The notes under the pieces: generated by a model
What the model was told of the DNA's origin: nothing
The model's input: the letters and a program-made list of their open reading frames with translations, nothing else
The model's database searches: none
Assembly: GCA_963802185.1 (NCBI GenBank)
Contig: CAWDHU010000017.1
Location: 202,612-266,611, forward strand
Direction of reading: 5' to 3'
Origin: an uncultured Bacteroidales bacterium
GTDB taxonomy: Bacteria > Bacteroidota > Bacteroidia > Bacteroidales > UBA4417
DNA: 64,000 nucleotides
Made by a program: the position numbers and the translations under genes
Part shown: positions 1 to 64,000 of the stretch, piece by piece
Layout: every line of letters starts with the position of its first letter
Numbering within the stretch: the first letter of the stretch is position 1

Positions 1-425
1 CAGCACCAGCAACTGGATATGGAACCTTTACAAATGCCGGAATCCTGGATGTTTCAGCATATACCGGAACCATGTATGTTGCTTTCGTTTACAACGGGAA
101 CAAAAGTGCATCTCAAACTACTACATATCAGGTTGACAATGTAGCCATAAACTTGCTTGGATTTGTTGGTTTAAATAAATTAGCAAAAAGTGAAGTAAAC
201 ATTTATCCTAATCCCAGCAACGGTAGATTATTGATCTCTAACCCTTCAAATGACGCACAGGAAATTGCCGTTTTCAATTCACTGGGCAAACAAGTAACAT
301 CTGCTGTTTCAGCAAAGGGCACTATTTCACTTGATATCACAGCACAATCAAAAGGCTTTTACCTGGTAAGGATTACCAATAAAGCTAATAATTCAGTTCA
401 ATACAAAAAGATTGTTCTGAATTAG
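1..425 (+). CDS. T9SS cargo protein, C-terminal fragment (beta-sandwich end plus type-A Por/T9SS sorting domain); 5' end lies outside the window
   Basis: The reading frame is open from the window edge; the ORF track shows only 72..425. The tail NIYPNPSNGRLLISNP...GFYLVRITNKANNSVQYKKIVLN fits the T9SS C-terminal-domain pattern. The preceding ...YVAFVYNG...TYQVDNVAIN resembles the end of choice-of-anchor-J/MAM-like domains. Confidence 0.8.
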   Translation, partial: APATGYGTFTNAGILDVSAYTGTMYVAFVYNGNKSASQTTTYQVDNVAINLLGFVGLNKLAKSEVNIYPNPSNGRLLISNPSNDAQEIAVFNSLGKQVTSAVSAKGTISLDITAQSKGFYLVRITNKANNSVQYKKIVLN

Positions 426-450
426 GCTAAGAATGCCAAATAAATAATCA

Positions 451-496
451 AGCAAACAGGCAGAATCTTTAATGAGATTCTGCCTGTTTGCTTTTC
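451..496 (+). terminator. Rho-independent terminator
   Basis: Perfect 17-bp stem: agcaaacaggcagaatc (451-467) pairs with gattctgcctgtttgct (476-492). 8-nt loop, then TTTC. Confidence 0.8.
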
Positions 497-705
497 TGAT
501 GGTACACGAAAATTAGCTTTTCTATGATTTTATTACACTTTGAAAATTTCATGAAGCAGGTTACAAGAAGATTGTGAATTAGATATTTAGCATTTATTTT
601 TTCAGCATCTGCAATTCGGGAGAAATGCAGGATCAAATATTTTATTCCCTGAATAAAATATTAGTGCCTTCATAATTGTTATTTTTGGAGTGTGAAATCA
701 AAAAT

Positions 706-2361
706 ATGAAGAAATTACTTTTAATTACTTTCCTGGTCGCGACTGCCTTTACCTCCCGAGCTCAGAGCAGCAGCCCGTTACGTCTCGAAATCCCTGCCCC
801 TGCAGGTAGCGATCCGTTTAATTATGTTACTGCCGGAAAAAATGGAATCTGCATCTTCTTTCCAACCGTCACCGAAAGTGGAAGAGACAGCGTAAGCTGG
901 TCCTTTATGATGACTGATGATCAGCTCAAAGAAAAATGGAATAGATTAGTCCCCCTACACAAAGATGTGACTTATTTAAAGAGTTTGTCCACAAGCGAAG
1001 CTGTTTACCTGCTTTTTCACGATACCAAACAAAATAAAGACGGAAATATTTTTGTTTTTATGATTATACCTCGTTTGCAGGTTATTACCGAACATCGTGC
1101 TTCTATACCTGATAAAGCAGAAGTTGTTGATTTTGAGGTATCGAATAATACCGCTTATATTGGCTACAACAGCCGAAAAGGCACACCTGGAATTATAGGA
1201 TTTTCACTCGTAACAGGTGAGAAACGAAACTACAATATCACTGCCGAAGACGATGCATTATTGCTCGATATTGCTATAGATACCGCCAGACAGGATATTT
1301 TTGCAACATATAAAATCCAGTATTCTTCAACCCGAAACCACTTGTTCGTAAATAAATATAATGCAGCCGGGGCACTTCAAAAAACATTTGATTTTACTGG
1401 CCAGCTTGAGAAAAAGAATTTTAACTCAGCACAATACATTCCATTGGGTGAAGGCAAAGGAATTGTAGCAGGCACATATGGCTTTAACATAACGAGTACA
1501 CGAAGGCAGTACGATTATTATGATTATTACTATAACAACTATTATAACAGTTATTATTCGCCCTACTATTCGAGACAATCGGACTACGATGCTAATACCG
1601 ATAAAACTCCAGTGTCTGATGGATATTTTACTGCAAGCATAAACAGTGGCATTGCCGGCCAGGTAAAATATTTCAATTTCGGCGGATTTAACAATGTATT
1701 CAAGTATATTACAAATCCAAGTGCCCTTCATATTAAAACCAAGTCGGCTAGAAAGAAAGAGAAGTCTGCTGAAAATGAACCAACCGAAACAGAATCAAGT
1801 AACGAAAAGACTCTGAATTTAAGACTTATCATGCATGATTTATTGGTAAATGGCGGGCAATTTATCATTACCGCCGAAGCTTACTCTCCTGAATATCACA
1901 CATACACACAAATGTCGTATGATTATTATGGCAGGGCATTTCCAACATCATACCAGGTATTTGATGGGTTCCGCTATTCACATGCATTTATAGCAGGATT
2001 CGATAGCAGCGGTAACATATTGTGGAACAATGGCATGGAAATGCGTGATATACTCACTAAATATCTGAACCGCAAGTTAAATTGCGAGTTTGAAAATAAT
2101 GATGAAATAGTGCTTTTCTACAATGCAAATAATAAAGTTGCATTTAAGACTATTAAAGGCAATACTATTGTTGATAACACTTCATATACAACGCTGGTAC
2201 CAAAACGCAACACCGATCAGCCTAATAATGAATACCTCGGCACTATTGAGCATTGGTATGATGATTACTTTATTGCAACCGGATATCAGACTATCCGGAA
2301 CAATTCTCTCGAAAGCAGTAAACGGAATGTGTTTTATATTAGTAAAATGGCATTCAGGTAA
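706..2361 (+). CDS. secreted hypothetical protein with an internal Tyr/Asn-rich low-complexity tract
   Basis: Long ORF. The likely start is the ATG at 706, giving the signal peptide MKKLLLITFLVATAFTSRAQ. I recognise no family motif. The Y/N tract is at nt 1501-1590. Confidence 0.6.
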   Translation: MKKLLLITFLVATAFTSRAQSSSPLRLEIPAPAGSDPFNYVTAGKNGICIFFPTVTESGRDSVSWSFMMTDDQLKEKWNRLVPLHKDVTYLKSLSTSEAVYLLFHDTKQNKDGNIFVFMIIPRLQVITEHRASIPDKAEVVDFEVSNNTAYIGYNSRKGTPGIIGFSLVTGEKRNYNITAEDDALLLDIAIDTARQDIFATYKIQYSSTRNHLFVNKYNAAGALQKTFDFTGQLEKKNFNSAQYIPLGEGKGIVAGTYGFNITSTRRQYDYYDYYYNNYYNSYYSPYYSRQSDYDANTDKTPVSDGYFTASINSGIAGQVKYFNFGGFNNVFKYITNPSALHIKTKSARKKEKSAENEPTETESSNEKTLNLRLIMHDLLVNGGQFIITAEAYSPEYHTYTQMSYDYYGRAFPTSYQVFDGFRYSHAFIAGFDSSGNILWNNGMEMRDILTKYLNRKLNCEFENNDEIVLFYNANNKVAFKTIKGNTIVDNTSYTTLVPKRNTDQPNNEYLGTIEHWYDDYFIATGYQTIRNNSLESSKRNVFYISKMAFR

Positions 2362-2572
2362 CCAGAATAAATTGTACAGAATAACCATACCATATAATCT
2401 TTTGGCAAATTGGTGACAAGGCAAGAAGCTGAAACACACTAAAATGTACTTCCATTCATTAGTGGAGAAGTAACTTGAGTAAGTTTCTTTTTAATGTAAA
2501 CGATCGGAATATCAGGCATTAACTGTATAAAGTTGTTTCAGAAAATTATACATTTAGGGATAAAATTAAAAA

Positions 2573-2598
2573 GGCTGATGGAATCATCTCCATCAGCC
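2573..2598. terminator. bidirectional hairpin terminator between convergent genes
   Basis: ggctgatgg (2573-2581) pairs with ccatcagcc (2590-2598). An A-run lies upstream and a T-run downstream, so it can work in both orientations. Confidence 0.7.
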
Positions 2599-2618
2599 TT
2601 TTTAATTTTACAATTCAC

Positions 2619-4141
2619 TTATTTTGTAATCTTTATTTCGACCCTGCGATTGAGTGCGCGACCTGCTGCTGTACTATTATCAGCAACCGGGTTATCCTTT
2701 CCGAAATATAACATTTCAATTTTCGAAGTATCCACTCCTTTTTTCATAAGATAACTAATCACAAACTCTGATCGTTTCTCTGATAAACGCAGGTTATATT
2801 CTGCTGATTCACGATCATCGGCAAAGCCGGAAACAGAGACAGATACTCCTGCATTTGCTTTCAGATACTCAGCAATCTCATTCAGATCTTGAACACTTTT
2901 ATTAAGCATTGTACTCTTATCTGATCCGAAAAATATGTTTTTTTGAAGTAAGACTACAATTTCCTTCGATACTTCTGGGCAACCGTTATTGGATGCAATT
3001 CCGGCAATCTCAGGACAATTATCTTTGTTATCGGGAATACCGTCGCCATCTGTATCAGGGCAGCCGGAGAACTGGGCAAGGCCTTTCACATCCGGGCAAA
3101 GATCATCCTTGTCAGCAATTGCGTCACCATCACGATCGGGGCAACCTGCCAGTTCTAACTTTCCGGCAACATCAGGGCATTGATCATCCTTATCTGCAAT
3201 ACCATCATTATCTTTGTCAGGGCAGCCATTGAGTTCCTTTTTCCCTGCAACATCAGGGCAAGCATCTTCTTTATCAGGGATATTGTCACCATCAGTATCC
3301 GGGCAGCCTTTAAATTCAGACATTCCTGCAACGTCAGGACAGGCATCATCTTTATCTGCTATACCGTCGTTATCTTTATCGGGGCAACCGGAAAGACTGA
3401 TTTTACCAGGTACTTCCGGACATAAATCATCTTTATCCCTCACACCATCGCCATCGGTATCTTTAACCCCGATTTTTATTTGTACACCTGCTGAGGCATA
3501 GCTGTAATGGTCATTATTCATTTTGCCCCCGTCGGTAAAATCAAGTATGGTTGAGTTAAATACGGTACGATCGGCATATTCGAGATTAACACTTACAACA
3601 TTGCTAACCCATATTGATGCACCAGCCCCTATAGGCAGAACAAAATTATACTTTCGTGAATCGTGTTTTTCGTAAGGCCGATGAGGATCTATAGTTTCAA
3701 GGTACGATTTGAAAGATGAAATACCTGCTCCAGAATAGAGGTAGAAATTCAATAACCTTTTATCGTTATAATCGGCAAAAATTTCATTGATATTAACTGT
3801 AACATGCAAAGCACCATCCCAGAGGTCAGAAATAAGACGCTTGTTTATATTGGTCTTTTCACTATAAAGTACCGTTTTTACAAACTGCCCCCGCAATCCG
3901 AAAACATGAGTTAGCTGATATCCCCTACCACTCCTGCACCGAGTTGGGGAGTCGGATTCCAATAATCTTTCAGATTGATATCCCCAAAATACTGGCTTAA
4001 TCCCACATTGGGTTGTAAATAAAAATAGCTTTTAAAAGGAGCAATATTAGTATGATTCTGTGCCCGTAAAGAAAAAGGAATTGTAGTGAAAACGACAAAT
4101 ACAGCGAAAAGTAATTGCCTCATAATTTTAATGGTTTTCAT
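2619..4141 (-). pseudogene. OmpA-family outer-membrane protein with TSP3 repeat array, interrupted by a 1-nt frameshift (ORF fragments 3911..4141 and 2619..3962)
   Basis: The 76-aa fragment carries the signal peptide and the conserved N-terminus (YLQPNVGLSQYFGDINLKDYWNPTPQLGAG). The 447-aa fragment continues the paralogue alignment (GYQLTHVFGLRGQF...). It then has repeated DxDxDGxxDxxDxCP units (nt ~2975-3475) and a C-terminal OmpA domain (NRRVEIKI). The frames switch at the C4 run 3922-3925. Confidence 0.75.
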
Positions 4142-4199
4142 AATCGGTTAATTAATATATTATTACAAAAAAATATTAGCCTTTTAAAATTGCGTTAAA

Positions 4200-4207
4200 C
4201 AAAAATA
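4200..4207 (-). promoter_or_regulatory. candidate Bacteroidota -7 promoter element (TAnnTTTG on the minus strand)
   Basis: The plus strand reads CAAAAATAgtgat, 60 bp upstream of the start at 4141. The same extended CAAAnATAGTGAT occurs upstream of the paralogue at 17150. Confidence 0.45.
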
Positions 4208-4375
4208 GTGATTTTATAAATGGCAAAGCTTTATTTAATATTTATTCAGGAAGACACTCAAAAGTCAGAATAGCAAAAGTTTATGTTTTTGCTTTAGGCT
4301 AATAAGAAAATAATTTTAAATAAGGAAGGCAGTTTGAATCTGTATTTTTCTTTTCTGAACTATGTATTTTAGCAC

Positions 4376-6127
4376 CTATTTTGAAATCTTAATTTCAACC
4401 CTGCGATTGAGGGCTCGGCCTTCGTCTGTTTTATTGCTTGCAACAAATTGATTTTTACCAACGAATGATTTTTCAATTTTCAAAGTTGTCATTCCCTTTT
4501 TCTTCAAATAATCGATCACATTATCTACACGTTTCTCGGACAACTGAAGGTCATTTGGTTCTATATCATCTGTAAACCCGGTAATAGAAATTCTTGCTTC
4601 CGGATTTTCCTGCATTGCTTTAACAATTTCATCAAGGCTTAACAAATTCTTAAACGATGGAAATACCTGACTACTACCTGAATTGAAGGTCACCGTTTTT
4701 TGCATATATGTCTCAACTTTCTTTTTGATTACCGGACACCCATTATTGGCAACTAAACCTGCAACTTCAGGGCAATCGTCTCTGTTATCAGGAATACCAT
4801 CGCCGTCGGTATCAGGACAACCATTAAATTTAATGAGGCCTTTTATATCCGGGCAAGCATCGTCATTGTCAGTAATTCCATCACCATCACTATCAGGACA
4901 GCCATCAAATTCCCTCTTTCCAGCTATGTCCGGGCATGCATCATCTTTATCTGCAATACCATCGTTATCAGCGTCAGGACACCCATTGAGTTCTTTTTTC
5001 CCTGCTTCATACACGCATGAATCTTTGCTGTCTTGTATCCCGTCACCATCACTATCTGGGCAACCGGCAAAAACTGCCAATCCATTTTTATCCGGACATG
5101 CATCATCTTTATCAGCTACTCCATCCCCATCCCTGTCAGGACAGCCTGCAAGTTCTTTTTTACCAAATTCATCAGGGCACTTGTCGTCTTTATCGGGAAT
5201 ACCATCGTAATCCCTGTCAGGACATCCGTTGAGTTCTTTCTTTCCTGCTACATTGGGACATGCATCTTCTATGTCTATTATACCGTCAGCATCCGTATCA
5301 GGACAACCATGAAGTTCAGTAGGCCCGGCTAGATCAGGACAAAAATCATCTTTATCAGCTATACCGTCATTGTCTTTATCCGGGCAACCGGCCAATTCAA
5401 CTTTACCCGGAATTTTCGGACATGCATCGTCTTCATCTATTACGCCATCATCGTCAATATCTTTAACCTTGTATTTGACCTGGATCCCAAATGAAGCATA
5501 GCTGTAATGGTCATTCTTTTCGCCCCCGGTAGTAAAATCGAGATCATCGCTGAAAGTTATATGGTCTCCATATTCCAGATTTAAAGCCAAATGAGGGCTC
5601 AAACGAAACGAAACTCCCCCGCCTATTGGAACAAAAAATTCATTTTGTTTATCGGAATTTAAATAAATAACCTCTCTGGGTTTAATATTTTCAAGAGTTG
5701 ATCTATAAGAAGAAATTCCTGCACCTGAAAAAAGATAGAAATTTAAAACCCTTGATTCATTGTACTTTGTAAAAATCTCGTTTATATTAATTGTGAGATT
5801 CAACGCTACATCCCACAGTTCGGAGTAAAATTCCAGATTCTGATCTGATCTTTTGCTATATAAATCAGCTTTCAGGAACTGTCCCCTAAACCCGAAAACA
5901 GGACTGAGCTGGTAACCCAGAATAGCTCCAAATGCCAATTGAGGATTCTGATTATAGTAATTATTTATGTTCAAGTCGCCAAAGTACTGACTAGCCCCAA
6001 TATTGGGATGAAAATATAAATAACCACCCATTTTCTCAGGTTTCAATGAATCCTGAGCCAAGGATATAACTGAAATGAGATTAAAAGCAATAACTGAAAC
6101 AATAATTAATGCAGTTTTCAACATCAT
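4376..6127 (-). CDS. OmpA-family outer-membrane protein with long TSP3 (calcium-binding) repeat array
   Basis: Signal peptide, then an N-terminal beta-barrel-like region shared with the two paralogues. About 12 DxDxDGxxDxxDxCP units lie at nt ~4735-5470. C-terminal OmpA/peptidoglycan-binding domain (...GRALNRRVEIKISK). Confidence 0.85.
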   Translation of the reverse strand: MMLKTALIIVSVIAFNLISVISLAQDSLKPEKMGGYLYFHPNIGASQYFGDLNINNYYNQNPQLAFGAILGYQLSPVFGFRGQFLKADLYSKRSDQNLEFYSELWDVALNLTININEIFTKYNESRVLNFYLFSGAGISSYRSTLENIKPREVIYLNSDKQNEFFVPIGGGVSFRLSPHLALNLEYGDHITFSDDLDFTTGGEKNDHYSYASFGIQVKYKVKDIDDDGVIDEDDACPKIPGKVELAGCPDKDNDGIADKDDFCPDLAGPTELHGCPDTDADGIIDIEDACPNVAGKKELNGCPDRDYDGIPDKDDKCPDEFGKKELAGCPDRDGDGVADKDDACPDKNGLAVFAGCPDSDGDGIQDSKDSCVYEAGKKELNGCPDADNDGIADKDDACPDIAGKREFDGCPDSDGDGITDNDDACPDIKGLIKFNGCPDTDGDGIPDNRDDCPEVAGLVANNGCPVIKKKVETYMQKTVTFNSGSSQVFPSFKNLLSLDEIVKAMQENPEARISITGFTDDIEPNDLQLSEKRVDNVIDYLKKKGMTTLKIEKSFVGKNQFVASNKTDEGRALNRRVEIKISK

Positions 6128-7757
6128 ATTTTCATCTGTGACTATTTAATATTACGGTGCAGATGGAATTATTAACTTCTTAATTGATTTCAAAGGTGCT
6201 AATGAAACCTCTACGCTAAGTTTCTCAAATCTTGTCTATTTTTATCGTTGTTAGTGAACAAAAGGTTCGTCATATTTACAGTAATCTCATCCTCAGTTGG
6301 TAATTTTTACATTCATTGTTATTTCATCAATTGCTTAACTTATGATTTGTCAGAATTTTATAGTGCCAACAAATATACTAAATTATGAAAGAAAAAAAAG
6401 AATGACATAATTACCGGAATTTCATGAATCAGTTGGTGTTATTTTGATGTTTATACTGTTTCACACCATCTGGCGATTTTATTGTGCTTTAAAAGTTTAA
6501 TTTAATCCAAACTGACTTGATTTCGCTTTATAAGAATGAATTAACCAATTCATTCTTGTTTTAGATGAATTCCTTTAAACACTTTTATGCAAAGTAAGGG
6601 TTTAACAGAAGTTGTTACCTGAAATAGATTAATGAATTAATCATGTGGGATATTCTTGCTAAATACATTAACCATTAATAAAACTGAATGTTCGAAAAGA
6701 AGAGCTAATACTTCATTACAATGCTAATAAAAAGGTTAAAGTGTAAATTATAAAAGTTGATATTATTGATGAATATATTTTATATTTTACACTGGCGTTT
6801 AAACTTTGGACCTATTTATCTATATCTGAGACCTGGGTACAATTGAACAATGGTATGAAGATTATTTTTTTTGCATATTGTTATTAAACCTTTCGAATCA
6901 ATTATCTTGATGTGATAAAAGTAACGTAATTTATATTAATAAGATGGCAATCAGATAGTTGTAAAGAAAATTTGGGGTGAAGATGAAAATTGATGTTTAA
7001 CCAGATTATTGGGGATATTCTGTAGACTGTTTATGGAATTAAAACGCATGAAAACTCCCTGTATTACATAAATTTACATCGAATTCACTTATTAATGAGC
7101 TGAATTGGAAATAGCTTAAAAACTTTTCATTTTATTGTTTTCAAACATTTTTAAAAGATCAGGATGATTTAGTGTAAATTTGTTGTTTCAAAAAAAAAAC
7201 AGATCAAAACAACTAAAAAATTGTTAGTATTTTTATACTTTCGCTAAGAGTATAATCAAAGGAAGTATTTTTTTACTTCGTTTACCTTCGGCATACCAAT
7301 GATCGGAGAATATTGATACTTGCTTATTATGGGAATTTTCACTCGTCATTCTATCTACCGTGTATTACTTACTTTGTTGAGTGTTTTGATATTTTGTGTC
7401 GGAGGGCTGAAGGCTCAGACACTTTCTGTCAATCCCACAACATTAAGCGGGTTTACTTATACAGAAAACGCCGGGCCTTCGACTTCACAGAGTTATAATT
7501 TAAGCGGTACCGGCCTTACTCCAGGTCCAGGGGACATTACTATCTCTGAATCATCAAGTTATGAGGTTTCATCCGATAATTCAACTTTCGGATCTACAGC
7601 TACTATTTCATATTCAGGTAGTGATTTTACTGATATACCCGTTTATGTGCGACTTAAAGCCGGCTTAATACCGGGAGATTACAATGGAGAATTTATTATA
7701 AATACCGGTGGAGGAGCAGCTGCTGTTTCAGTAAGCTGTAGCGGGAACGTAACATGT

Positions 7758-10690
7758 ACCTTTCCTGCTGCACCCACAGGAATAGCCGCTAGTCCGGCAA
7801 CAATTTGTAATGGTTTATCCTCGACGATTTCGGTGACTAACCCGGGTGCAGGATTAACTACAGACTGGTTCACGGGTAGTTGCGGTGGTACTCCGGTTGC
7901 CGGTGGTACAGGTGTTAACTCCTTGTCAGTAAGTCCAACGACTACCACAATTTATTATGCTCAGACAAGGAATACGATAACAGGTTGTGTTTCGGCCTGT
8001 ACCAATGTTACGGTTACGGTGACTGCTCTGCCTGCGATACCTGCAGGAATAGCCGCTAGTCCGGCAACAATTTGTAACGGTTTATCCTCGACGATTTCGG
8101 TGACTAATCCCGGGTGCCGGATTAACTACAGACTGGTTCACGGGTAGTTGCGGTGGTACTCCGGTTGCCGGTGGTACAGGTGTTAACTCCTTGTCAGTAA
8201 GTCCAACGACTACCACAATTTATTATGCTCAGACAAGGAATACGACAACAGGTTGTGTTTCGGCCTGTACCAATGTTACGGTTACGGTGACTGCTCTGCC
8301 TGCGATACCTGCAGGAATAACCGCTAGTCCGGCAACAATTTGTAATGGTTTATCCTCGACGATTTCGGTGACTAATCCGGGTGCCGGATTAACTACAGAC
8401 TGGTTTACGGGTAGTTGCGGTGGTACTCCTGTTGCCGGTGGTACAGGTGTTAACTCCTTGTCAGTAAGTCCAACGACTACCACAATTTATTATGCTCAGA
8501 CAAGGAATACGACAACAGGTTGTGTTTCGGCCTGTACCAATGTTACGGTTACGGTGACTGCTCTGCCTGCGATACCTGCAGGAATAGCCGCTAGTCCGGC
8601 AACAATTTGTAACGGTTTATCCTCGACGATTTCGGTGACTAATCCGGGTGCCGGATTAACCACAGACTGGTTCACGGGTAGTTGCGGTGGTACTCCGGTT
8701 GCCGGTGGTACAGGTGTTAACTCCTTGTCAGTAAGTCCAACGACTACCACAATTTATTATGCTCAGACAAGGAATACGACAACAGGTTGTGTTTCAGCCT
8801 GTACCAATGTTACGGTTACGGTGACTGCTCTGCCTGCGATACCTGCAGGAATAACCGCTAGTCCGACAACAATTTGTAATGGTTTATCCTCGACGATTTC
8901 GGTGAATAATCCGGGTGCAGGATTAACTACGGATTGGTTCACGGGTAGTTGCGGTGGTACTCCGGTTGCCGGTGGTACAGGTGTTAACTCCTTGTCAGTA
9001 AGTCCAACGACTACCACAATTTATTATGCTCAGACAAGGAATACGACAACAGGTTGTGTTTCGGCCTGTACCAATGTTACGGTTACGGTGACTGCTCTGC
9101 CTGCGATACCTGCAGGAATAACCGCTAGTCCGACAACAATTTGTAATGGTTTATCCTCGACGATTTCGGTGAATAATCCGGGTGCAGGATTAACTACAGA
9201 CTGGTTCACGGGTAGTTGCGGTGGTACTCCGGTTGCCGGTGGTACAGGTGTAAACTCCTTATCAGTAAGTCCAACGACTACCACAATTTATTATGCTCAG
9301 ACAAGGAATACAACGACGGGTTGCGTCTCCGCCTGTACTAACGTAACAGTTACTGTGAATGCACTTGCTGCCACACCTACTGGGATAGCTGCTAATCCGG
9401 CAGCAATATGTAACGGTGGATCTTCAACGATTTCGGTGACTAACCCGGGTGCAGGATTAACTACGGATTGGTTCACGGTTAGTTGCGGTGGTACTCCGGT
9501 TGCTGGTGGTACAGGTGTTAACTCCTTGTCAGTAAGCCCAACGACTACCACAATTTATTATGCTCAGACAAGGAATACTATAACAGGTTGTGTTTCGGCC
9601 TGTACCAATGTTACGGTTACAGTGACTGCTCTGCCTGCGATACCCACAGGAATAGCCGCTAGTCCGGCAACAATTTGTAATGGTCTATCCTCGACGATTT
9701 CGGTGACTAATCCGGGTGCCGGATTAACTACAGACTGGTTTACAGTTAGTTGCGGTGGTACTCCTGTTGCCGGTGGTACAGGTGTTAACTCCTTATCAGT
9801 AAGTCCAACAACTACCACAATTTATTATGCTCAGACAAGGAATACAACGACGGGTTGCGTCTCCACCTGTACTAACGTAACAGTTACTGTGAATGCACTT
9901 GCTGCCACACCTACTGGGATAGCTGCTAATCCGGCAGCAATATGTAACGGTGGATCTTCAACGATTTCGGTGACTAATCCGGGTGCCGGATATACTACCG
10001 ACTGGTACACGGTAAGTTGTGGTGGTACAGCGGTTGCCGGTGGTACAGGGATTAACTCTTTATTGGTAAGTCCAACGACTACCACAATTTATTATGCTCA
10101 GACAAGGAATACAACGACGGGTTGCGTCTCCGCCTGTACTAATGTAACAGTTACTGTGAATGCACTTGCTGCCACACCTACTGGGATAGCCGCTAATCCG
10201 GCAGCAATATGTAACGGTGGATCTTCAACGATTTCGGTTACTAATCCGGGTGCCGGATTAACTACAGACTGGTTTACGGTTAGTTGCGGTGGTACTCCTG
10301 TTGCCGGTGGTACAGGTGTTAACTCTTTATCAGTAAGTCCAACAACTACCACAATTTATTATGCTCAGACAAGGAATACTATAACAGGTTGTGTTTCGGC
10401 TTGTACCAATGTTACGGTTACAGTGAATGCTCTTGCGGCTGCACCCACAGGAATAGCCGCTAGTCCGGCAACAATTTGTAATGGTCTATCCTCGACGATT
10501 TCGGTGACTAATCCGGGTGCCGGATTAACTACAGACTGGTTTACAGTTAGTTGCGGTGGTACTCCTGTTGCCGGTGGTACAGGTGTTAACTCTTTATCAG
10601 TAAGTCCAACAACTACCACAATTTATTATGCTCACACAAGGAATACTATAACAGGTTGTGTTTCGGCTTGTACCAATGTTACGATTACAG
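7758..10690 (+). repeat. 11 tandem in-frame copies of a 267-bp (89-aa) Cys-containing Ig-like module, near-identical at DNA level, two interleaved subtypes
   Basis: An exact 267-nt period shows in the antisense ORF ladder (8229, 8496, 8763 ... 10365). Unit: PAGIAASPATICNGLSSTISVTNPGAGLTTDWFTGSCGGTPVAGGTGVNSLSVSPTTTTIYYAQTRNTTTGCVSACTNVTVTV. The subtypes are TALPAIPAG.. and NALAATPTG... Confidence 0.9.
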
Positions 10691-12166
10691 TGAATGCTCT
10701 ACCTACAGCAAACATTTCAGGCACAGCTTCAATCTGTACTGGTGGAAATGCACTCCTTACTTCCAATGCCACTGCCGGAAGCGGAACAATCACATCCTAT
10801 CAATGGAATTTGGGAGGGACACCTATCAGCGGTGCAACACTAGCAACCTATACAGCCTCAGCAGCAGGGTCATACACAATTACAATTACTAACAGCAATG
10901 GCTGTTCTTTCCTATCAAGTCCTTTTGTGGTAACAGTAAATGCCTTACCTACAGCAAACATTACCGGAACGGCTTCATTCTGTACCGGTGGAAATACGCT
11001 GCTTGCTTCCAATGCCGCTGCCGGAAGTGGAACAATTACAAACTATCAGTGGAATTTAGGAGGAATACCTATCAGCGGGGCATCAGCAGCAACCTATACA
11101 GCTTTTGCTGCAGGTTCATACACAGTTACAATTACTAATAACAATGGGTGTTCTTTTACATCAAATGCTTTTGTGGTAACAGTAAATGCCTTTCCTGCAG
11201 CAAACATCACTGGAGCAGCTTCATTCTGTACTTTTGGGAATACACTGCTTACTTCCAATGCCACTTCAGGAAGCGGAACAATCACAAACTATCAGTGGAA
11301 TTTGGGAGGAGCTTCCATCAGCGGGGCAACTTCAGCAAACTATACGGCTGCAGCAGCAGGTTCATACACAGTTACTATTTCTAACAGCAATGGTTGCTCT
11401 TTTACATCAAATGCTTTTATTGTAAGTGAAAATACCTTGCCTACAGCAAACATTACCGGAACGGCTTCATTCTGTACAGGTGGAAATACGCTGCTTGCTT
11501 CCAATGCCGCTCCCGGGAGTGGAACAATCACAAACTACCAGTGGAATTTGGCAGGGGTATCCATCAATGGAGCAACTTCATCAAATTATACGGCTGCAAT
11601 AGCAGGTTCATACACAGTTACAATTACTAACAGCAATGGCTGTTCTTTTACATCAACTCCTTTCATCTTAATAGTTAATGCTTTGCCTACAGCCAACATT
11701 ACCGGAACGGCTTCATTCTGTACAGGTGGAAATACGCTGCTAACTTCCAATGCAACAGCCGGAAGCGGAACAATTACAAACTATAGATGGAATTTGGGTG
11801 GGGCGCCGATTAGCGGGGCAACAGCATCAACCTACACGGCTACTGCAGCAGGTTCATATACGGTTACAATAACAAACAGCAGTGGTTGTTCTTTTACATC
11901 AAATGCTTTTGCGCTAACGATAAATGCCTTGCCTACAGCGAACATTACTGGAACATCTACATTCTGTACAGGTGAAAATACACTGCTCACTTCCAATGCA
12001 GCAGCAGGAAGCGGAACAATTACAAACTATAGATGGAATTTGGGTGGGGTACCGATTAGCGGAGCAACTGCAGCAAGCTATACGGCTGCTGCTGCAGGTT
12101 CCTACACAGTTACAATTACTAACAGCAATGGTTGTTCGTTTACTTCATCTGCTGTTACGATAACTG
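10690..12166 (+). repeat. 6 tandem copies of a 246-bp (82-aa) module
   Basis: Unit: NALPTANITGTASFCTGGNTLL.SNA.AGSGTITNYQWNLGG.PISGAT...YTA.AAGSYTVTITNSNGCSFTS..F..TV. The landmark acctacagca recurs at 10701 and 10947. Confidence 0.85.
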
Positions 12167-12411
12167 TTAATGCATTGCCAGTAGCACCAACAGCCAGCAT
12201 CACAGTTCAGCCTACTTGCATACAACCAACAGGTACAATAATTATAACTTCTTCAACAACAGGTTTAACTTTTAGCCTTGATGGAACAGCTTATACATCT
12301 TACCCGGCAGGAGGCTATACATTTGTGTCTCCTGGACCCCATATCCTCACAGCTCAAAATGCTAATAACTGTATATCTAATGTTACGAATGTAAGTGTAA
12401 ATCCTGTACCT

Positions 12412-14050
12412 AATGGGCCTACAGACGTTGCAACCACAACTGTCAATGCAAGTTGTGGGCTAAGTAACGGAACAATCACATTGGGTTCCGTCACCAGTGG
12501 AACTGCTCCATATACCTATTCTGTAGATGCGTCTGTATTTACCATATCAATATCTTACTCCGGAATGGCTGCAGGACCACATAGTGTTCAGGTCAGGGAT
12601 GCTAATGGTTGTATTTACTCCACTAGCGTTATAGTCAGTAATTCCAGCGGACCTACGGCCATCGCCGCCACGCCTGCCAATGCAAGTTGCGGGCTGAGTA
12701 ACGGAACTATTACATTGGGAGCCGTCACAGGTGGACTTGCTCCTTATACCTATTCGGTAGACGCTTCTGCATTTACTGCTTCAACATCCTACACTGGAAT
12801 AGCTGCAGGACCACATAGTATCCAGGTTAAGGATGCTAACAGTTGTATTTTCTCCACTAACGTCACCATCAGTAATGCCAGTGGACCTACGGCTATTGCT
12901 ACCACACCTGCCAGTGCAAGTTGCGGTCTAAGCAACGGAACCCTTATGCTAGGTGCCGTCACCGGTGGAACTACTCCTTATACCTATTCGGTTGATGCAT
13001 CTGCATTTACCGTTTCAACATCTTATTCCGGAATGGCTGAAGGGTCACATAGTGTCCAGGTCCGGGATGCCAACGGTTGTATTTTCTCCACAAGCGTTGC
13101 CATCGGTAATGCCAGCGGACCTACGGACATTGTCGCCACTACTGCAAATGCAAGTTGTGGGCTAAACAACGGAACCTTTACACTATATTCCGTCACTGGT
13201 GGAACGTCTCCATATACCTATTCGGTTGATGCTTCTGCATTTACCGCTTCAACATCTTACTCTGGAATGTCTGCAGGGCCACATAGTGTTAAGGTCAGAG
13301 ACGCAAACGGGTGTATTTTCTCCACTAGCGTCACCATCAGTAATGCCAGCGGGCCTACGGATATTGCTGCCACACCTGCCAATGCAAGTTGCGGACAGAG
13401 TAATGGAACAATTACACTAGGTGCTGTCGCTGGTGGAACTGCTCCATTTACCTATTCAATAGATACTTCTGCATTTTCCCCTTTAACATTTTATTCCGGA
13501 ATTGCTGCAGGCCCGCATAGTGTCCAAGTCAGGGATGTCAATGGGTGTATTTTCTCCACAAGCGTTACCATCAGTAATGTCGGCGGACCTACGGCAATTG
13601 TAGCTACACCTGCCAATGCAAGTTGCGGACTGAGTAACGGAAGCATTATACTTGGTACTATCACCGGTGGAACTGCTCCGTTTACTTATTCGGTCGACGC
13701 TTCTGTATTTACACCTTCTACATTTTACTCCGGAATGGCTGCAGGACCACATAGTGTCCAGGTCAGGGATGCAAATGGTTGTATTTTCCCCACAAGCGTC
13801 ACCATCAGTAATGCCAGCGGGCCTACAGCCATTGTTTCAACATCAGACAGTGCAAGTTGTGGGCAGAGCAACGGAACAATTACTCTGGGCGCAGTTACCG
13901 GAGGAGCTGCTCCATATACTTATTCTGTAGATTCTTCTGCGTTTACTACTTCCACATCTTATTCCGCAATGGCTGAAGGGCCACATAGTGTTCAGGTCAG
14001 GGATGCCAACGGTTGTATTTTCTCCACAAGCGTCACCATAATTCAGGCTG
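12412..14050 (+). repeat. 7 tandem copies of a 234-bp (78-aa) SprB-repeat-like module
   Basis: Unit: SGPTAIAATPANASCGLSNGTITLGAVTGGTAPYTYSVDASAFT.STSYSGMAAGPHSVQVRDANGCIFSTSVTISNA. The landmark tgcaagttg recurs at 12447, 12681, 12915 ... 13851. The C-x4-NG-x-I ... GG-x2-PYTYS core resembles SprB repeats. Confidence 0.8.
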
Positions 14051-15540
14051 TCAATACACTAAAAGCACCTATTACAGGGACTATAACCCAACCTACCTGT
14101 AGCCTTGCAACAGGTAAGGTAATATTATCCGGTTTGCCTGAATTAACCTGGACTATTAATCCAGGATCAATTACAGGTACCGGTTCTACCACAACTATTT
14201 CCGGTTTAACTACAGGTAAATACAACTTTACTGTTACCAACGCTGAAGGATGTATTTCGCCTGCTTCCACAGCTGTTATCATTCTTGCTGTTCCTGGTTT
14301 GCCTACTGCACCAATCGTAGACCAAATAACTCAATCATCCTGTATCCTGGCAACGGGTAGTGTAATATTAACAGGTTTGCCCGCATCGATCTGGACTATT
14401 AATCCCGGATCAATCACAGGTACAGGTTCTGCTACAACTATTTCCGGTTTAGCTGCAGGCACATACAACTATACTGTTACAAATGCTGAAGGATGTATTT
14501 CGCCATCTTCAGCAGATGTGGTAATCACACAAACTCAAGGACCGACAGCTGACTTCAGTTTCAGTTTAGCTTGCCTTGGTCTTCCTACTTATTTTTTCGA
14601 TCATTCCGATTCTTATCCAGATCCGCTTACTTTTTGGGGATGGGTTGTTAAAGACAGTGTACAAACGGTAGGTGATATGACCGGAGTTAATACAACTTTT
14701 ACCTTCGAAAGAAAAGGTTCATATTCTGTAATTCATACTGTTTACAATTCAGCTGGTTGTTATGATAGTAAAACCTACAAGGTAACAGTTTATCCTTCGC
14801 CATTGAGTGTTTTCAGTTTAGAGGATAATTATCAAAACATACAGGGAAAGATACTTCTTCAAAATGAATCAGTAGGGGCTGATGAGTATTTCTGGGATTT
14901 CGGAAACAATGAAACTTCAACAGAAGCATCACCTGTGATTACCTATAACGAAAACGGAGATTTTCTCATCCAGCTTTTCTCCAGGAATTCCTATGATTGT
15001 GTTGATTCTTCATCAATAATCTATAATATGTTGTTTAAAGGACTATGGGTACCAAATGCAATCAGTCCGGGAGCTGTTTCAGCCGTAAGTATTTGGAAAC
15101 CTGTAGGGGAAAATCTTAGCTCTTACAAAGCAGAAATATATGACAGGTGGGGCAAGCTGTTGTGGAGTTCAGATAAACTAGAAAATGGGATTCCTTCCGA
15201 AGGATGGGATGGAAAATACAATGGATCACTTTGTAATGAAGGAGCATATATATGGAAAATTTCAGCCACATTCAAAGATGGATCAATCTGGCCCAATGCC
15301 AAAGTAGATTACCGTCAAAACGTGCAGGACAGTGGCTCTGGGACTGTTACATTGATACGATAAGTCAGCTTATACGATAAGTCAGTAAATGAATGTTAAT
15401 TAACTTGATAATTTATCCGGATGAAGAAATCCGATCTAATTCGTTTCAAAGTAATAACACTTTTATTATCAATAGTTTCTTGAAAGTGTAATATGTAAGG
15501 CAAAAATGTTTGTGTAATTATACGGGAATAAAAGCAAAAA

Positions 15541-15563
15541 GGCCAATAGAAATTCTATTGGCC
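15541..15563. terminator. bidirectional hairpin terminator between convergent genes
   Basis: ggccaatag (15541-15549) pairs with ctattggcc (15555-15563). Flanked by an A-run (15535-15540) and a T-run (15564-15568). Confidence 0.8.
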
Positions 15564-15589
15564 TTTTTGGGTAAACCACTTTTTATCAA

Positions 15590-17110
15590 TTATTTAATTG
15601 ATTTAATCTCAACTCGACGGTTATTAGCCCGGCCGGCTAAAGTTTTGTTAGTGGCTGCAGGACTGCCTTCACCATAGAACTGCTTAACAAGCCGATCTTT
15701 CGCAATACCTTTTTTAACAAGGTAATTGACAACATAATCAGCACGTTTTTCTGATAGTTTCATATTATATGCAGCTGGTCCTTGCGAATCAGCATAGCCT
15801 TCAATTGACAAACTAGTATTTTCATGTTCATTCATGGCTTCAACTACTTCATCAAGATACATATAGAATTTTTTAGCCAGTTGTGTTTTATCAAAGCCAA
15901 AATAGACAACTTTGGAGTATTCGAACTTAAGGTCAGGACACCCGTTATTTGCTACAATTCCAAATACATCCGGACATTTGTCTTTATTATCAGGAATTCC
16001 ATCGCCATCTGTATCAGGACAACCATTGAACTGAGCCAGACCTTTATTATCCGGGCATGCATCATCGTTGTCAGTAATTCCATCGCCATCGCGATCAGGA
16101 CATCCAGCAAATTCCTTTAAACCAGCAACATCCGGGCATTGATCATCTTTATCTGCAATACCATCATTATCTTTATCAGGACATCCGTTAAGTTCTTTCT
16201 TTCCGGCTGAGTTTGGACAAGCATCCTGACTGTCAATAATTCCATCACCATCCGTATCAGGACAACCTTTAAATTCTGTTTTTCCTGCTACATCAGGGCA
16301 AGCATCTTCATTATCGGTTATTCCATCATTGTCTTTGTCGGGGCAACCAGCCAATTCATACTTGCCAAAAACTTCAGGACAAAGGTCATCCTGATCTCTA
16401 ATTCCATCACCATCAGTGTCTTTAAGTCCAAAATTAATCTGCAACCCAGCTGAGGCATAGCTGTAATGGTCGTTATTTTCCTTTCCAGCATCAGTAAAAT
16501 CCAGTCTTCTTCCATTAAAAATTGTGCGATCACCATATTCCAGATTAATTGAAAAGGTATTACTAAGCCTGAATGACGCACCCAAGCCTAATGGAAGAAA
16601 GAAATCACGCTGACTACTCGTATTTTCTCTCATTATAACTCCATCAATATCTTCAAGTTTAGATTTATAGGTAACAAGTCCTACTCCGGTAAAACCATAA
16701 ATATTTAAAAATCTTTTAGCGTTGTATTCTGTAAAAATCTCGCTGATATTTATTGTCAGATTAAGGGCACCATCCCATACATCAGAGGTTAATATTTTGT
16801 TCTGATCAGTTCTTTCACTATACAAACTGGATTTCACAAATTGCGCACGTAACCCGAATATAGGATGGACCTGTAAACCCAAAACAGCACCAAAAGCGAA
16901 TTTAGGATTTTGATTCCAGAAATCTTTCTGATTTAAATCGCCAAAATATTGACTTAAACCAATACTAGGCTGAATGTACAAATACCCATTAAAAGGAACA
17001 TTTGCACTTATATTATCTTTCTGGGCGAAAGTATTGAAAGAAAAAGACTGAAATGCAATAATCAATAAAATAACTATTGACAATCGTGAAATGCCGTAAA
17101 ATCGATTCAT
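15590..17110 (-). CDS. OmpA-family outer-membrane protein with TSP3 repeat array (third paralogue)
   Basis: Signal peptide. The N-terminal region aligns with the other two paralogues (YIQPSIGLSQYFGDLNQKDFWNQNPKFAFGAVLGLQVHPIFGLRAQF). TSP3 units lie at nt ~15935-16430. C-terminal OmpA domain (GRANNRRVEIKSIK). Confidence 0.85.
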   Translation of the reverse strand: MNRFYGISRLSIVILLIIAFQSFSFNTFAQKDNISANVPFNGYLYIQPSIGLSQYFGDLNQKDFWNQNPKFAFGAVLGLQVHPIFGLRAQFVKSSLYSERTDQNKILTSDVWDGALNLTINISEIFTEYNAKRFLNIYGFTGVGLVTYKSKLEDIDGVIMRENTSSQRDFFLPLGLGASFRLSNTFSINLEYGDRTIFNGRRLDFTDAGKENNDHYSYASAGLQINFGLKDTDGDGIRDQDDLCPEVFGKYELAGCPDKDNDGITDNEDACPDVAGKTEFKGCPDTDGDGIIDSQDACPNSAGKKELNGCPDKDNDGIADKDDQCPDVAGLKEFAGCPDRDGDGITDNDDACPDNKGLAQFNGCPDTDGDGIPDNKDKCPDVFGIVANNGCPDLKFEYSKVVYFGFDKTQLAKKFYMYLDEVVEAMNEHENTSLSIEGYADSQGPAAYNMKLSEKRADYVVNYLVKKGIAKDRLVKQFYGEGSPAATNKTLAGRANNRRVEIKSIK

Positions 17111-17149
17111 TAACTATGTGTTAAATTATAAATGAGATCTTAATTTTTA

Positions 17150-17157
17150 CAAATATA
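17150..17157 (-). promoter_or_regulatory. candidate -7 promoter element (TAnnTTTG on the minus strand) for the OmpA paralogue
   Basis: The plus strand reads CAAATATAgtgat, 40 bp upstream of the start at 17110. It shares CAAAnATAGTGAT with the site at 4200. Confidence 0.45.
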
Positions 17158-17339
17158 GTGATAAAATTGAACAAAGTAAATAACAGAGTATTTGTAGCGG
17201 CGGGATAATTTCAAATTTAACGCCCAAAAACTTTTATTTCGGAATATTTATACTCAAAAATCTGTCTTAACTTATATGTTAACCTCAATTTTGAAAACAA
17301 TTCTTGTGAGGATAATGAAAGAACAAGGTTAGTTTGCTT

Positions 17340-17879
17340 TTAACCCAAATTTTCTTTTAACCTGATATAAAAATGATACAGAACAATAGCTGCCGAAACA
17401 GAAACATTAAAAGAGTGTTTTGTTCCGAATTGTGGTATCTCAACACACGCATCCGCAACATTCATAACGGATTCGCTTACACCCGTAACTTCATTTCCAA
17501 AAACAAGAGCAATTTTTTCTCCTACAGCAGGAATATAACCTTCAAGAATTATACTATTAACGGCCTGCTCAACTGCAATAACCTTGTAACCTGATTGTTT
17601 CAACAGATTTATAGCAGAAATGGTGTCGTCAAAGTATTGCCATTTAACAGATTCTGTTGCACCTAATGCAGACTTATTGATTTCCCTGTTTGGTGGAGTT
17701 GCAGTAATACCACATAAATACAATTCCTCAATCCTGAATGCATCCGAAGTTCGGAAAATTGATCCAATATTGTGTTGGCTTCTGACATTATCAAGAACAC
17801 ATATTACCGGAAGTTTGCCGAGTTCATTATATTTTTCAACACTTACCCTGTTTAGTTCATCCATACTAAGTTTCCGCAT
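17340..17879 (-). CDS. SpoU/TrmH-family RNA 2'-O-methyltransferase
   Basis: SPOUT motifs NIGSIFRTSDAF, LVFGNEVTGVS and SFNVSVSAAIVLYH. Confidence 0.85.
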   Translation of the reverse strand: MRKLSMDELNRVSVEKYNELGKLPVICVLDNVRSQHNIGSIFRTSDAFRIEELYLCGITATPPNREINKSALGATESVKWQYFDDTISAINLLKQSGYKVIAVEQAVNSIILEGYIPAVGEKIALVFGNEVTGVSESVMNVADACVEIPQFGTKHSFNVSVSAAIVLYHFYIRLKENLG

Positions 17880-17896
17880 ACTACTGAATTAAAGGG

Positions 17897-17904
17897 CAAA
17901 TTTA
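17897..17904 (-). promoter_or_regulatory. candidate -7 promoter element for the SpoU-type gene
   Basis: The plus strand reads gggCAAATTTA, which is TAAATTTGccc on the minus strand, 18 bp upstream of the start at 17879. Confidence 0.4.
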
Positions 17905-17980
17905 TACGTTTTTTGATGCTTCTGTAAGTAAAATTTATTAACACTTTGCTTCATCAAAGAATTATCCTTACAGATAATCC

Positions 17981-17988
17981 TATATTTG
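17981..17988 (+). promoter_or_regulatory. candidate -7 promoter element for mutS
   Basis: TATATTTGcc, 19 bp upstream of the mutS start. Divergent from the site at 17897. Confidence 0.4.
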
Positions 17989-18006
17989 CCGTTATAAAAT
18001 CTATAT

Positions 18007-20646
18007 TTGAAAGTGGCAAAAGGAAAAGTTTCGGAAGAAATTGTGGTAACACCACTCATGAAGCAATACAATACTATCAAGGCCAAATACCCTGATGCAC
18101 TTTTACTGTTCAGAGTGGGCGATTTTTACGAAACATTTGGTTCTGATGCTATTAAAGCGTCTGAGATACTTGGCATAATCCTTACGCGACGGGCAAATGG
18201 AGCAGCAGCTTACATTGAACTGGCCGGTTTCCCGCATCATTCACTTGACACCTACCTTCCAAAACTGGTAAGGGCCGGATATAGAGTTGCGATATGCGAT
18301 CAGTTGGAAGACCCTAAGCTTACCAAAACTATTGTAAAACGAGGAGTTACAGAACTTGTTACACCCGGAGTTTCCTATAATGATAAAATTCTTGAAAATA
18401 AAGAGAATAATTTTCTGGCATGTATTCACCTGCTACCGAAAGCTTCAGGTATTGCTTTTCTCGATATTTCAACCGGAGAGTTTTTGGTCGCACAGGGTTC
18501 AAATGATTATATCGAAAAGCTATTACAAACTTTTCGCCCATCGGAAGTAATCGTACAAAAGAATAAGCGCCAGCAGTTTATTGAAACCTTTGGCGACAAG
18601 TTTTATTTCTCATACTTTGATGAATGGGTTTTCACCATTGATTTCGCCAAAGAACTTCTTTTGAAACAATTCGGCACAGTTTCACTCAAAGGATTTGGTA
18701 TAAGTGAACTTGAAAATGGAGTTATTGCAGCAGGAATAGCTTTGTATTATTTATCTGAAACCCAACATGACAAAGTTCAGCATATCTGTAAAATTTCGCG
18801 TATAGAAGAAGATCATTTCGTATGGCTTGACAAGTTTACTGTCAGGAACCTGGAATTGCTTCAATCACCAAACGACAATGCAAATACACTACTTTCTACA
18901 ATTGACCACACAATATCACCAATGGGTGCCCGACTTCTCAGAAGATGGATTTTACTTCCACTAAAAGACCGGCTTCCTGTAACCGAACGACATGAAATAG
19001 TTAATTATTATTTGCAAAACGACTCTTTTACCGAAATTGTTGAACAAAATATAAAAACTATAGGTGACCTTGAAAGGCTTATATCCAAAGTGGCTGTTGC
19101 AAGGATAAATCCACGTGAAGTGTTGCAGATACGACGAGCATTACGGGCTTTACTACCTATAAAATCAGCTTGCATTGACGCTACACATGAAGCAATTAAT
19201 CACCTGGGAGCACAAATAAATCCCTGCGAACTTATTGCTGATAAAATCGGGCAAACCATTCAAGATGACCCTCCAACCATGGTATCGAAAGGACAAGTAA
19301 TAGCGGCTGGAGTATCGGCTGAACTTGATGAACTAAGAGGCCTTGCATACTCGGGTAAGGATTACCTGGTTAAATTACAGCAACGTGAAATTGAGCGGAC
19401 TGGTATTACCTCGTTAAAAGTAAGTTTTAATAATGTTTTTGGCTATTACCTAGAGGTAACCAATTCACATAAAGATAAGGTACCTCCCGAATGGACCCGA
19501 AAACAAACGCTGGTAAATGCCGAGCGTTATATAACAGAGGAACTGAAGGAATACGAACAAAAGATTCTGGGTGCCGAAGAAAAGATATTTGACATTGAAA
19601 ACAGGCTTTATAACGAATTGATCCTTCACCTTGCTGAATACGTTCAGCCGGTCCAGCTAAATGCGCAACTTATCGCTCGTCTCGACTGCCTGTTGTCATT
19701 TGCCCGAATAGCAATTACCAACCGATATGTTAAGCCAACACTAAATGATTCATTTACACTTGAAATCAAAAACGGTCGTCATCCTGTAATTGAAAAACAT
19801 TTGCCTACAGGTGAAGAGTATATTGCTAATGATGTATTGCTGGATAATGACGGCCAGCAAATTATAATTCTAACAGGTCCCAACATGTCAGGAAAGTCGG
19901 CTTTGTTGAGGCAAACTGCACTGATAGTACTGCTGGCCCAGATCGGCAGTTTTGTCCCTGCAGATGAGGCAAAAATCGGCATGGTTGATAAGATATTTAC
20001 GCGTGTAGGAGCTTCAGATAACATAACTTCCGGAGAATCGACATTTATGGTTGAGATGAACGAAACCGCCAGTATCCTCAACAACATTTCGAACCGTAGC
20101 CTTATATTACTTGATGAAATAGGTCGTGGCACGAGCACATACGATGGCATTTCAATTGCACGGGCAATCACAGAATATCTGCATGATCATCCACTTTACC
20201 GTGCCAAAGTATTATTTGCAACCCATTATCATGAACTAAACGAAATGGCTACCAGCAAACCACGTATTCGCAATTACCACGTTGCAGTTAAGGAAATTGG
20301 GAAGAAGGTAATATTTCTTCGTAAACTTACTCCTGGTGGCAGCGAACACAGTTTTGGTATTCACGTTGCCCGTATGGCCGGTATGCCGGGAAGTGTATTA
20401 CAAAGAGCCACTAACATACTTTCACAACTTGAAAAGAAGCACGTGACTGACGATCAGCAAAATGGAGATAATTCATCTAAAAGTGTAAAAAGAGAGGACG
20501 ATATTCAATTAAGCTTTTTTCAGCTGGATGACCCTTTGCTGGAGCGCATCCGGGATGATATTATGGCTTTGGATATTAACACCTTAACACCGGTGGAAGC
20601 TTTGATGAAACTGAATGAGATTAAAAATTTACTAAAAAAATATTAG
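18007..20646 (+). CDS. mutS: DNA mismatch repair protein MutS
   Basis: N-terminal [30 protein letters not shown], Walker A GPNMSGKS, and STFMVEM...DEIGRGTST. Apparent TTG start at 18007. Confidence 0.95.
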
Positions 20647-20664
20647 AGAAGCTTTTGTAATTAG

Positions 20665-20691
20665 AAAATGTATGTATATTTGCACTCCCAA
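20665..20691 (+). promoter_or_regulatory. promoter block for the tRNA-Gly/tRNA-Leu unit (-7 TATATTTG at 20675-20682; TTTG at 20654-20657 as -33)
   Basis: AAAATGTATgtataTTTGCACTCCCAA. The same 27-nt block, with identical internal spacing, precedes the rrn operon at 21363. Confidence 0.65.
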
Positions 20692-20704
20692 AACGGTTAA
20701 TAAT

Positions 20705-20777
<73 letters not shown>

Positions 20778-20789
20778 CTGCTTTAAGAG

Positions 20790-20822
20790 AACCTCCTGTT
20801 AATAGCATGGAGGTTTTTTTTC
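20790..20822 (+). terminator. hairpin plus T-run after tRNA-Gly
   Basis: aacctcc pairs with ggaggtt, followed by T8. Confidence 0.6.
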
Positions 20823-20826
20823 AGGC

Positions 20827-20914
20827 GCCCGAATGGTGAAATAGGTAGACACGAAGGACTTAAAATCCTTTGGCCATTGCGGCCGTGCCGGTTCGATTCC
20901 GGCTTCGGGTACCA
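20827..20914 (+). tRNA. tRNA-Leu (anticodon TAA), long variable arm, CCA encoded
   Basis: Acceptor gcccgaa/ttcgggt, anticodon loop ctTAAaa, variable arm ggccattgcggccgt, T-arm gccggttcgattccggc, 3' end a-cca. Confidence 0.9.
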
Positions 20915-20919
20915 ATTTA

Positions 20920-20950
20920 AAATCCTCGCTTTCACTGCGGGGATTTTTTG
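20920..20950 (+). terminator. hairpin plus T-run after tRNA-Leu
   Basis: atcctcgc pairs with gcggggat (one G-U), followed by TTTTTT. Confidence 0.6.
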
Positions 20951-21362
20951 TTGTTACTAAAATTATTAATGTTATTTTATTGCAGATAACTTATCTCTGT
21001 AATTTACAATTTATTTGACCTTTTTGAAATTTTGTATACTCTTTCCAGGTAGATGAATTCCTTACAAATGATTAAACCATTAACTTTTTCTATAAAAATC
21101 TTGCCTGAGTTGTCATATGATCAACTTTTTAAAAAATATAGTCTTCAATATCTGTCTGAGTAAAAAAATAGAAATCCTGGTTTATACCTATTAATAGAGT
21201 TTACTTATTAAAAGATTTCAGCAATTAGTATTAATCTTATATATTTCAGAATCAAGTAAAATATATTATTTTTTTATCCATTAATTTATCTGATTATGAA
21301 CAACTTCAGAATTATCTTCAGAAATATTCAAAACTTTTTTCAGCAAATAGTTGCAGGAGTAA

Positions 21363-21389
21363 AAAATGTATTTACCTTTGCACTCCCAA
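21363..21389 (+). promoter_or_regulatory. rrn operon promoter block (-7 TACCTTTG at 21373-21380)
   Basis: AAAATGTATttaccTTTGCACTCCCAA. It matches the tRNA promoter block at 20665 in 22 of 27 positions, and lies ~200 nt upstream of the mature 16S 5' end. Confidence 0.65.
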
Positions 21390-21484
21390 TCACGACAAGA
21401 ACTTCTACTATGAATGTTCTGAAACGCGAGAGGGAAACACAAAATTGAAATAATCAGCCATATTGGCTACCTATAGATTACCAA

Positions 21485-21496
21485 GTTCTTTGAAAG
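21485..21496 (+). promoter_or_regulatory. boxA-like antitermination element in the rrn leader
   Basis: GTTCTTTGAAAG resembles enterobacterial boxA (tgCTCTTTaaca). A second copy, GTTCTTTGACAT, sits in the spacer before 23S. This is the classic two-site arrangement. Confidence 0.45.
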
Positions 21497-21583
21497 ACTG
21501 AAGTCAAAACATAAAGCAGCGAATATCCCCTGTTCAAATTTATTTGGCAGAGAAGAAACAATCTGAGACATTTAAGATCAACT

Positions 21584-23109
<1,526 letters not shown>

Positions 23110-23232
23110 AGAGAGATTATTCTTGGCTATCGTGAGATAGCAGATATTCACTGTTTTATGTTGACTTCATGTTTTTACTTTTTGAAACCCAAACGTTTGA
23201 GTAGGGGCTCTCCCCTAGCTAATGGAATCTTT

Positions 23233-23306
23233 AGTCCCGTAGCTCAGTTGGTTAGAGCACTACACTGATAATGTAGGGGTCCGCAGTTCAAATCTGCGCG
23301 GGACTA
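23233..23306 (+). tRNA. tRNA-Ile (anticodon GAT) in the 16S-23S spacer
   Basis: Acceptor agtcccg/cgggact, D-arm gctcagttggttagagc, anticodon loop ctGATaa, T-arm cgcagttcaaatctgcg. Confidence 0.92.
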
Positions 23307-23406
23307 CTACTTTGAAACGTTTACGATGATTAGTAATAAAAATTTGCCATACCGATACCAATCAGTCAGCAGATTTTTTTTTGAGCTAATCTCATTAAAG
23401 TAATTT

Positions 23407-23483
23407 GGGGAATTAGCTCAGCTGGCTAGAGCACCTGCCTTGCACGCAGGGGGTCAACGGTTCGAATCCGTTATTCTCCACCA
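23407..23483 (+). tRNA. tRNA-Ala (anticodon TGC) in the spacer, CCA encoded
   Basis: Acceptor ggggaat/attctcc, including the G3:U70 Ala identity pair. Anticodon loop ctTGCac, T-arm aacggttcgaatccgtt. Confidence 0.92.
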
Positions 23484-23618
23484 GTTCCGGTAACGGAAAA
23501 ACAGTTCTTGAAAATAATTAGTTGATATAGCTCAATGGCAGAGCATCCTGGTACAGATCGGGAAGACAATCGGTTCGAATCCGTGCTTCATCACAGCTTC
23601 CCGATTTATCGGGATCAA

Positions 23619-23630
23619 GTTCTTTGACAT
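23619..23630 (+). promoter_or_regulatory. second boxA-like element, upstream of 23S
   Basis: GTTCTTTGACAT, paralogous to the leader copy at 21485. Confidence 0.4.
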
Positions 23631-23696
23631 ATTGAAATGAAAGAAAATACATAATTAAGCGCGATGTTGTTCATTTAACATCGAGTTCAACAAGAA

Positions 23697-26578
<2,882 letters not shown>

Positions 26579-26685
26579 TTTCTGTTGACGTTAGATAAAC
26601 TCATCTCGCCATACTATGTATTTTCTTTCTTTCAATTGTCAATTCTTTTCTTGCTCTATAGAAAAACCAAAATATTTAAAACCTT

Positions 26686-26794
<109 letters not shown>

Positions 26795-26800
26795 TTTATT

Positions 26801-26835
26801 AACCCTGCTTCCGAATGGTCGCAGGGTTTTTTTTT
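26801..26835 (+). terminator. rrn operon terminator
   Basis: aaccctgc (26801-26808) pairs with gcagggtt (26821-26828), followed by a T-run. Confidence 0.8.
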
Positions 26836-27056
26836 GCCCCGATTTTTGTTAATACATCATACCCTACTACCATGGTCAGAATGAATGAGAATGGACAGAA
26901 CTTTATACGTTGCAACTTGAGCCTATATTTATCAATAAATCTATGATATCTATGTCTACTTGAGTAACTCCAATTTAAAAAAAATTGCCTTGTTAATTTA
27001 TTATAAAGCGCATTGAATGTAACTATTGATAACATTCGCCTTATCTGATTTTTCAG

Positions 27057-27064
27057 TACTTTTG
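27057..27064 (+). promoter_or_regulatory. candidate -7 promoter element
   Basis: TACTTTTGcc, 37 bp upstream of the start at 27101. Confidence 0.45.
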
Positions 27065-27100
27065 CCACAATAAATTGATTCTTGCCAACCTTGCATACGA

Positions 27101-29050
27101 ATGAGACTACTGAGAATATATTTTACTCTTTTATTTTTTGTTCTTATTGCCTTAAATTCCTATGCCCAACAAATTATAGAAGGCGAAAGTAACGGGGGAG
27201 AGAATTCGGATGCATCAATAAAAGATGTTCATAGTCCCGATTCAGTTTTTGTAAGTTATTTTTCGTTGAATGATCAGGGTGCTTACACACGGACTGCTGT
27301 TTCGAAGCCATTGAACCAATTCCAGGAATATGATGTTGCCAAGCGAAACAACCAGTTCTATGCTAACTTAGGAAATCCGGGATCAGCATCTTCTCCCCTT
27401 CTTTTTAATTTGAGAATTTCTCCTGATTTCCGTTTCAGATATGATGTATATGAACCATATACGTTAAAAGATGATAGCATTAATTTTTATATCAGCGAAA
27501 GCCCGTTTTCACACCTCAGGTATCATATGGGGCCAGGAAAGGAACAAAAACTTGATCTCAATTTCTCACAGCGTATTGGAAGTGGTATTTATCTCGGGTT
27601 AAATGCACGTTTCGCCAATTCACCCGGATTATATCAGCGTCAGCGGGCATATAATGCAGGGGGTACTTTTTATGCAGCTTTCCTGTATCCGACTCAACGA
27701 TATGGTGCGATAATTACATACAGAACTGATCGTAGTATCAATTATGAAAACGGCGGAATTACTGATGTAACAAAATTCACACAAAACAGTGAATCAAACC
27801 GGAAACAAATAGCTATTAACCTTCCGGATGCAATGAACCGAAGCAAAAGCAATGGATTTGTATTTCAACAATATTTTAATATCCTGAAATCAACTGTAGC
27901 CCGTAAAATTGATACAACTACTGTTCTCGTACCACGAAAATTTGATGCCGGCAGGATTGTTTATACGATGAGATATTCCCGAACAGGCACCGCATATGAG
28001 GATAATACTCCCCCAATGGATTTTTATAATTTTTATCCAACCTACTTCTACGACACTCTTCCCATTTTTGATTCAGTCAGGATTACTCATTTCGAAAATT
28101 GCTTCGTATATTCAAATGAAGTCCCTGATACTTTAGGGAAAAGTTTCCCCCTGCAATACTCTTTTGGATTACGACTTCAAACAGACAAGCTTCACCGTGA
28201 TACAACTATGCTTGATGTTTTCAGGCAAACTGTGCCATTTGGCATGCTTAAAGGCATTATCAAGAGTAAAACTTTCTTCAAAGCTTCAGCTTTTCTTGTA
28301 CTCGGAGGTTATAAAGGTGGCGATTACTCTTTGGATGGAAGTTTCTACCAGTTTTTCGGAAAACAGAATCATAAAGGTTATCTGAATATTTCGAAAGGGA
28401 TGATGCATCCCGATTTTTATTTCACTAATTACTACACCGATTATTTCAAGAGCAAGTGGGATAATTCTTTCGCAACACAGGACTATATTAAAGGTGAATT
28501 TGGAGTAATTCTTAAAGGATTCGATCTGAATGCATCCTATACACGACTAACAAATTATGTTTATCTCAACCAGGAAATACTACCTCAGCAATATAAGGAT
28601 GCTTTAACTGTGCTGGCTGGTCATGTAAGTAAAGAGTTCAGGATAAAACATTGGATCACCAACGTATACGTAGCTGCACAGCAGATTACACCTGACAGTA
28701 TTTTGCAGCTACCTGCATTAATAGGGAAACTATCTCTTTGCTATGATGTTGAGCTATTTAAAAAAGCACTTCATGCTCAGGTAGGCATAAGCAGCACCTA
28801 TCATTCCGAATGGTACCAGGATGCCTATATGCCTGCATTAAGGGCATTTTACCGGCAGAACAACTATGTATCAGGAAACTATCCATATCTCGATGCATTT
28901 GTCAATTTGAATATTAAGAGAGCCCGCATTTTTGTAAAATACGAACATTTTAATGCAGGACTGATGAACTATAACTATATACTTGTACCAGATTATCCTC
29001 AGGCAGATGCAGCTTTCAAGTTTGGGATATCATGGTTATTTTTTGATTGA
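27101..29050 (+). CDS. outer-membrane beta-barrel protein, putative-porin-like (function uncertain)
   Basis: Signal peptide MRLLRIYFTLLFFVLIALNSYAQQ. Alternating aromatic/polar strand-like segments run throughout. The C-terminal ...AAFKFGISWLFFD looks like an OMP signature. The size fits the Bacteroidota 'putative porin' family, but I cannot verify this without an HMM. Confidence 0.55.
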   Translation: MRLLRIYFTLLFFVLIALNSYAQQIIEGESNGGENSDASIKDVHSPDSVFVSYFSLNDQGAYTRTAVSKPLNQFQEYDVAKRNNQFYANLGNPGSASSPLLFNLRISPDFRFRYDVYEPYTLKDDSINFYISESPFSHLRYHMGPGKEQKLDLNFSQRIGSGIYLGLNARFANSPGLYQRQRAYNAGGTFYAAFLYPTQRYGAIITYRTDRSINYENGGITDVTKFTQNSESNRKQIAINLPDAMNRSKSNGFVFQQYFNILKSTVARKIDTTTVLVPRKFDAGRIVYTMRYSRTGTAYEDNTPPMDFYNFYPTYFYDTLPIFDSVRITHFENCFVYSNEVPDTLGKSFPLQYSFGLRLQTDKLHRDTTMLDVFRQTVPFGMLKGIIKSKTFFKASAFLVLGGYKGGDYSLDGSFYQFFGKQNHKGYLNISKGMMHPDFYFTNYYTDYFKSKWDNSFATQDYIKGEFGVILKGFDLNASYTRLTNYVYLNQEILPQQYKDALTVLAGHVSKEFRIKHWITNVYVAAQQITPDSILQLPALIGKLSLCYDVELFKKALHAQVGISSTYHSEWYQDAYMPALRAFYRQNNYVSGNYPYLDAFVNLNIKRARIFVKYEHFNAGLMNYNYILVPDYPQADAAFKFGISWLFFD

Positions 29051-29093
29051 GATTTCCCGGAAAAGAAATGGTTGGAGTCCCTGTAATATAAAA

Positions 29094-29903
29094 TCAACCC
29101 CTTGCCTCTTCGCGTTGCCGGATTGCCTCGAAAACCAGTACAGCTGCTGAAGTTGATACATTCATTGAATCGGCAATCCCGTTCATAGGAATTATAATCT
29201 GATTATCTGAATATTGAAGCCATTCATTGCTTAATCCCGTAGCTTCAGTGCCCATCACAATAGCTGAAGGTCCACGAAAGTCCATATGATGATAAATCAG
29301 AGCTGTTTCGGTTAGAGCAGCAGAATAAATTTTAATCTTATTTTTTTTGAGCCAATAAATCGCTTCCTTTGAAGTGCATGTTACTACCTGGCGAGTAAAA
29401 ATACATCCAACTGCAGAACGAATTGCATTTGGATTATAAATATCAGTTAGAGGATCACAAACAATGACAGCATCAATACCTGCCGCATCAGCAGTACGCA
29501 TAATGGCACCCAGGTTACCTGGTTTTTCAACTGACTCCAAAATCAGAATCAGAGGATTTTTGCTTAAATTAAGTTCGTTGAGTTTGAGATTGCGGGGAAC
29601 AGCCAATGCAACCAAACCATCGGATCCTTCGCGATAAGCAATTCGGGCAAAAGCGGCCTTTCCTACTTCGAATACCTGCATTCTGCTATCCAGATATATA
29701 AGCTCCTGGCTCCTATTCTGCTTGTCAAGTTCGCGGCATACAAATAATTCTTTGATTTCAATACCCGAAACCAGAGCCCTGCTTATTTCGCGATAACCTT
29801 CAATTACAAAAAGATTCTGACTTTGACGGTCACGGCTGTTGGACTGCAACCTGAGTATGTTTTTTATGCGTGGATTGGTAAGGGAAAGAATTGAATCAGT
29901 CAT
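29094..29903 (-). CDS. TrmH/SpoU-family RNA methyltransferase (RlmB-like architecture with N-terminal substrate-binding domain)
   Basis: Motifs EKPGNLGAIMRTADAAG, IVMGTEATGLS and IPMNGIADSMNVSTSAAVLVFE. Confidence 0.85.
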   Translation of the reverse strand: MTDSILSLTNPRIKNILRLQSNSRDRQSQNLFVIEGYREISRALVSGIEIKELFVCRELDKQNRSQELIYLDSRMQVFEVGKAAFARIAYREGSDGLVALAVPRNLKLNELNLSKNPLILILESVEKPGNLGAIMRTADAAGIDAVIVCDPLTDIYNPNAIRSAVGCIFTRQVVTCTSKEAIYWLKKNKIKIYSAALTETALIYHHMDFRGPSAIVMGTEATGLSNEWLQYSDNQIIIPMNGIADSMNVSTSAAVLVFEAIRQREEARG

Positions 29904-30105
29904 TTGTTAGATATTGAAAACACAAAGGTAGAGAATTACAGGAGTTGAATTGAATAGAGGAACAATCATCTCTCTATTAAAAAATATCCATTCATAAGCC
30001 GAAACATTATGGGTTAACATACGAATCACTGCATATCAGGCATTAAAACTTACGTTTAGCATTCGTTGAACTGTAATGATATACTTTCAAAAAACATAAA
30101 AAGCG

Positions 30106-30113
30106 TATCTTTG
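30106..30113 (+). promoter_or_regulatory. candidate -7 promoter element
   Basis: TATCTTTGca, 39 bp upstream of the start at 30152. Confidence 0.5.
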
Positions 30114-30151
30114 CAAGAACAGAATCATAACTTTTTTTTATTACTAGAATT

Positions 30152-31066
30152 ATGTCAGATCAGCCTTTGAATTTCGGACTTATAGGAGCAGGTGGTTATA
30201 TAGCTCCCAGGCATATGAAAGCTATCAAAGAAACCGGGAATAAACTTGTTGCTGCACTCGACCGCTATGATGGAGTTGGTATTATGGATAGTTATTTCCC
30301 TGATGCCAGTTTCTTTACAGAACCTGAGCGTTTCGACAGGCACCTGGATAAACTACGGCGAAAAGGTCCAGACTATAAAATTGATTTTGTAAGTATTTGC
30401 TCTCCTAATTATCTCCATGATGCTCATATGCGGCTAGCATTGCGCAACGATGCTCACGCCATTTGCGAAAAGCCTCTGGTACTTAACCCATGGAACCTGG
30501 ATGCATTGACCGAACTTGAGCAGGAAACAGGAAAAAGAATTTTCACTATTTTACAATTGCGCCTGCATCCAGCTATTATTGCGCTGCGCGAAAAAATCGC
30601 CAACGGACCCGCAAATAAAGTGTATGATGTAAAACTCAATTATATAACAAGCCGGGGTAAATGGTATCACATCTCATGGAAAGGAGATCTTGCACATTCA
30701 GGAGGTATTGCCACTAATATAGGCATTCATTTTTTCGATATGCTCAGCTGGATTTTTGGCGACGTTACTGAAAACAGTTTAAAAATACATGAAAGTAATC
30801 AGGCTGCAGGCTTTATGAAACTTGAAAAAGCAAATGTAAACTGGCATCTGAGTATTAATGCTGATCATTTACCAACGCAGGCAAAAGAACAGGGAATACG
30901 CACTTACCGCTCTATTACAGTTGACGGAGAGGAAGTAGAATTCAGTGAAGGATTCACTGATTTACATACACGAAGCTATGAACAGATATTAGCCGGGAAC
31001 GGTTTCGGGCTTGAAGACGCCCGAAAAAGTATTGTTATAGCTCAAAATATTCGGAAACAAATTTAA
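30152..31066 (+). CDS. Gfo/Idh/MocA-family sugar-nucleotide oxidoreductase, WbpB-like (UDP-GlcNAcA 3-dehydrogenase type)
   Basis: Rossmann motif FGLIGAGGYIAPRHMKAIKETGN. ICSPNYLHDAHMRLALRNDAHAICEKPL contains the EKP motif. Overall colinearity with WbpB-type enzymes as I remember them. Confidence 0.7.
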   Translation: MSDQPLNFGLIGAGGYIAPRHMKAIKETGNKLVAALDRYDGVGIMDSYFPDASFFTEPERFDRHLDKLRRKGPDYKIDFVSICSPNYLHDAHMRLALRNDAHAICEKPLVLNPWNLDALTELEQETGKRIFTILQLRLHPAIIALREKIANGPANKVYDVKLNYITSRGKWYHISWKGDLAHSGGIATNIGIHFFDMLSWIFGDVTENSLKIHESNQAAGFMKLEKANVNWHLSINADHLPTQAKEQGIRTYRSITVDGEEVEFSEGFTDLHTRSYEQILAGNGFGLEDARKSIVIAQNIRKQI

Positions 31067-31348
31067 GTAACAGGAATATCTCTGCAATCAAAACATAACA
31101 ATTACCTCAATAGCAAATTGAGCTCAGGACTTCGCAATCACTAATATAAAATAAATGGCACAAATATTGAACTTTAAAATCATAGTTAGTTCACCAAATC
31201 AATAATTCCCAAGGAATTCCATTGCCATTCTTCCGTGGTAATGGTTTATCTTAATGTTATCAATATCTTAAAAACAGGTATGCTCGATTTACTCATAATA
31301 AAAAAGCCCCAAATAGGGACAAGCACTTCCATTGTCGAATAACTTACT

Positions 31349-31356
31349 TAATTTTG
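31349..31356 (+). promoter_or_regulatory. candidate -7 promoter element for gmd
   Basis: TAATTTTGat, 42 bp upstream of the start at 31398. Confidence 0.4.
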
Positions 31357-31397
31357 ATCCAATTAGAAAAAACGATATTCAAAACATATAATATTAC

Positions 31398-32510
31398 ATG
31401 AAAACTGCTTTAATCACAGGCATTACCGGACAAGATGGCGCATATCTCGCTGAATTTCTTTTAAAAAAAGGCTACCAGGTACATGGCCTCAAACGTCGTA
31501 GTTCACTTTTTAATACTGATCGTATCGACCATTTGTACCAGGACCCGCATGCCGAAAAGAGAAATTTCTTTCTTCATTACGGTGATATGACCGACTCTTC
31601 TAACCTTATACGTCTTGTTCAGGAAACACAACCTGACGAAGTATATAACCTGGCAGCAATGTCCCATGTAAAAGTGAGTTTCGATACATCGGAATATACT
31701 GCAAATGCTGATGGAATAGGAACTTTGCGGCTTTTGGAAGCAATAAGGCTTCTTGGGATGACTAAAAAAACACGTTTCTACCAGGCATCAACCAGTGAAT
31801 TATATGGTTTAGTGCAGGAAGTTCCACAAAGTGAACGTACCCCATTTTATCCACGTAGCCCTTATGCTGTGGCCAAATTATATGCCTACTGGATTACAGT
31901 AAATTACCGTGAAGCGTATGATATGTTTGCGTGTAACGGGATTCTGTTTAACCACGAATCACCTATACGAGGTGAAACCTTTGTTACCCGTAAGATTACG
32001 ATGGCAGTGGCACGTATCGCATTAGGGATGCAACAAAAACTTTACCTGGGTAATCTCTCAGCTAAGCGCGACTGGGGCCATGCCAAAGATTATGTGCGGG
32101 CTATGTACTTAATGCTGCAACAGGATAAACCCGAAGATTTTGTAATAGCAACCGGCGTTACTACAATGGTGAAAGATTTTGTGCAGTTAGCATTTGCCGA
32201 AGCAGGAATTGAAGTGGAATTCGCAGGAGAAGGATTAAACGAAAAAGGTACTGTTGTTTCATGTAAAAACAGCGATCATATGATAGCCCCGGGAACTGTT
32301 GTGGTACAAGTAGATCCGGCTTATTTCAGACCAACTGAGGTTGATTTACTTCTTGGTGATCCTACAAAGGCTAATACTAAACTGGGCTGGCAACCCGAAC
32401 ACGATCTGGCATCATTAGTTAAAGATATGATTGAAAACGACCTCAAACTGGCAAGCAAGGAAAAATACCTGAAAGATGGAGGCTTCCGCATTTTGAATTA
32501 CTTTGAATAA
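31398..32510 (+). CDS. gmd: GDP-mannose 4,6-dehydratase
   Basis: [49 protein letters not shown] (YxxxK) and [17 protein letters not shown]. Confidence 0.95.
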
Positions 32511-32696
32511 ATAAGTTAAATACGGAATATGACAAATATTCCAGATTCTGTATGTTCTGGATTATTTGTATCCAAATCAAAAGCATTCTGGCAAGCTGTC
32601 AAAATCTGGTAAATCAAAATTTGGATCCAATAAAAAAATTTCAATTTACACATTCGGAATCACTATAGATTCTATGGAAATTAGTGAATAACCAAT

Positions 32697-33782
32697 ATGA
32701 ATAAAGACTCAAAAATTTATATCGCAGGTCATACAGGACTTGTTGGCAGTGCCTTACATAGGAATCTCAAACTGAAAGGGTATACAAATTTTGTATTTCG
32801 CACTTTCGAAGAGCTTGATCTGACAAACCAGTTTGCAGTTGATGCATTTTTTGCCACTGAAAAACCTGAATTTATTTTTCTGGCTGCAGCCAAAGTAGGT
32901 GGGATAATGGCAAACAACATTTATAGGGGCCAGTTTATTTTCGAAAACCTGCAAATACAGAATAATATTATTCATAATGCATGGGTTCATGGTGCAAAGA
33001 AACTCCTTTTCTTAGGCAGCTCTTGCATTTATCCAAAAAACGCACCTCAGCCTATGCATGAGGACCACTTACTAACAGGTGAACTAGAATATACCAATGA
33101 ACCGTATGCTATAGCCAAAATTGCCGGGATTAAAGTGTGCGAAAGTTATAATTTGCAATATGGAACCAACTTTGTTTCTGTGATGCCAACCAATCTGTAT
33201 GGCCCTAACGACAATTTTCACCTGAAAAATTCACATGTACTTCCAGGTATGTTGCGAAAAATGTACCTTGCTCATTGCCTTGAAATTAATGATTGGAAAG
33301 CTATCCATTATGATCTTGACAAGCTTCCAGTAGCCGAAGTACCAGCTGATGCAACCGATGATAGTATTCTAAGCTATTTATCTGATATCGGTATCAACAG
33401 GGGTAAAAACGGCAAAGTGAGCCTCAGTTTATGGGGCACAGGTACACCTTTACGCGAATTTCTTCACGTTTCTGATATGGCCGATGCTTGTGTGTATGTG
33501 ATGGAGCATATTGATTTCGAAGACCTGAAACCTGCTGATTCTAAAGAAATTCGCAATACTCATATCAATATCGGATCAGGAAATGAATTAACGATCCGTC
33601 AACTTGCTGAACTGATACAAAAAGCAACAGGGTTTGATGGCGAAATTCTTTTCGATGCCTCGAAACCGGATGGAACCATGCGAAAGCTCCTGGATGTGAG
33701 CAAACTGGAGAAACTTGGTTGGAAGAGCAAAATTGGGCTTGAAGATGGAGTAGGAAAAGTTTTTGAAGAATATATTAAATAA
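32697..33782 (+). CDS. fcl: GDP-L-fucose synthase (GDP-4-keto-6-deoxymannose 3,5-epimerase/4-reductase)
   Basis: [40 protein letters not shown] and [12 protein letters not shown]. Confidence 0.93.
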
Positions 33783-33888
33783 TAGCTTAAACAAATTTAA
33801 CATTCTGTGTACCGATAAACTCAGATACCAATGTAAATTATGGAATAAATCGAGCGTCTTATTGTATCTACAAACGCATGATAAAAAG

Positions 33889-33896
33889 TATCTTTG
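33889..33896 (+). promoter_or_regulatory. candidate -7 promoter element for the UpxY gene
   Basis: TATCTTTGcc, 24 bp upstream of the start at 33920. Confidence 0.5.
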
Positions 33897-33919
33897 CCAT
33901 TAAATAAGTTGATTCGTAT

Positions 33920-34432
33920 ATGACTAAAAAAAATCCCGGAGAAGCGCGCTGGTATGCAGCATATACCAAGTCCCGATCCGAGAAGAAAGTACTTGAAAGG
34001 CTTACCCAGACAGGTTTTGAGGCATATCTACCAATCCGTCGAAAGAGGCATCAATGGAGCGACCGTTTGAAATGGGTTGAAGAACCTCTCATTAAATCGT
34101 ATATTTTTATTCATGTCAACGAGAGCGACTATTATGATGCCATTAATACTCCCGGTTTGGTTTGCTATGTTACGTTCGAAGGAAAGGCTGCACCTATCCC
34201 TGACCGTCAGATCGATGCGTTAAAAATGTTGCTCCACGAAGGCGCTGAAATTGAAGTTAGTAATGAACGATTTGCAGCAGGGCAAAAAATTATTGTCGTT
34301 TCCGGAACACTTGTCGGAATGCAAGGTGAAATGGTCGAATACCGTGGAAAGAAAAAAATACTGGTTCGTCTTGGTGCAACAGGAACCAATATCCTTGTTA
34401 CTGTAGGCCTCGACATAATAGAAAAGGAATAG
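33920..34432 (+). CDS. UpxY-family (NusG-like) transcription antiterminator
   Basis: NGN-like N-terminus WYAAYTKSRSEKKVLERLTQTGFEAYLP...LIKSYIFI, plus a KOW-like C-terminus GQKIIVVSGTLVGMQGEMVEY. The size is typical of capsule-locus UpxY proteins. Confidence 0.8.
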   Translation: MTKKNPGEARWYAAYTKSRSEKKVLERLTQTGFEAYLPIRRKRHQWSDRLKWVEEPLIKSYIFIHVNESDYYDAINTPGLVCYVTFEGKAAPIPDRQIDALKMLLHEGAEIEVSNERFAAGQKIIVVSGTLVGMQGEMVEYRGKKKILVRLGATGTNILVTVGLDIIEKE

Positions 34433-34590
34433 TTTTATTTCTCAACATGCTAATCAATAACGACAGGATTTTGTTACCTGCAACAAATTGAATTTGACCA
34501 TTACAACTAAAATAATTGAATAAATAGTCCCAGTCATAATATAATAAAAGTGGGAAAATATAACCTTAAGCTTTTAACCTTTTTATAACT

Positions 34591-35871
34591 ATGAAATCTT
34601 ACAAAATCTCTATGATCGGCCTCGGATACGTTGGTCTTCCACTCGCAGTTGAATTTGCCAAACATTACCCTGTAATTGGCTTTGATATCAACCAGGAACG
34701 AATTGATAGTATTAACCTTGGACACGACAATACACTGGAAGTTGAAGACAACAACCTGGCAAGTGTGCTCACAAAAAGCAAACCCGTCGATAAAGGCCTC
34801 TACCTTACCAGTAAGCTTGATGAAATCAGAGATTGTAACGTGTACATTGTAACAGTACCAACCCCTGTGGATAAAAATAACCGTCCCGACCTTACACCTT
34901 TGATAAAAGCCAGCGAAAGCATCGGCAAAGTGATTAAAAAAGGTGATATAGTAATTTACGAATCTACTGTCTATCCCGGATGTACCGAAGAAGACTGTGT
35001 TCCTGTTATTGAAAAAGTATCGGGAATGAAAATGAATGTTGATTTCTTTGCAGGATATTCACCCGAACGGATCAATCCCGGCGACAAAGAACACACCGTA
35101 ACGACTATCCATAAAATTACCTCAGGATCAACTCCTGAAATTGCAGAAAAAGTTGATCAACTCTATAAAAAAGTTATAAAAGCAGGTACCCACAAAGCTC
35201 CATCAATCATGGTAGCCGAAACAGCCAAGGTTATTGAGAATTCACAACGTGATATTAATATTGCATTCGTAAATGAAATTGCTCGTATCTGCGCTCACAT
35301 GAACCTCGATACACGTGCCGTGCTTGATGCAGCCGGAACCAAATGGAACTTCCTCAAATTTTCACCAGGGCTTGTCGGTGGACATTGCATTGGAGTTGAT
35401 CCATATTATATGGCTCAGAAAGCGCAGGAAGTAGGTTATCACCCCGAAATCATCCTTGCCGGCCGTAGAATGAACGATGGTATGGGAGCCTGGATAGCTT
35501 CACAGGTAATCAAACTGATGATCAAAAAAGATATTATCATAAAAGACGCCCGGGTTCTCGTACTTGGGATCACCTTTAAAGAAAATTGCCCCGATATCCG
35601 AAATACCAAAGTTGTAGATGTTGTAAAAGAACTTGAACAGTTCGGATGTATTGTTGATATTTACGATCCATGGGCTGATGCAGTAGAAGTAAATCATGAA
35701 TATGGCCGTGAGATCATTTCATCATACAATATGGATGATTACAATGCAGTGGTACTGGCAGTTGCGCATGACAAATTCAAGAAGATAGATTTTAGTGTGC
35801 GTAATAAAAATACAGTGCTTTATGATATCAAATCGATATTACCCAAAGGAATGGTTGATGGCAGATTGTAA
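34591..35871 (+). CDS. NDP-sugar dehydrogenase (UDP-glucose/GDP-mannose dehydrogenase family; TviB/WbpA/WbpO-like)
   Basis: Rossmann motif KISMIGLGYVGLPLAVEFAK. Catalytic-Cys motif GLVGGHCIGVDPYY. C-terminal UDP-binding-domain pattern LGITFKENCPDIRNTK. Confidence 0.85.
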   Translation: MKSYKISMIGLGYVGLPLAVEFAKHYPVIGFDINQERIDSINLGHDNTLEVEDNNLASVLTKSKPVDKGLYLTSKLDEIRDCNVYIVTVPTPVDKNNRPDLTPLIKASESIGKVIKKGDIVIYESTVYPGCTEEDCVPVIEKVSGMKMNVDFFAGYSPERINPGDKEHTVTTIHKITSGSTPEIAEKVDQLYKKVIKAGTHKAPSIMVAETAKVIENSQRDINIAFVNEIARICAHMNLDTRAVLDAAGTKWNFLKFSPGLVGGHCIGVDPYYMAQKAQEVGYHPEIILAGRRMNDGMGAWIASQVIKLMIKKDIIIKDARVLVLGITFKENCPDIRNTKVVDVVKELEQFGCIVDIYDPWADAVEVNHEYGREIISSYNMDDYNAVVLAVAHDKFKKIDFSVRNKNTVLYDIKSILPKGMVDGRL

Positions 35872-35900
35872 TTTTAAAAAACACTTTTAAATTGGAGGAA

Positions 35901-35935
35901 TCAAAGAGGCTGTTTTTAAAAAGCAGCCTCTTTGA
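35901..35935. terminator. bidirectional terminator between convergent genes
   Basis: Perfect 12-bp stem: tcaaagaggctg (35901-35912) pairs with cagcctctttga (35924-35935). Confidence 0.8.
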
Positions 35936-35992
35936 TGACGACACAAACTTACTCTATTTAATGAGATTATAAATTGCAAGATATCAATAGGT

Positions 35993-37228
35993 TCATTTTA
36001 TCAACTTCAAATTCTTTTCATACATCACTCTCACTGAATCAAATTGAGCCTTATACTTTTCTTCCACAGGCAAAGCAGGCGGCGACTCCAGTTTAAGCGG
36101 ATCAATTGCAGCATTATTTTTATATACCCTGAAATCGAGGTGTGGACCGGTTGACAAGCCGGAACTGCCTACATACCCAATAATCTGACCCTGGCTTACG
36201 CCTACTCCAGCGTGAATTCCCGGACCGAAACCTGACAGATGCATATATGATGTTGTATATCCATTACTGTGACGAATGCTAACCTGGCGACCACCACCAC
36301 CAGCATATGCAGCTTTCAATACTGTTCCATTAGCAATGGTATGGACTGGCGTTCCGCTTGGTGCAGCATAATCAACACCATGATGTGGCCTGCGAATACG
36401 TAGTATCGGATGCATGCGGCTATTCGAAAATTTGGAAGTTATACGTGAAAATTTTAAAGGTGCTTTCAAAAATTCCTTGCGAAGGTTTTGGCCTTTTTCA
36501 TCGAAATAGTCGGTAATGTCACCTTGCTCAAACCTATATGCATAGTAATCTTTGCCATTTTGATTAAAAACGGCAGAATGTATTTCACCGATACTTATTG
36601 GTTTTCCATCCACCAAAAGTTCCTCATAAATGGCTTTAAAAGAATCTCCTTTTTGAATAGCATAGAAGTCGATTGTCCACTGGTAAATATCTGCCAGGGC
36701 AACTGCCAGATTCGGATCAACACCCGCATCATGCATGGTTACCCATAATGAAGAATTTATAACACCTGAAACCGATTTTAGCTTTCGCAATACTTCCTTT
36801 GAATTGGCATGTACATTCAGCGAATCGCGGAAATCGAAAACGATATAACTCGTATCATTCATCCCATAAACAAAATACAACAGTTTATTATCAACATTAC
36901 TCATCATAGCAGTATACGTATTGCCGCTACGAAGCTTGCGAATTTCAAAAATACCATCAGTATATTTTCTAAGATTACCAATTATCCGCTGATTAACACC
37001 AAGCCTTGCAAAGATTAAACCCAGGTTTTCCCCCGGCTTAACTTTATCTCTGTCGATTTTCAATGAATCGGTTACAATTCCATATTCAATAGTTTGAGCA
37101 ATTTTCGCAACCGGGTGAACTATAGGTTCAACAACAAAATCTTTTAATACTACGAAAGCTATTACAGAAGCAACAAGTAAGACTATAATTACAACAATCA
37201 GTCGTATTTTCTTTTTAGTAATTTCCAT
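35993..37228 (-). CDS. M23-family peptidoglycan metalloendopeptidase
   Basis: N-terminal membrane anchor. M23 motifs HHGVDYAAPSGTPV and GSSGLSTGPHLDFRV. Confidence 0.9.
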   Translation of the reverse strand: MEITKKKIRLIVVIIVLLVASVIAFVVLKDFVVEPIVHPVAKIAQTIEYGIVTDSLKIDRDKVKPGENLGLIFARLGVNQRIIGNLRKYTDGIFEIRKLRSGNTYTAMMSNVDNKLLYFVYGMNDTSYIVFDFRDSLNVHANSKEVLRKLKSVSGVINSSLWVTMHDAGVDPNLAVALADIYQWTIDFYAIQKGDSFKAIYEELLVDGKPISIGEIHSAVFNQNGKDYYAYRFEQGDITDYFDEKGQNLRKEFLKAPLKFSRITSKFSNSRMHPILRIRRPHHGVDYAAPSGTPVHTIANGTVLKAAYAGGGGRQVSIRHSNGYTTSYMHLSGFGPGIHAGVGVSQGQIIGYVGSSGLSTGPHLDFRVYKNNAAIDPLKLESPPALPVEEKYKAQFDSVRVMYEKNLKLIK

Positions 37229-37655
37229 TAAGGTATTAGAATTTATATTTATTTGCGTTTTTATTATTCAATGGCAAAAAAACGCTTTTCTTTTGAGTAA
37301 ACAAAGAAAAAGTAAGGTCGCCCCTACTTTTTGTTTCTTCTTTAAGTCTTGAATTATTTAGTTTAGGAATCAATATAGAAGGCATTTCAGTTACATACAT
37401 TGCTCTACTAATCAGAGAATTGTGACAATTATAGGAATAATAAGGCAATATCATTTTTATTTGGAAGCCTAATTCATCTGTTATTAATTTATTAATTCAG
37501 TGCTTATTTTCAGCGGTATTAATGCTTGCTTCGCAGGTGTTCTTAAAAGGTCAGATGGAATTACTCACATCTTGTTTATTTAATAGGTGTTCGTGAGCTA
37601 AAGGTTTGCCATGATGACCATAATATCATCTTCAGTTGGTATTTTCCAATCATGG

Positions 37656-38240
37656 CTATTTCATATGCGCTTCAGCAAAATCGCGTCCAGCCTGCAAAGC
37701 GTCAAGATTCAGTTTTACGATATCGTCCCCTTTTTGTGCGAAAATAAGGCGGATAGCTTCCTGAATTTCTGTATAATCTATTTCCAGGAATGGAGTTGCC
37801 GCTCCAAGTATCACCATGTTGGCCGACCTGGTTGAACCAAGTTTCTTTGCAATATCATCAGCATCAAGCGCGATATGGTTATGAATACTTTCAATTTCCC
37901 CCATCAGCTTATCCATTTCAGGGTAATTGGTTATGTTAATAAAAGGTTTAATATTGGTTATGAGCCAACCCCTTGGCGACAGCAATGGCAAGTAACGCAG
38001 CGATTCCATTGGTTCTACAGAAATAATAAGGTCGGCCTGTCCATACGGGATAAGATCCGAGGCGATCTCATGGTCTGCAATTCTGAGGTTGGAGGATACA
38101 TCTCCCCCACGCTGGCTCATGCCATGAACCTCTGCCTGTTTGAGGTATAACCCACTATTCAGTGCCGCTGTTCCTATAGTAGTTGCTATTGAAAGAATTC
38201 CTTGTCCACCAACTCCTGCCAGAATTATATCTCGTTTCAT
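37656..38240 (-). CDS. iorB: indolepyruvate:ferredoxin oxidoreductase, beta subunit
   Basis: DIILAGVGGQGILS...EVHGMSQRGGDV is the pyruvate/ketoisovalerate oxidoreductase gamma-type domain. The gene lies directly downstream of iorA. Confidence 0.85.
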   Translation of the reverse strand: MKRDIILAGVGGQGILSIATTIGTAALNSGLYLKQAEVHGMSQRGGDVSSNLRIADHEIASDLIPYGQADLIISVEPMESLRYLPLLSPRGWLITNIKPFINITNYPEMDKLMGEIESIHNHIALDADDIAKKLGSTRSANMVILGAATPFLEIDYTEIQEAIRLIFAQKGDDIVKLNLDALQAGRDFAEAHMK

Positions 38241-38249
38241 AATCTTTTT

Positions 38250-39869
38250 TTAGATTGTTGCTGCTTCAGATTTCTTGTGTATTTTAATGTGACGAATTGC
38301 AGTCTGAATACATTCGCGACGAGGGATAATAACAGATACACCCTCATATTTGAGTTCTTGTTTTAAAATCGCAAGATTCTCTTCGTGATTTTTTGGCGAA
38401 GGATCGAGCACAATAATATGATCTTTCAACACTCCAACTCCCATGCAGATATCTTCTATACGGCCAAAGGCTGCGGAGTCCTGCCCACCAGTCATGGCAG
38501 TAGTTTCATTATCCAGGATCATAATGGTAATCTGACTCTTGTCCTTCACACAGTCAATTAATCCAGTAATTCCACTGTGTGTAAAAGTGCTGTCGCCGAT
38601 AACGGCAACCGCCGGAAGCAATCCTGCATCAGCCGCCCCTTTAGCCATGGTAATGGAAGCGCCCATATCAACGCAAGTGTTGATTGCATCAAAAGGGTCA
38701 AGAGCACCAAGGGTATAGCATCCAATATCCGAAAAGACCCTGCCCTTACTCCAGCTCACAAGCGCTTCATTGAGCGCATTGTATGAATAAATATGAGGGC
38801 AGCCTTTACAAAGTGAAGGAGGCCTGCTAACTACAACGGATGGAATCTCTTTCCCGCGAGTATCCTTTATACCTAATGCAACAGCTACAATATTGGGATT
38901 GAGTTCCCCAGCACGAGGAACTGTGCCATCCAAACGACCATGGATGGTTTTACCTTTATTCAATAACCCTTTAATAGATTCTTCTACAACAGGGTACCCT
39001 TCTTCAAGGATCAGGAGTTTTTCACATGATTTGTAAATATGCTCCACCATGTCAAGTGGAACAGGATACTGAGCAATTTTTAAAACGGGAAATGGAATAT
39101 GTCGGTCAGGGAAATTTTCGAGCAAGTAATTATATGCAATACCAGTGGTTATAATTCCCATACTTTTATCTTCACCATCATTGAAAACATTGAAGCCTGA
39201 TTCGGAAGAATATTTTTCAAAATCGGCCTGCTTGGATAAAAGTGTTTTATATTGCCTTCGGGCATTAGCCGGTAAAAGAATAAACTGTCTTGGATCAACA
39301 GGTAAACGGATTTCATTTTGCGGCCGTGTAGGTTTACGCATAACGCCAGCCCGAGAATGCGCAAGACGTGTTGTGATTCGCATCAAAACAGGCACACCAA
39401 GCTTTTCAGACATATCAAATCCATAATGAACCATATCGTAAGCATCCTGCTGATTGGTAGGCTCTAAAATTGGAAGCATGGCAAACTTGCCGTAGACTCG
39501 AGAGTCCTGTTCATTCTGGGATGAATGCATTGACGGATCATCTGCAGATACAACAATCAAGCCGCCATTAGCGCCTGTGATAGCCGAATTCATGAATGGA
39601 TCGGCAGCAACATTTAATCCGACGTGTTTCATACAAACCATAGCCCGCTTGCCTGCATACGACATACCAAGTGCTGCTTCCATAGCAGTTTTTTCATTAG
39701 TTGACCAACCAGCCCGGATTAGCCCGGATTTTGCTTCGCTGGAATGCATCACATATTCAGTAATTTCAGTCGAAGGCGTCCCCGGATAGGCATATATACC
39801 TGACATTCCGGCATCTATGGCAGCCCTTGCAATAGCTTCATCGCCAAGCAACATTAATTTTTGGTCCAT
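38250..39869 (-). CDS. iorA: indolepyruvate:ferredoxin oxidoreductase, alpha subunit
   Basis: LLGDEAIARAAIDAGMSGIYAYPGTPSTEI, the TPP motif VIGDSTFTHSGITGL, and the Cys motif LCKGCPH. Confidence 0.88.
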   Translation of the reverse strand: MDQKLMLLGDEAIARAAIDAGMSGIYAYPGTPSTEITEYVMHSSEAKSGLIRAGWSTNEKTAMEAALGMSYAGKRAMVCMKHVGLNVAADPFMNSAITGANGGLIVVSADDPSMHSSQNEQDSRVYGKFAMLPILEPTNQQDAYDMVHYGFDMSEKLGVPVLMRITTRLAHSRAGVMRKPTRPQNEIRLPVDPRQFILLPANARRQYKTLLSKQADFEKYSSESGFNVFNDGEDKSMGIITTGIAYNYLLENFPDRHIPFPVLKIAQYPVPLDMVEHIYKSCEKLLILEEGYPVVEESIKGLLNKGKTIHGRLDGTVPRAGELNPNIVAVALGIKDTRGKEIPSVVVSRPPSLCKGCPHIYSYNALNEALVSWSKGRVFSDIGCYTLGALDPFDAINTCVDMGASITMAKGAADAGLLPAVAVIGDSTFTHSGITGLIDCVKDKSQITIMILDNETTAMTGGQDSAAFGRIEDICMGVGVLKDHIIVLDPSPKNHEENLAILKQELKYEGVSVIIPRRECIQTAIRHIKIHKKSEAATI

Positions 39870-40033
39870 ATTGTGAATTCTTTAACAATATAAATATAGC
39901 GCAAACGTACACGAAATGAATTTGATTAACAAGTACTTTGTATAAAATTTTCAGTAATTCACTTAATTTTCTGATGAAAGAAATTATATAATATCGCGGC
40001 ACCTTTGAACACCTAGTTAATTCATCTGTTTGA

Positions 40034-40041
40034 TATCTTTG
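40034..40041 (+). promoter_or_regulatory. candidate -7 promoter element for acpH
   Basis: TATCTTTGcc, ~120 bp upstream of the start at 40162. Confidence 0.4.
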
Positions 40042-40161
40042 CCATTAATGAAACTCTAAAGTGAATACCGTTATTGGTTAATCAATAATTAAGCCTTCAT
40101 AAATTACACTTATTGATCGTACATGGAATTTCTTCTTCATCATTCTTAAAACACACTAATT

Positions 40162-40770
40162 TTGAACTATTTAGCACACCTCTTTCTTGCGGGCAATGAT
40201 CCCGAAATGATTCTTGGCAACTTTATTGCCGATCATGTGAAAGGAAGTGATGTTTTAAAATATCCTGAAAAGGTACGCAATGGCATTTCGATGCATCGTG
40301 CCATTGACACTTTTACTGATCAGCACCTTGTAGTTAAACAAAGTATTGTCAGATTGAGGGCCGATTTCCGAAAATATGCGGGAGTAATTGTTGATATGTA
40401 CTACGACCATTTTCTTTCTGCCAATTGGGATGAATACTCACACCAGGACCTTATTCAATTTACAAAAACAAGATATGATATCCTGAACACTTTCCAAAAG
40501 ATACTTCCGGCACGCTCAGCCAGGCTTCTGTTTTATATGGAAAAACAGAACTGGTTACTTTCGTATGGCAACTTTGATGGAATGCAGCAGGCTTTCAACG
40601 GGATGTCGCGCCGGACTACTTTTGAATCGAAAATGGAGCTGGCTGTAGTAAACCTAAGAGCAGGATATCCGGAATTCAGGCAAGAGTTCAGGCAGTTTTT
40701 CCCTGAATTACAATCGTATGTGAATACTAATTTTGAGACTACACCAGCTTTTAGTAAGGTTCAGTCTTAA
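40162..40770 (+). CDS. acpH: acyl carrier protein phosphodiesterase
   Basis: (M)NYLAHLFLAG...GNFIADHVKG...HRAIDTFTDQH matches the AcpH N-terminal signature. TTG start. Confidence 0.8.
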   Translation: MNYLAHLFLAGNDPEMILGNFIADHVKGSDVLKYPEKVRNGISMHRAIDTFTDQHLVVKQSIVRLRADFRKYAGVIVDMYYDHFLSANWDEYSHQDLIQFTKTRYDILNTFQKILPARSARLLFYMEKQNWLLSYGNFDGMQQAFNGMSRRTTFESKMELAVVNLRAGYPEFRQEFRQFFPELQSYVNTNFETTPAFSKVQS

Positions 40771-40845
40771 TAAGTGTGTCAGCTTTTTCAGGCACTTAAG
40801 TATAAAAAGTTGTTTTTTTTCAGTGAGTCCTTGCACTCCGGATAG

Positions 40846-43800
40846 CTAATTACTTTTTCCCGTAACAACATAAGTTGTAATAAAGCTATCGACCCAGCCG
40901 CTTTGCCTGATTAAAGCATTGAAATTCCTGGCTTTTTCGATACTCGTGAAAGTATCAGCAGTATACCTGTACAGGCCATCCTCACCTTGGTTTTCACTAA
41001 TCTTTAATCCAGGTATTCTGGAGAGCAGCAGTGCAAAATAATTGTTGATATTTATTGGCTTGCTTACAGCTAACAACTGTACTTTATATATAGTATCACT
41101 GGTGAATTGGGCCATTTTTTCGCTTTCGACCAGGATAACATTTCCATGATGAAGCGCATTGTATGGCAAAGCGATTTCCTGGCTTTTTTTGCTGAGACTC
41201 TTTTCAGAATCAGCGGGGCCTTCTATGTTGATTCCAGGTTCCTTTATTTTCTGATCTGAAACAGTCAACTGTTTTAAAGGAACATCATTATCTTGCTCTA
41301 TTCCCTGGTTTGTAAGTTTCTTCCGGAACGCTGATTCTGTTCGTCTTTCCCCTGCATATTTGGCGACAAAACTATCTTTCCAGCCACTTTTTTTGATCAT
41401 TTTCTGGTATTTAGCGGCTTCAGAAATTCCTGTAAAGGTCTTAGTGCTGTAGTGATACAATCCGTCTTCACCTAATGTTTCCTCAATGGTTAAGCCCGGA
41501 ACATCAGCGATCAAATTGGCAAAATATTTTTGGTCGTTTAACGGTCTTTTCACAGCTAATAACTGTACTTTAAACAATGTATCTTCTGCCGGAAATTCAG
41601 GGGTAGTCTTATTTATTAAATTCGGTTGGTCAATACGATGCAGAGGTGAAGGCTGGACAATTTTTTCTGAATCCCGGACTAATATTTTCATTTCCTTTTC
41701 ATGCCTTACAGAGTCTTGATTCAACAATAAACTGACAGTATCAGCGGGATATGCGATTTCACCTAAATCTTCAATTTTAATATTTTTATCCTCCGGCATT
41801 ACCTCAGGTTTTGTTTTCACTGGCTGGGTTAAAGTATAAACCAACTGAATTATCTTTTCAATTTCCAGCGGTACCATTTCTGTATTCTCTTTCAATTCTT
41901 CGGTTTTTTCTTTAACTAATCCTATATTGTCATTATTTAATGCCGAACCGATTATTAGTTCCTCATCACTATTCTGACTTTGTAATAGTTCGTTATTTAC
42001 ATCCCGCAGAATAAAATCAAGACCTCCCACTATATCACCCTGCTCCTTTGTTTTAATGGTGAATGGCAGTTCAGAGTGATCTGCCCTGAGTCCAAGGTTA
42101 TTTAACTGAACGGAATCAACACGTGCTATATATTCGCCTGGTTCAAGGCCGAGAAAATAAATATATCCATCCGATTCCGACAGGGTTTCGGCAACCACTT
42201 TATTGCTCTTTGCATCGTAAAAACTGATTGTAATCCGCCCAAGCCCCTTCAACTTTTTATCCCTACCCAAATAAACCATCCCGCTGGCTTCACCTACCGG
42301 AATAATAGGAACATCAACCCGCTTAAACTGGTTTGGATCAATTAAAACCTGGTAAATCTTTTTGGGAAAACGCCAGGCAATATTCTGAAGGTCGTTATCC
42401 TTAAACTCCAGCATATAGTTTGTAAATGCATTCAGATCATTTATCCTGATAATTGAATCCTTTTCACTGAATATTGCCTTGCCGCCCCTTGTCTTAACAG
42501 AGTTTAACATAACCATATGTTCTCCTTTGTCGAAAACGCCATTGTGGTTCAAATCTAGGTAAGGGTACAATAAGATACCACCTTTACTTACGGATGAATT
42601 GTTGCTTACATACGTATAGTTATCGCCACCAAAGGCCAGGCTGCCTTGAGCACTCTGGGAAGTAGTAACTTTATTTTTACTTTGCGAAGCCGAAATATTG
42701 GTCCGGGCAAAAGGCAGATCGTACTTAAAACTTACATTGATAAAATGGTCGTTAAACGAAAAATTTCTTTCGTATGAAACTGAAAGATATCCTTTTGGAA
42801 TTCTTTTTTCAATCTCTGCTTTGCAACTCATAAAATCTCCCTCATTTACATTAAAGCGAGCAGATGGGCGTATGACAAAACCCTTTTGCATCCTATACGA
42901 TAATGCCATATCAAGAGTGATATATGGATTACGCTGGTCTATCCAGTTAATCTGTGCCGATGCATTTGTACTAAATTGTTTGTAATAAGTAGAAAACATC
43001 AGGTTAGCCAAGTTATACTTAAACTCGCTATATTCAAGTTGCGTGTAATCCATTTTTAAAAACCCATTCACTTTTTTGTATCGCACCGGAAACGAAAGTT
43101 TTACTTTCCTTTCAACATTTGCATTGTAACGGGTAGCGAGTTGTCCTTCTACATACTTCGTATAGTTGATTTCCAGTAACACATCTTTCCTGAAATAATA
43201 ATTCAACATCCCTCCTGCCCTGACACCATAAGCATATTCGCCATTTAAAGTCAGTTTACTGAAGGGCTGTATAGTAGCTTTTACATATGGAATAAAAGGT
43301 CCATTCGAAATGGATGAGAGATATTCCAAACCTCCACCAACTGTTAACATCCTGTTTACACCATAATTTAATTCACCTTTCCCGAAGCGGCTATAGCTAC
43401 TATCCTGAACTACACCGGCAGATATACTATACTCGAACTCCTTAGCAGGCATAACTGTGTAAGGTACATTCATTGTACGTTCTTCTACACGTTCTTCACC
43501 CATCGGACCATAAAATTTTAGTTTCAGAGTAGTATAACCGTAAACGATTGGAACTTTAAAGGTATAGGCCCCTGAGGCATCAGCTTGTGTATAATTTACT
43601 AATACATCATTAATATATAGTTCCACTGTCCAGTTAGGTTCTGTAACTTCACTTATTGTATAATAACCTGAAGCTTTTCGTACCGTAGTCGGCGAATTAC
43701 GTATAACAGCACCAATTACCTGGTTATTAATAAACGAAATAGCAGGGATAGATACCTTACCAACCTGGGCTTGTTTTATAAATTTATTTTCGTTATCCAC

Positions 43801-44631
43801 CCAACGCCAGATGTAGAGCAACTGTCTGCTATCAAACTTATATTGATTATAATAATTAATGGAAACATCGGCTTCACCATACAAGAGTTCAGTGCCAAGA
43901 GCAATCCCGTAATGATTATCTGTCGATTTATTCCATGTTTGTGAAGTAGCTAGCATCCAGTCCAAAGTCCCAAACTTAAACAAGTGGTAGTTTCGTTGCA
44001 AAATTGTATCGGCAAATTCATTCCCTTGAACTTTTGCCATGTTACTCCGCATTTGATCGATACGCATCTGTTTTATCACAGGCAGTTCAAAACTGGATTT
44101 TAATGTAATAGTCATCGACCGGTAATTGAAAGCTAACGTCATTCCAAATGCTTCGGTAACAAGAGATGATTCAATATAATAGGAGCCCGACTCTTTAATC
44201 AGTCCGTTGGGCCTGTTAAATGTGTTATTGCCAATCTTCAGTTGCCCGATTGTATAATCAATAGTATAAATCTTGCTTTCATTCTCAATAAATCCGTTAA
44301 TCCGATTACCGACTGGGTTAACTGTACATGCAATGTTAAGTGTCCTGAATAAATCCTCAATATTAACATAAAGCAATTTATTATGGGTGTAAATAGCATC
44401 CAGGTAAAACATTTTATATCCTTGGACCACAACATGAACCGGGATTTCATCATAAGCGACAGGATATGCGTCATTGCCTCCATCATATATTTCACCAGCC
44501 CGGGCCTGGTTTACTGATAAAGCAAAAAGCAACAGCAAAGCAACGAAAACCTTAAATATAAAAAGCAATATACGTTGTACAATTACTATACAGTAATCCA
44601 TAACTCTACCGATGTAATTGTTTTTAGTCAT
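40846..44631 (-). CDS. usher-like outer-membrane assembly protein fused to a low-complexity linker and two C-terminal SPOR-like (peptidoglycan-binding) domains
   Basis: Signal/anchor, then ~800 aa of strand-rich sequence. A plug-like segment NWTVELYINDVLVNYTQADASGAYTFKVPIVYGYTTLKLKFYGPMGEERVEE follows the fimbrial-usher pattern (V.V..NG....T.V..G.F.I.......G.L.V.V....G). A usher-CTD-like segment reads GEASGMVYL...SESDGYIYFLGLEPGEYIARV. Two repeats, FKVQLLAV...GEDGLYHYSTKTFTGISEAAKYQKMIKKSGWKDSFV (~41355-41580) and YKVQLLAV...GEDGLYRYTADTFTSIEKARNFNALIRQSGWVDSFI (~40860-41095), fit the SPOR pattern. The start is 2 nt from the upstream stop. Confidence 0.6.
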   Translation of the reverse strand: MTKNNYIGRVMDYCIVIVQRILLFIFKVFVALLLLFALSVNQARAGEIYDGGNDAYPVAYDEIPVHVVVQGYKMFYLDAIYTHNKLLYVNIEDLFRTLNIACTVNPVGNRINGFIENESKIYTIDYTIGQLKIGNNTFNRPNGLIKESGSYYIESSLVTEAFGMTLAFNYRSMTITLKSSFELPVIKQMRIDQMRSNMAKVQGNEFADTILQRNYHLFKFGTLDWMLATSQTWNKSTDNHYGIALGTELLYGEADVSINYYNQYKFDSRQLLYIWRWVDNENKFIKQAQVGKVSIPAISFINNQVIGAVIRNSPTTVRKASGYYTISEVTEPNWTVELYINDVLVNYTQADASGAYTFKVPIVYGYTTLKLKFYGPMGEERVEERTMNVPYTVMPAKEFEYSISAGVVQDSSYSRFGKGELNYGVNRMLTVGGGLEYLSSISNGPFIPYVKATIQPFSKLTLNGEYAYGVRAGGMLNYYFRKDVLLEINYTKYVEGQLATRYNANVERKVKLSFPVRYKKVNGFLKMDYTQLEYSEFKYNLANLMFSTYYKQFSTNASAQINWIDQRNPYITLDMALSYRMQKGFVIRPSARFNVNEGDFMSCKAEIEKRIPKGYLSVSYERNFSFNDHFINVSFKYDLPFARTNISASQSKNKVTTSQSAQGSLAFGGDNYTYVSNNSSVSKGGILLYPYLDLNHNGVFDKGEHMVMLNSVKTRGGKAIFSEKDSIIRINDLNAFTNYMLEFKDNDLQNIAWRFPKKIYQVLIDPNQFKRVDVPIIPVGEASGMVYLGRDKKLKGLGRITISFYDAKSNKVVAETLSESDGYIYFLGLEPGEYIARVDSVQLNNLGLRADHSELPFTIKTKEQGDIVGGLDFILRDVNNELLQSQNSDEELIIGSALNNDNIGLVKEKTEELKENTEMVPLEIEKIIQLVYTLTQPVKTKPEVMPEDKNIKIEDLGEIAYPADTVSLLLNQDSVRHEKEMKILVRDSEKIVQPSPLHRIDQPNLINKTTPEFPAEDTLFKVQLLAVKRPLNDQKYFANLIADVPGLTIEETLGEDGLYHYSTKTFTGISEAAKYQKMIKKSGWKDSFVAKYAGERRTESAFRKKLTNQGIEQDNDVPLKQLTVSDQKIKEPGINIEGPADSEKSLSKKSQEIALPYNALHHGNVILVESEKMAQFTSDTIYKVQLLAVSKPININNYFALLLSRIPGLKISENQGEDGLYRYTADTFTSIEKARNFNALIRQSGWVDSFITTYVVTGKSN

Positions 44632-44633
44632 TC

Positions 44634-45149
44634 TTATTCCTGGTTAAAAGTAATGTCGAAACTTCCTGTATATATCCCCGGAATTGCATTTCCGGGAACA
44701 TTAAGAGTGCCACCCACACGCAATGGGGTAATAAAATTACAATCGTCATTTGTCGGAAAATTCGCATTATTTCCTCCCCTTTCGGAAGGACCAATGTCTA
44801 GCAAGAGTGTACCTCCATTACTGCCGTTTAAGATGGTTGAAAATGCAAAAGTTATCGTAACATTCCGACCCTGGCAAAGTTTTATTTCAAAAATTGCAGG
44901 CAGTGGACTATCGCCGGCAAGATATGTAATTCCTCCGGTTGATGTTCTGCTGCCATCCCATCCTACGGTAACAGTTCCACCTGACCCTGTCACGCAGAAA
45001 CTGCCGAAATTAATTGCCTGAGTAGGTGTTACGCTTAATGATCTCTGAGGTAGGACAGGCTGGGCATAAGAAAAGCTAACGTACGAAATTAAAATCGATG
45101 TTATTACCATCGCTTTTAATAATATTGTATGTATGCTAAATGCCTTCAT
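44634..45149 (-). CDS. DUF4402/SCPU-like secreted fibre subunit (minor or tip candidate)
   Basis: Type-I signal peptide (..SFSYAQP, no lipobox). INFGSF..., ...LRVGGTLNVPGNAIPGIYTGSFDITFNQE parallels the 166-aa paralogue and the spore-coat-protein-U / Csu-type subunit C-terminal pattern (G.Y.G.F.V.V.Y). Confidence 0.65.
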   Translation of the reverse strand: MKAFSIHTILLKAMVITSILISYVSFSYAQPVLPQRSLSVTPTQAINFGSFCVTGSGGTVTVGWDGSRTSTGGITYLAGDSPLPAIFEIKLCQGRNVTITFAFSTILNGSNGGTLLLDIGPSERGGNNANFPTNDDCNFITPLRVGGTLNVPGNAIPGIYTGSFDITFNQE

Positions 45150-45257
45150 TATTTTTCTTTTTATTAACTATTTTTCTTCTTTTTTTATTTCATTTTTTTC
45201 AGGCCGTTTATCATCGCTGTCAGCTCATGATCATTTTTAGCTGATGGTTTTTCTCGT

Positions 45258-46079
45258 TTAAAGAGTCAGTTCACGCTCTGTATATAAAACCGGTTTCTTT
45301 GGATTATCATTATTGATATAACTCACTTTCAGTTTTCCATTTTTAAAAACCATTCCAGTCTTTTGTTTCAACTTAACCACAACATTCCGCTTGCTAATAT
45401 TTGAAAGTACTCCTATATTCATAATTTTGCCAACCTGATACGAAGAGCCTCGCATATCAATATATTCAACTATTATATCACCATAAATTGAGATATCCCC
45501 TGTTCTATTGATTGAAACTTTGAGGTACGGCAGGGTATCGCTTTGGATTTCCAGATTTACATCACTCAGCGTAGCATTTACATTAACCTGGCCTGAGCGG
45601 ATAAGTATCGGAATACTTATTCCATAAATTGGTATTAATTGAACAGCTAATTTTGCTGTATCAATATTTTTCGTACCCAGCGGTTCGTAATTCTTTTCGG
45701 ACCGGAAGTACAGATGGGAACGATATTCGCCCGAAATCATATCAGACTTTCGCCGGCATTGAAGCATGATAATCTGCGGCTCACCAGGAGCAAGTGTTAC
45801 CTGGCGTGGAAATATCCGCAAGTAAGGATCGGCGAACATTTGACCTGAATCTGGCTGGTCGATTGTTTCGTAACTTCCATTTTCATTCATATTAAAATGA
45901 ACCAAAGAAACAGAATAAGTGGTTGTATCTTTGCCGATATTTACCAAATCCAATTCTTCAATTTGTTTGTTACCTTCAAACACAACCCGCTTTTGAGTGA
46001 TTAATAAATCGCCCTGAGCCATGGATTGAAAACTCATACTCAGCATGGGAATCAGCATGATAAAAAATATTCTTTTCAT
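45258..46079 (-). CDS. PapD-like periplasmic pilus chaperone candidate
   Basis: The likely start is the ATG at 46079, giving the signal peptide MKRIFFIMLIPMLSMSFQSMAQ. LITQKRVVFEGNKQIEELDLVNIGKDTTTYSVSL...PYLRIFPRQVTLAPGEPQIIMLQCRR...SGEYRSHLYF follows the chaperone N-domain pattern (tRvif...s..l.l.N.g......v.......f.v.PP...l.pg..q.vRi......E....l). A second beta-rich domain follows. Confidence 0.6.
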   Translation of the reverse strand: MKRIFFIMLIPMLSMSFQSMAQGDLLITQKRVVFEGNKQIEELDLVNIGKDTTTYSVSLVHFNMNENGSYETIDQPDSGQMFADPYLRIFPRQVTLAPGEPQIIMLQCRRKSDMISGEYRSHLYFRSEKNYEPLGTKNIDTAKLAVQLIPIYGISIPILIRSGQVNVNATLSDVNLEIQSDTLPYLKVSINRTGDISIYGDIIVEYIDMRGSSYQVGKIMNIGVLSNISKRNVVVKLKQKTGMVFKNGKLKVSYINNDNPKKPVLYTERELTL

Positions 46080-46141
46080 TGTTGAACTTTGTGTTGGATA
46101 CATTACAGAAATATACAATTTAGTTGCTATTTTAAGAATGG

Positions 46142-46168
46142 GGAAGGCCCTGATATGAAGGACCTTCC
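46142..46168 (-). terminator. intercistronic stem-loop just after the first subunit gene (possible partial terminator or mRNA stabiliser)
   Basis: The minus-strand RNA reads ggaaggucc-uucauauca-gggccuucc, a 9-bp stem with one G-U, 24 nt after the stop at 46192. There is no strong U-run. Confidence 0.4.
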
Positions 46169-46191
46169 GCCTTTCTTAGAATCCATATTAA

Positions 46192-46692
46192 TTAATAATT
46201 AACAGATACATCAAATGTCCCTGTATAAGTTCCGGCTACCTGATTTGCACCCACATTTAAGGTACCACCAACGGTAAAAGCATCTGCTCCGGCAGTAAGA
46301 GTACTGGAAAGTCCCCCATAAGAACAAGTCATAGCTGTAACTGTCATAGTTTGTGCAGTTGCATTAGTTATTGTAACAGCACTGGTTGGAATAGTGATAG
46401 AATATGCAGTAGTCCCTTCACCTGTAACTGCATATCCCCCTGCTGTAGGAGTACCACTTACAATTACCACACCACCAGTTTGACTCAGTGCACTTGCTGT
46501 TGTAAGAACAGCAGTTCCAGCTGTTGCCGACGCGGCCAATATACCGAAATCCATAATTGTGGGTGCTGTAATAGAAATTGGAATTTTAAGCTCAGCTTTT
46601 GCAGTATTGGACGCAGTTGATTGAGCCATAACTCTGTTTGTAAACCCTGCTATCATTACGATAGCTGCGATAATAATTAATGATTTTTTCAT
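46192..46692 (-). CDS. DUF4402/SCPU-like secreted fibre subunit (major-subunit candidate)
   Basis: Type-I signal peptide (..NRVMAQS, no Cys lipobox) and Ala/Thr/Gly-rich composition. AELKIPISITAPTIMDFGIL..., ...FTVGGTLNVGANQVAGTYTGTFDVSVNY matches my recollection of the DUF4402 consensus and the C-terminal pattern of SCPU/Csu subunits. Confidence 0.7.
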   Translation of the reverse strand: MKKSLIIIAAIVMIAGFTNRVMAQSTASNTAKAELKIPISITAPTIMDFGILAASATAGTAVLTTASALSQTGGVVIVSGTPTAGGYAVTGEGTTAYSITIPTSAVTITNATAQTMTVTAMTCSYGGLSSTLTAGADAFTVGGTLNVGANQVAGTYTGTFDVSVNY

Positions 46693-46903
46693 GATTTTTT
46701 TTGTTTTAAGTAATACTAGATTTGATTTTGTAATTGTTATTGTTTCGTGTTTTGCATATAAACAGTGTTTCCCATTACCTGGTAATAAAAAACAAAGCGG
46801 GTTGCTATGCGGCTTCCCTGGGTTCGTTTAGTCATGTCACTGTTTCCATTTTTTCAACTTTTTAAGGTTAGACTTCTTGTTTATTAGTATTTATTAGTTT
46901 TCG

Positions 46904-49900
46904 TTAGTAATTATTCTGATAAAATACTTTACGGCTGATAGAGCCTATCTGATTTCGCAACTGTACGATAAGTATTTGCGGAGGCGATTTCAGTTTAAGT
47001 GTATGCTGTGTTAAACCCTGTAATTCTTTTTTCATTAGTACGCGTCCCAGGGCATCGTATATTAAAACTGTTGTTTCATTATTAACTAAAGTAAGGTCAA
47101 TATTAAGTTGTGTTCCATCCGTATAGATTCGGGCTGGTAACTCATTAACTTTAGCTGCGATATCAGGTCCGAAATGCAGTACAAAACGGTTTATATCATC
47201 TGAAGCAGAGGAAAGAAATTTATAAGAGATTTTATCCTTAAGATTCTGAAGATAATTCATCTGACGGTCTTCAAGAAATACGCTGTTGTATTTATCAAAA
47301 GCGAAATTGCAGGTAAGTGTGTATGATCCATCCTGCCCAGACTTAAACATAACTGGAACTACCGGATTATCCTCTGTATTTGTGAGGTATCTAACGGAAT
47401 ATTTTTCATCGTCCGACGTCATATAAAGGCTCGGCGCTGTTTTTACATGACTAAATAATTTTTCGGCACCAATATCATTAGTTGCATATCCAAATTGCAA
47501 TTGCACCTCATCTGCACTGTTATCAGCCTCCGATTGTACAACTACGCTAACCACAGATGTATTGGATATTGACTTTTTAAACCAATTCCCTGCACCGTTA
47601 TGAACACGCACAGTATTATCCATACTCAAGGTACCGTCAATATCGGCCCGCACAAAGAATCCCTGCATGGAAGCAATATATTGTGTTACCGAATTGGTTC
47701 CTGTTCCGGTATATGAATTGCATACACCGTAATTTTCTGCCGTAGGGTTCCAAATCCACATATCGTAACCGCTTCCACTGCTCACCAAATCGGTTCGTGA
47801 CCAACCAGACGATGCTGCCCAGTCGATGGATGAAGGATACGGATTACCCACCAGGTTGAAGCCTTTTAAACCTGCATCTGTACTACTTATAGTCAGGCTG
47901 GCATTTACAGTCCCATTGTTCAGATTTCCCGCAAATGCTTTTATTGGATTAGCCGCCTGCGTTGAATATAGATAGCCACGACCAACCATAAAATCAGCAC
48001 CCGGATGAACCGTTGTCCAATTCACTGCAGAAGTAGTATTAAGTTTATAGATCCAGCAATTGGTTGGTTCATTCCAAAGGTATAAATCATAACCTGTGCC
48101 ATTGCCATAAGTTCCTGAAGGTAACCAGGTGCCACTAATACTCTGACCAGCCACAGGTGATGAAAGAAAATGCCAGTCTTCGTCAGCACCGCTGATATAA
48201 AGTTCGACAGTTGCAGGTACATTATCCGTAGTATGAATTAGCGATGCAGTTCCTGAGGCATCGGATTTCACTACAAATCCTGCTGCACCAGCATTGTTGG
48301 TAATTGTACCGGTCACGGTGAGTTGCCTGCCAGCTGACACTTCGAATCTTTTACCTGTATTTATTGTAAGGACACTTGTAATTGTGGTTAAAGCACCACT
48401 TAAAAGTAACACGCCCGAATTATTATCAATTGTCAGGTAGTCAAATGTTAGAGCACTTGATGCATCAATAGTCTGAGGTAATGTCCCATTAAAAGTGAAA
48501 GTATTCCCGCTTGTTACATTGAACGAACCTAAGTTTGAAAAGTTTCCTCCAATAGTATGATTGAATGAGCCAGTATTGAAAGTACTGCCTGAACCAATGT
48601 CAAAATAACCTGAAATAAGCAGCACCGCTAGTGCAGTAACGTTGGCAGTTCCTGCTACTTCAAAATCGCCTGTAATGCTGAGGGTTGAAACAGGCATTGT
48701 TTTAGTGCCGCTTCCGCTTAATGTAAGAGAACTGTACCTGTTGGTGGCAGTATTGGGGATAACTACAGTCTGGTTTGCGCCATTGTAATCAACCAGGGTT
48801 TGACCCTCACTTCCAGTATGCCACTTGCCATTGTTGGTCATGGCTCCTCCAATACGCATAACACTCCCGCTGGTCATAAATAGTTCGCTTCCAGTATTGA
48901 TGGTTACATTATAGAAATTTGTTGAACCAGAAAGAGTAGCTGCAGCATTGGTAAAAATCACGTTACTTGAGCTAGCATTAAATGTGCCTCCCGCGTTATT
49001 CCAGGCATCGTTACTACCATTAATGGTTAATTGCGCATCTGCACCTGAATTCAGAGTTCCGTTTGCTTGAATAGTTAAGGATTTTATTTCAGTTGTTGAT
49101 GGTAATGAAGGATCATTAGGAGTAGCAGAAGCATCTGGAATAATAATCTTTTTGGCACTGGATGGTCCTTCGTTCGGTGTCCAGTTTTCAATTGTTGTCC
49201 AGGAATTGGATACCGAGCCATTCCATGTGAGGGTTGTAGTAGTTCCGAACTCATCGAGTGTAATATCTTTTGTTCCATCCCAGCTTGATGAGAAAAATGC
49301 TACATTTATATTTGACAGTCGAACCCAGTTTTCGGAGGTATTGTATGCTGAACGTCCATATTCAACATTAGTAGCCAGGCCAACCCACAACACCAGGTTA
49401 TCTTCAATATTCCCATTTAGTTCCGAATCGAGGTAATGCATGGTAAATACTGCTTTTGTATTGCTTCCCCCGGTTTGAATAAGTTCAACTTCACGTTGAA
49501 TAGCTCCGGCTCTCCAGGAAGGCGCATTTCCAATACTCAGCCTCAGGCTCATTTCACTTGGCAAGGTTCCGTCGGGTGGAAAAAAAGCCGTCATATACCT
49601 GCTTCCAAAAGTATAGCTTATGTTGGCAACGATTGTTGTACGGCGAACCATACCGGTAACTTCCCCTATTCCAACCGTTGTCGCATCAGCTCCCATGGTC
49701 AGGGTTTTCATCGAAAAACCATCCCACATATCGAGGCAGCCTTTTGTAGCTGAGGGATTATTATTGTCCAGATCGAGAATTCCATTAATAGTAAAATCGC
49801 TGCTTGCAGTAATACCACCTGCGCCATCAATATCAAGGTCGTTCACAGCTGTGCTGAAAATACCTGAAGGAAGAAAAATAGCAGAGGAATTATTAAAAGT

Positions 49901-52900
49901 TAAGGTGGCCCCGGTATTACTGGCATCAATAGTTCCGCTTGTCCTGATGGGGGAACTCCCGGTTAATGTAAATTCGTTCGCGCCAAGGTTTAACGTACCG
50001 GCTATCAAATTCAACAAACCCATTATCGTCATATCCTGATTACCGAGTGTAACTCCGGCAGAATTGTTGATGGATAGATTATTGATGAAAGGAATAACAG
50101 AAAACAGATTATCTGGCAGTGTAACAGCAGTTGTGCCTCCAAAAACTATCGACGAACCGGTACCAGCATTAATAAAACCAGTTGTTTTGCCAATAGTACC
50201 ATTTATAGCGATTGTAGTTGTTCCTGTGCTTAAATCTCCACTGGTAAGAGTTAAAGAACCGTTTACAGTTATATTAGTAGCCAACGCAACCCAAAAACTA
50301 TTGTTGATTGTTAAATTGTCGAAAGTTGTTGATGAGGTTCCACTTATCCCTTGTGTTGAACCACCATTCATAGTGAGAGTACCACCCGTTACAACTGAGA
50401 AAATCCCATTGTTGGTGAAATTTCCTGATACTGAATGAGCAAAGTTGCCTGCATTGAATGTTGAACCATTCCCAATGGTCATATTTTCCAAAAAAGTGAT
50501 TGATGCGCCAGCATTAACTGTTGTAGATCCTGAAACAGTATAATTTTTGGTAATTGTAATCCCGGTGACAGGCATAGTTTTAGTGCCGGTACCACTCAGA
50601 ATCAGGTTGCTATACCTGTTAGTGGCTGTATTGGGAACAACCACTGTTTGGTTTCCTCCTTTATATTCAACTGTAGTAATACCTTTATACACAGTACGTA
50701 ATGAGCCATTATTGGTTAAATTCCCTGATACGCCGACATAAGTGCCATCACTCATTACAATAGAAGCGCCAAAATCCAGGGTAAGGTTGTAGAAATCTGT
50801 TGATCCTGTCAACGTAGCCAATGAATTTGTGAATACAATGGTACTGTTTCCAGCATTAAATGTCGCAGCCTGGTTATCCCATGCGCCATCTCCGTCATTT
50901 ATGGTTAATTGCGCTCCGTTTGCGGAGTTTAGTATTGCACCACTTTCAAGTTTTAATGTTCCACAGGTTGCAATGATAGGTATTGTAGGATCAAAAGTTG
51001 TTGTAGCCGCATCGGGTATAGTAATGGCAGTATGGGCCGAAGGGGCCGCGTTAGGAGTCCAGTTCGTGGCTGTTACCCAGGAGTTACTGGTTGAGCCATT
51101 CCAGGTAAGCGCAGTGGTTTCCGATTCGTCCAGTGTAATATTTATTATTCCAAAAGAAGAATAAAAAATTCCGATGTTTGCATTAGAAATACTTACCCAA
51201 TTTTGAACTGTATTGTTAGCGGAACGCCCGTATTCGATAGTTGTTGAAGTAGGTATGATACGAATCCAGTCGACCAGATTTTCTTCATTGTTCCCGTTTA
51301 ATTCCGAATCAAGATAATGGGCATACATAAGGGCATGTGTTGTAACCGCTCCCGTCTGGATTAATTCATAAACCCGTTTAATTGCCCCCGATTTCCAGGC
51401 AGGAGCTATCCCGATATTAATTTTCAGGCTAAGTTCTGACGGCAAGGTTCCAAAATTTTCGAAATTGATTGTTGTGTATTGATTCCCATATGAATATGTT
51501 ACATCAGGAACAATAGTGGTTCTTCTTACAATTCCGGTTACGTCCCCGGGTCCGACTGTGGAGGAAGTAGACCCCATCAATACTGTGTTGCTTCCCATAT
51601 CCAATATACCTTTGGTTTCAGAAGGATTTACAGATGTAAGGTTCAGTATACCATTTACAGTTATATTGGCGGTGGCAGTTGCTCCACCGGAACCACTAAT
51701 AGTTAAGTTATTGTAAGTACCAGCAACGATAGTTTGGGCACCAGTTCCGGAAAATACAAAACTACCTCCCCAGGTTTTTCCTGCCGGAACCGGAGTAACT
51801 GATGTACTTTGAGTGATAACTGTTCCCGAACTTGTTACCGAACCTGTAATAGCAGTGATGTTATTACCCACCAGATTGAAAACAGCGCCCGTCGAAATGT
51901 TTAATCCACCACTTATACTGCAATTGGTTGATGTTCCTAATGTTACTGTAGCAGTTGTGTTAGAAATAGTGAAATTAGTAAACGAAACTCCCACAGTTGA
52001 AGTAATTGACTGTGGCCCATTCCCGTTTAGCGTAATTGAACTCAATGATGAAGTAAGAGTTCCGCCGTTGTTGGTGACATTACCTGAAAAAGTATTACTG
52101 AATGAACCTAGGTTCAGTGTATTTCCTGCACCCATAGTAACGTTACCACCTACGGTTAAAACAGCGTTTACTGAAGCTGAGGATGTTCCCGAAAGGGTTA
52201 AATTCCCTATCACTGATAAAGCTGTACCAGGCATTGTTTTTGTTCCGCTGCCGCTTAAAATAAGGTGATAATAACCTGGAGTATTTCCATCTGGATTTAT
52301 AACGGTTTGGTTGGCACCATTATATTCCACCGATGTTCCGGCTGTAGACAGATCAACCATACTACTTAATTGGGGCGTAATCCAACCATCAATCTTCATA
52401 TAAAATCCAATTCCGGGTTTGAGAAAAGTATTTGCTGCAATATTGATATTGTGGAATTGGTTTGCACCTAATCCTGATACTGTAACAATTTCATTAATAT
52501 TGCCGTGAATAAAATTCACGATCCCGGTTCCAGGGTTAAAGGTGCCTGAATTACTCCATGCACCAGTCGATCCTGTTATTGTAATGTCATAATTATCTAC
52601 TGTAACAGAAGCTCCGGTTTCAATTTCCAGTGTTTTACACGTGGCCGGCACTGTTGAAGTGTTAAGATTCCGAGTAGGATATCCGTGGGTATCGCCGGGT
52701 AATGTGGCTGGTATCAATACATCATCAGATGAAGTCGGCACACCTCCATTCCAGTTTCCAGGTAAACTCCAGTCTCCTGCAAAAGATGGCGAACCATTTC
52801 CTGTCCATATTATTTTTGGTACATTCGTATAGCCTAAGCCCCACTGTTTAACATCCAGGGAGCTGGAAGTTGCAATGAAATTAATAGCCATACCTGTTAG

Positions 52901-55882
52901 TCCGACCCAGTTCTCTGTTGTACTATTATTTGATTTGCCACGAGGATAAACATTTCCATAAGTTGGCCCTGTATAAGCATCCCAAAAAACCAGTTTTGTC
53001 TCGTCAGTTTCTGAACCATTTAATTCGCTATCCAAATAGAATAAATGGGTAATGGTTCTGTCGGTTCCAGTTCCATCCTGGGCAAAACTATAGGTTCTTT
53101 TCACTGCTCCACCTCTCCATGTTGGCGCTGAGCCGATAGCAATTTTACAACTTATCCAGGATGGCTTAACACCACCGGGGAAATCGGTGAAAACTATCGT
53201 TGTATTTTGATTTCCAAAACTATAAACAATATTCCCTGAGAAAGTATGCTGACGCTTTACAATTCCTGTCACATCTCCCGCTCCAGTAGTTGTAGCGGAC
53301 GCACCCATTGATATTGTATTTACTCCCGTGTGGAGTGCTCCCTGAGTAGCTGATGCATTGGCGCTTAGTAAATTCAAAATTCCGTAAACTGTCGCATTTC
53401 CATTCAATGTTACGCCAGTTGCACGGTTAATACTGAAATTATTCAGACCACTGGTTATGGCAGGAATAACAAGATTAGAGCCACTTCCTCCTACTAATAA
53501 ATTACTTGCCGTACCACCCACAAGAGCGCTACTGCCTGATAATGTTCCATTTAATACCAGCGAATTTGTGGAGATTGAATATGTTCCGGCCGATAAATTC
53601 ATGTCGCCGTTTACAGTAACAGTTGAAGGTGTATTTGAAGATTGCCCATCAATGACCAGGTCATCGAAATACCAGAAATCCAAACCATAAGTATAACCTG
53701 TAATGTAATACCTGATATAAAAAGTTCCTCCAACGTTGGTTGTCCAGTTTGTATAACTTAAATTATCCGGGCCTATGTTAGCAGTGCCTGTGGGAGATGA
53801 AGAATAAATATCTGTCCATGGACCGGATGAAGATGCAGCACATTGAACTTTTATGGTAAAGGGCCACGTTGTGGCATTATAGTTATCAATAAATTGTTTC
53901 CAGCTGATATTTAGTGAAGTATAACCTGTTGTATTTACTGAACGATACATAGAGGTTGTATAATTAGTTGAAGATGATGAACCATAAGCATATCGGCATT
54001 CTTTTGACGATCCACCTGCATTCGAACTTGATACAGCCGAATATTGATTATACGATGCACCCAAATCCCCTGTCCAGTTATTTAAATTATCAAATGCATC
54101 TGTAAGGATATTAACTGAAGACCCTAGATTTCCACCCTGAATAACACCTCCGGTATTAGTTGTCAGATTGTTGAGTACGCCACTTGAAATCGGCATTTCC
54201 ATACCTGTTGTTATCGGTGAACTTCCGGTATAAATTAGGTTTACATTGCCGCTAAAAATTGGAGCTGAACCCAGAGAACCCAGCGATCTCGAAATAGTTG
54301 ATCCGTTTGCCATGGTCAGGTAAGTTGAATTTACCAGAGCTCCGCTTGACAATGTCAGGGTTCCATTTACCGTAATTGCACCAAGCAGGTTTGTATTTGC
54401 ATTTACGGTAAAGTTGTTTAATCCGCTGTTGATTGATTTTACTGTATTGGCAAAATTTAATACCAGGTTTGATGAAGCACCGCCATAAAACAACGGGTCA
54501 GCTGTGTAATTAATGTTTCCGTTTAAGGTTAATGTATTCGCTCCAATCCTGAAAGATGATGTGCCTGTTCCACCGGAGAAGGTTAAATTATTAGAAATGA
54601 CCAGATTACCACCCAGAGTAACATCAGCGGTATTGAATAGCGAAATATTGTCAGCAATACGGGAGGCCGGAATTTCGAAACCTGTGCTGTAGGAAATTGA
54701 TGCTTCATCGTAGTAAAGAGATAAGCCTCCTGTGCCGACATTGAATACGGGAGCAGCATCAAGACTTCCCGCGGATGAAGTATTTCCTGACATTCCTCGC
54801 TGCACGATTGCTGAAGAAATACCGCCTGTTCCTAATGTCAGTTTGCCTGCATTAGTAACAGTACCATAAAAAAGATTTGCCCTGGCAATTACCGTATTGT
54901 TCGATCCGGCTAGTGTTAGACCCGAAGCATTTGTATTTGCCACCCCGAATGCAGAAACAGGAGCAGTAACCGTCCCGTTATTTGTAAAAGTCTGTGCATT
55001 GGCAGAAATAAATATAAAACGTGTATAATCTCCAGTTGCATCTATGGTGCCGCCCGGATTGTTTGTTACATTACCTGCCATTCTCAGCCAGGTATCTGAA
55101 GTAGTTGTCCCGGAAATCAGGGTAATGGTTCCGGTGTTGTTTATATTTCCATTTACAATTGCCGTTATTGTAGAATTGATAATCATGGGCGTGCCACTGC
55201 CTACAGTAAGATTTCCAAAGGTTGTGATTGAAGATGCCATTGTTTTAGTTCCGTTACCGGATAAACCCAGGTTCCCGTTATAATCAACATTATAAATGAT
55301 TTGAGCGGCAGACCCGGTATAATTTACTGAGCTTCCGGTTACTGTAGACAATGCAGGCGAACCGGTTAAGAAACCCATGTTCAGGGTTCCTGCATCGTCC
55401 AGGTTGATCTGGCAGCCAGTGGTTCCGGTAGTTACAGTTCCAGAAACGGTAAGAGTTCCTGTTGTGATGTTAACAATATTATTTCGCCCGCTTGATGTTG
55501 CCAACATAGTAAACGAACCGCACGTAAGATCACCGGCATTAAGATTTACTGTACAATTACGGGAGGTTGAAGGCCTTGGCATGCTTAAAAGTCCGGTGAT
55601 GGAAAGTGAATTTGTGCCGCTAAAGGTTAACGCACTGTTTGTTGTGACTCCTGCAAAAGTAAGTGAAGCACATTGAGCATTCGTGATATTTACAGTTACC
55701 GTTATTCCTGCATTAATAGTTACAGCATCAGCGGAAGTCGGAATGGCTGATCCACCCCAGGTTACAGTACTGTTCCAGTTACCGGAAACAGAAGCTGTAC
55801 GGTTTGCAGCATAACTCATCTGTATTGAGATCGAAAAAATCAATGCAGTCAAAAGAGTAATATGTAGCCTGTTTATCTTCAT
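46904..55882 (-). CDS. 2992-aa beta-helix-repeat surface protein with T9SS type-A C-terminal sorting domain
   Basis: Signal peptide MKINRLHITLLTALIFSISIQMSYA. N-terminus SGNWNSTVTWGGSAIPTSADAVTINAGITVTV, then hundreds of G/T/N/S-rich ~20-25-aa beta-strand repeats. An inserted choice-of-anchor-J/MAM-like module (FDNLNNWTGD...DFWYFDDLVIDG) lies at nt ~53645-54110. The C-terminal ...TVLIYDALGRVLMKKELQGLTQHTLKLKSPPQILIVQLRNQIGSISRKVFYQ has the T9SS CTD pattern. Confidence 0.85.
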   Translation of the reverse strand: MKINRLHITLLTALIFSISIQMSYAANRTASVSGNWNSTVTWGGSAIPTSADAVTINAGITVTVNITNAQCASLTFAGVTTNSALTFSGTNSLSITGLLSMPRPSTSRNCTVNLNAGDLTCGSFTMLATSSGRNNIVNITTGTLTVSGTVTTGTTGCQINLDDAGTLNMGFLTGSPALSTVTGSSVNYTGSAAQIIYNVDYNGNLGLSGNGTKTMASSITTFGNLTVGSGTPMIINSTITAIVNGNINNTGTITLISGTTTSDTWLRMAGNVTNNPGGTIDATGDYTRFIFISANAQTFTNNGTVTAPVSAFGVANTNASGLTLAGSNNTVIARANLFYGTVTNAGKLTLGTGGISSAIVQRGMSGNTSSAGSLDAAPVFNVGTGGLSLYYDEASISYSTGFEIPASRIADNISLFNTADVTLGGNLVISNNLTFSGGTGTSSFRIGANTLTLNGNINYTADPLFYGGASSNLVLNFANTVKSINSGLNNFTVNANTNLLGAITVNGTLTLSSGALVNSTYLTMANGSTISRSLGSLGSAPIFSGNVNLIYTGSSPITTGMEMPISSGVLNNLTTNTGGVIQGGNLGSSVNILTDAFDNLNNWTGDLGASYNQYSAVSSSNAGGSSKECRYAYGSSSSTNYTTSMYRSVNTTGYTSLNISWKQFIDNYNATTWPFTIKVQCAASSSGPWTDIYSSSPTGTANIGPDNLSYTNWTTNVGGTFYIRYYITGYTYGLDFWYFDDLVIDGQSSNTPSTVTVNGDMNLSAGTYSISTNSLVLNGTLSGSSALVGGTASNLLVGGSGSNLVIPAITSGLNNFSINRATGVTLNGNATVYGILNLLSANASATQGALHTGVNTISMGASATTTGAGDVTGIVKRQHTFSGNIVYSFGNQNTTIVFTDFPGGVKPSWISCKIAIGSAPTWRGGAVKRTYSFAQDGTGTDRTITHLFYLDSELNGSETDETKLVFWDAYTGPTYGNVYPRGKSNNSTTENWVGLTGMAINFIATSSSLDVKQWGLGYTNVPKIIWTGNGSPSFAGDWSLPGNWNGGVPTSSDDVLIPATLPGDTHGYPTRNLNTSTVPATCKTLEIETGASVTVDNYDITITGSTGAWSNSGTFNPGTGIVNFIHGNINEIVTVSGLGANQFHNINIAANTFLKPGIGFYMKIDGWITPQLSSMVDLSTAGTSVEYNGANQTVINPDGNTPGYYHLILSGSGTKTMPGTALSVIGNLTLSGTSSASVNAVLTVGGNVTMGAGNTLNLGSFSNTFSGNVTNNGGTLTSSLSSITLNGNGPQSITSTVGVSFTNFTISNTTATVTLGTSTNCSISGGLNISTGAVFNLVGNNITAITGSVTSSGTVITQSTSVTPVPAGKTWGGSFVFSGTGAQTIVAGTYNNLTISGSGGATATANITVNGILNLTSVNPSETKGILDMGSNTVLMGSTSSTVGPGDVTGIVRRTTIVPDVTYSYGNQYTTINFENFGTLPSELSLKINIGIAPAWKSGAIKRVYELIQTGAVTTHALMYAHYLDSELNGNNEENLVDWIRIIPTSTTIEYGRSANNTVQNWVSISNANIGIFYSSFGIINITLDESETTALTWNGSTSNSWVTATNWTPNAAPSAHTAITIPDAATTTFDPTIPIIATCGTLKLESGAILNSANGAQLTINDGDGAWDNQAATFNAGNSTIVFTNSLATLTGSTDFYNLTLDFGASIVMSDGTYVGVSGNLTNNGSLRTVYKGITTVEYKGGNQTVVVPNTATNRYSNLILSGTGTKTMPVTGITITKNYTVSGSTTVNAGASITFLENMTIGNGSTFNAGNFAHSVSGNFTNNGIFSVVTGGTLTMNGGSTQGISGTSSTTFDNLTINNSFWVALATNITVNGSLTLTSGDLSTGTTTIAINGTIGKTTGFINAGTGSSIVFGGTTAVTLPDNLFSVIPFINNLSINNSAGVTLGNQDMTIMGLLNLIAGTLNLGANEFTLTGSSPIRTSGTIDASNTGATLTFNNSSAIFLPSGIFSTAVNDLDIDGAGGITASSDFTINGILDLDNNNPSATKGCLDMWDGFSMKTLTMGADATTVGIGEVTGMVRRTTIVANISYTFGSRYMTAFFPPDGTLPSEMSLRLSIGNAPSWRAGAIQREVELIQTGGSNTKAVFTMHYLDSELNGNIEDNLVLWVGLATNVEYGRSAYNTSENWVRLSNINVAFFSSSWDGTKDITLDEFGTTTTLTWNGSVSNSWTTIENWTPNEGPSSAKKIIIPDASATPNDPSLPSTTEIKSLTIQANGTLNSGADAQLTINGSNDAWNNAGGTFNASSSNVIFTNAAATLSGSTNFYNVTINTGSELFMTSGSVMRIGGAMTNNGKWHTGSEGQTLVDYNGANQTVVIPNTATNRYSSLTLSGSGTKTMPVSTLSITGDFEVAGTANVTALAVLLISGYFDIGSGSTFNTGSFNHTIGGNFSNLGSFNVTSGNTFTFNGTLPQTIDASSALTFDYLTIDNNSGVLLLSGALTTITSVLTINTGKRFEVSAGRQLTVTGTITNNAGAAGFVVKSDASGTASLIHTTDNVPATVELYISGADEDWHFLSSPVAGQSISGTWLPSGTYGNGTGYDLYLWNEPTNCWIYKLNTTSAVNWTTVHPGADFMVGRGYLYSTQAANPIKAFAGNLNNGTVNASLTISSTDAGLKGFNLVGNPYPSSIDWAASSGWSRTDLVSSGSGYDMWIWNPTAENYGVCNSYTGTGTNSVTQYIASMQGFFVRADIDGTLSMDNTVRVHNGAGNWFKKSISNTSVVSVVVQSEADNSADEVQLQFGYATNDIGAEKLFSHVKTAPSLYMTSDDEKYSVRYLTNTEDNPVVPVMFKSGQDGSYTLTCNFAFDKYNSVFLEDRQMNYLQNLKDKISYKFLSSASDDINRFVLHFGPDIAAKVNELPARIYTDGTQLNIDLTLVNNETTVLIYDALGRVLMKKELQGLTQHTLKLKSPPQILIVQLRNQIGSISRKVFYQNNY
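48200..53350 (-). repeat. three diverged ~1.7-1.9 kb super-repeats inside the 2992-aa gene (beta-helix block plus ~190-aa conserved globular module)
   Basis: The conserved module A(T/E)(Q/K)G.L..G......MG....T.G.G.VTG.V.R...........Y.FG......F.......PS.......IG.AP.W..GA..R.......G........Y LDSELNG ... W.G..S.SW....NW occurs three times. The YLDSELNG codons are at ~53030, ~51305 and ~49425. Confidence 0.75.
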
Positions 55883-55988
55883 TTTTTATTTCCTACTCAA
55901 AGTCATTTCTATACATTTATCTATAAAATGGTATTTTCAATAATTTCAATAGAGTTAATGGGATTTATACGATGTGATGTGTAACAGA

Positions 55989-56387
55989 TCAGAAGTCTGT
56001 CATAGGGATTTTTTTTTCATTTTCGTTTTTCTCCAGCAATTCTTTAACCACCCTGGATACTTTCTCAAAATCATCTGTTTTGGAAAAGAAATAATCTACA
56101 CCAGCTTTAACAGCCGATTGCCTGTATGGATCAAAAGCATAAAAAGTAAGAATAATAAATTTGACATCTTTATCTACCTTCCTTATCTCTTTTAAAACTT
56201 CGAGACCGGATAATCCGGGCATTTTAAGGTCAACTATGGCCAGGTCGGGTTTCAGCGTCCGGAGGGCATACAAGGCATCTGTGCCATTTTTTAAGGCTGC
56301 CACTATTTCCACCTGATTGAAAGCGCTCAGCATTTCCTTTAACCAATCAAGAATCAAATCCGAATCATCTGCTATTATTACCCTCAT
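55989..56387 (-). CDS. single-domain (CheY-like) response-regulator receiver protein
   Basis: The likely start is the ATG at 56387 (MRVIIADDSDLILDWLKEML...); the track ORF extends to 56522 through non-homologous sequence. Receiver residues: DD, phospho-Asp in LAIVDLKMPG, ILT, and K in FFSK. Confidence 0.8.
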   Translation of the reverse strand: MRVIIADDSDLILDWLKEMLSAFNQVEIVAALKNGTDALYALRTLKPDLAIVDLKMPGLSGLEVLKEIRKVDKDVKFIILTFYAFDPYRQSAVKAGVDYFFSKTDDFEKVSRVVKELLEKNENEKKIPMTDF

Positions 56388-56462
56388 GACATTATAATTT
56401 TTGAACATGGTAAAAGTATTACCGATGCTAAAGTTTAGCTGTAAGGAATAAGGAGAAATGAA

Positions 56463-56495
56463 TGTAGGGGAATGCTTATTTGCTTGTAGGGGAAT
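56463..56495 (-). promoter_or_regulatory. 11-bp direct repeat pair spaced 22 bp centre-to-centre (candidate regulator binding site)
   Basis: tgtaggggaat occurs at 56463-56473 and again at 56485-56495. These lie 76-108 bp upstream of the receiver-gene start. Confidence 0.35.
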
Positions 56496-56511
56496 CCTGA
56501 CAAAAAAAGGT

Positions 56512-56609
56512 CCAAGGTCCAAGTCCCAAATTCAAAATTCCAAGACCTGCACTACAAGCCTTCTAGGTACTCAGGACTTGGAATTCGGGGCTTGGAATTT
56601 GAGCCTTGC
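56512..56609 (-). promoter_or_regulatory. ~100-nt palindromic ccaag/cttgg element with mutually exclusive pairings (candidate leader or attenuator structure)
   Basis: ccaagtcc (56519-26) is complementary to ggacttgg (56574-81). aaattccaag (56535-44) is complementary both to cttggaattt (56591-600) and, as a 9-mer, to cttggaatt (56577-85). An outer pair caagg/ccttg also exists. Confidence 0.4.
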
Positions 56610-56632
56610 GTCTTATAAAAACCGCAAATCAT

Positions 56633-56640
56633 CAAATATA
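56633..56640 (-). promoter_or_regulatory. candidate -7 promoter element (TATATTTG on the minus strand) just after the NarL-type gene
   Basis: The plus strand reads CAAATATA. I find no other TAnnTTTG in the spacers 55883-55988, 46693-46903, 46119-46191 or 45150-45257. Confidence 0.35.
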
Positions 56641-56657
56641 AATAAATTCAGATATCA

Positions 56658-57293
56658 CTAAATCAGGCTATTTTCAATGCAATACCTTGTCAGTTCAGTA
56701 TTTTTTGTCAGTTCCATTTTCTCCATTATTCGGCTTCGGTAGGTACTAACGGTTTTATCAGAGATAAAAAGTTCCTTACCTATTTCCTGTAAAGATTTAC
56801 CATTAGCAAGTTTTATCATGATCTCGAATTCACGTCCGGAGAGAATATCGTGTTTTTGAGCATACTTATCCTGGTTGAGGTTGAGAGCCAGGCTTTCGGC
56901 AAGAGATTGTGAAATGTATTTTCCACCTTCCGATATTTTTTTTACAGCCAATAACAATTCCTCCGATGCCGTATCTTTGGTAAGGTATCCTGAAGCACCA
57001 AGTTTAAGTGCACGTACGGCGTACTGTTCCTGTGGAAGCATGCTAAGCATCAGCACATTGGTGGCCGGCCATTTTTCCTTAATGGATTGGAGTACTTCCA
57101 GTCCACTCTTGTCGGGAAGTGAAATATCCAGAATTACTATATCAAAAACGTCCTCTTTAAAAAGCAAAAAAGCCTGGTTGCCGGTTCCGGCCTCATCTAT
57201 TGATACTTTACCCGGTAGCTGAAGCAGTATTTGCTTAAGCCCATCGCGGACAATCTTGTGATCATCACAAATAAGAATTTTTATAGGTCCCAT
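56658..57293 (-). CDS. NarL/LuxR-family DNA-binding response regulator
   Basis: Receiver domain (ILICDDHKIVRDGL...VILDISLPDKSG...LMLS...GYLTK) plus a C-terminal LuxR HTH (LSGREFEIMIKLANGKSLQEIGKELFISDKTVSTYRSRIMEKM). The start ATG overlaps the kinase stop (TAATG). Confidence 0.9.
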   Translation of the reverse strand: MGPIKILICDDHKIVRDGLKQILLQLPGKVSIDEAGTGNQAFLLFKEDVFDIVILDISLPDKSGLEVLQSIKEKWPATNVLMLSMLPQEQYAVRALKLGASGYLTKDTASEELLLAVKKISEGGKYISQSLAESLALNLNQDKYAQKHDILSGREFEIMIKLANGKSLQEIGKELFISDKTVSTYRSRIMEKMELTKNTELTRYCIENSLI

Positions 57294-59143
57294 TATAATT
57301 TGATTGGAAAAACCATCCGAATTTCAGTTCCATTTTCCTCAAGATTGCTTATTTCAAGAGTTCCGCCTAACGAGGCAGCCCTCTCTTTCATGCCAATCAG
57401 GCCAAAAGATTGCTTTGAATTAATTTCTTTCTCAGTTATGCCAACCCCGTTATCCGTAATACTGAAATGAATTTCATCACTGGTTTTGCTTAACCTGATA
57501 TCGACATTAGTTGCCCTGGAGTGCCTGGCAATATTGGTAAGAGATTCCTGCATGATTCTGAAAACGGTAAGTGAAGCATCAGGCGAAATATACAATTCCG
57601 AATCCAAATTAAGATCGAGTGAAATCTTAACTCCGAATCTTTCGGTAAACTCTTTGGTGTGCCATTCTATTGCTGCCTCAAGACCAAGATCTTCAAGAAT
57701 CTGAGGACGAAGCTGGGCGGTAAGTCTCTGAACAGTTTTTATTGTATCACTTACCAGGGCTGACACTTTATTGATTCGTACCAGTGCATCTGGGTCGGAT
57801 ACCCTTTGTCTGATTAATCCCAGGTCAATTTTAACCGCTGTAAGTGCCTGACCCAAATCATCATGCAGTTCACGTGAAATGGCAACTCTCTCATTCTCCC
57901 GTACTTTTTCAACATGCTGAGATAATTGATGTAATTGTTCAAGAGAGCTTTTTAGCTCAGCTTCAGTCTTTTTTCGTTCTGTAATATTCCGGGCAATCGA
58001 ATAGGTTTGATTCTTGTTCACCTGAGGTTGAGAGGTCCATTCCAGCCATTCTATCCCGCCATCTTTCCTGAGGTAACGGTTTTCAAAAGATAAAACGGTA
58101 ACCCCAAGTTTAAGTTTCTCATTAATAATACGAATTGTGCTTTCCAAATCATCAGGATGTATAAATTCAAGATATGGCTTACTTAATAATTCCTTACTTG
58201 AATATCCTAACATCTTTGACCATGAAGAATTAATATCACGGAAATACCCATCAATATCAGCGATTACCATCAGGTCAGCTGTTAACTCAAAGAAACTCCT
58301 GAACCTTTCTTCACTTTCCCTAAGAGCTTGTTCGGCCAGTTTGCTCTCGGTTATGTCTTTTACAAAACCAAGAAAACGTGTATCGGTCAGTTTCACAGCA
58401 TCAATTTCAATCCACCGCTTTGAACCGGTCTTATGTTTTAATAATGAACCAACTTTTATTGATCCGGTTTTTATCATTTGTTTGAAAAAAGCAATAATAT
58501 CATCAACTGACCTATCAATTAGCATATCAGACATTGACATACATAAAAGTTCGTCTTTCGAATATCCAGTTATCCGGATGGCTGCTTCATTCACTTCCAG
58601 GAATTTCCCGTTTTCATCTGTAATAAAAACTCCATCGGGTGCACTCTCAATATAACTCCTGTATTTTTCCTCACTCCGTTGAAGAGCATCATTTGCAATG
58701 GCTAATTTATTTGCAGAATCTTTCAGTAACCTTGCATCATAGATAATAGTCTGTTTCTGATTATACAAATCAATAAACACATTTATTTTACTTAAGAGGA
58801 TATGTCGGTCGACCGGTTTAAAAATATAATCGACAGCCCCTGAATTATATCCTTTCAATAATTCCATTTCATCGAAAGAATTGGCAGTCAGGAAAATAAC
58901 CGGCACTTTATCTCTTTCCGCTTCAACATTTAGTAGCTTTGCCAATTCATATCCAGTCATTATAGGCATCCACACATCAAGAATAGCCAGAGCAAGTTCC
59001 ATCCCTTTCGTTTTCTCCAGGGCTTCGGGACCATTGTATGCCTTAACCAGGTTAACTTCCAATTTGCTTATAAAAGCTTCAAGAAACAATAGATTTTCTT
59101 CGGTATCGTCAACAATGAGAATGGTGGGTAATTGTTTCTGCAT
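57293..59143 (-). CDS. hybrid sensor histidine kinase: N-terminal receiver, two PAS domains, HisKA_3 dimerisation/H-box, HATPase
   Basis: REC (ILIVDDTEENL...LAILDVWMPIMTG...IFLTA...DYIFKP). PAS1 (YIESAPDGVFITDENGKFLEVNEAAIRITGYSKDELL). PAS2 (FFELTADLMVIADIDGYFRDINSSWSKMLGYSSKELL). H-box RVAISRELHDDLGQALTAVKIDL. ATPase NIARHSRATNV...ITDNGVGI...GLIGMKERA. No transmembrane segment is evident. Confidence 0.88.
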   Translation of the reverse strand: MQKQLPTILIVDDTEENLLFLEAFISKLEVNLVKAYNGPEALEKTKGMELALAILDVWMPIMTGYELAKLLNVEAERDKVPVIFLTANSFDEMELLKGYNSGAVDYIFKPVDRHILLSKINVFIDLYNQKQTIIYDARLLKDSANKLAIANDALQRSEEKYRSYIESAPDGVFITDENGKFLEVNEAAIRITGYSKDELLCMSMSDMLIDRSVDDIIAFFKQMIKTGSIKVGSLLKHKTGSKRWIEIDAVKLTDTRFLGFVKDITESKLAEQALRESEERFRSFFELTADLMVIADIDGYFRDINSSWSKMLGYSSKELLSKPYLEFIHPDDLESTIRIINEKLKLGVTVLSFENRYLRKDGGIEWLEWTSQPQVNKNQTYSIARNITERKKTEAELKSSLEQLHQLSQHVEKVRENERVAISRELHDDLGQALTAVKIDLGLIRQRVSDPDALVRINKVSALVSDTIKTVQRLTAQLRPQILEDLGLEAAIEWHTKEFTERFGVKISLDLNLDSELYISPDASLTVFRIMQESLTNIARHSRATNVDIRLSKTSDEIHFSITDNGVGITEKEINSKQSFGLIGMKERAASLGGTLEISNLEENGTEIRMVFPIKL

Positions 59144-59242
59144 TTAATTTTAGATTGGGTTTGTTAATGCAATAAGCTTTAACGATTTCTTTATCATTTA
59201 CTTAAACAACATGAAATGATCTCAACATAAATTTGTTGTACT

Positions 59243-59250
59243 CAAAAATA
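59243..59250 (-). promoter_or_regulatory. candidate -7 promoter element for the kinase-regulator pair
   Basis: The plus strand reads CAAAAATA, which is TATTTTTG on the minus strand, ~100 bp upstream of the start at 59143. Confidence 0.3.
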
Positions 59251-59341
59251 GATTATTTTACTAATTATCGAAAGTAATGAATTAATTTGAGTCTTAGCCA
59301 AACTTAAAAAAGTTGTTATAAACTATACAGTGTTAAATCAA

Positions 59342-59370
59342 AAAAGCCATCCTGTTTCAGAATGGCTTTT
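59342..59370 (-). terminator. Rho-independent terminator of the icd-gltA unit
   Basis: aaaagccat (59342-50) pairs with atggctttt (59362-70). On the minus strand the stem runs into a T-tract. Confidence 0.75.
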
Positions 59371-59392
59371 AGACTTTTATCAGTTTAAAATA

Positions 59393-60722
59393 CTAATCCT
59401 CGATAATTACTTCCTTACCGGCAGCAAGATCTTCGAGAATAGCTGTTGTTATTGACTTTGGCCGCTCCAAAGGATAGTGGAGAGCACGGTCCCATATCAG
59501 ATTGGCAGTAACACCTAATGCACGGCCGATTCCAAACAATACGGTGTAAAAGTCGTATTCTTTAACGCCATAATGCCACTGTATTACGCCTGACTGGGCA
59601 TCCACATTTGGCCATGGATTTTTAGCCTTACCTTGTTCACGTAAAATATCCGGAACTACCTTATAAAGCATATCCGTATATTTGAACATGAGGTCGTCTT
59701 TCAGGTGAGTGAGTGAGAAGTCGTGTTGCAGTTTATACCTTGGGTCAGTTTTGCGAAGTACTGCATGTCCGTAACCAGGTATTACCTGTCCCGATTTCAG
59801 TGTATCCCATACAAATTTCTTCATTTCTTCTTCGGTAGGAACACGGTCTTCCATTTTTTCCATTACTCCCTGCAAGCCAACGTAATACTTCCTGGTTAGC
59901 CAGGCCGTGAAGCGGACCCGCAAGACCATTGACCATGGCAGCAGTACTTAGATAAATATCCGACAGCGAACTTCCAACCAAATGGCCGGTATGCGCACTC
60001 ACATTACCGCCTTCATGATCAGCATGAATTATAAAGTACATGCGGCTCACATCATCATAAGGCTTGCCAATCCCCATCATATGGGCAAAGTTCGCACCAA
60101 AATCGAGGTACGGATTGGATTGAATACGTTTCCCATCGCGGTACAGTTTCGAATAAATATATGTTGCAATTTCGGGTAACTTGGCCAGAAGATTGAGGGC
60201 ATCTTCGTAAGTTGAATCCCAATAATCAAGTTTATGCAATTTACCGGTAGCATATTTTTTCGCGAACAGTGATTCGCGCTGCAGCGTTGTAATTACAGCT
60301 GAAAATATTGCCATAGGATGGCTGCAACAGGGCATTCCGTCAATAACTTCATACACGTATCGGGGAAGGATGCGGCGCTTGTTAAATTCATCGATTACAT
60401 CCTGCAATTCTTCTTCATTCGGAATGTCGCCGGTGAGCAAAAGGTAAAATAATCCTTCAACATATGGCATTTCAGCACCTTTTGGTTTGGGAAGTTGTTC
60501 GAAAACTTCGGGAAGTGTCAACCCACGGTACCTGATACCTTCATTTGGATCGAGGTACGAAATATCGGTCAACAATACTTTAACACCCCTCATTCCGCCA
60601 ATTACCTGTCCGATAGTGACCTGGTCGATAACTACATTACCATATTCTTTTAAAAGCTTCTCTGTGCGTGGTCGCCATGCCAATATTTTTTCGTGAAGCC
60701 TGCTTTTAAGTGTGTTAGACAT
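59393..60722 (-). pseudogene. gltA: citrate synthase, interrupted by a 1-nt frameshift (fragments 59745..60722 and 59393..59929)
   Basis: The N-terminal fragment runs through ...HADHEGGNVSAHTGHLVGSSLSD...[18 protein letters not shown]. The C-terminal fragment resumes [45 protein letters not shown]...[13 protein letters not shown]. The frames switch between ~59868 and 59885, a stretch that contains the C3 run 59868-59870. Confidence 0.8.
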
Positions 60723-60796
60723 AATAATATTTTTTTAAAGTTAATAAATACGTTTTTATCAAAAACGAAATGGTTCGAAAATGATCAAAATTCAAT

Positions 60797-62062
60797 TTAC
60801 ATATTTTTAATCATTTCAGTACCAAACTCTGAGGTCTTTAGTTTAGCAGCACCTTCCATGAGACGGTGAAAATCGTATGTAACTGTTTTATTGGCAATGG
60901 TCTTCTCCATCGAAGCATATATAAGCTGGGCAACTTCATTCCAGCCAAGGTATTCGAACATGAGTGCGCCCGACAGGATTACCGAACCGGGATTTACCTG
61001 GTCAAGACCTGCGTATTTTGGTGCGGTGCCATGTGTAGCCTCAAAAATTGCAAAACCATTCTGGTAATTAATATTGGCACCGGGAGCGATTCCTATGCCA
61101 CCAACCATGGCAGCAAGTGCATCCGAAATATAATCTCCGTTAAGGTTAAGGGTTGCTATAACTGAGTATTCGGCAGGACGAAGAAGAATCTGCTGAAGAA
61201 ATGCATCGGCAATCACATCTTTAACAATAATTTTCCCTTCTGCAACCGCTTTCTGTTGTGCAGCTTCTGCAGCTTCGCGACCTTGCTCATCCGAAATACG
61301 ATCATATTGAGCCCAGGTAAAAGTTTTGTCACCAAATTCTCTTTCAACCAATGCATATCCCCATTGCTTAAAACCGCCTTCGGTAAACTTCATTATATTT
61401 CCTTTGTGGACTATCGTCAACGATGGAAGTTTGTGACTGATAGTGTATTCTATGGCGGCACGAACCAAACGCTCAGTACCTTCAACAGAAACAGGTTTGA
61501 TACCTATTGAAGAAGTTTTGGGAAACCTGATCTTTGTAACGCCCATTTCATTGACCAGGAAATTGATCATTTTGGTAGCCTCAGCAGTGCCATGCATGTA
61601 TTCGATACCAGCATATATATCTTCGGTATTCTCGCGGAATATATGCATATCAACTTTGTCGGGCCTTTTAACCGGACTGGGAACTCCCTGAAACCAACGT
61701 ACTGGACGAAGGCAAACATAAAGATCGAGAATTTGACGGAGTGCTACGTTGAGTGAGCGTATGCCGCCGCCAACCGGGGTTGTAAGTGGTCCTTTTATAC
61801 CTACCAAATATTCTTTAAAGGCTTCGAGGGTTTCGTCAGGAAGCCAATTACCAGTGGTCGAAAATGCTTTTTCGCCGGCAAGAACTTCTTTCCACATAAT
61901 TTTTCGTTTGCCGCCATAGGTTTTTTCTACTGCTGCATCAAACACCCTTACTGCTGCATTCCAGATATCCGGGCCTGTTCCATCTCCAATTATAAAAGGT
62001 ATAACCGGAAAATCAGGTACTAGCAACTTTCCATTCTCAAAAACAATCTTATCTGTACTCAT
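60797..62062 (-). CDS. icd: NADP-dependent isocitrate dehydrogenase (homodimeric prokaryotic type)
   Basis: [52 protein letters not shown] and [11 protein letters not shown]. Confidence 0.93.
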
Positions 62063-62215
62063 TATATTTTGTAAATTTTAGTGATTTGATTTCGTGGTAA
62101 AGATAAAAAAAACATTCAATTTCCTAAATATATGTGAAAATTCTTACACCCTTTCAGCTCATAAAATTTATTGAGATATGTTCAGGAATTGAACAAACAA
62201 ATATAATGAAACGTT

Positions 62216-62683
62216 ATGACTAAAACAAGTAATATTTTGAAATTGCATACCCGAAAAATACTACAACTCCCTGATGATTTAATAGCGAAACAACCCCTTT
62301 TGCTATTTGATGGCGATTGCACTCTATGCAGCAATTCCTTGAGGTTTCTTCTCAGGCATAACTTTTCGGGCAACCTGAAGTTTACATCTTTGCAGTCAAA
62401 AACAGGATTGAAAATTGCAAATCTGGCCGGAAAGGACTTTGACCAGGCTGATACATTGCTGCTTTTGCAGGACAATAAATTATTCGGATATTCGACAGCA
62501 GCATTAATGATAACTGCACATCTCAGTTTTCCATGGTACTTTTTGAGAATTCTTATTTTTATTCCAAGTTTTATCAGAGATGCTGTATACCGGTTTATAG
62601 CAAAAAACCGCTACAAATGGTTCGGCAGGAAATCATTTTGCCTGGCGGATGATCGAGAGTATAAGGAACGATTCCTCTCCTGA
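62216..62683 (+). CDS. DCC-family (DUF393) thiol-disulfide oxidoreductase
   Basis: LLLFDGDCTLCSNSLRFLLRHN carries the D-C-x-x-C motif. The size and a C-terminal hydrophobic segment are typical of the family. Confidence 0.75.
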   Translation: MTKTSNILKLHTRKILQLPDDLIAKQPLLLFDGDCTLCSNSLRFLLRHNFSGNLKFTSLQSKTGLKIANLAGKDFDQADTLLLLQDNKLFGYSTAALMITAHLSFPWYFLRILIFIPSFIRDAVYRFIAKNRYKWFGRKSFCLADDREYKERFLS

Positions 62684-62783
62684 TACGGACATATTAATCC
62701 CATAACCATTTATTTTACAGTTATTTTGAATCCGTATGGTTCGGATTGACCTAATCCAGAAGATGTTAAGAAGAAAAATAGCG

Positions 62784-63236
62784 CTATTCCCTGTTCTTCG
62801 AATCTATAAAAATAGTAACAGGTCCGTCATTAACAAGGGCAACTTCCATATAAGCTCCAAATTGGCCTGTCGCCACCTTGCGGCCAAGGCTCACTTCAAG
62901 TGATTCAATAAATGCATCATATTCAGGCCTGGCAATATCAGGGCGGGCAGCTTTACTATATGATGGGCGGTTGCCCCTGCGTGTACTTGCATGTAGGGTA
63001 AACTGGCTTACTACCATAATTTCGCCGTCAATATCACGAATATCAAGGTCCATTGCACCCTGGCTATCATCAAAAATCCGTAATCCTGTTACCTTGCCGC
63101 AAAGCCATTCCCTGTCTTCGGAAGTATCTGCTTCTTCAAAACTTACCAACAGTAATAATCCATAACCAATATGGCTATATTCCTGACCCTCAATACTAAG
63201 GGTGCACGATGTAACTCTTTGAATAACTGTTCTCAT
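62784..63236 (-). CDS. dtd: D-aminoacyl-tRNA deacylase
   Basis: MRTVIQRV..., VSQFTL and ALVNDGPVTIFIDS are hallmark Dtd motifs. Confidence 0.93.
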   Translation of the reverse strand: MRTVIQRVTSCTLSIEGQEYSHIGYGLLLLVSFEEADTSEDREWLCGKVTGLRIFDDSQGAMDLDIRDIDGEIMVVSQFTLHASTRRGNRPSYSKAARPDIARPEYDAFIESLEVSLGRKVATGQFGAYMEVALVNDGPVTIFIDSKNRE

Positions 63237-63290
63237 AATGTATCAATATTATTAATAAAATTCTCATTTTTCAACACCAGGTAGGTTAAC

Positions 63291-64000
63291 TTACACGTAT
63301 TCTGCAACATCCAGGCTCTCATCATTGAGTAGGCCCAGATAGTTGTGGTATCGTTCAGGATTAATCCTGCCTTCGTCCAATGCTTTTTTTACCGCACAGC
63401 CTGGTTCATGTATGTGAGTACAATTGTTGTACCTGCAATCGGGAAGCAAAGCGCGAAACTCAGGAAAGCGTTCGCTGATCTCCTGACTTTCAAAATGCAC
63501 CAGCCCAAATTCCTTAATACCCGGCGTGTCGATCATATACCCGCCAAATGAAAGAGGGTGCATTTCGGCAAAAGTAGTAGTATGCATACCTTTATTATGG
63601 TACGAAGATATCTCACCGGTTTTAATGGCCAGTAAGGGATCAAGCGCATTTATCAAAGCTGATTTCCCAACTCCCGAATGACCCGAAAACAAATTTACTT
63701 TATCCTTGAGCACCAACCGGAGCGTTTCCAATCCTGTTCCTTCCAAAGCCGATGCAGCGTATGAAGGATATCCCAATGAAATGTATAACTCCATGAGTTC
63801 GGCACAACGATCCTGAGCTTCAGAAGTATAAATATCAATTTTGTTAAAAACCAATGCTGCCGGGATGTGATATGCTTCAGCTGTTACCAGCAATCTATCG
63901 ATAAAACCGGTTGAAGTACGCGGTAGCATTATACTTGCAACAATATATAACCTATCAATGTTCGAAGCAATAATGTGTGCTGATTTCGAAAGGTTTATCG
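63291..64000 (-). CDS. rsgA: ribosome small-subunit-dependent GTPase A, N-terminus outside the window
   Basis: The frame stays open upstream of the first Met to the window edge (...NLSKSAHIIASNIDRLYIVASIMLP...). Motifs: NKIDI, GHSGVGKSALINAL, DTPG, and the zinc knuckle CRYNNCTHIHEPGC. Confidence 0.9.
   Translation of the reverse strand, partial: INLSKSAHIIASNIDRLYIVASIMLPRTSTGFIDRLLVTAEAYHIPAALVFNKIDIYTSEAQDRCAELMELYISLGYPSYAASALEGTGLETLRLVLKDKVNLFSGHSGVGKSALINALDPLLAIKTGEISSYHNKGMHTTTFAEMHPLSFGGYMIDTPGIKEFGLVHFESQEISERFPEFRALLPDCRYNNCTHIHEPGCAVKKALDEGRINPERYHNYLGLLNDESLDVAEYV

Follow-up and report, generated by a model that had tools for sequence, protein, structure and literature searches.

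This locus raises the question of whether a member of the Bacteroidota builds surface fibers by a chaperone-usher route. A block of minus-strand genes in the window (the whole 64,000-nucleotide stretch analyzed) had been predicted to encode two DUF4402/SCPU-like subunits, a PapD-like chaperone, and an usher, next to a large T9SS cargo and a two-component system. The evidence makes it quite probable that the block encodes a divergent chaperone-usher-type fiber assembly system and, alongside it, a T9SS adhesin and a two-component regulator. The chaperone and the usher are too divergent for standard annotation, which misses two of the three part types.

Organization of the gene block

The eight-gene block was recovered as predicted, with every open reading frame (ORF) and all spacers (270 bp, 106 bp, 211 bp, and 2 nt) in place, and housekeeping genes flank it at both ends. 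The features are as follows, in the direction of the minus strand:

57293..59143 (-): hybrid sensor kinase, 616 aa, with REC, PAS, PAS, HisKA_3, and HATPase_c domains (Pfam)
56658..57293 (-): NarL/LuxR-type response regulator, 211 aa, REC and GerE (Pfam)
56388..56657 (-): NarL-CheY spacer, 270 nt, with a TATATTTG box at 56633-56640, then a long hairpin, then U7
55989..56387 (-): stand-alone CheY-like receiver, 132 aa (Pfam Response_reg, E = 1.9e-22)
46904..55882 (-): large secreted protein, 2992 aa (signal peptide and composition)
46904..48706 (-): its conserved ~600-aa C-terminal module, a RemZ-like region followed by a divergent T9SS type A C-terminal sorting domain
46192..46692 (-): subA, DUF4402 protein, 166 aa (PF14352, E = 2.3e-27)
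46132..46179 (about) (-): stem-loop 3' of the subA stop codon, -25.4 kcal/mol
45258..46079 (-): PapD-like chaperone, 273 aa (hhalign against archaic chaperones)
44634..45149 (-): subB, DUF4402 protein, 171 aa (PF14352, E = 6.1e-22)
40846..44631 (-): usher-like protein, whole ORF, 1261 aa (AlphaFold, Foldseek, and hhalign)
41977..44499 (-): usher core, residues 45-885, with N-terminal domain, ~24-strand barrel with plug, and C-terminal beta-sandwich domains
40846..41976 (-): usher C-terminal extension, residues 886-1261, with two SPOR-type repeats

The regulator start and the kinase stop share 1 nt in a TAATG overlap. The ORF of the CheY-like receiver reaches 56522 with a TTG start. The 270-nt spacer, described in the original prediction as structured, is moderately so (RNA fold, z = -2.48), and its hairpin-U7 element is probably a terminator of the kinase-regulator pair and possibly an attenuator. 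As had been noted, the spacers below 56633 contain no minus-strand TAnnTTTG, and all later minus-strand matches lie within coding sequence. This absence carries little weight, because the motif occurs in the window at chance frequency (76 found versus 73.7 expected). A single long transcript may span the block; the terminator-like hairpin in the NarL-CheY spacer and the hairpin after subA favor modulated transcription over uniform read-through.

The latter, GC-rich stem-loop is real and recurs in related loci. Hairpins of -15 kcal/mol or lower are present in the post-subA spacer of 81% of 62 loci, compared with 24% for the chaperone-subB spacer, and their position is conserved across loci while the stem sequences differ. 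This pattern points to a putative attenuator that would set the subunit-to-machinery ratio. Among 18 informative loci, 9 have kinase or LuxR-type regulator genes next to the cassette; a CheY-like receiver is also found at loci L021, L023, and L027, and a Polaromonas cassette is likewise flanked by LuxR-type regulators.

The usher and the chaperone

The AlphaFold model of the 1261-aa protein (pLDDT 83.8, pTM 0.67) retrieved FimD or PapC as all of its top 17 Foldseek matches in the PDB (E = 8.8e-26 to 4.7e-13), with the next barrels, porins, at about 1e-6. The plugged barrel of about 24 strands that was looked for is present in the model, where DSSP assigns 6 strands, a 7-strand plug, and 18 further strands. 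Profile alignment with hhalign gave P values of 3.8e-9 for archaic ushers (505 columns), 3.5e-8 for classical ones, and 2.5e-11 for the two sets together, and the plug region pairs with the FimD plug. The expected PF00577 match was found neither on the window protein nor on any member of its family. Its identification as a chaperone-usher-type usher is thus supported by the alignments and the modeled fold.

The C-terminal domains of the core include a prealbumin/CarboxypepD_reg-like domain. Beyond the core, PF05036 (SPOR) matches residues 1180-1243 (40903-41094), and a second, similar repeat is visible by eye in the sequence near residues 1005-1080. PF05036 is present in 44 of 120 usher homologues, and in Pseudoalteromonas SPOR is encoded by separate genes. 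These repeats are putative peptidoglycan-binding elements.

For the 273-aa protein, the predicted PapD-like character was upheld by an hhalign comparison with six archaic chaperones (P = 1.4e-8, probability 95.5, 128 columns; control, 0.62), whereas the comparison with classical chaperones alone was not better than its control (P = 0.022 versus 0.029). The PF00345 and PF02753 matches anticipated for the window protein did not appear in Pfam. Weak PapD_N matches were obtained for 12 of 30 family members, and the homologues from Polaromonas and Pseudoalteromonas exceed the PF00345 (PapD_N) threshold; tblastn reached a Polaromonas "fimbria/pilus periplasmic chaperone" with an E value of 1e-31 (PF00345, 25.3 bits versus a cutoff of 23). 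An invariant arginine aligns with Arg8 of FimC, and the position of FimC Lys112 is occupied by proline. In the AlphaFold model the C-terminal domain is a beta-sandwich and the N-domain has pLDDT values below 50. The family comprises 2042 clusters at 50% identity (E up to 1e-10). An upstream TTG would give a 286-aa protein; homologues begin at the MKR methionine. These alignments support the 273-aa protein as a divergent relative of archaic, Csu-type periplasmic chaperones.

The DUF4402 subunits

Both small proteins belong to DUF4402, as do all 148 subunits sampled from related loci (Pfam). They have signal peptides without a lipobox cysteine, and the C-terminal sequences quoted for them in the original prediction are exact. 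Their proposed SCPU-like signature is also borne out: hhalign gave a P value of 1.6e-5, improving to 1.3e-6 with a proteobacterial DUF4402 set, while the reversed template gave 0.11 and 1 of 150 block shuffles reached the observed score. The two families have in common a collinear LxFG motif and a C-terminal strand motif (GxYxGTFxVTVxY in DUF4402, GTYTDTVTVTLxY in SCPU); the likeness lies mainly in the latter, and its statistical support is confined to 31 C-terminal columns. PF05229, which had been expected as an alternative match, was found on 0 of the 148 subunits even at E values up to 10, and the DUF4402 profile did not recover CsuA/B among PDB sequences. The subunits match no FimA/Mfa Pfam family and show no sequence-level relation to PF00419 fimbrial proteins.

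SubA has a Sec signal peptide and an N-terminal extension of ~15 residues ahead of the Pfam domain. It is the putative major fiber subunit, because its class is variable, occurs in one to five copies per locus elsewhere, and precedes the putatively attenuating hairpin. SubB contains three cysteines and is taken as a minor subunit that would start, tip, or end the fiber, since it is highly conserved, contains cysteine, and lies directly before the usher; the chaperone-subB-usher position is kept in nearly all loci.

Distribution of the cassette

The predicted recurrence of the gene order was found in essentially all of about 71 related loci, in the form DUF4402 (one to five genes)-chaperone-DUF4402-usher. 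These loci span Bacteroidales, Lentimicrobiaceae, Prolixibacteraceae, Chitinophagaceae, Saprospiraceae, and Flavobacteriaceae, and include Polaribacter irgensii 23-P. In Polaribacter filamentus the usher gene is broken into three ORFs, so either this species can do without the system or the assembly contains errors. The core cassette is also present, in simpler form, on plasmids of alpha-, beta-, and gammaproteobacteria (Polaromonas, Sphingopyxis, Novosphingobium, and Pseudoalteromonas). Archaic chaperone-usher systems are stated to occur in Proteobacteria, Cyanobacteria, and Deinococcus-Thermus only (PMC4654587, PMC10104325), and the literature searched documents no chaperone-usher pilus pathway for Bacteroidota. 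The suggestion of a distinct assembly route in this phylum stands with respect to the stated distribution of archaic systems, but the proteobacterial plasmids show that the route is not exclusive to it. We conclude that the system represents a branch of the chaperone-usher pathway that is divergent, has not been described before, and is not confined to Bacteroidota.

The large T9SS protein

The 2992-aa protein is rich in T, G, S, and N and consists of a variable N-terminal part of ~2400 aa and the conserved C-terminal module; a Pfam scan found no family in it save a weak G8 match. Its assignment as T9SS cargo holds through the module, whose profile matches RemZ of Flavobacterium johnsoniae (PDB 8GL8_D) with an E value of 1.8e-23 over module positions 233-594, but the conserved partner of the cassette is this C-terminal ~600-aa portion only. 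RemZ (Fjoh_0803, PDB 8GL8) has a type A sorting domain with a conserved lysine (PMC10994853), and the last ~360 residues of the window protein, that domain and the lysine among them, correspond by homology to residues 714-1111 of RemZ. Por_Secre_tail is matched above threshold by module homologues and with 14.5 bits by the window copy. Relatives of the module share 50-72% identity and are mostly stand-alone proteins of 560-645 aa. Of 18 informative loci, 14 have the module next to or within the cassette and 4 lack it.

Proposed mechanism and alternatives

The block most likely makes a thin surface fiber via a chaperone-usher route, judging from the homologies and models. Sec would export both DUF4402 proteins, which the PapD-like chaperone would capture in the periplasm and hand to the outer-membrane usher, a plugged barrel with N- and C-terminal periplasmic domains. 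Its C-terminal SPOR domains may tether it to peptidoglycan, an unusual trait. Subunits would polymerize at the usher, the N-terminal extension of each completing the fold of its neighbor by donor-strand exchange, by analogy with Csu/CupE pili; subA would form the bulk of the fiber and subB would occupy one of its ends or initiate it. The RemZ/RemA-like type A adhesin module, which in the window is joined to an extension of 2400 aa, is probably regulated together with the cassette by the REC-PAS kinase, the NarL regulator, and the CheY-like receiver.

An ordinary archaic (sigma, Csu/CupE-type) pilus, with proteins just under the Pfam thresholds, would make the system a member of a known family and not a distinct variant. 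The archaic affinity of the chaperone, the long usher alignment, the similar C-terminal motifs, and a subunits-chaperone-usher order that recalls csu operons all fit such a pilus. It is nonetheless rather unlikely, given the complete lack of PF05229 and PF00577 matches, the subunit gene between chaperone and usher, and the lack of a CsuE-like two-domain adhesin gene after the usher. The CarboxypepD_reg-like domain and the SPOR repeats are moreover not annotated in the sigma operons compared, and proteobacterial DUF4402 cassettes and the SCPU operons compared are annotated as distinct kinds.

The DUF4402 proteins could also be exported without forming a discrete pilus, ending up as secreted monomers or oligomers, as a sheath, or as a polyadhesin layer that is amorphous or resembles a capsule. 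Non-pilus polymers are a known product of chaperone-usher machinery: Caf1 forms the F1 capsule in FGL systems, and in Myxococcus the spore coat is made in part of SCPU proteins. The missing tip adhesin gene and the up to five subA paralogues per locus would suit this outcome, but a conserved minor subunit and a post-subA attenuator are typical of heteropolymeric pili, albeit compatible with other products, and we regard it as quite unlikely. Similarly low is the probability, both forms taken together, that cassette and RemZ-like protein are components of a single composite organelle in which two outer-membrane export routes cooperate, the module docking on the DUF4402 fiber as its adhesin or the usher-anchored fiber serving as anchor or track for a RemA/RemZ-type adhesin. 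Conservation of the module equals that of the chaperone and the usher, and the cassette that it usually adjoins encodes no CsuE-like tip adhesin. In L060-L062 and L065 it is inserted between chaperone and subB (5 matches inside the cassette), in L014 its gene and the usher stop overlap by 4 nt, and in Polaribacter an additional DUF4402 gene follows it. Yet the proteobacterial cassettes and 4 of the 18 informative Bacteroidota loci do without it, a search of the 2992-aa protein revealed neither a DUF4402 nor a pilin-like domain, and the two may be neighbors as separate adhesins under common regulation. A thin chaperone-usher fiber remains the preferred reading.

Comparison with known systems

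The closest counterparts are the archaic sigma systems Csu of Acinetobacter baumannii and CupE of Pseudomonas aeruginosa, which combine SCPU subunits with a chaperone (CsuC) and an usher (CsuD). The system described here resembles them in its periplasmic PapD-like chaperone, its plug-and-barrel usher, the placement of subunit genes ahead of both, and its small secreted subunits with an N-terminal extension, LxFG, and a C-terminal G-x-Y-x-[DG]-T-x-x-V-T-V-x-[YF] strand. It differs in having PF14352 instead of PF05229 subunits, an usher with CarboxypepD_reg-like and SPOR domains and no PF00577 match, a conserved subunit gene between chaperone and usher, no two-domain tip adhesin, and a T9SS partner protein, as well as a Bacteroidota host beyond the distribution given in PMC4654587 and PMC10104325.

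With classical type 1 (FimC/FimD) and P (PapD/PapC) pili it shares the usher fold, the model superposing over 700-900 columns (E down to 8.8e-26), the insertion of the plug after the sixth barrel strand, and the Arg8 equivalent of the chaperone. Sequence identity is, however, ~10%, the chaperone match is not significant, proline replaces Lys112, and the subunits are unrelated in sequence to PF00419.

Type V pili (FimA/Mfa) occur in the same phylum and are likewise surface fibers thought to be built by strand exchange. Their pilins are lipoprotein precursors that polymerize after proteolysis, without chaperone or usher, whereas the subunits here lack both the lipobox cysteine and a FimA/Mfa match and are accompanied by a chaperone and an usher.

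The likeness to RemA/RemZ of F. johnsoniae resides in the stretch of ~360 residues, homologous to RemZ, with which the 2992-aa protein ends. No relative could be detected for the first ~230 residues of the module or for the T/G/S/N-rich extension of 2400 aa. A link of such a gene to a chaperone-usher cassette, as seen here, goes unmentioned in the RemZ paper (PMC10994853).

Organization of the gene block

The ORF map reproduced exactly the eight co-directional minus-strand genes of the original prediction (positions 40846-59143). These encode, in order, a kinase, a NarL-type regulator, a CheY-like receiver, a 2,992-residue protein (46904..55882), a 166-residue subunit (subA; 46192..46692), a 273-residue chaperone (45258..46079), a 171-residue second subunit (subB; 44634..45149), and a 1,261-residue usher (40846..44631), with the last four forming the cassette considered below. 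The spacers of 270, 106, and 211 bp and of 2 nt were recovered as well, and the kinase and regulator genes overlap by one base (TAATG). Pfam resolved the three predicted two-component genes into a REC-PAS-PAS-HisKA_3-HATPase kinase, a REC-GerE regulator, and a stand-alone receiver. The block is flanked by genes for 2-oxoacid:ferredoxin oxidoreductase subunits, a convergent ACP phosphodiesterase, citrate synthase, and isocitrate dehydrogenase, and because these are housekeeping genes, it is a discrete, insert-like unit.

Features at the kinase end of the block
56388-56657, minus strand: spacer between the NarL and CheY genes, in which a TATATTTG box 18 nt past the NarL stop precedes a long imperfect hairpin with U7 after it (fold z = -2.48)
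59393-60722, minus strand: citrate synthase, in two ORFs that overlap (59393-59929 and 59745-60722), each with a partial match to PF00285

The split citrate synthase is a candidate frameshift, pseudogene, or sequencing error. In the NarL-CheY spacer, the terminator-like hairpin with U7 sits downstream of the only TAnnTTTG box of the spacer, and this element is a candidate terminator, attenuator, or leader. The block may be read as a single transcript. Across the window, TAnnTTTG occurs at chance level, and scans for sigma-70 promoters and terminators were at or below chance. The two-component system may be functionally tied to the cassette.

The 1,261-residue protein has a predicted usher fold

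The Pfam matches of the usher are limited to a SPOR domain and, weakly, a prealbumin-like stretch, and PF00577 is absent from this protein and from its homologues in Polaromonas and Sphingopyxis. NCBIfam searches with the chaperone and the usher likewise gave no usher or PapD match. The AlphaFold model of residues 45 to 885, built with 120 homologues, has a pLDDT of 83.8 and a pTM of 0.67. Its strand order, read with DSSP only, consists of an N-terminal mixed domain, 6 long strands, a 7-strand insert, 18 further strands, and two beta-sandwich domains. This predicted order is that of an usher, with the plug placed after strand 6. When the model was compared with the PDB by Foldseek, the top 17 matches were all FimD or PapC (E values from 8.8e-26 to 4.7e-13, over up to ~900 columns), followed by SdrD at 2.5e-8, aligned at the prealbumin domain, and by porins at ~1e-6. 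Profile-profile comparison gave P values of 3.8e-9 with archaic (Csu/CupE-type) ushers as the target, 3.5e-8 with classical ones, and 2.5e-11 when the two sets were pooled (controls, 0.02 to 0.05), and the plug region was aligned with the FimD plug. The proposed 24-strand barrel with a plug is thus borne out at the level of a predicted structure, on which the strand pattern, the structural matches, and the profile comparison agree.

The last 375 residues of the usher contain two SPOR-type repeats, PF05036 is found in 44 of the 120 usher homologues, and in Pseudoalteromonas the SPOR proteins are encoded by separate genes on either side of the cassette. The repeats on the usher, together with these separate flanking genes, suggest a conserved link of the system to peptidoglycan that is absent from canonical ushers. 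The SPOR domains would then serve as peptidoglycan anchors.

A divergent periplasmic chaperone

Searches of Pfam, NCBIfam, and PDB sequences found no match for the chaperone of the window, which belongs to a large family, with 2,483 clusters at 90% identity and 2,780, 2,042, and 819 clusters at 50% identity for E values up to 1e-3, 1e-10, and 1e-30, respectively. Twelve of 30 family members gave weak PapD_N matches, and 19 of the 30 matched the Ig-like HYDIN/VesB family. Searching plasmids by tblastn retrieved homologues from Polaromonas (E values of 1e-31 and 6e-29), Sphingopyxis, Novosphingobium, and Pseudoalteromonas. These carry the annotation "fimbria/pilus periplasmic chaperone" or "molecular chaperone," and two plasmid homologues (E values of 1e-31 and 1e-13) pass the gathering score of PF00345.

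Early hhalign comparisons against Escherichia coli K-12 templates alone gave P values of 0.036 for the chaperones and 4.6e-4 for the ushers, and a clear signal emerged only after proteobacterial cassette members and archaic templates were added. With the plasmid sequences included, the chaperone family matched six archaic chaperones with a P value of 1.4e-8 over 128 columns (control, 0.62), in an alignment that spans the whole N-domain. Against the classical E. coli chaperones alone, the profile-profile match of the family was no better than the control. The invariant arginine of the family aligns with Arg8 of FimC, while the position of Lys112 is occupied by proline. The AlphaFold model, based on 30 close homologues, presents a confident C-terminal beta-sandwich and an N-domain with a pLDDT below 50, for which the Foldseek result is therefore uninformative. 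The prediction of a PapD-like two-domain chaperone is therefore upheld by the N-domain profile match, the homologues that pass PF00345, and the C-terminal sandwich, whereas the window protein itself lacks a Pfam match and its N-domain is poorly modeled.

DUF4402 subunits and their relation to archaic pilins

Both small proteins belong to DUF4402 (PF14352), as predicted, with E values of 2.3e-27 for subA and 6.1e-22 for subB and scores of 96.7 and 79.1 bits against a gathering cutoff of 25.2. Sampling of related loci gave 148 subunit genes, every one of the same family, and none of the 148 matches SCPU (PF05229) or a Fimbrial Pfam family, even at E values up to 10. Of the other Pfam families expected for the cassette, PF05229, PF00345, and PF00577 were not matched by the window proteins. 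No solved structure was found when the DUF4402-family profile was compared with PDB sequences, and nothing significant came from querying PDB sequences with individual proteins or with the chaperone and DUF4402 family profiles.

For the comparison with archaic pili, a CsuA/B query identical in sequence to PDB entry 7ZL4_A was used to take seven archaic operons from plasmids. The DUF4402 profile aligned with 14 SCPU subunits at a P value of 1.6e-5 (probability, 79), and the proteobacterial DUF4402 set did so at 1.3e-6 (probability, 90.6), in both cases over the last 31 columns only. A reversed template gave 0.11, and block-shuffled templates scored 15.6 ± 3.8 against the observed 38.6, a value reached by 1 of 150 shuffles. 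A low-stringency alignment runs collinearly along the full length and pairs LhFG with LDFG and GxYtGtFxVTVxY with GtYtDtvxvTLxy. The SCPU-like C-terminal signature ascribed to these subunits thus finds support in the profile match over the last 31 columns but not in PF05229, which matches no subunit. On these profiles, the DUF4402 subunits are likely, though not proven, to be distant kin of Csu-type pilins. An extension of ~15 residues precedes the Pfam domain in subA. Together with the collinear low-stringency alignment to SCPU, it is indirect evidence for a putative incomplete Ig-like subunit fold that lacks the G strand and has an N-terminal donor strand. Polymerization at the usher may proceed by donor-strand exchange.

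The two subunits fall into distinct classes. The subA class is variable, present in one to five copies per locus, and mostly devoid of cysteine; the subB class is strongly conserved, usually contains three cysteines, and always lies between the chaperone and usher genes. Separate roles of subA and subB in the putative fiber would be consistent with this pattern.

Distribution and gene order of the cassette

Scanning one genome per species yielded 71 loci, nearly all labeled Bacteroidota, spanning Bacteroidales, Lentimicrobiaceae, Prolixibacteraceae, Chitinophagaceae, Saprospiraceae, and Flavobacteriaceae, with Polaribacter irgensii 23-P among them. The closest relative of the window cassette is in a Bacteroidales metagenome-assembled genome (76% chaperone identity). 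The gene order suspected to recur, with one to five subA genes followed by chaperone, subB, and usher, is found in essentially all loci long enough to judge. A simpler form on proteobacterial plasmids comprises one to three DUF4402 genes, a chaperone gene, and a gene for an ~895-residue "carboxypeptidase regulatory-like" protein homologous to the window usher (BLASTP E values of 7e-18 and 9e-17); the range of the cassette extends beyond Bacteroidota. Downstream of subA, 81% of 62 loci have a hairpin of at least -15 kcal/mol in strength, compared with 24% for the chaperone-subB spacer. The position of this stem-loop is conserved and its sequence is not, a pattern that would be expected from differential expression of a major pilin.

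Cultured carriers include Polaribacter irgensii 23-P and Polaribacter filamentus, the latter with a split usher, and their existence makes experiments possible; Draconibacterium orientale is represented by metagenome-assembled genomes only. In P. filamentus (GCA_002943715.1, locus positions 3834-13513), the cassette follows genes for a REC-PAS-GAF kinase and a response regulator of the AraC type, and three ORFs of 270, 82, and 476 residues make up the split usher. An Ice_binding/PTL_trimer protein is encoded there between the usher and a RemZ-like protein, with a further DUF4402 gene after it. On a plasmid of the gammaproteobacterium Pseudoalteromonas xiamenensis (locus positions 5376-11305), the usher is divided between a 659-residue protein and a 297-residue CarboxypepD_reg protein. 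Two Polaromonas plasmid loci, L079 and L080, each encode a hypothetical protein (at 5666-6283 and 5929-6336, respectively) between the two DUF4402 genes. That of L079 has 206 residues and no Pfam match, and either protein could be a further divergent subunit.

Association with a RemZ-like T9SS protein

The conserved part of the 2,992-residue protein is confined to its last ~600 residues (50 to 72% identity), a module that in most genomes is a stand-alone protein of 560 to 645 residues. From position 233 to the C terminus, the module profile matches RemZ of Flavobacterium johnsoniae (PDB 8GL8_D; E value, 1.8e-23), a type A substrate whose C-terminal domain has been seen bound in the T9SS translocon (PMC10994853). 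Homologues at two loci, L060 and L061, pass the Por_Secre_tail (PF18962) cutoff of 27 bits, scoring 30.8 and 29.8. The prediction of a T9SS cargo accordingly stands, with the RemZ profile match identifying a type A C-terminal sorting domain and its conserved Lys. Taken by itself, the window copy does not reach the cutoffs, with 14.5 bits for the Pfam sorting domain and 18.9 against 40 for the NCBIfam type C domain. A search of the 2,992-residue protein for DUF4402 or a pilin domain found neither. Its N-terminal part is a putative beta-helix, as originally proposed.

Conserved N-terminal part of the module
48007-48706, minus strand: first ~230 residues, highly conserved, with motifs including GFVLxSDATGTASLIHN and WHFLSSPV; no Pfam match; outside the RemZ match

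The module adjoins the cassette in 14 of the 18 loci whose flanks extend for 5 kb or more in both directions. Over all loci it is placed upstream 27 times, downstream 6 times, and inside the cassette 5 times, and P. filamentus shows the same association. The cassette may be functionally tied to the T9SS adhesin. A bolder reading takes the DUF4402 fiber and the RemZ-like protein as two halves of one organelle, in which a peptidoglycan-anchored usher would extrude a fiber that carries, anchors, or guides the T9SS-delivered adhesin. We regard this as improbable. If true, it would be the first case of two outer membrane export pathways jointly making one surface structure, located in a phylum not known for the chaperone-usher pathway.

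Other features of the window

Features outside the block
4376-6127 and 15590-17110, minus strand: two paralogous outer membrane proteins bracketing the SprB-like cargo, with an OMP beta-barrel, thrombospondin type 3 repeats, and an OmpA domain
7320-8147, plus strand: 275-residue Ig_7 ORF just upstream of the SprB-like cargo
8191-15363, plus strand: second very large T9SS cargo (SprB-like; 2,390 residues), with 11 Ig_7 domains, PKD domains, SprB repeats, and a sorting domain of type B (CHU_C)
21585-26794, plus strand: complete rRNA operon (16S, tRNA-Ile, tRNA-Ala, 23S, 5S)

The region of the SprB-like cargo has a G+C content of 0.45 to 0.49, compared with ~0.38 nearby, and the 275-residue ORF may be part of the cargo gene. 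The SprB/CHU_C cargo and the rRNA operon fit a T9SS-bearing member of the Bacteroidota. ARAGORN also reports an odd tRNA with a four-base anticodon at 23521-23594, between tRNA-Ala and 23S; it is absent from the Rfam results and for this reason is probably a false positive.

Comparison with known assembly systems

The block is probably best explained as a chaperone-usher-type assembly system, because the predicted usher fold and the chaperone homology coincide with a conserved operon that also occurs in systems with chaperones already annotated as fimbrial. The product would be a surface fiber. The pili established in Bacteroidota are of type V and mechanistically different. A type V (FimA/Mfa) pilus was rejected here: neither signal peptide contains a cysteine, in agreement with the predicted lack of a lipobox, and no FimA/Mfa family occurs among the Pfam matches of the 148 subunits.

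Chaperone-usher pili have been described as confined to Proteobacteria, with the archaic type also in Cyanobacteria and Deinococcus-Thermus (PMC4654587, PMC10104325). The literature searched, with incomplete coverage, contained no mention of DUF4402/PF14352 and nothing relevant on chaperone-usher systems in Bacteroidetes/Bacteroidota or on SCPU in Bacteroidetes. The system is widespread and is undescribed in that literature; given its incomplete coverage, an earlier description elsewhere is possible. If the assignment is correct, a large family (~2,000 chaperone clusters at 50% identity) would widen the known range of the chaperone-usher pathway to Bacteroidales, Flavobacteriaceae, Chitinophagaceae, and related groups, together with some Proteobacteria. 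DUF4402 would gain a function, and many proteins now labeled "hypothetical," "SPOR domain," or "carboxypeptidase regulatory-like" would become usher calls. Two candidate features also come into view, a peptidoglycan-tethered usher and genetic coupling to a T9SS adhesin.

The closest likeness is to the archaic (sigma) chaperone-usher pilus, which the system would resemble in the way it works. In contrast to archaic systems, however, the subunits are not PF05229 proteins, the usher does not belong to PF00577, and a CsuE-like two-domain tip adhesin is lacking, the gene past the usher being the convergent and unrelated ACP phosphodiesterase gene. Relative to the archaic family, the system has features of its own in the subB gene that precedes the usher, the usher domains of CarboxypepD_reg-like and SPOR type, and the T9SS partner.
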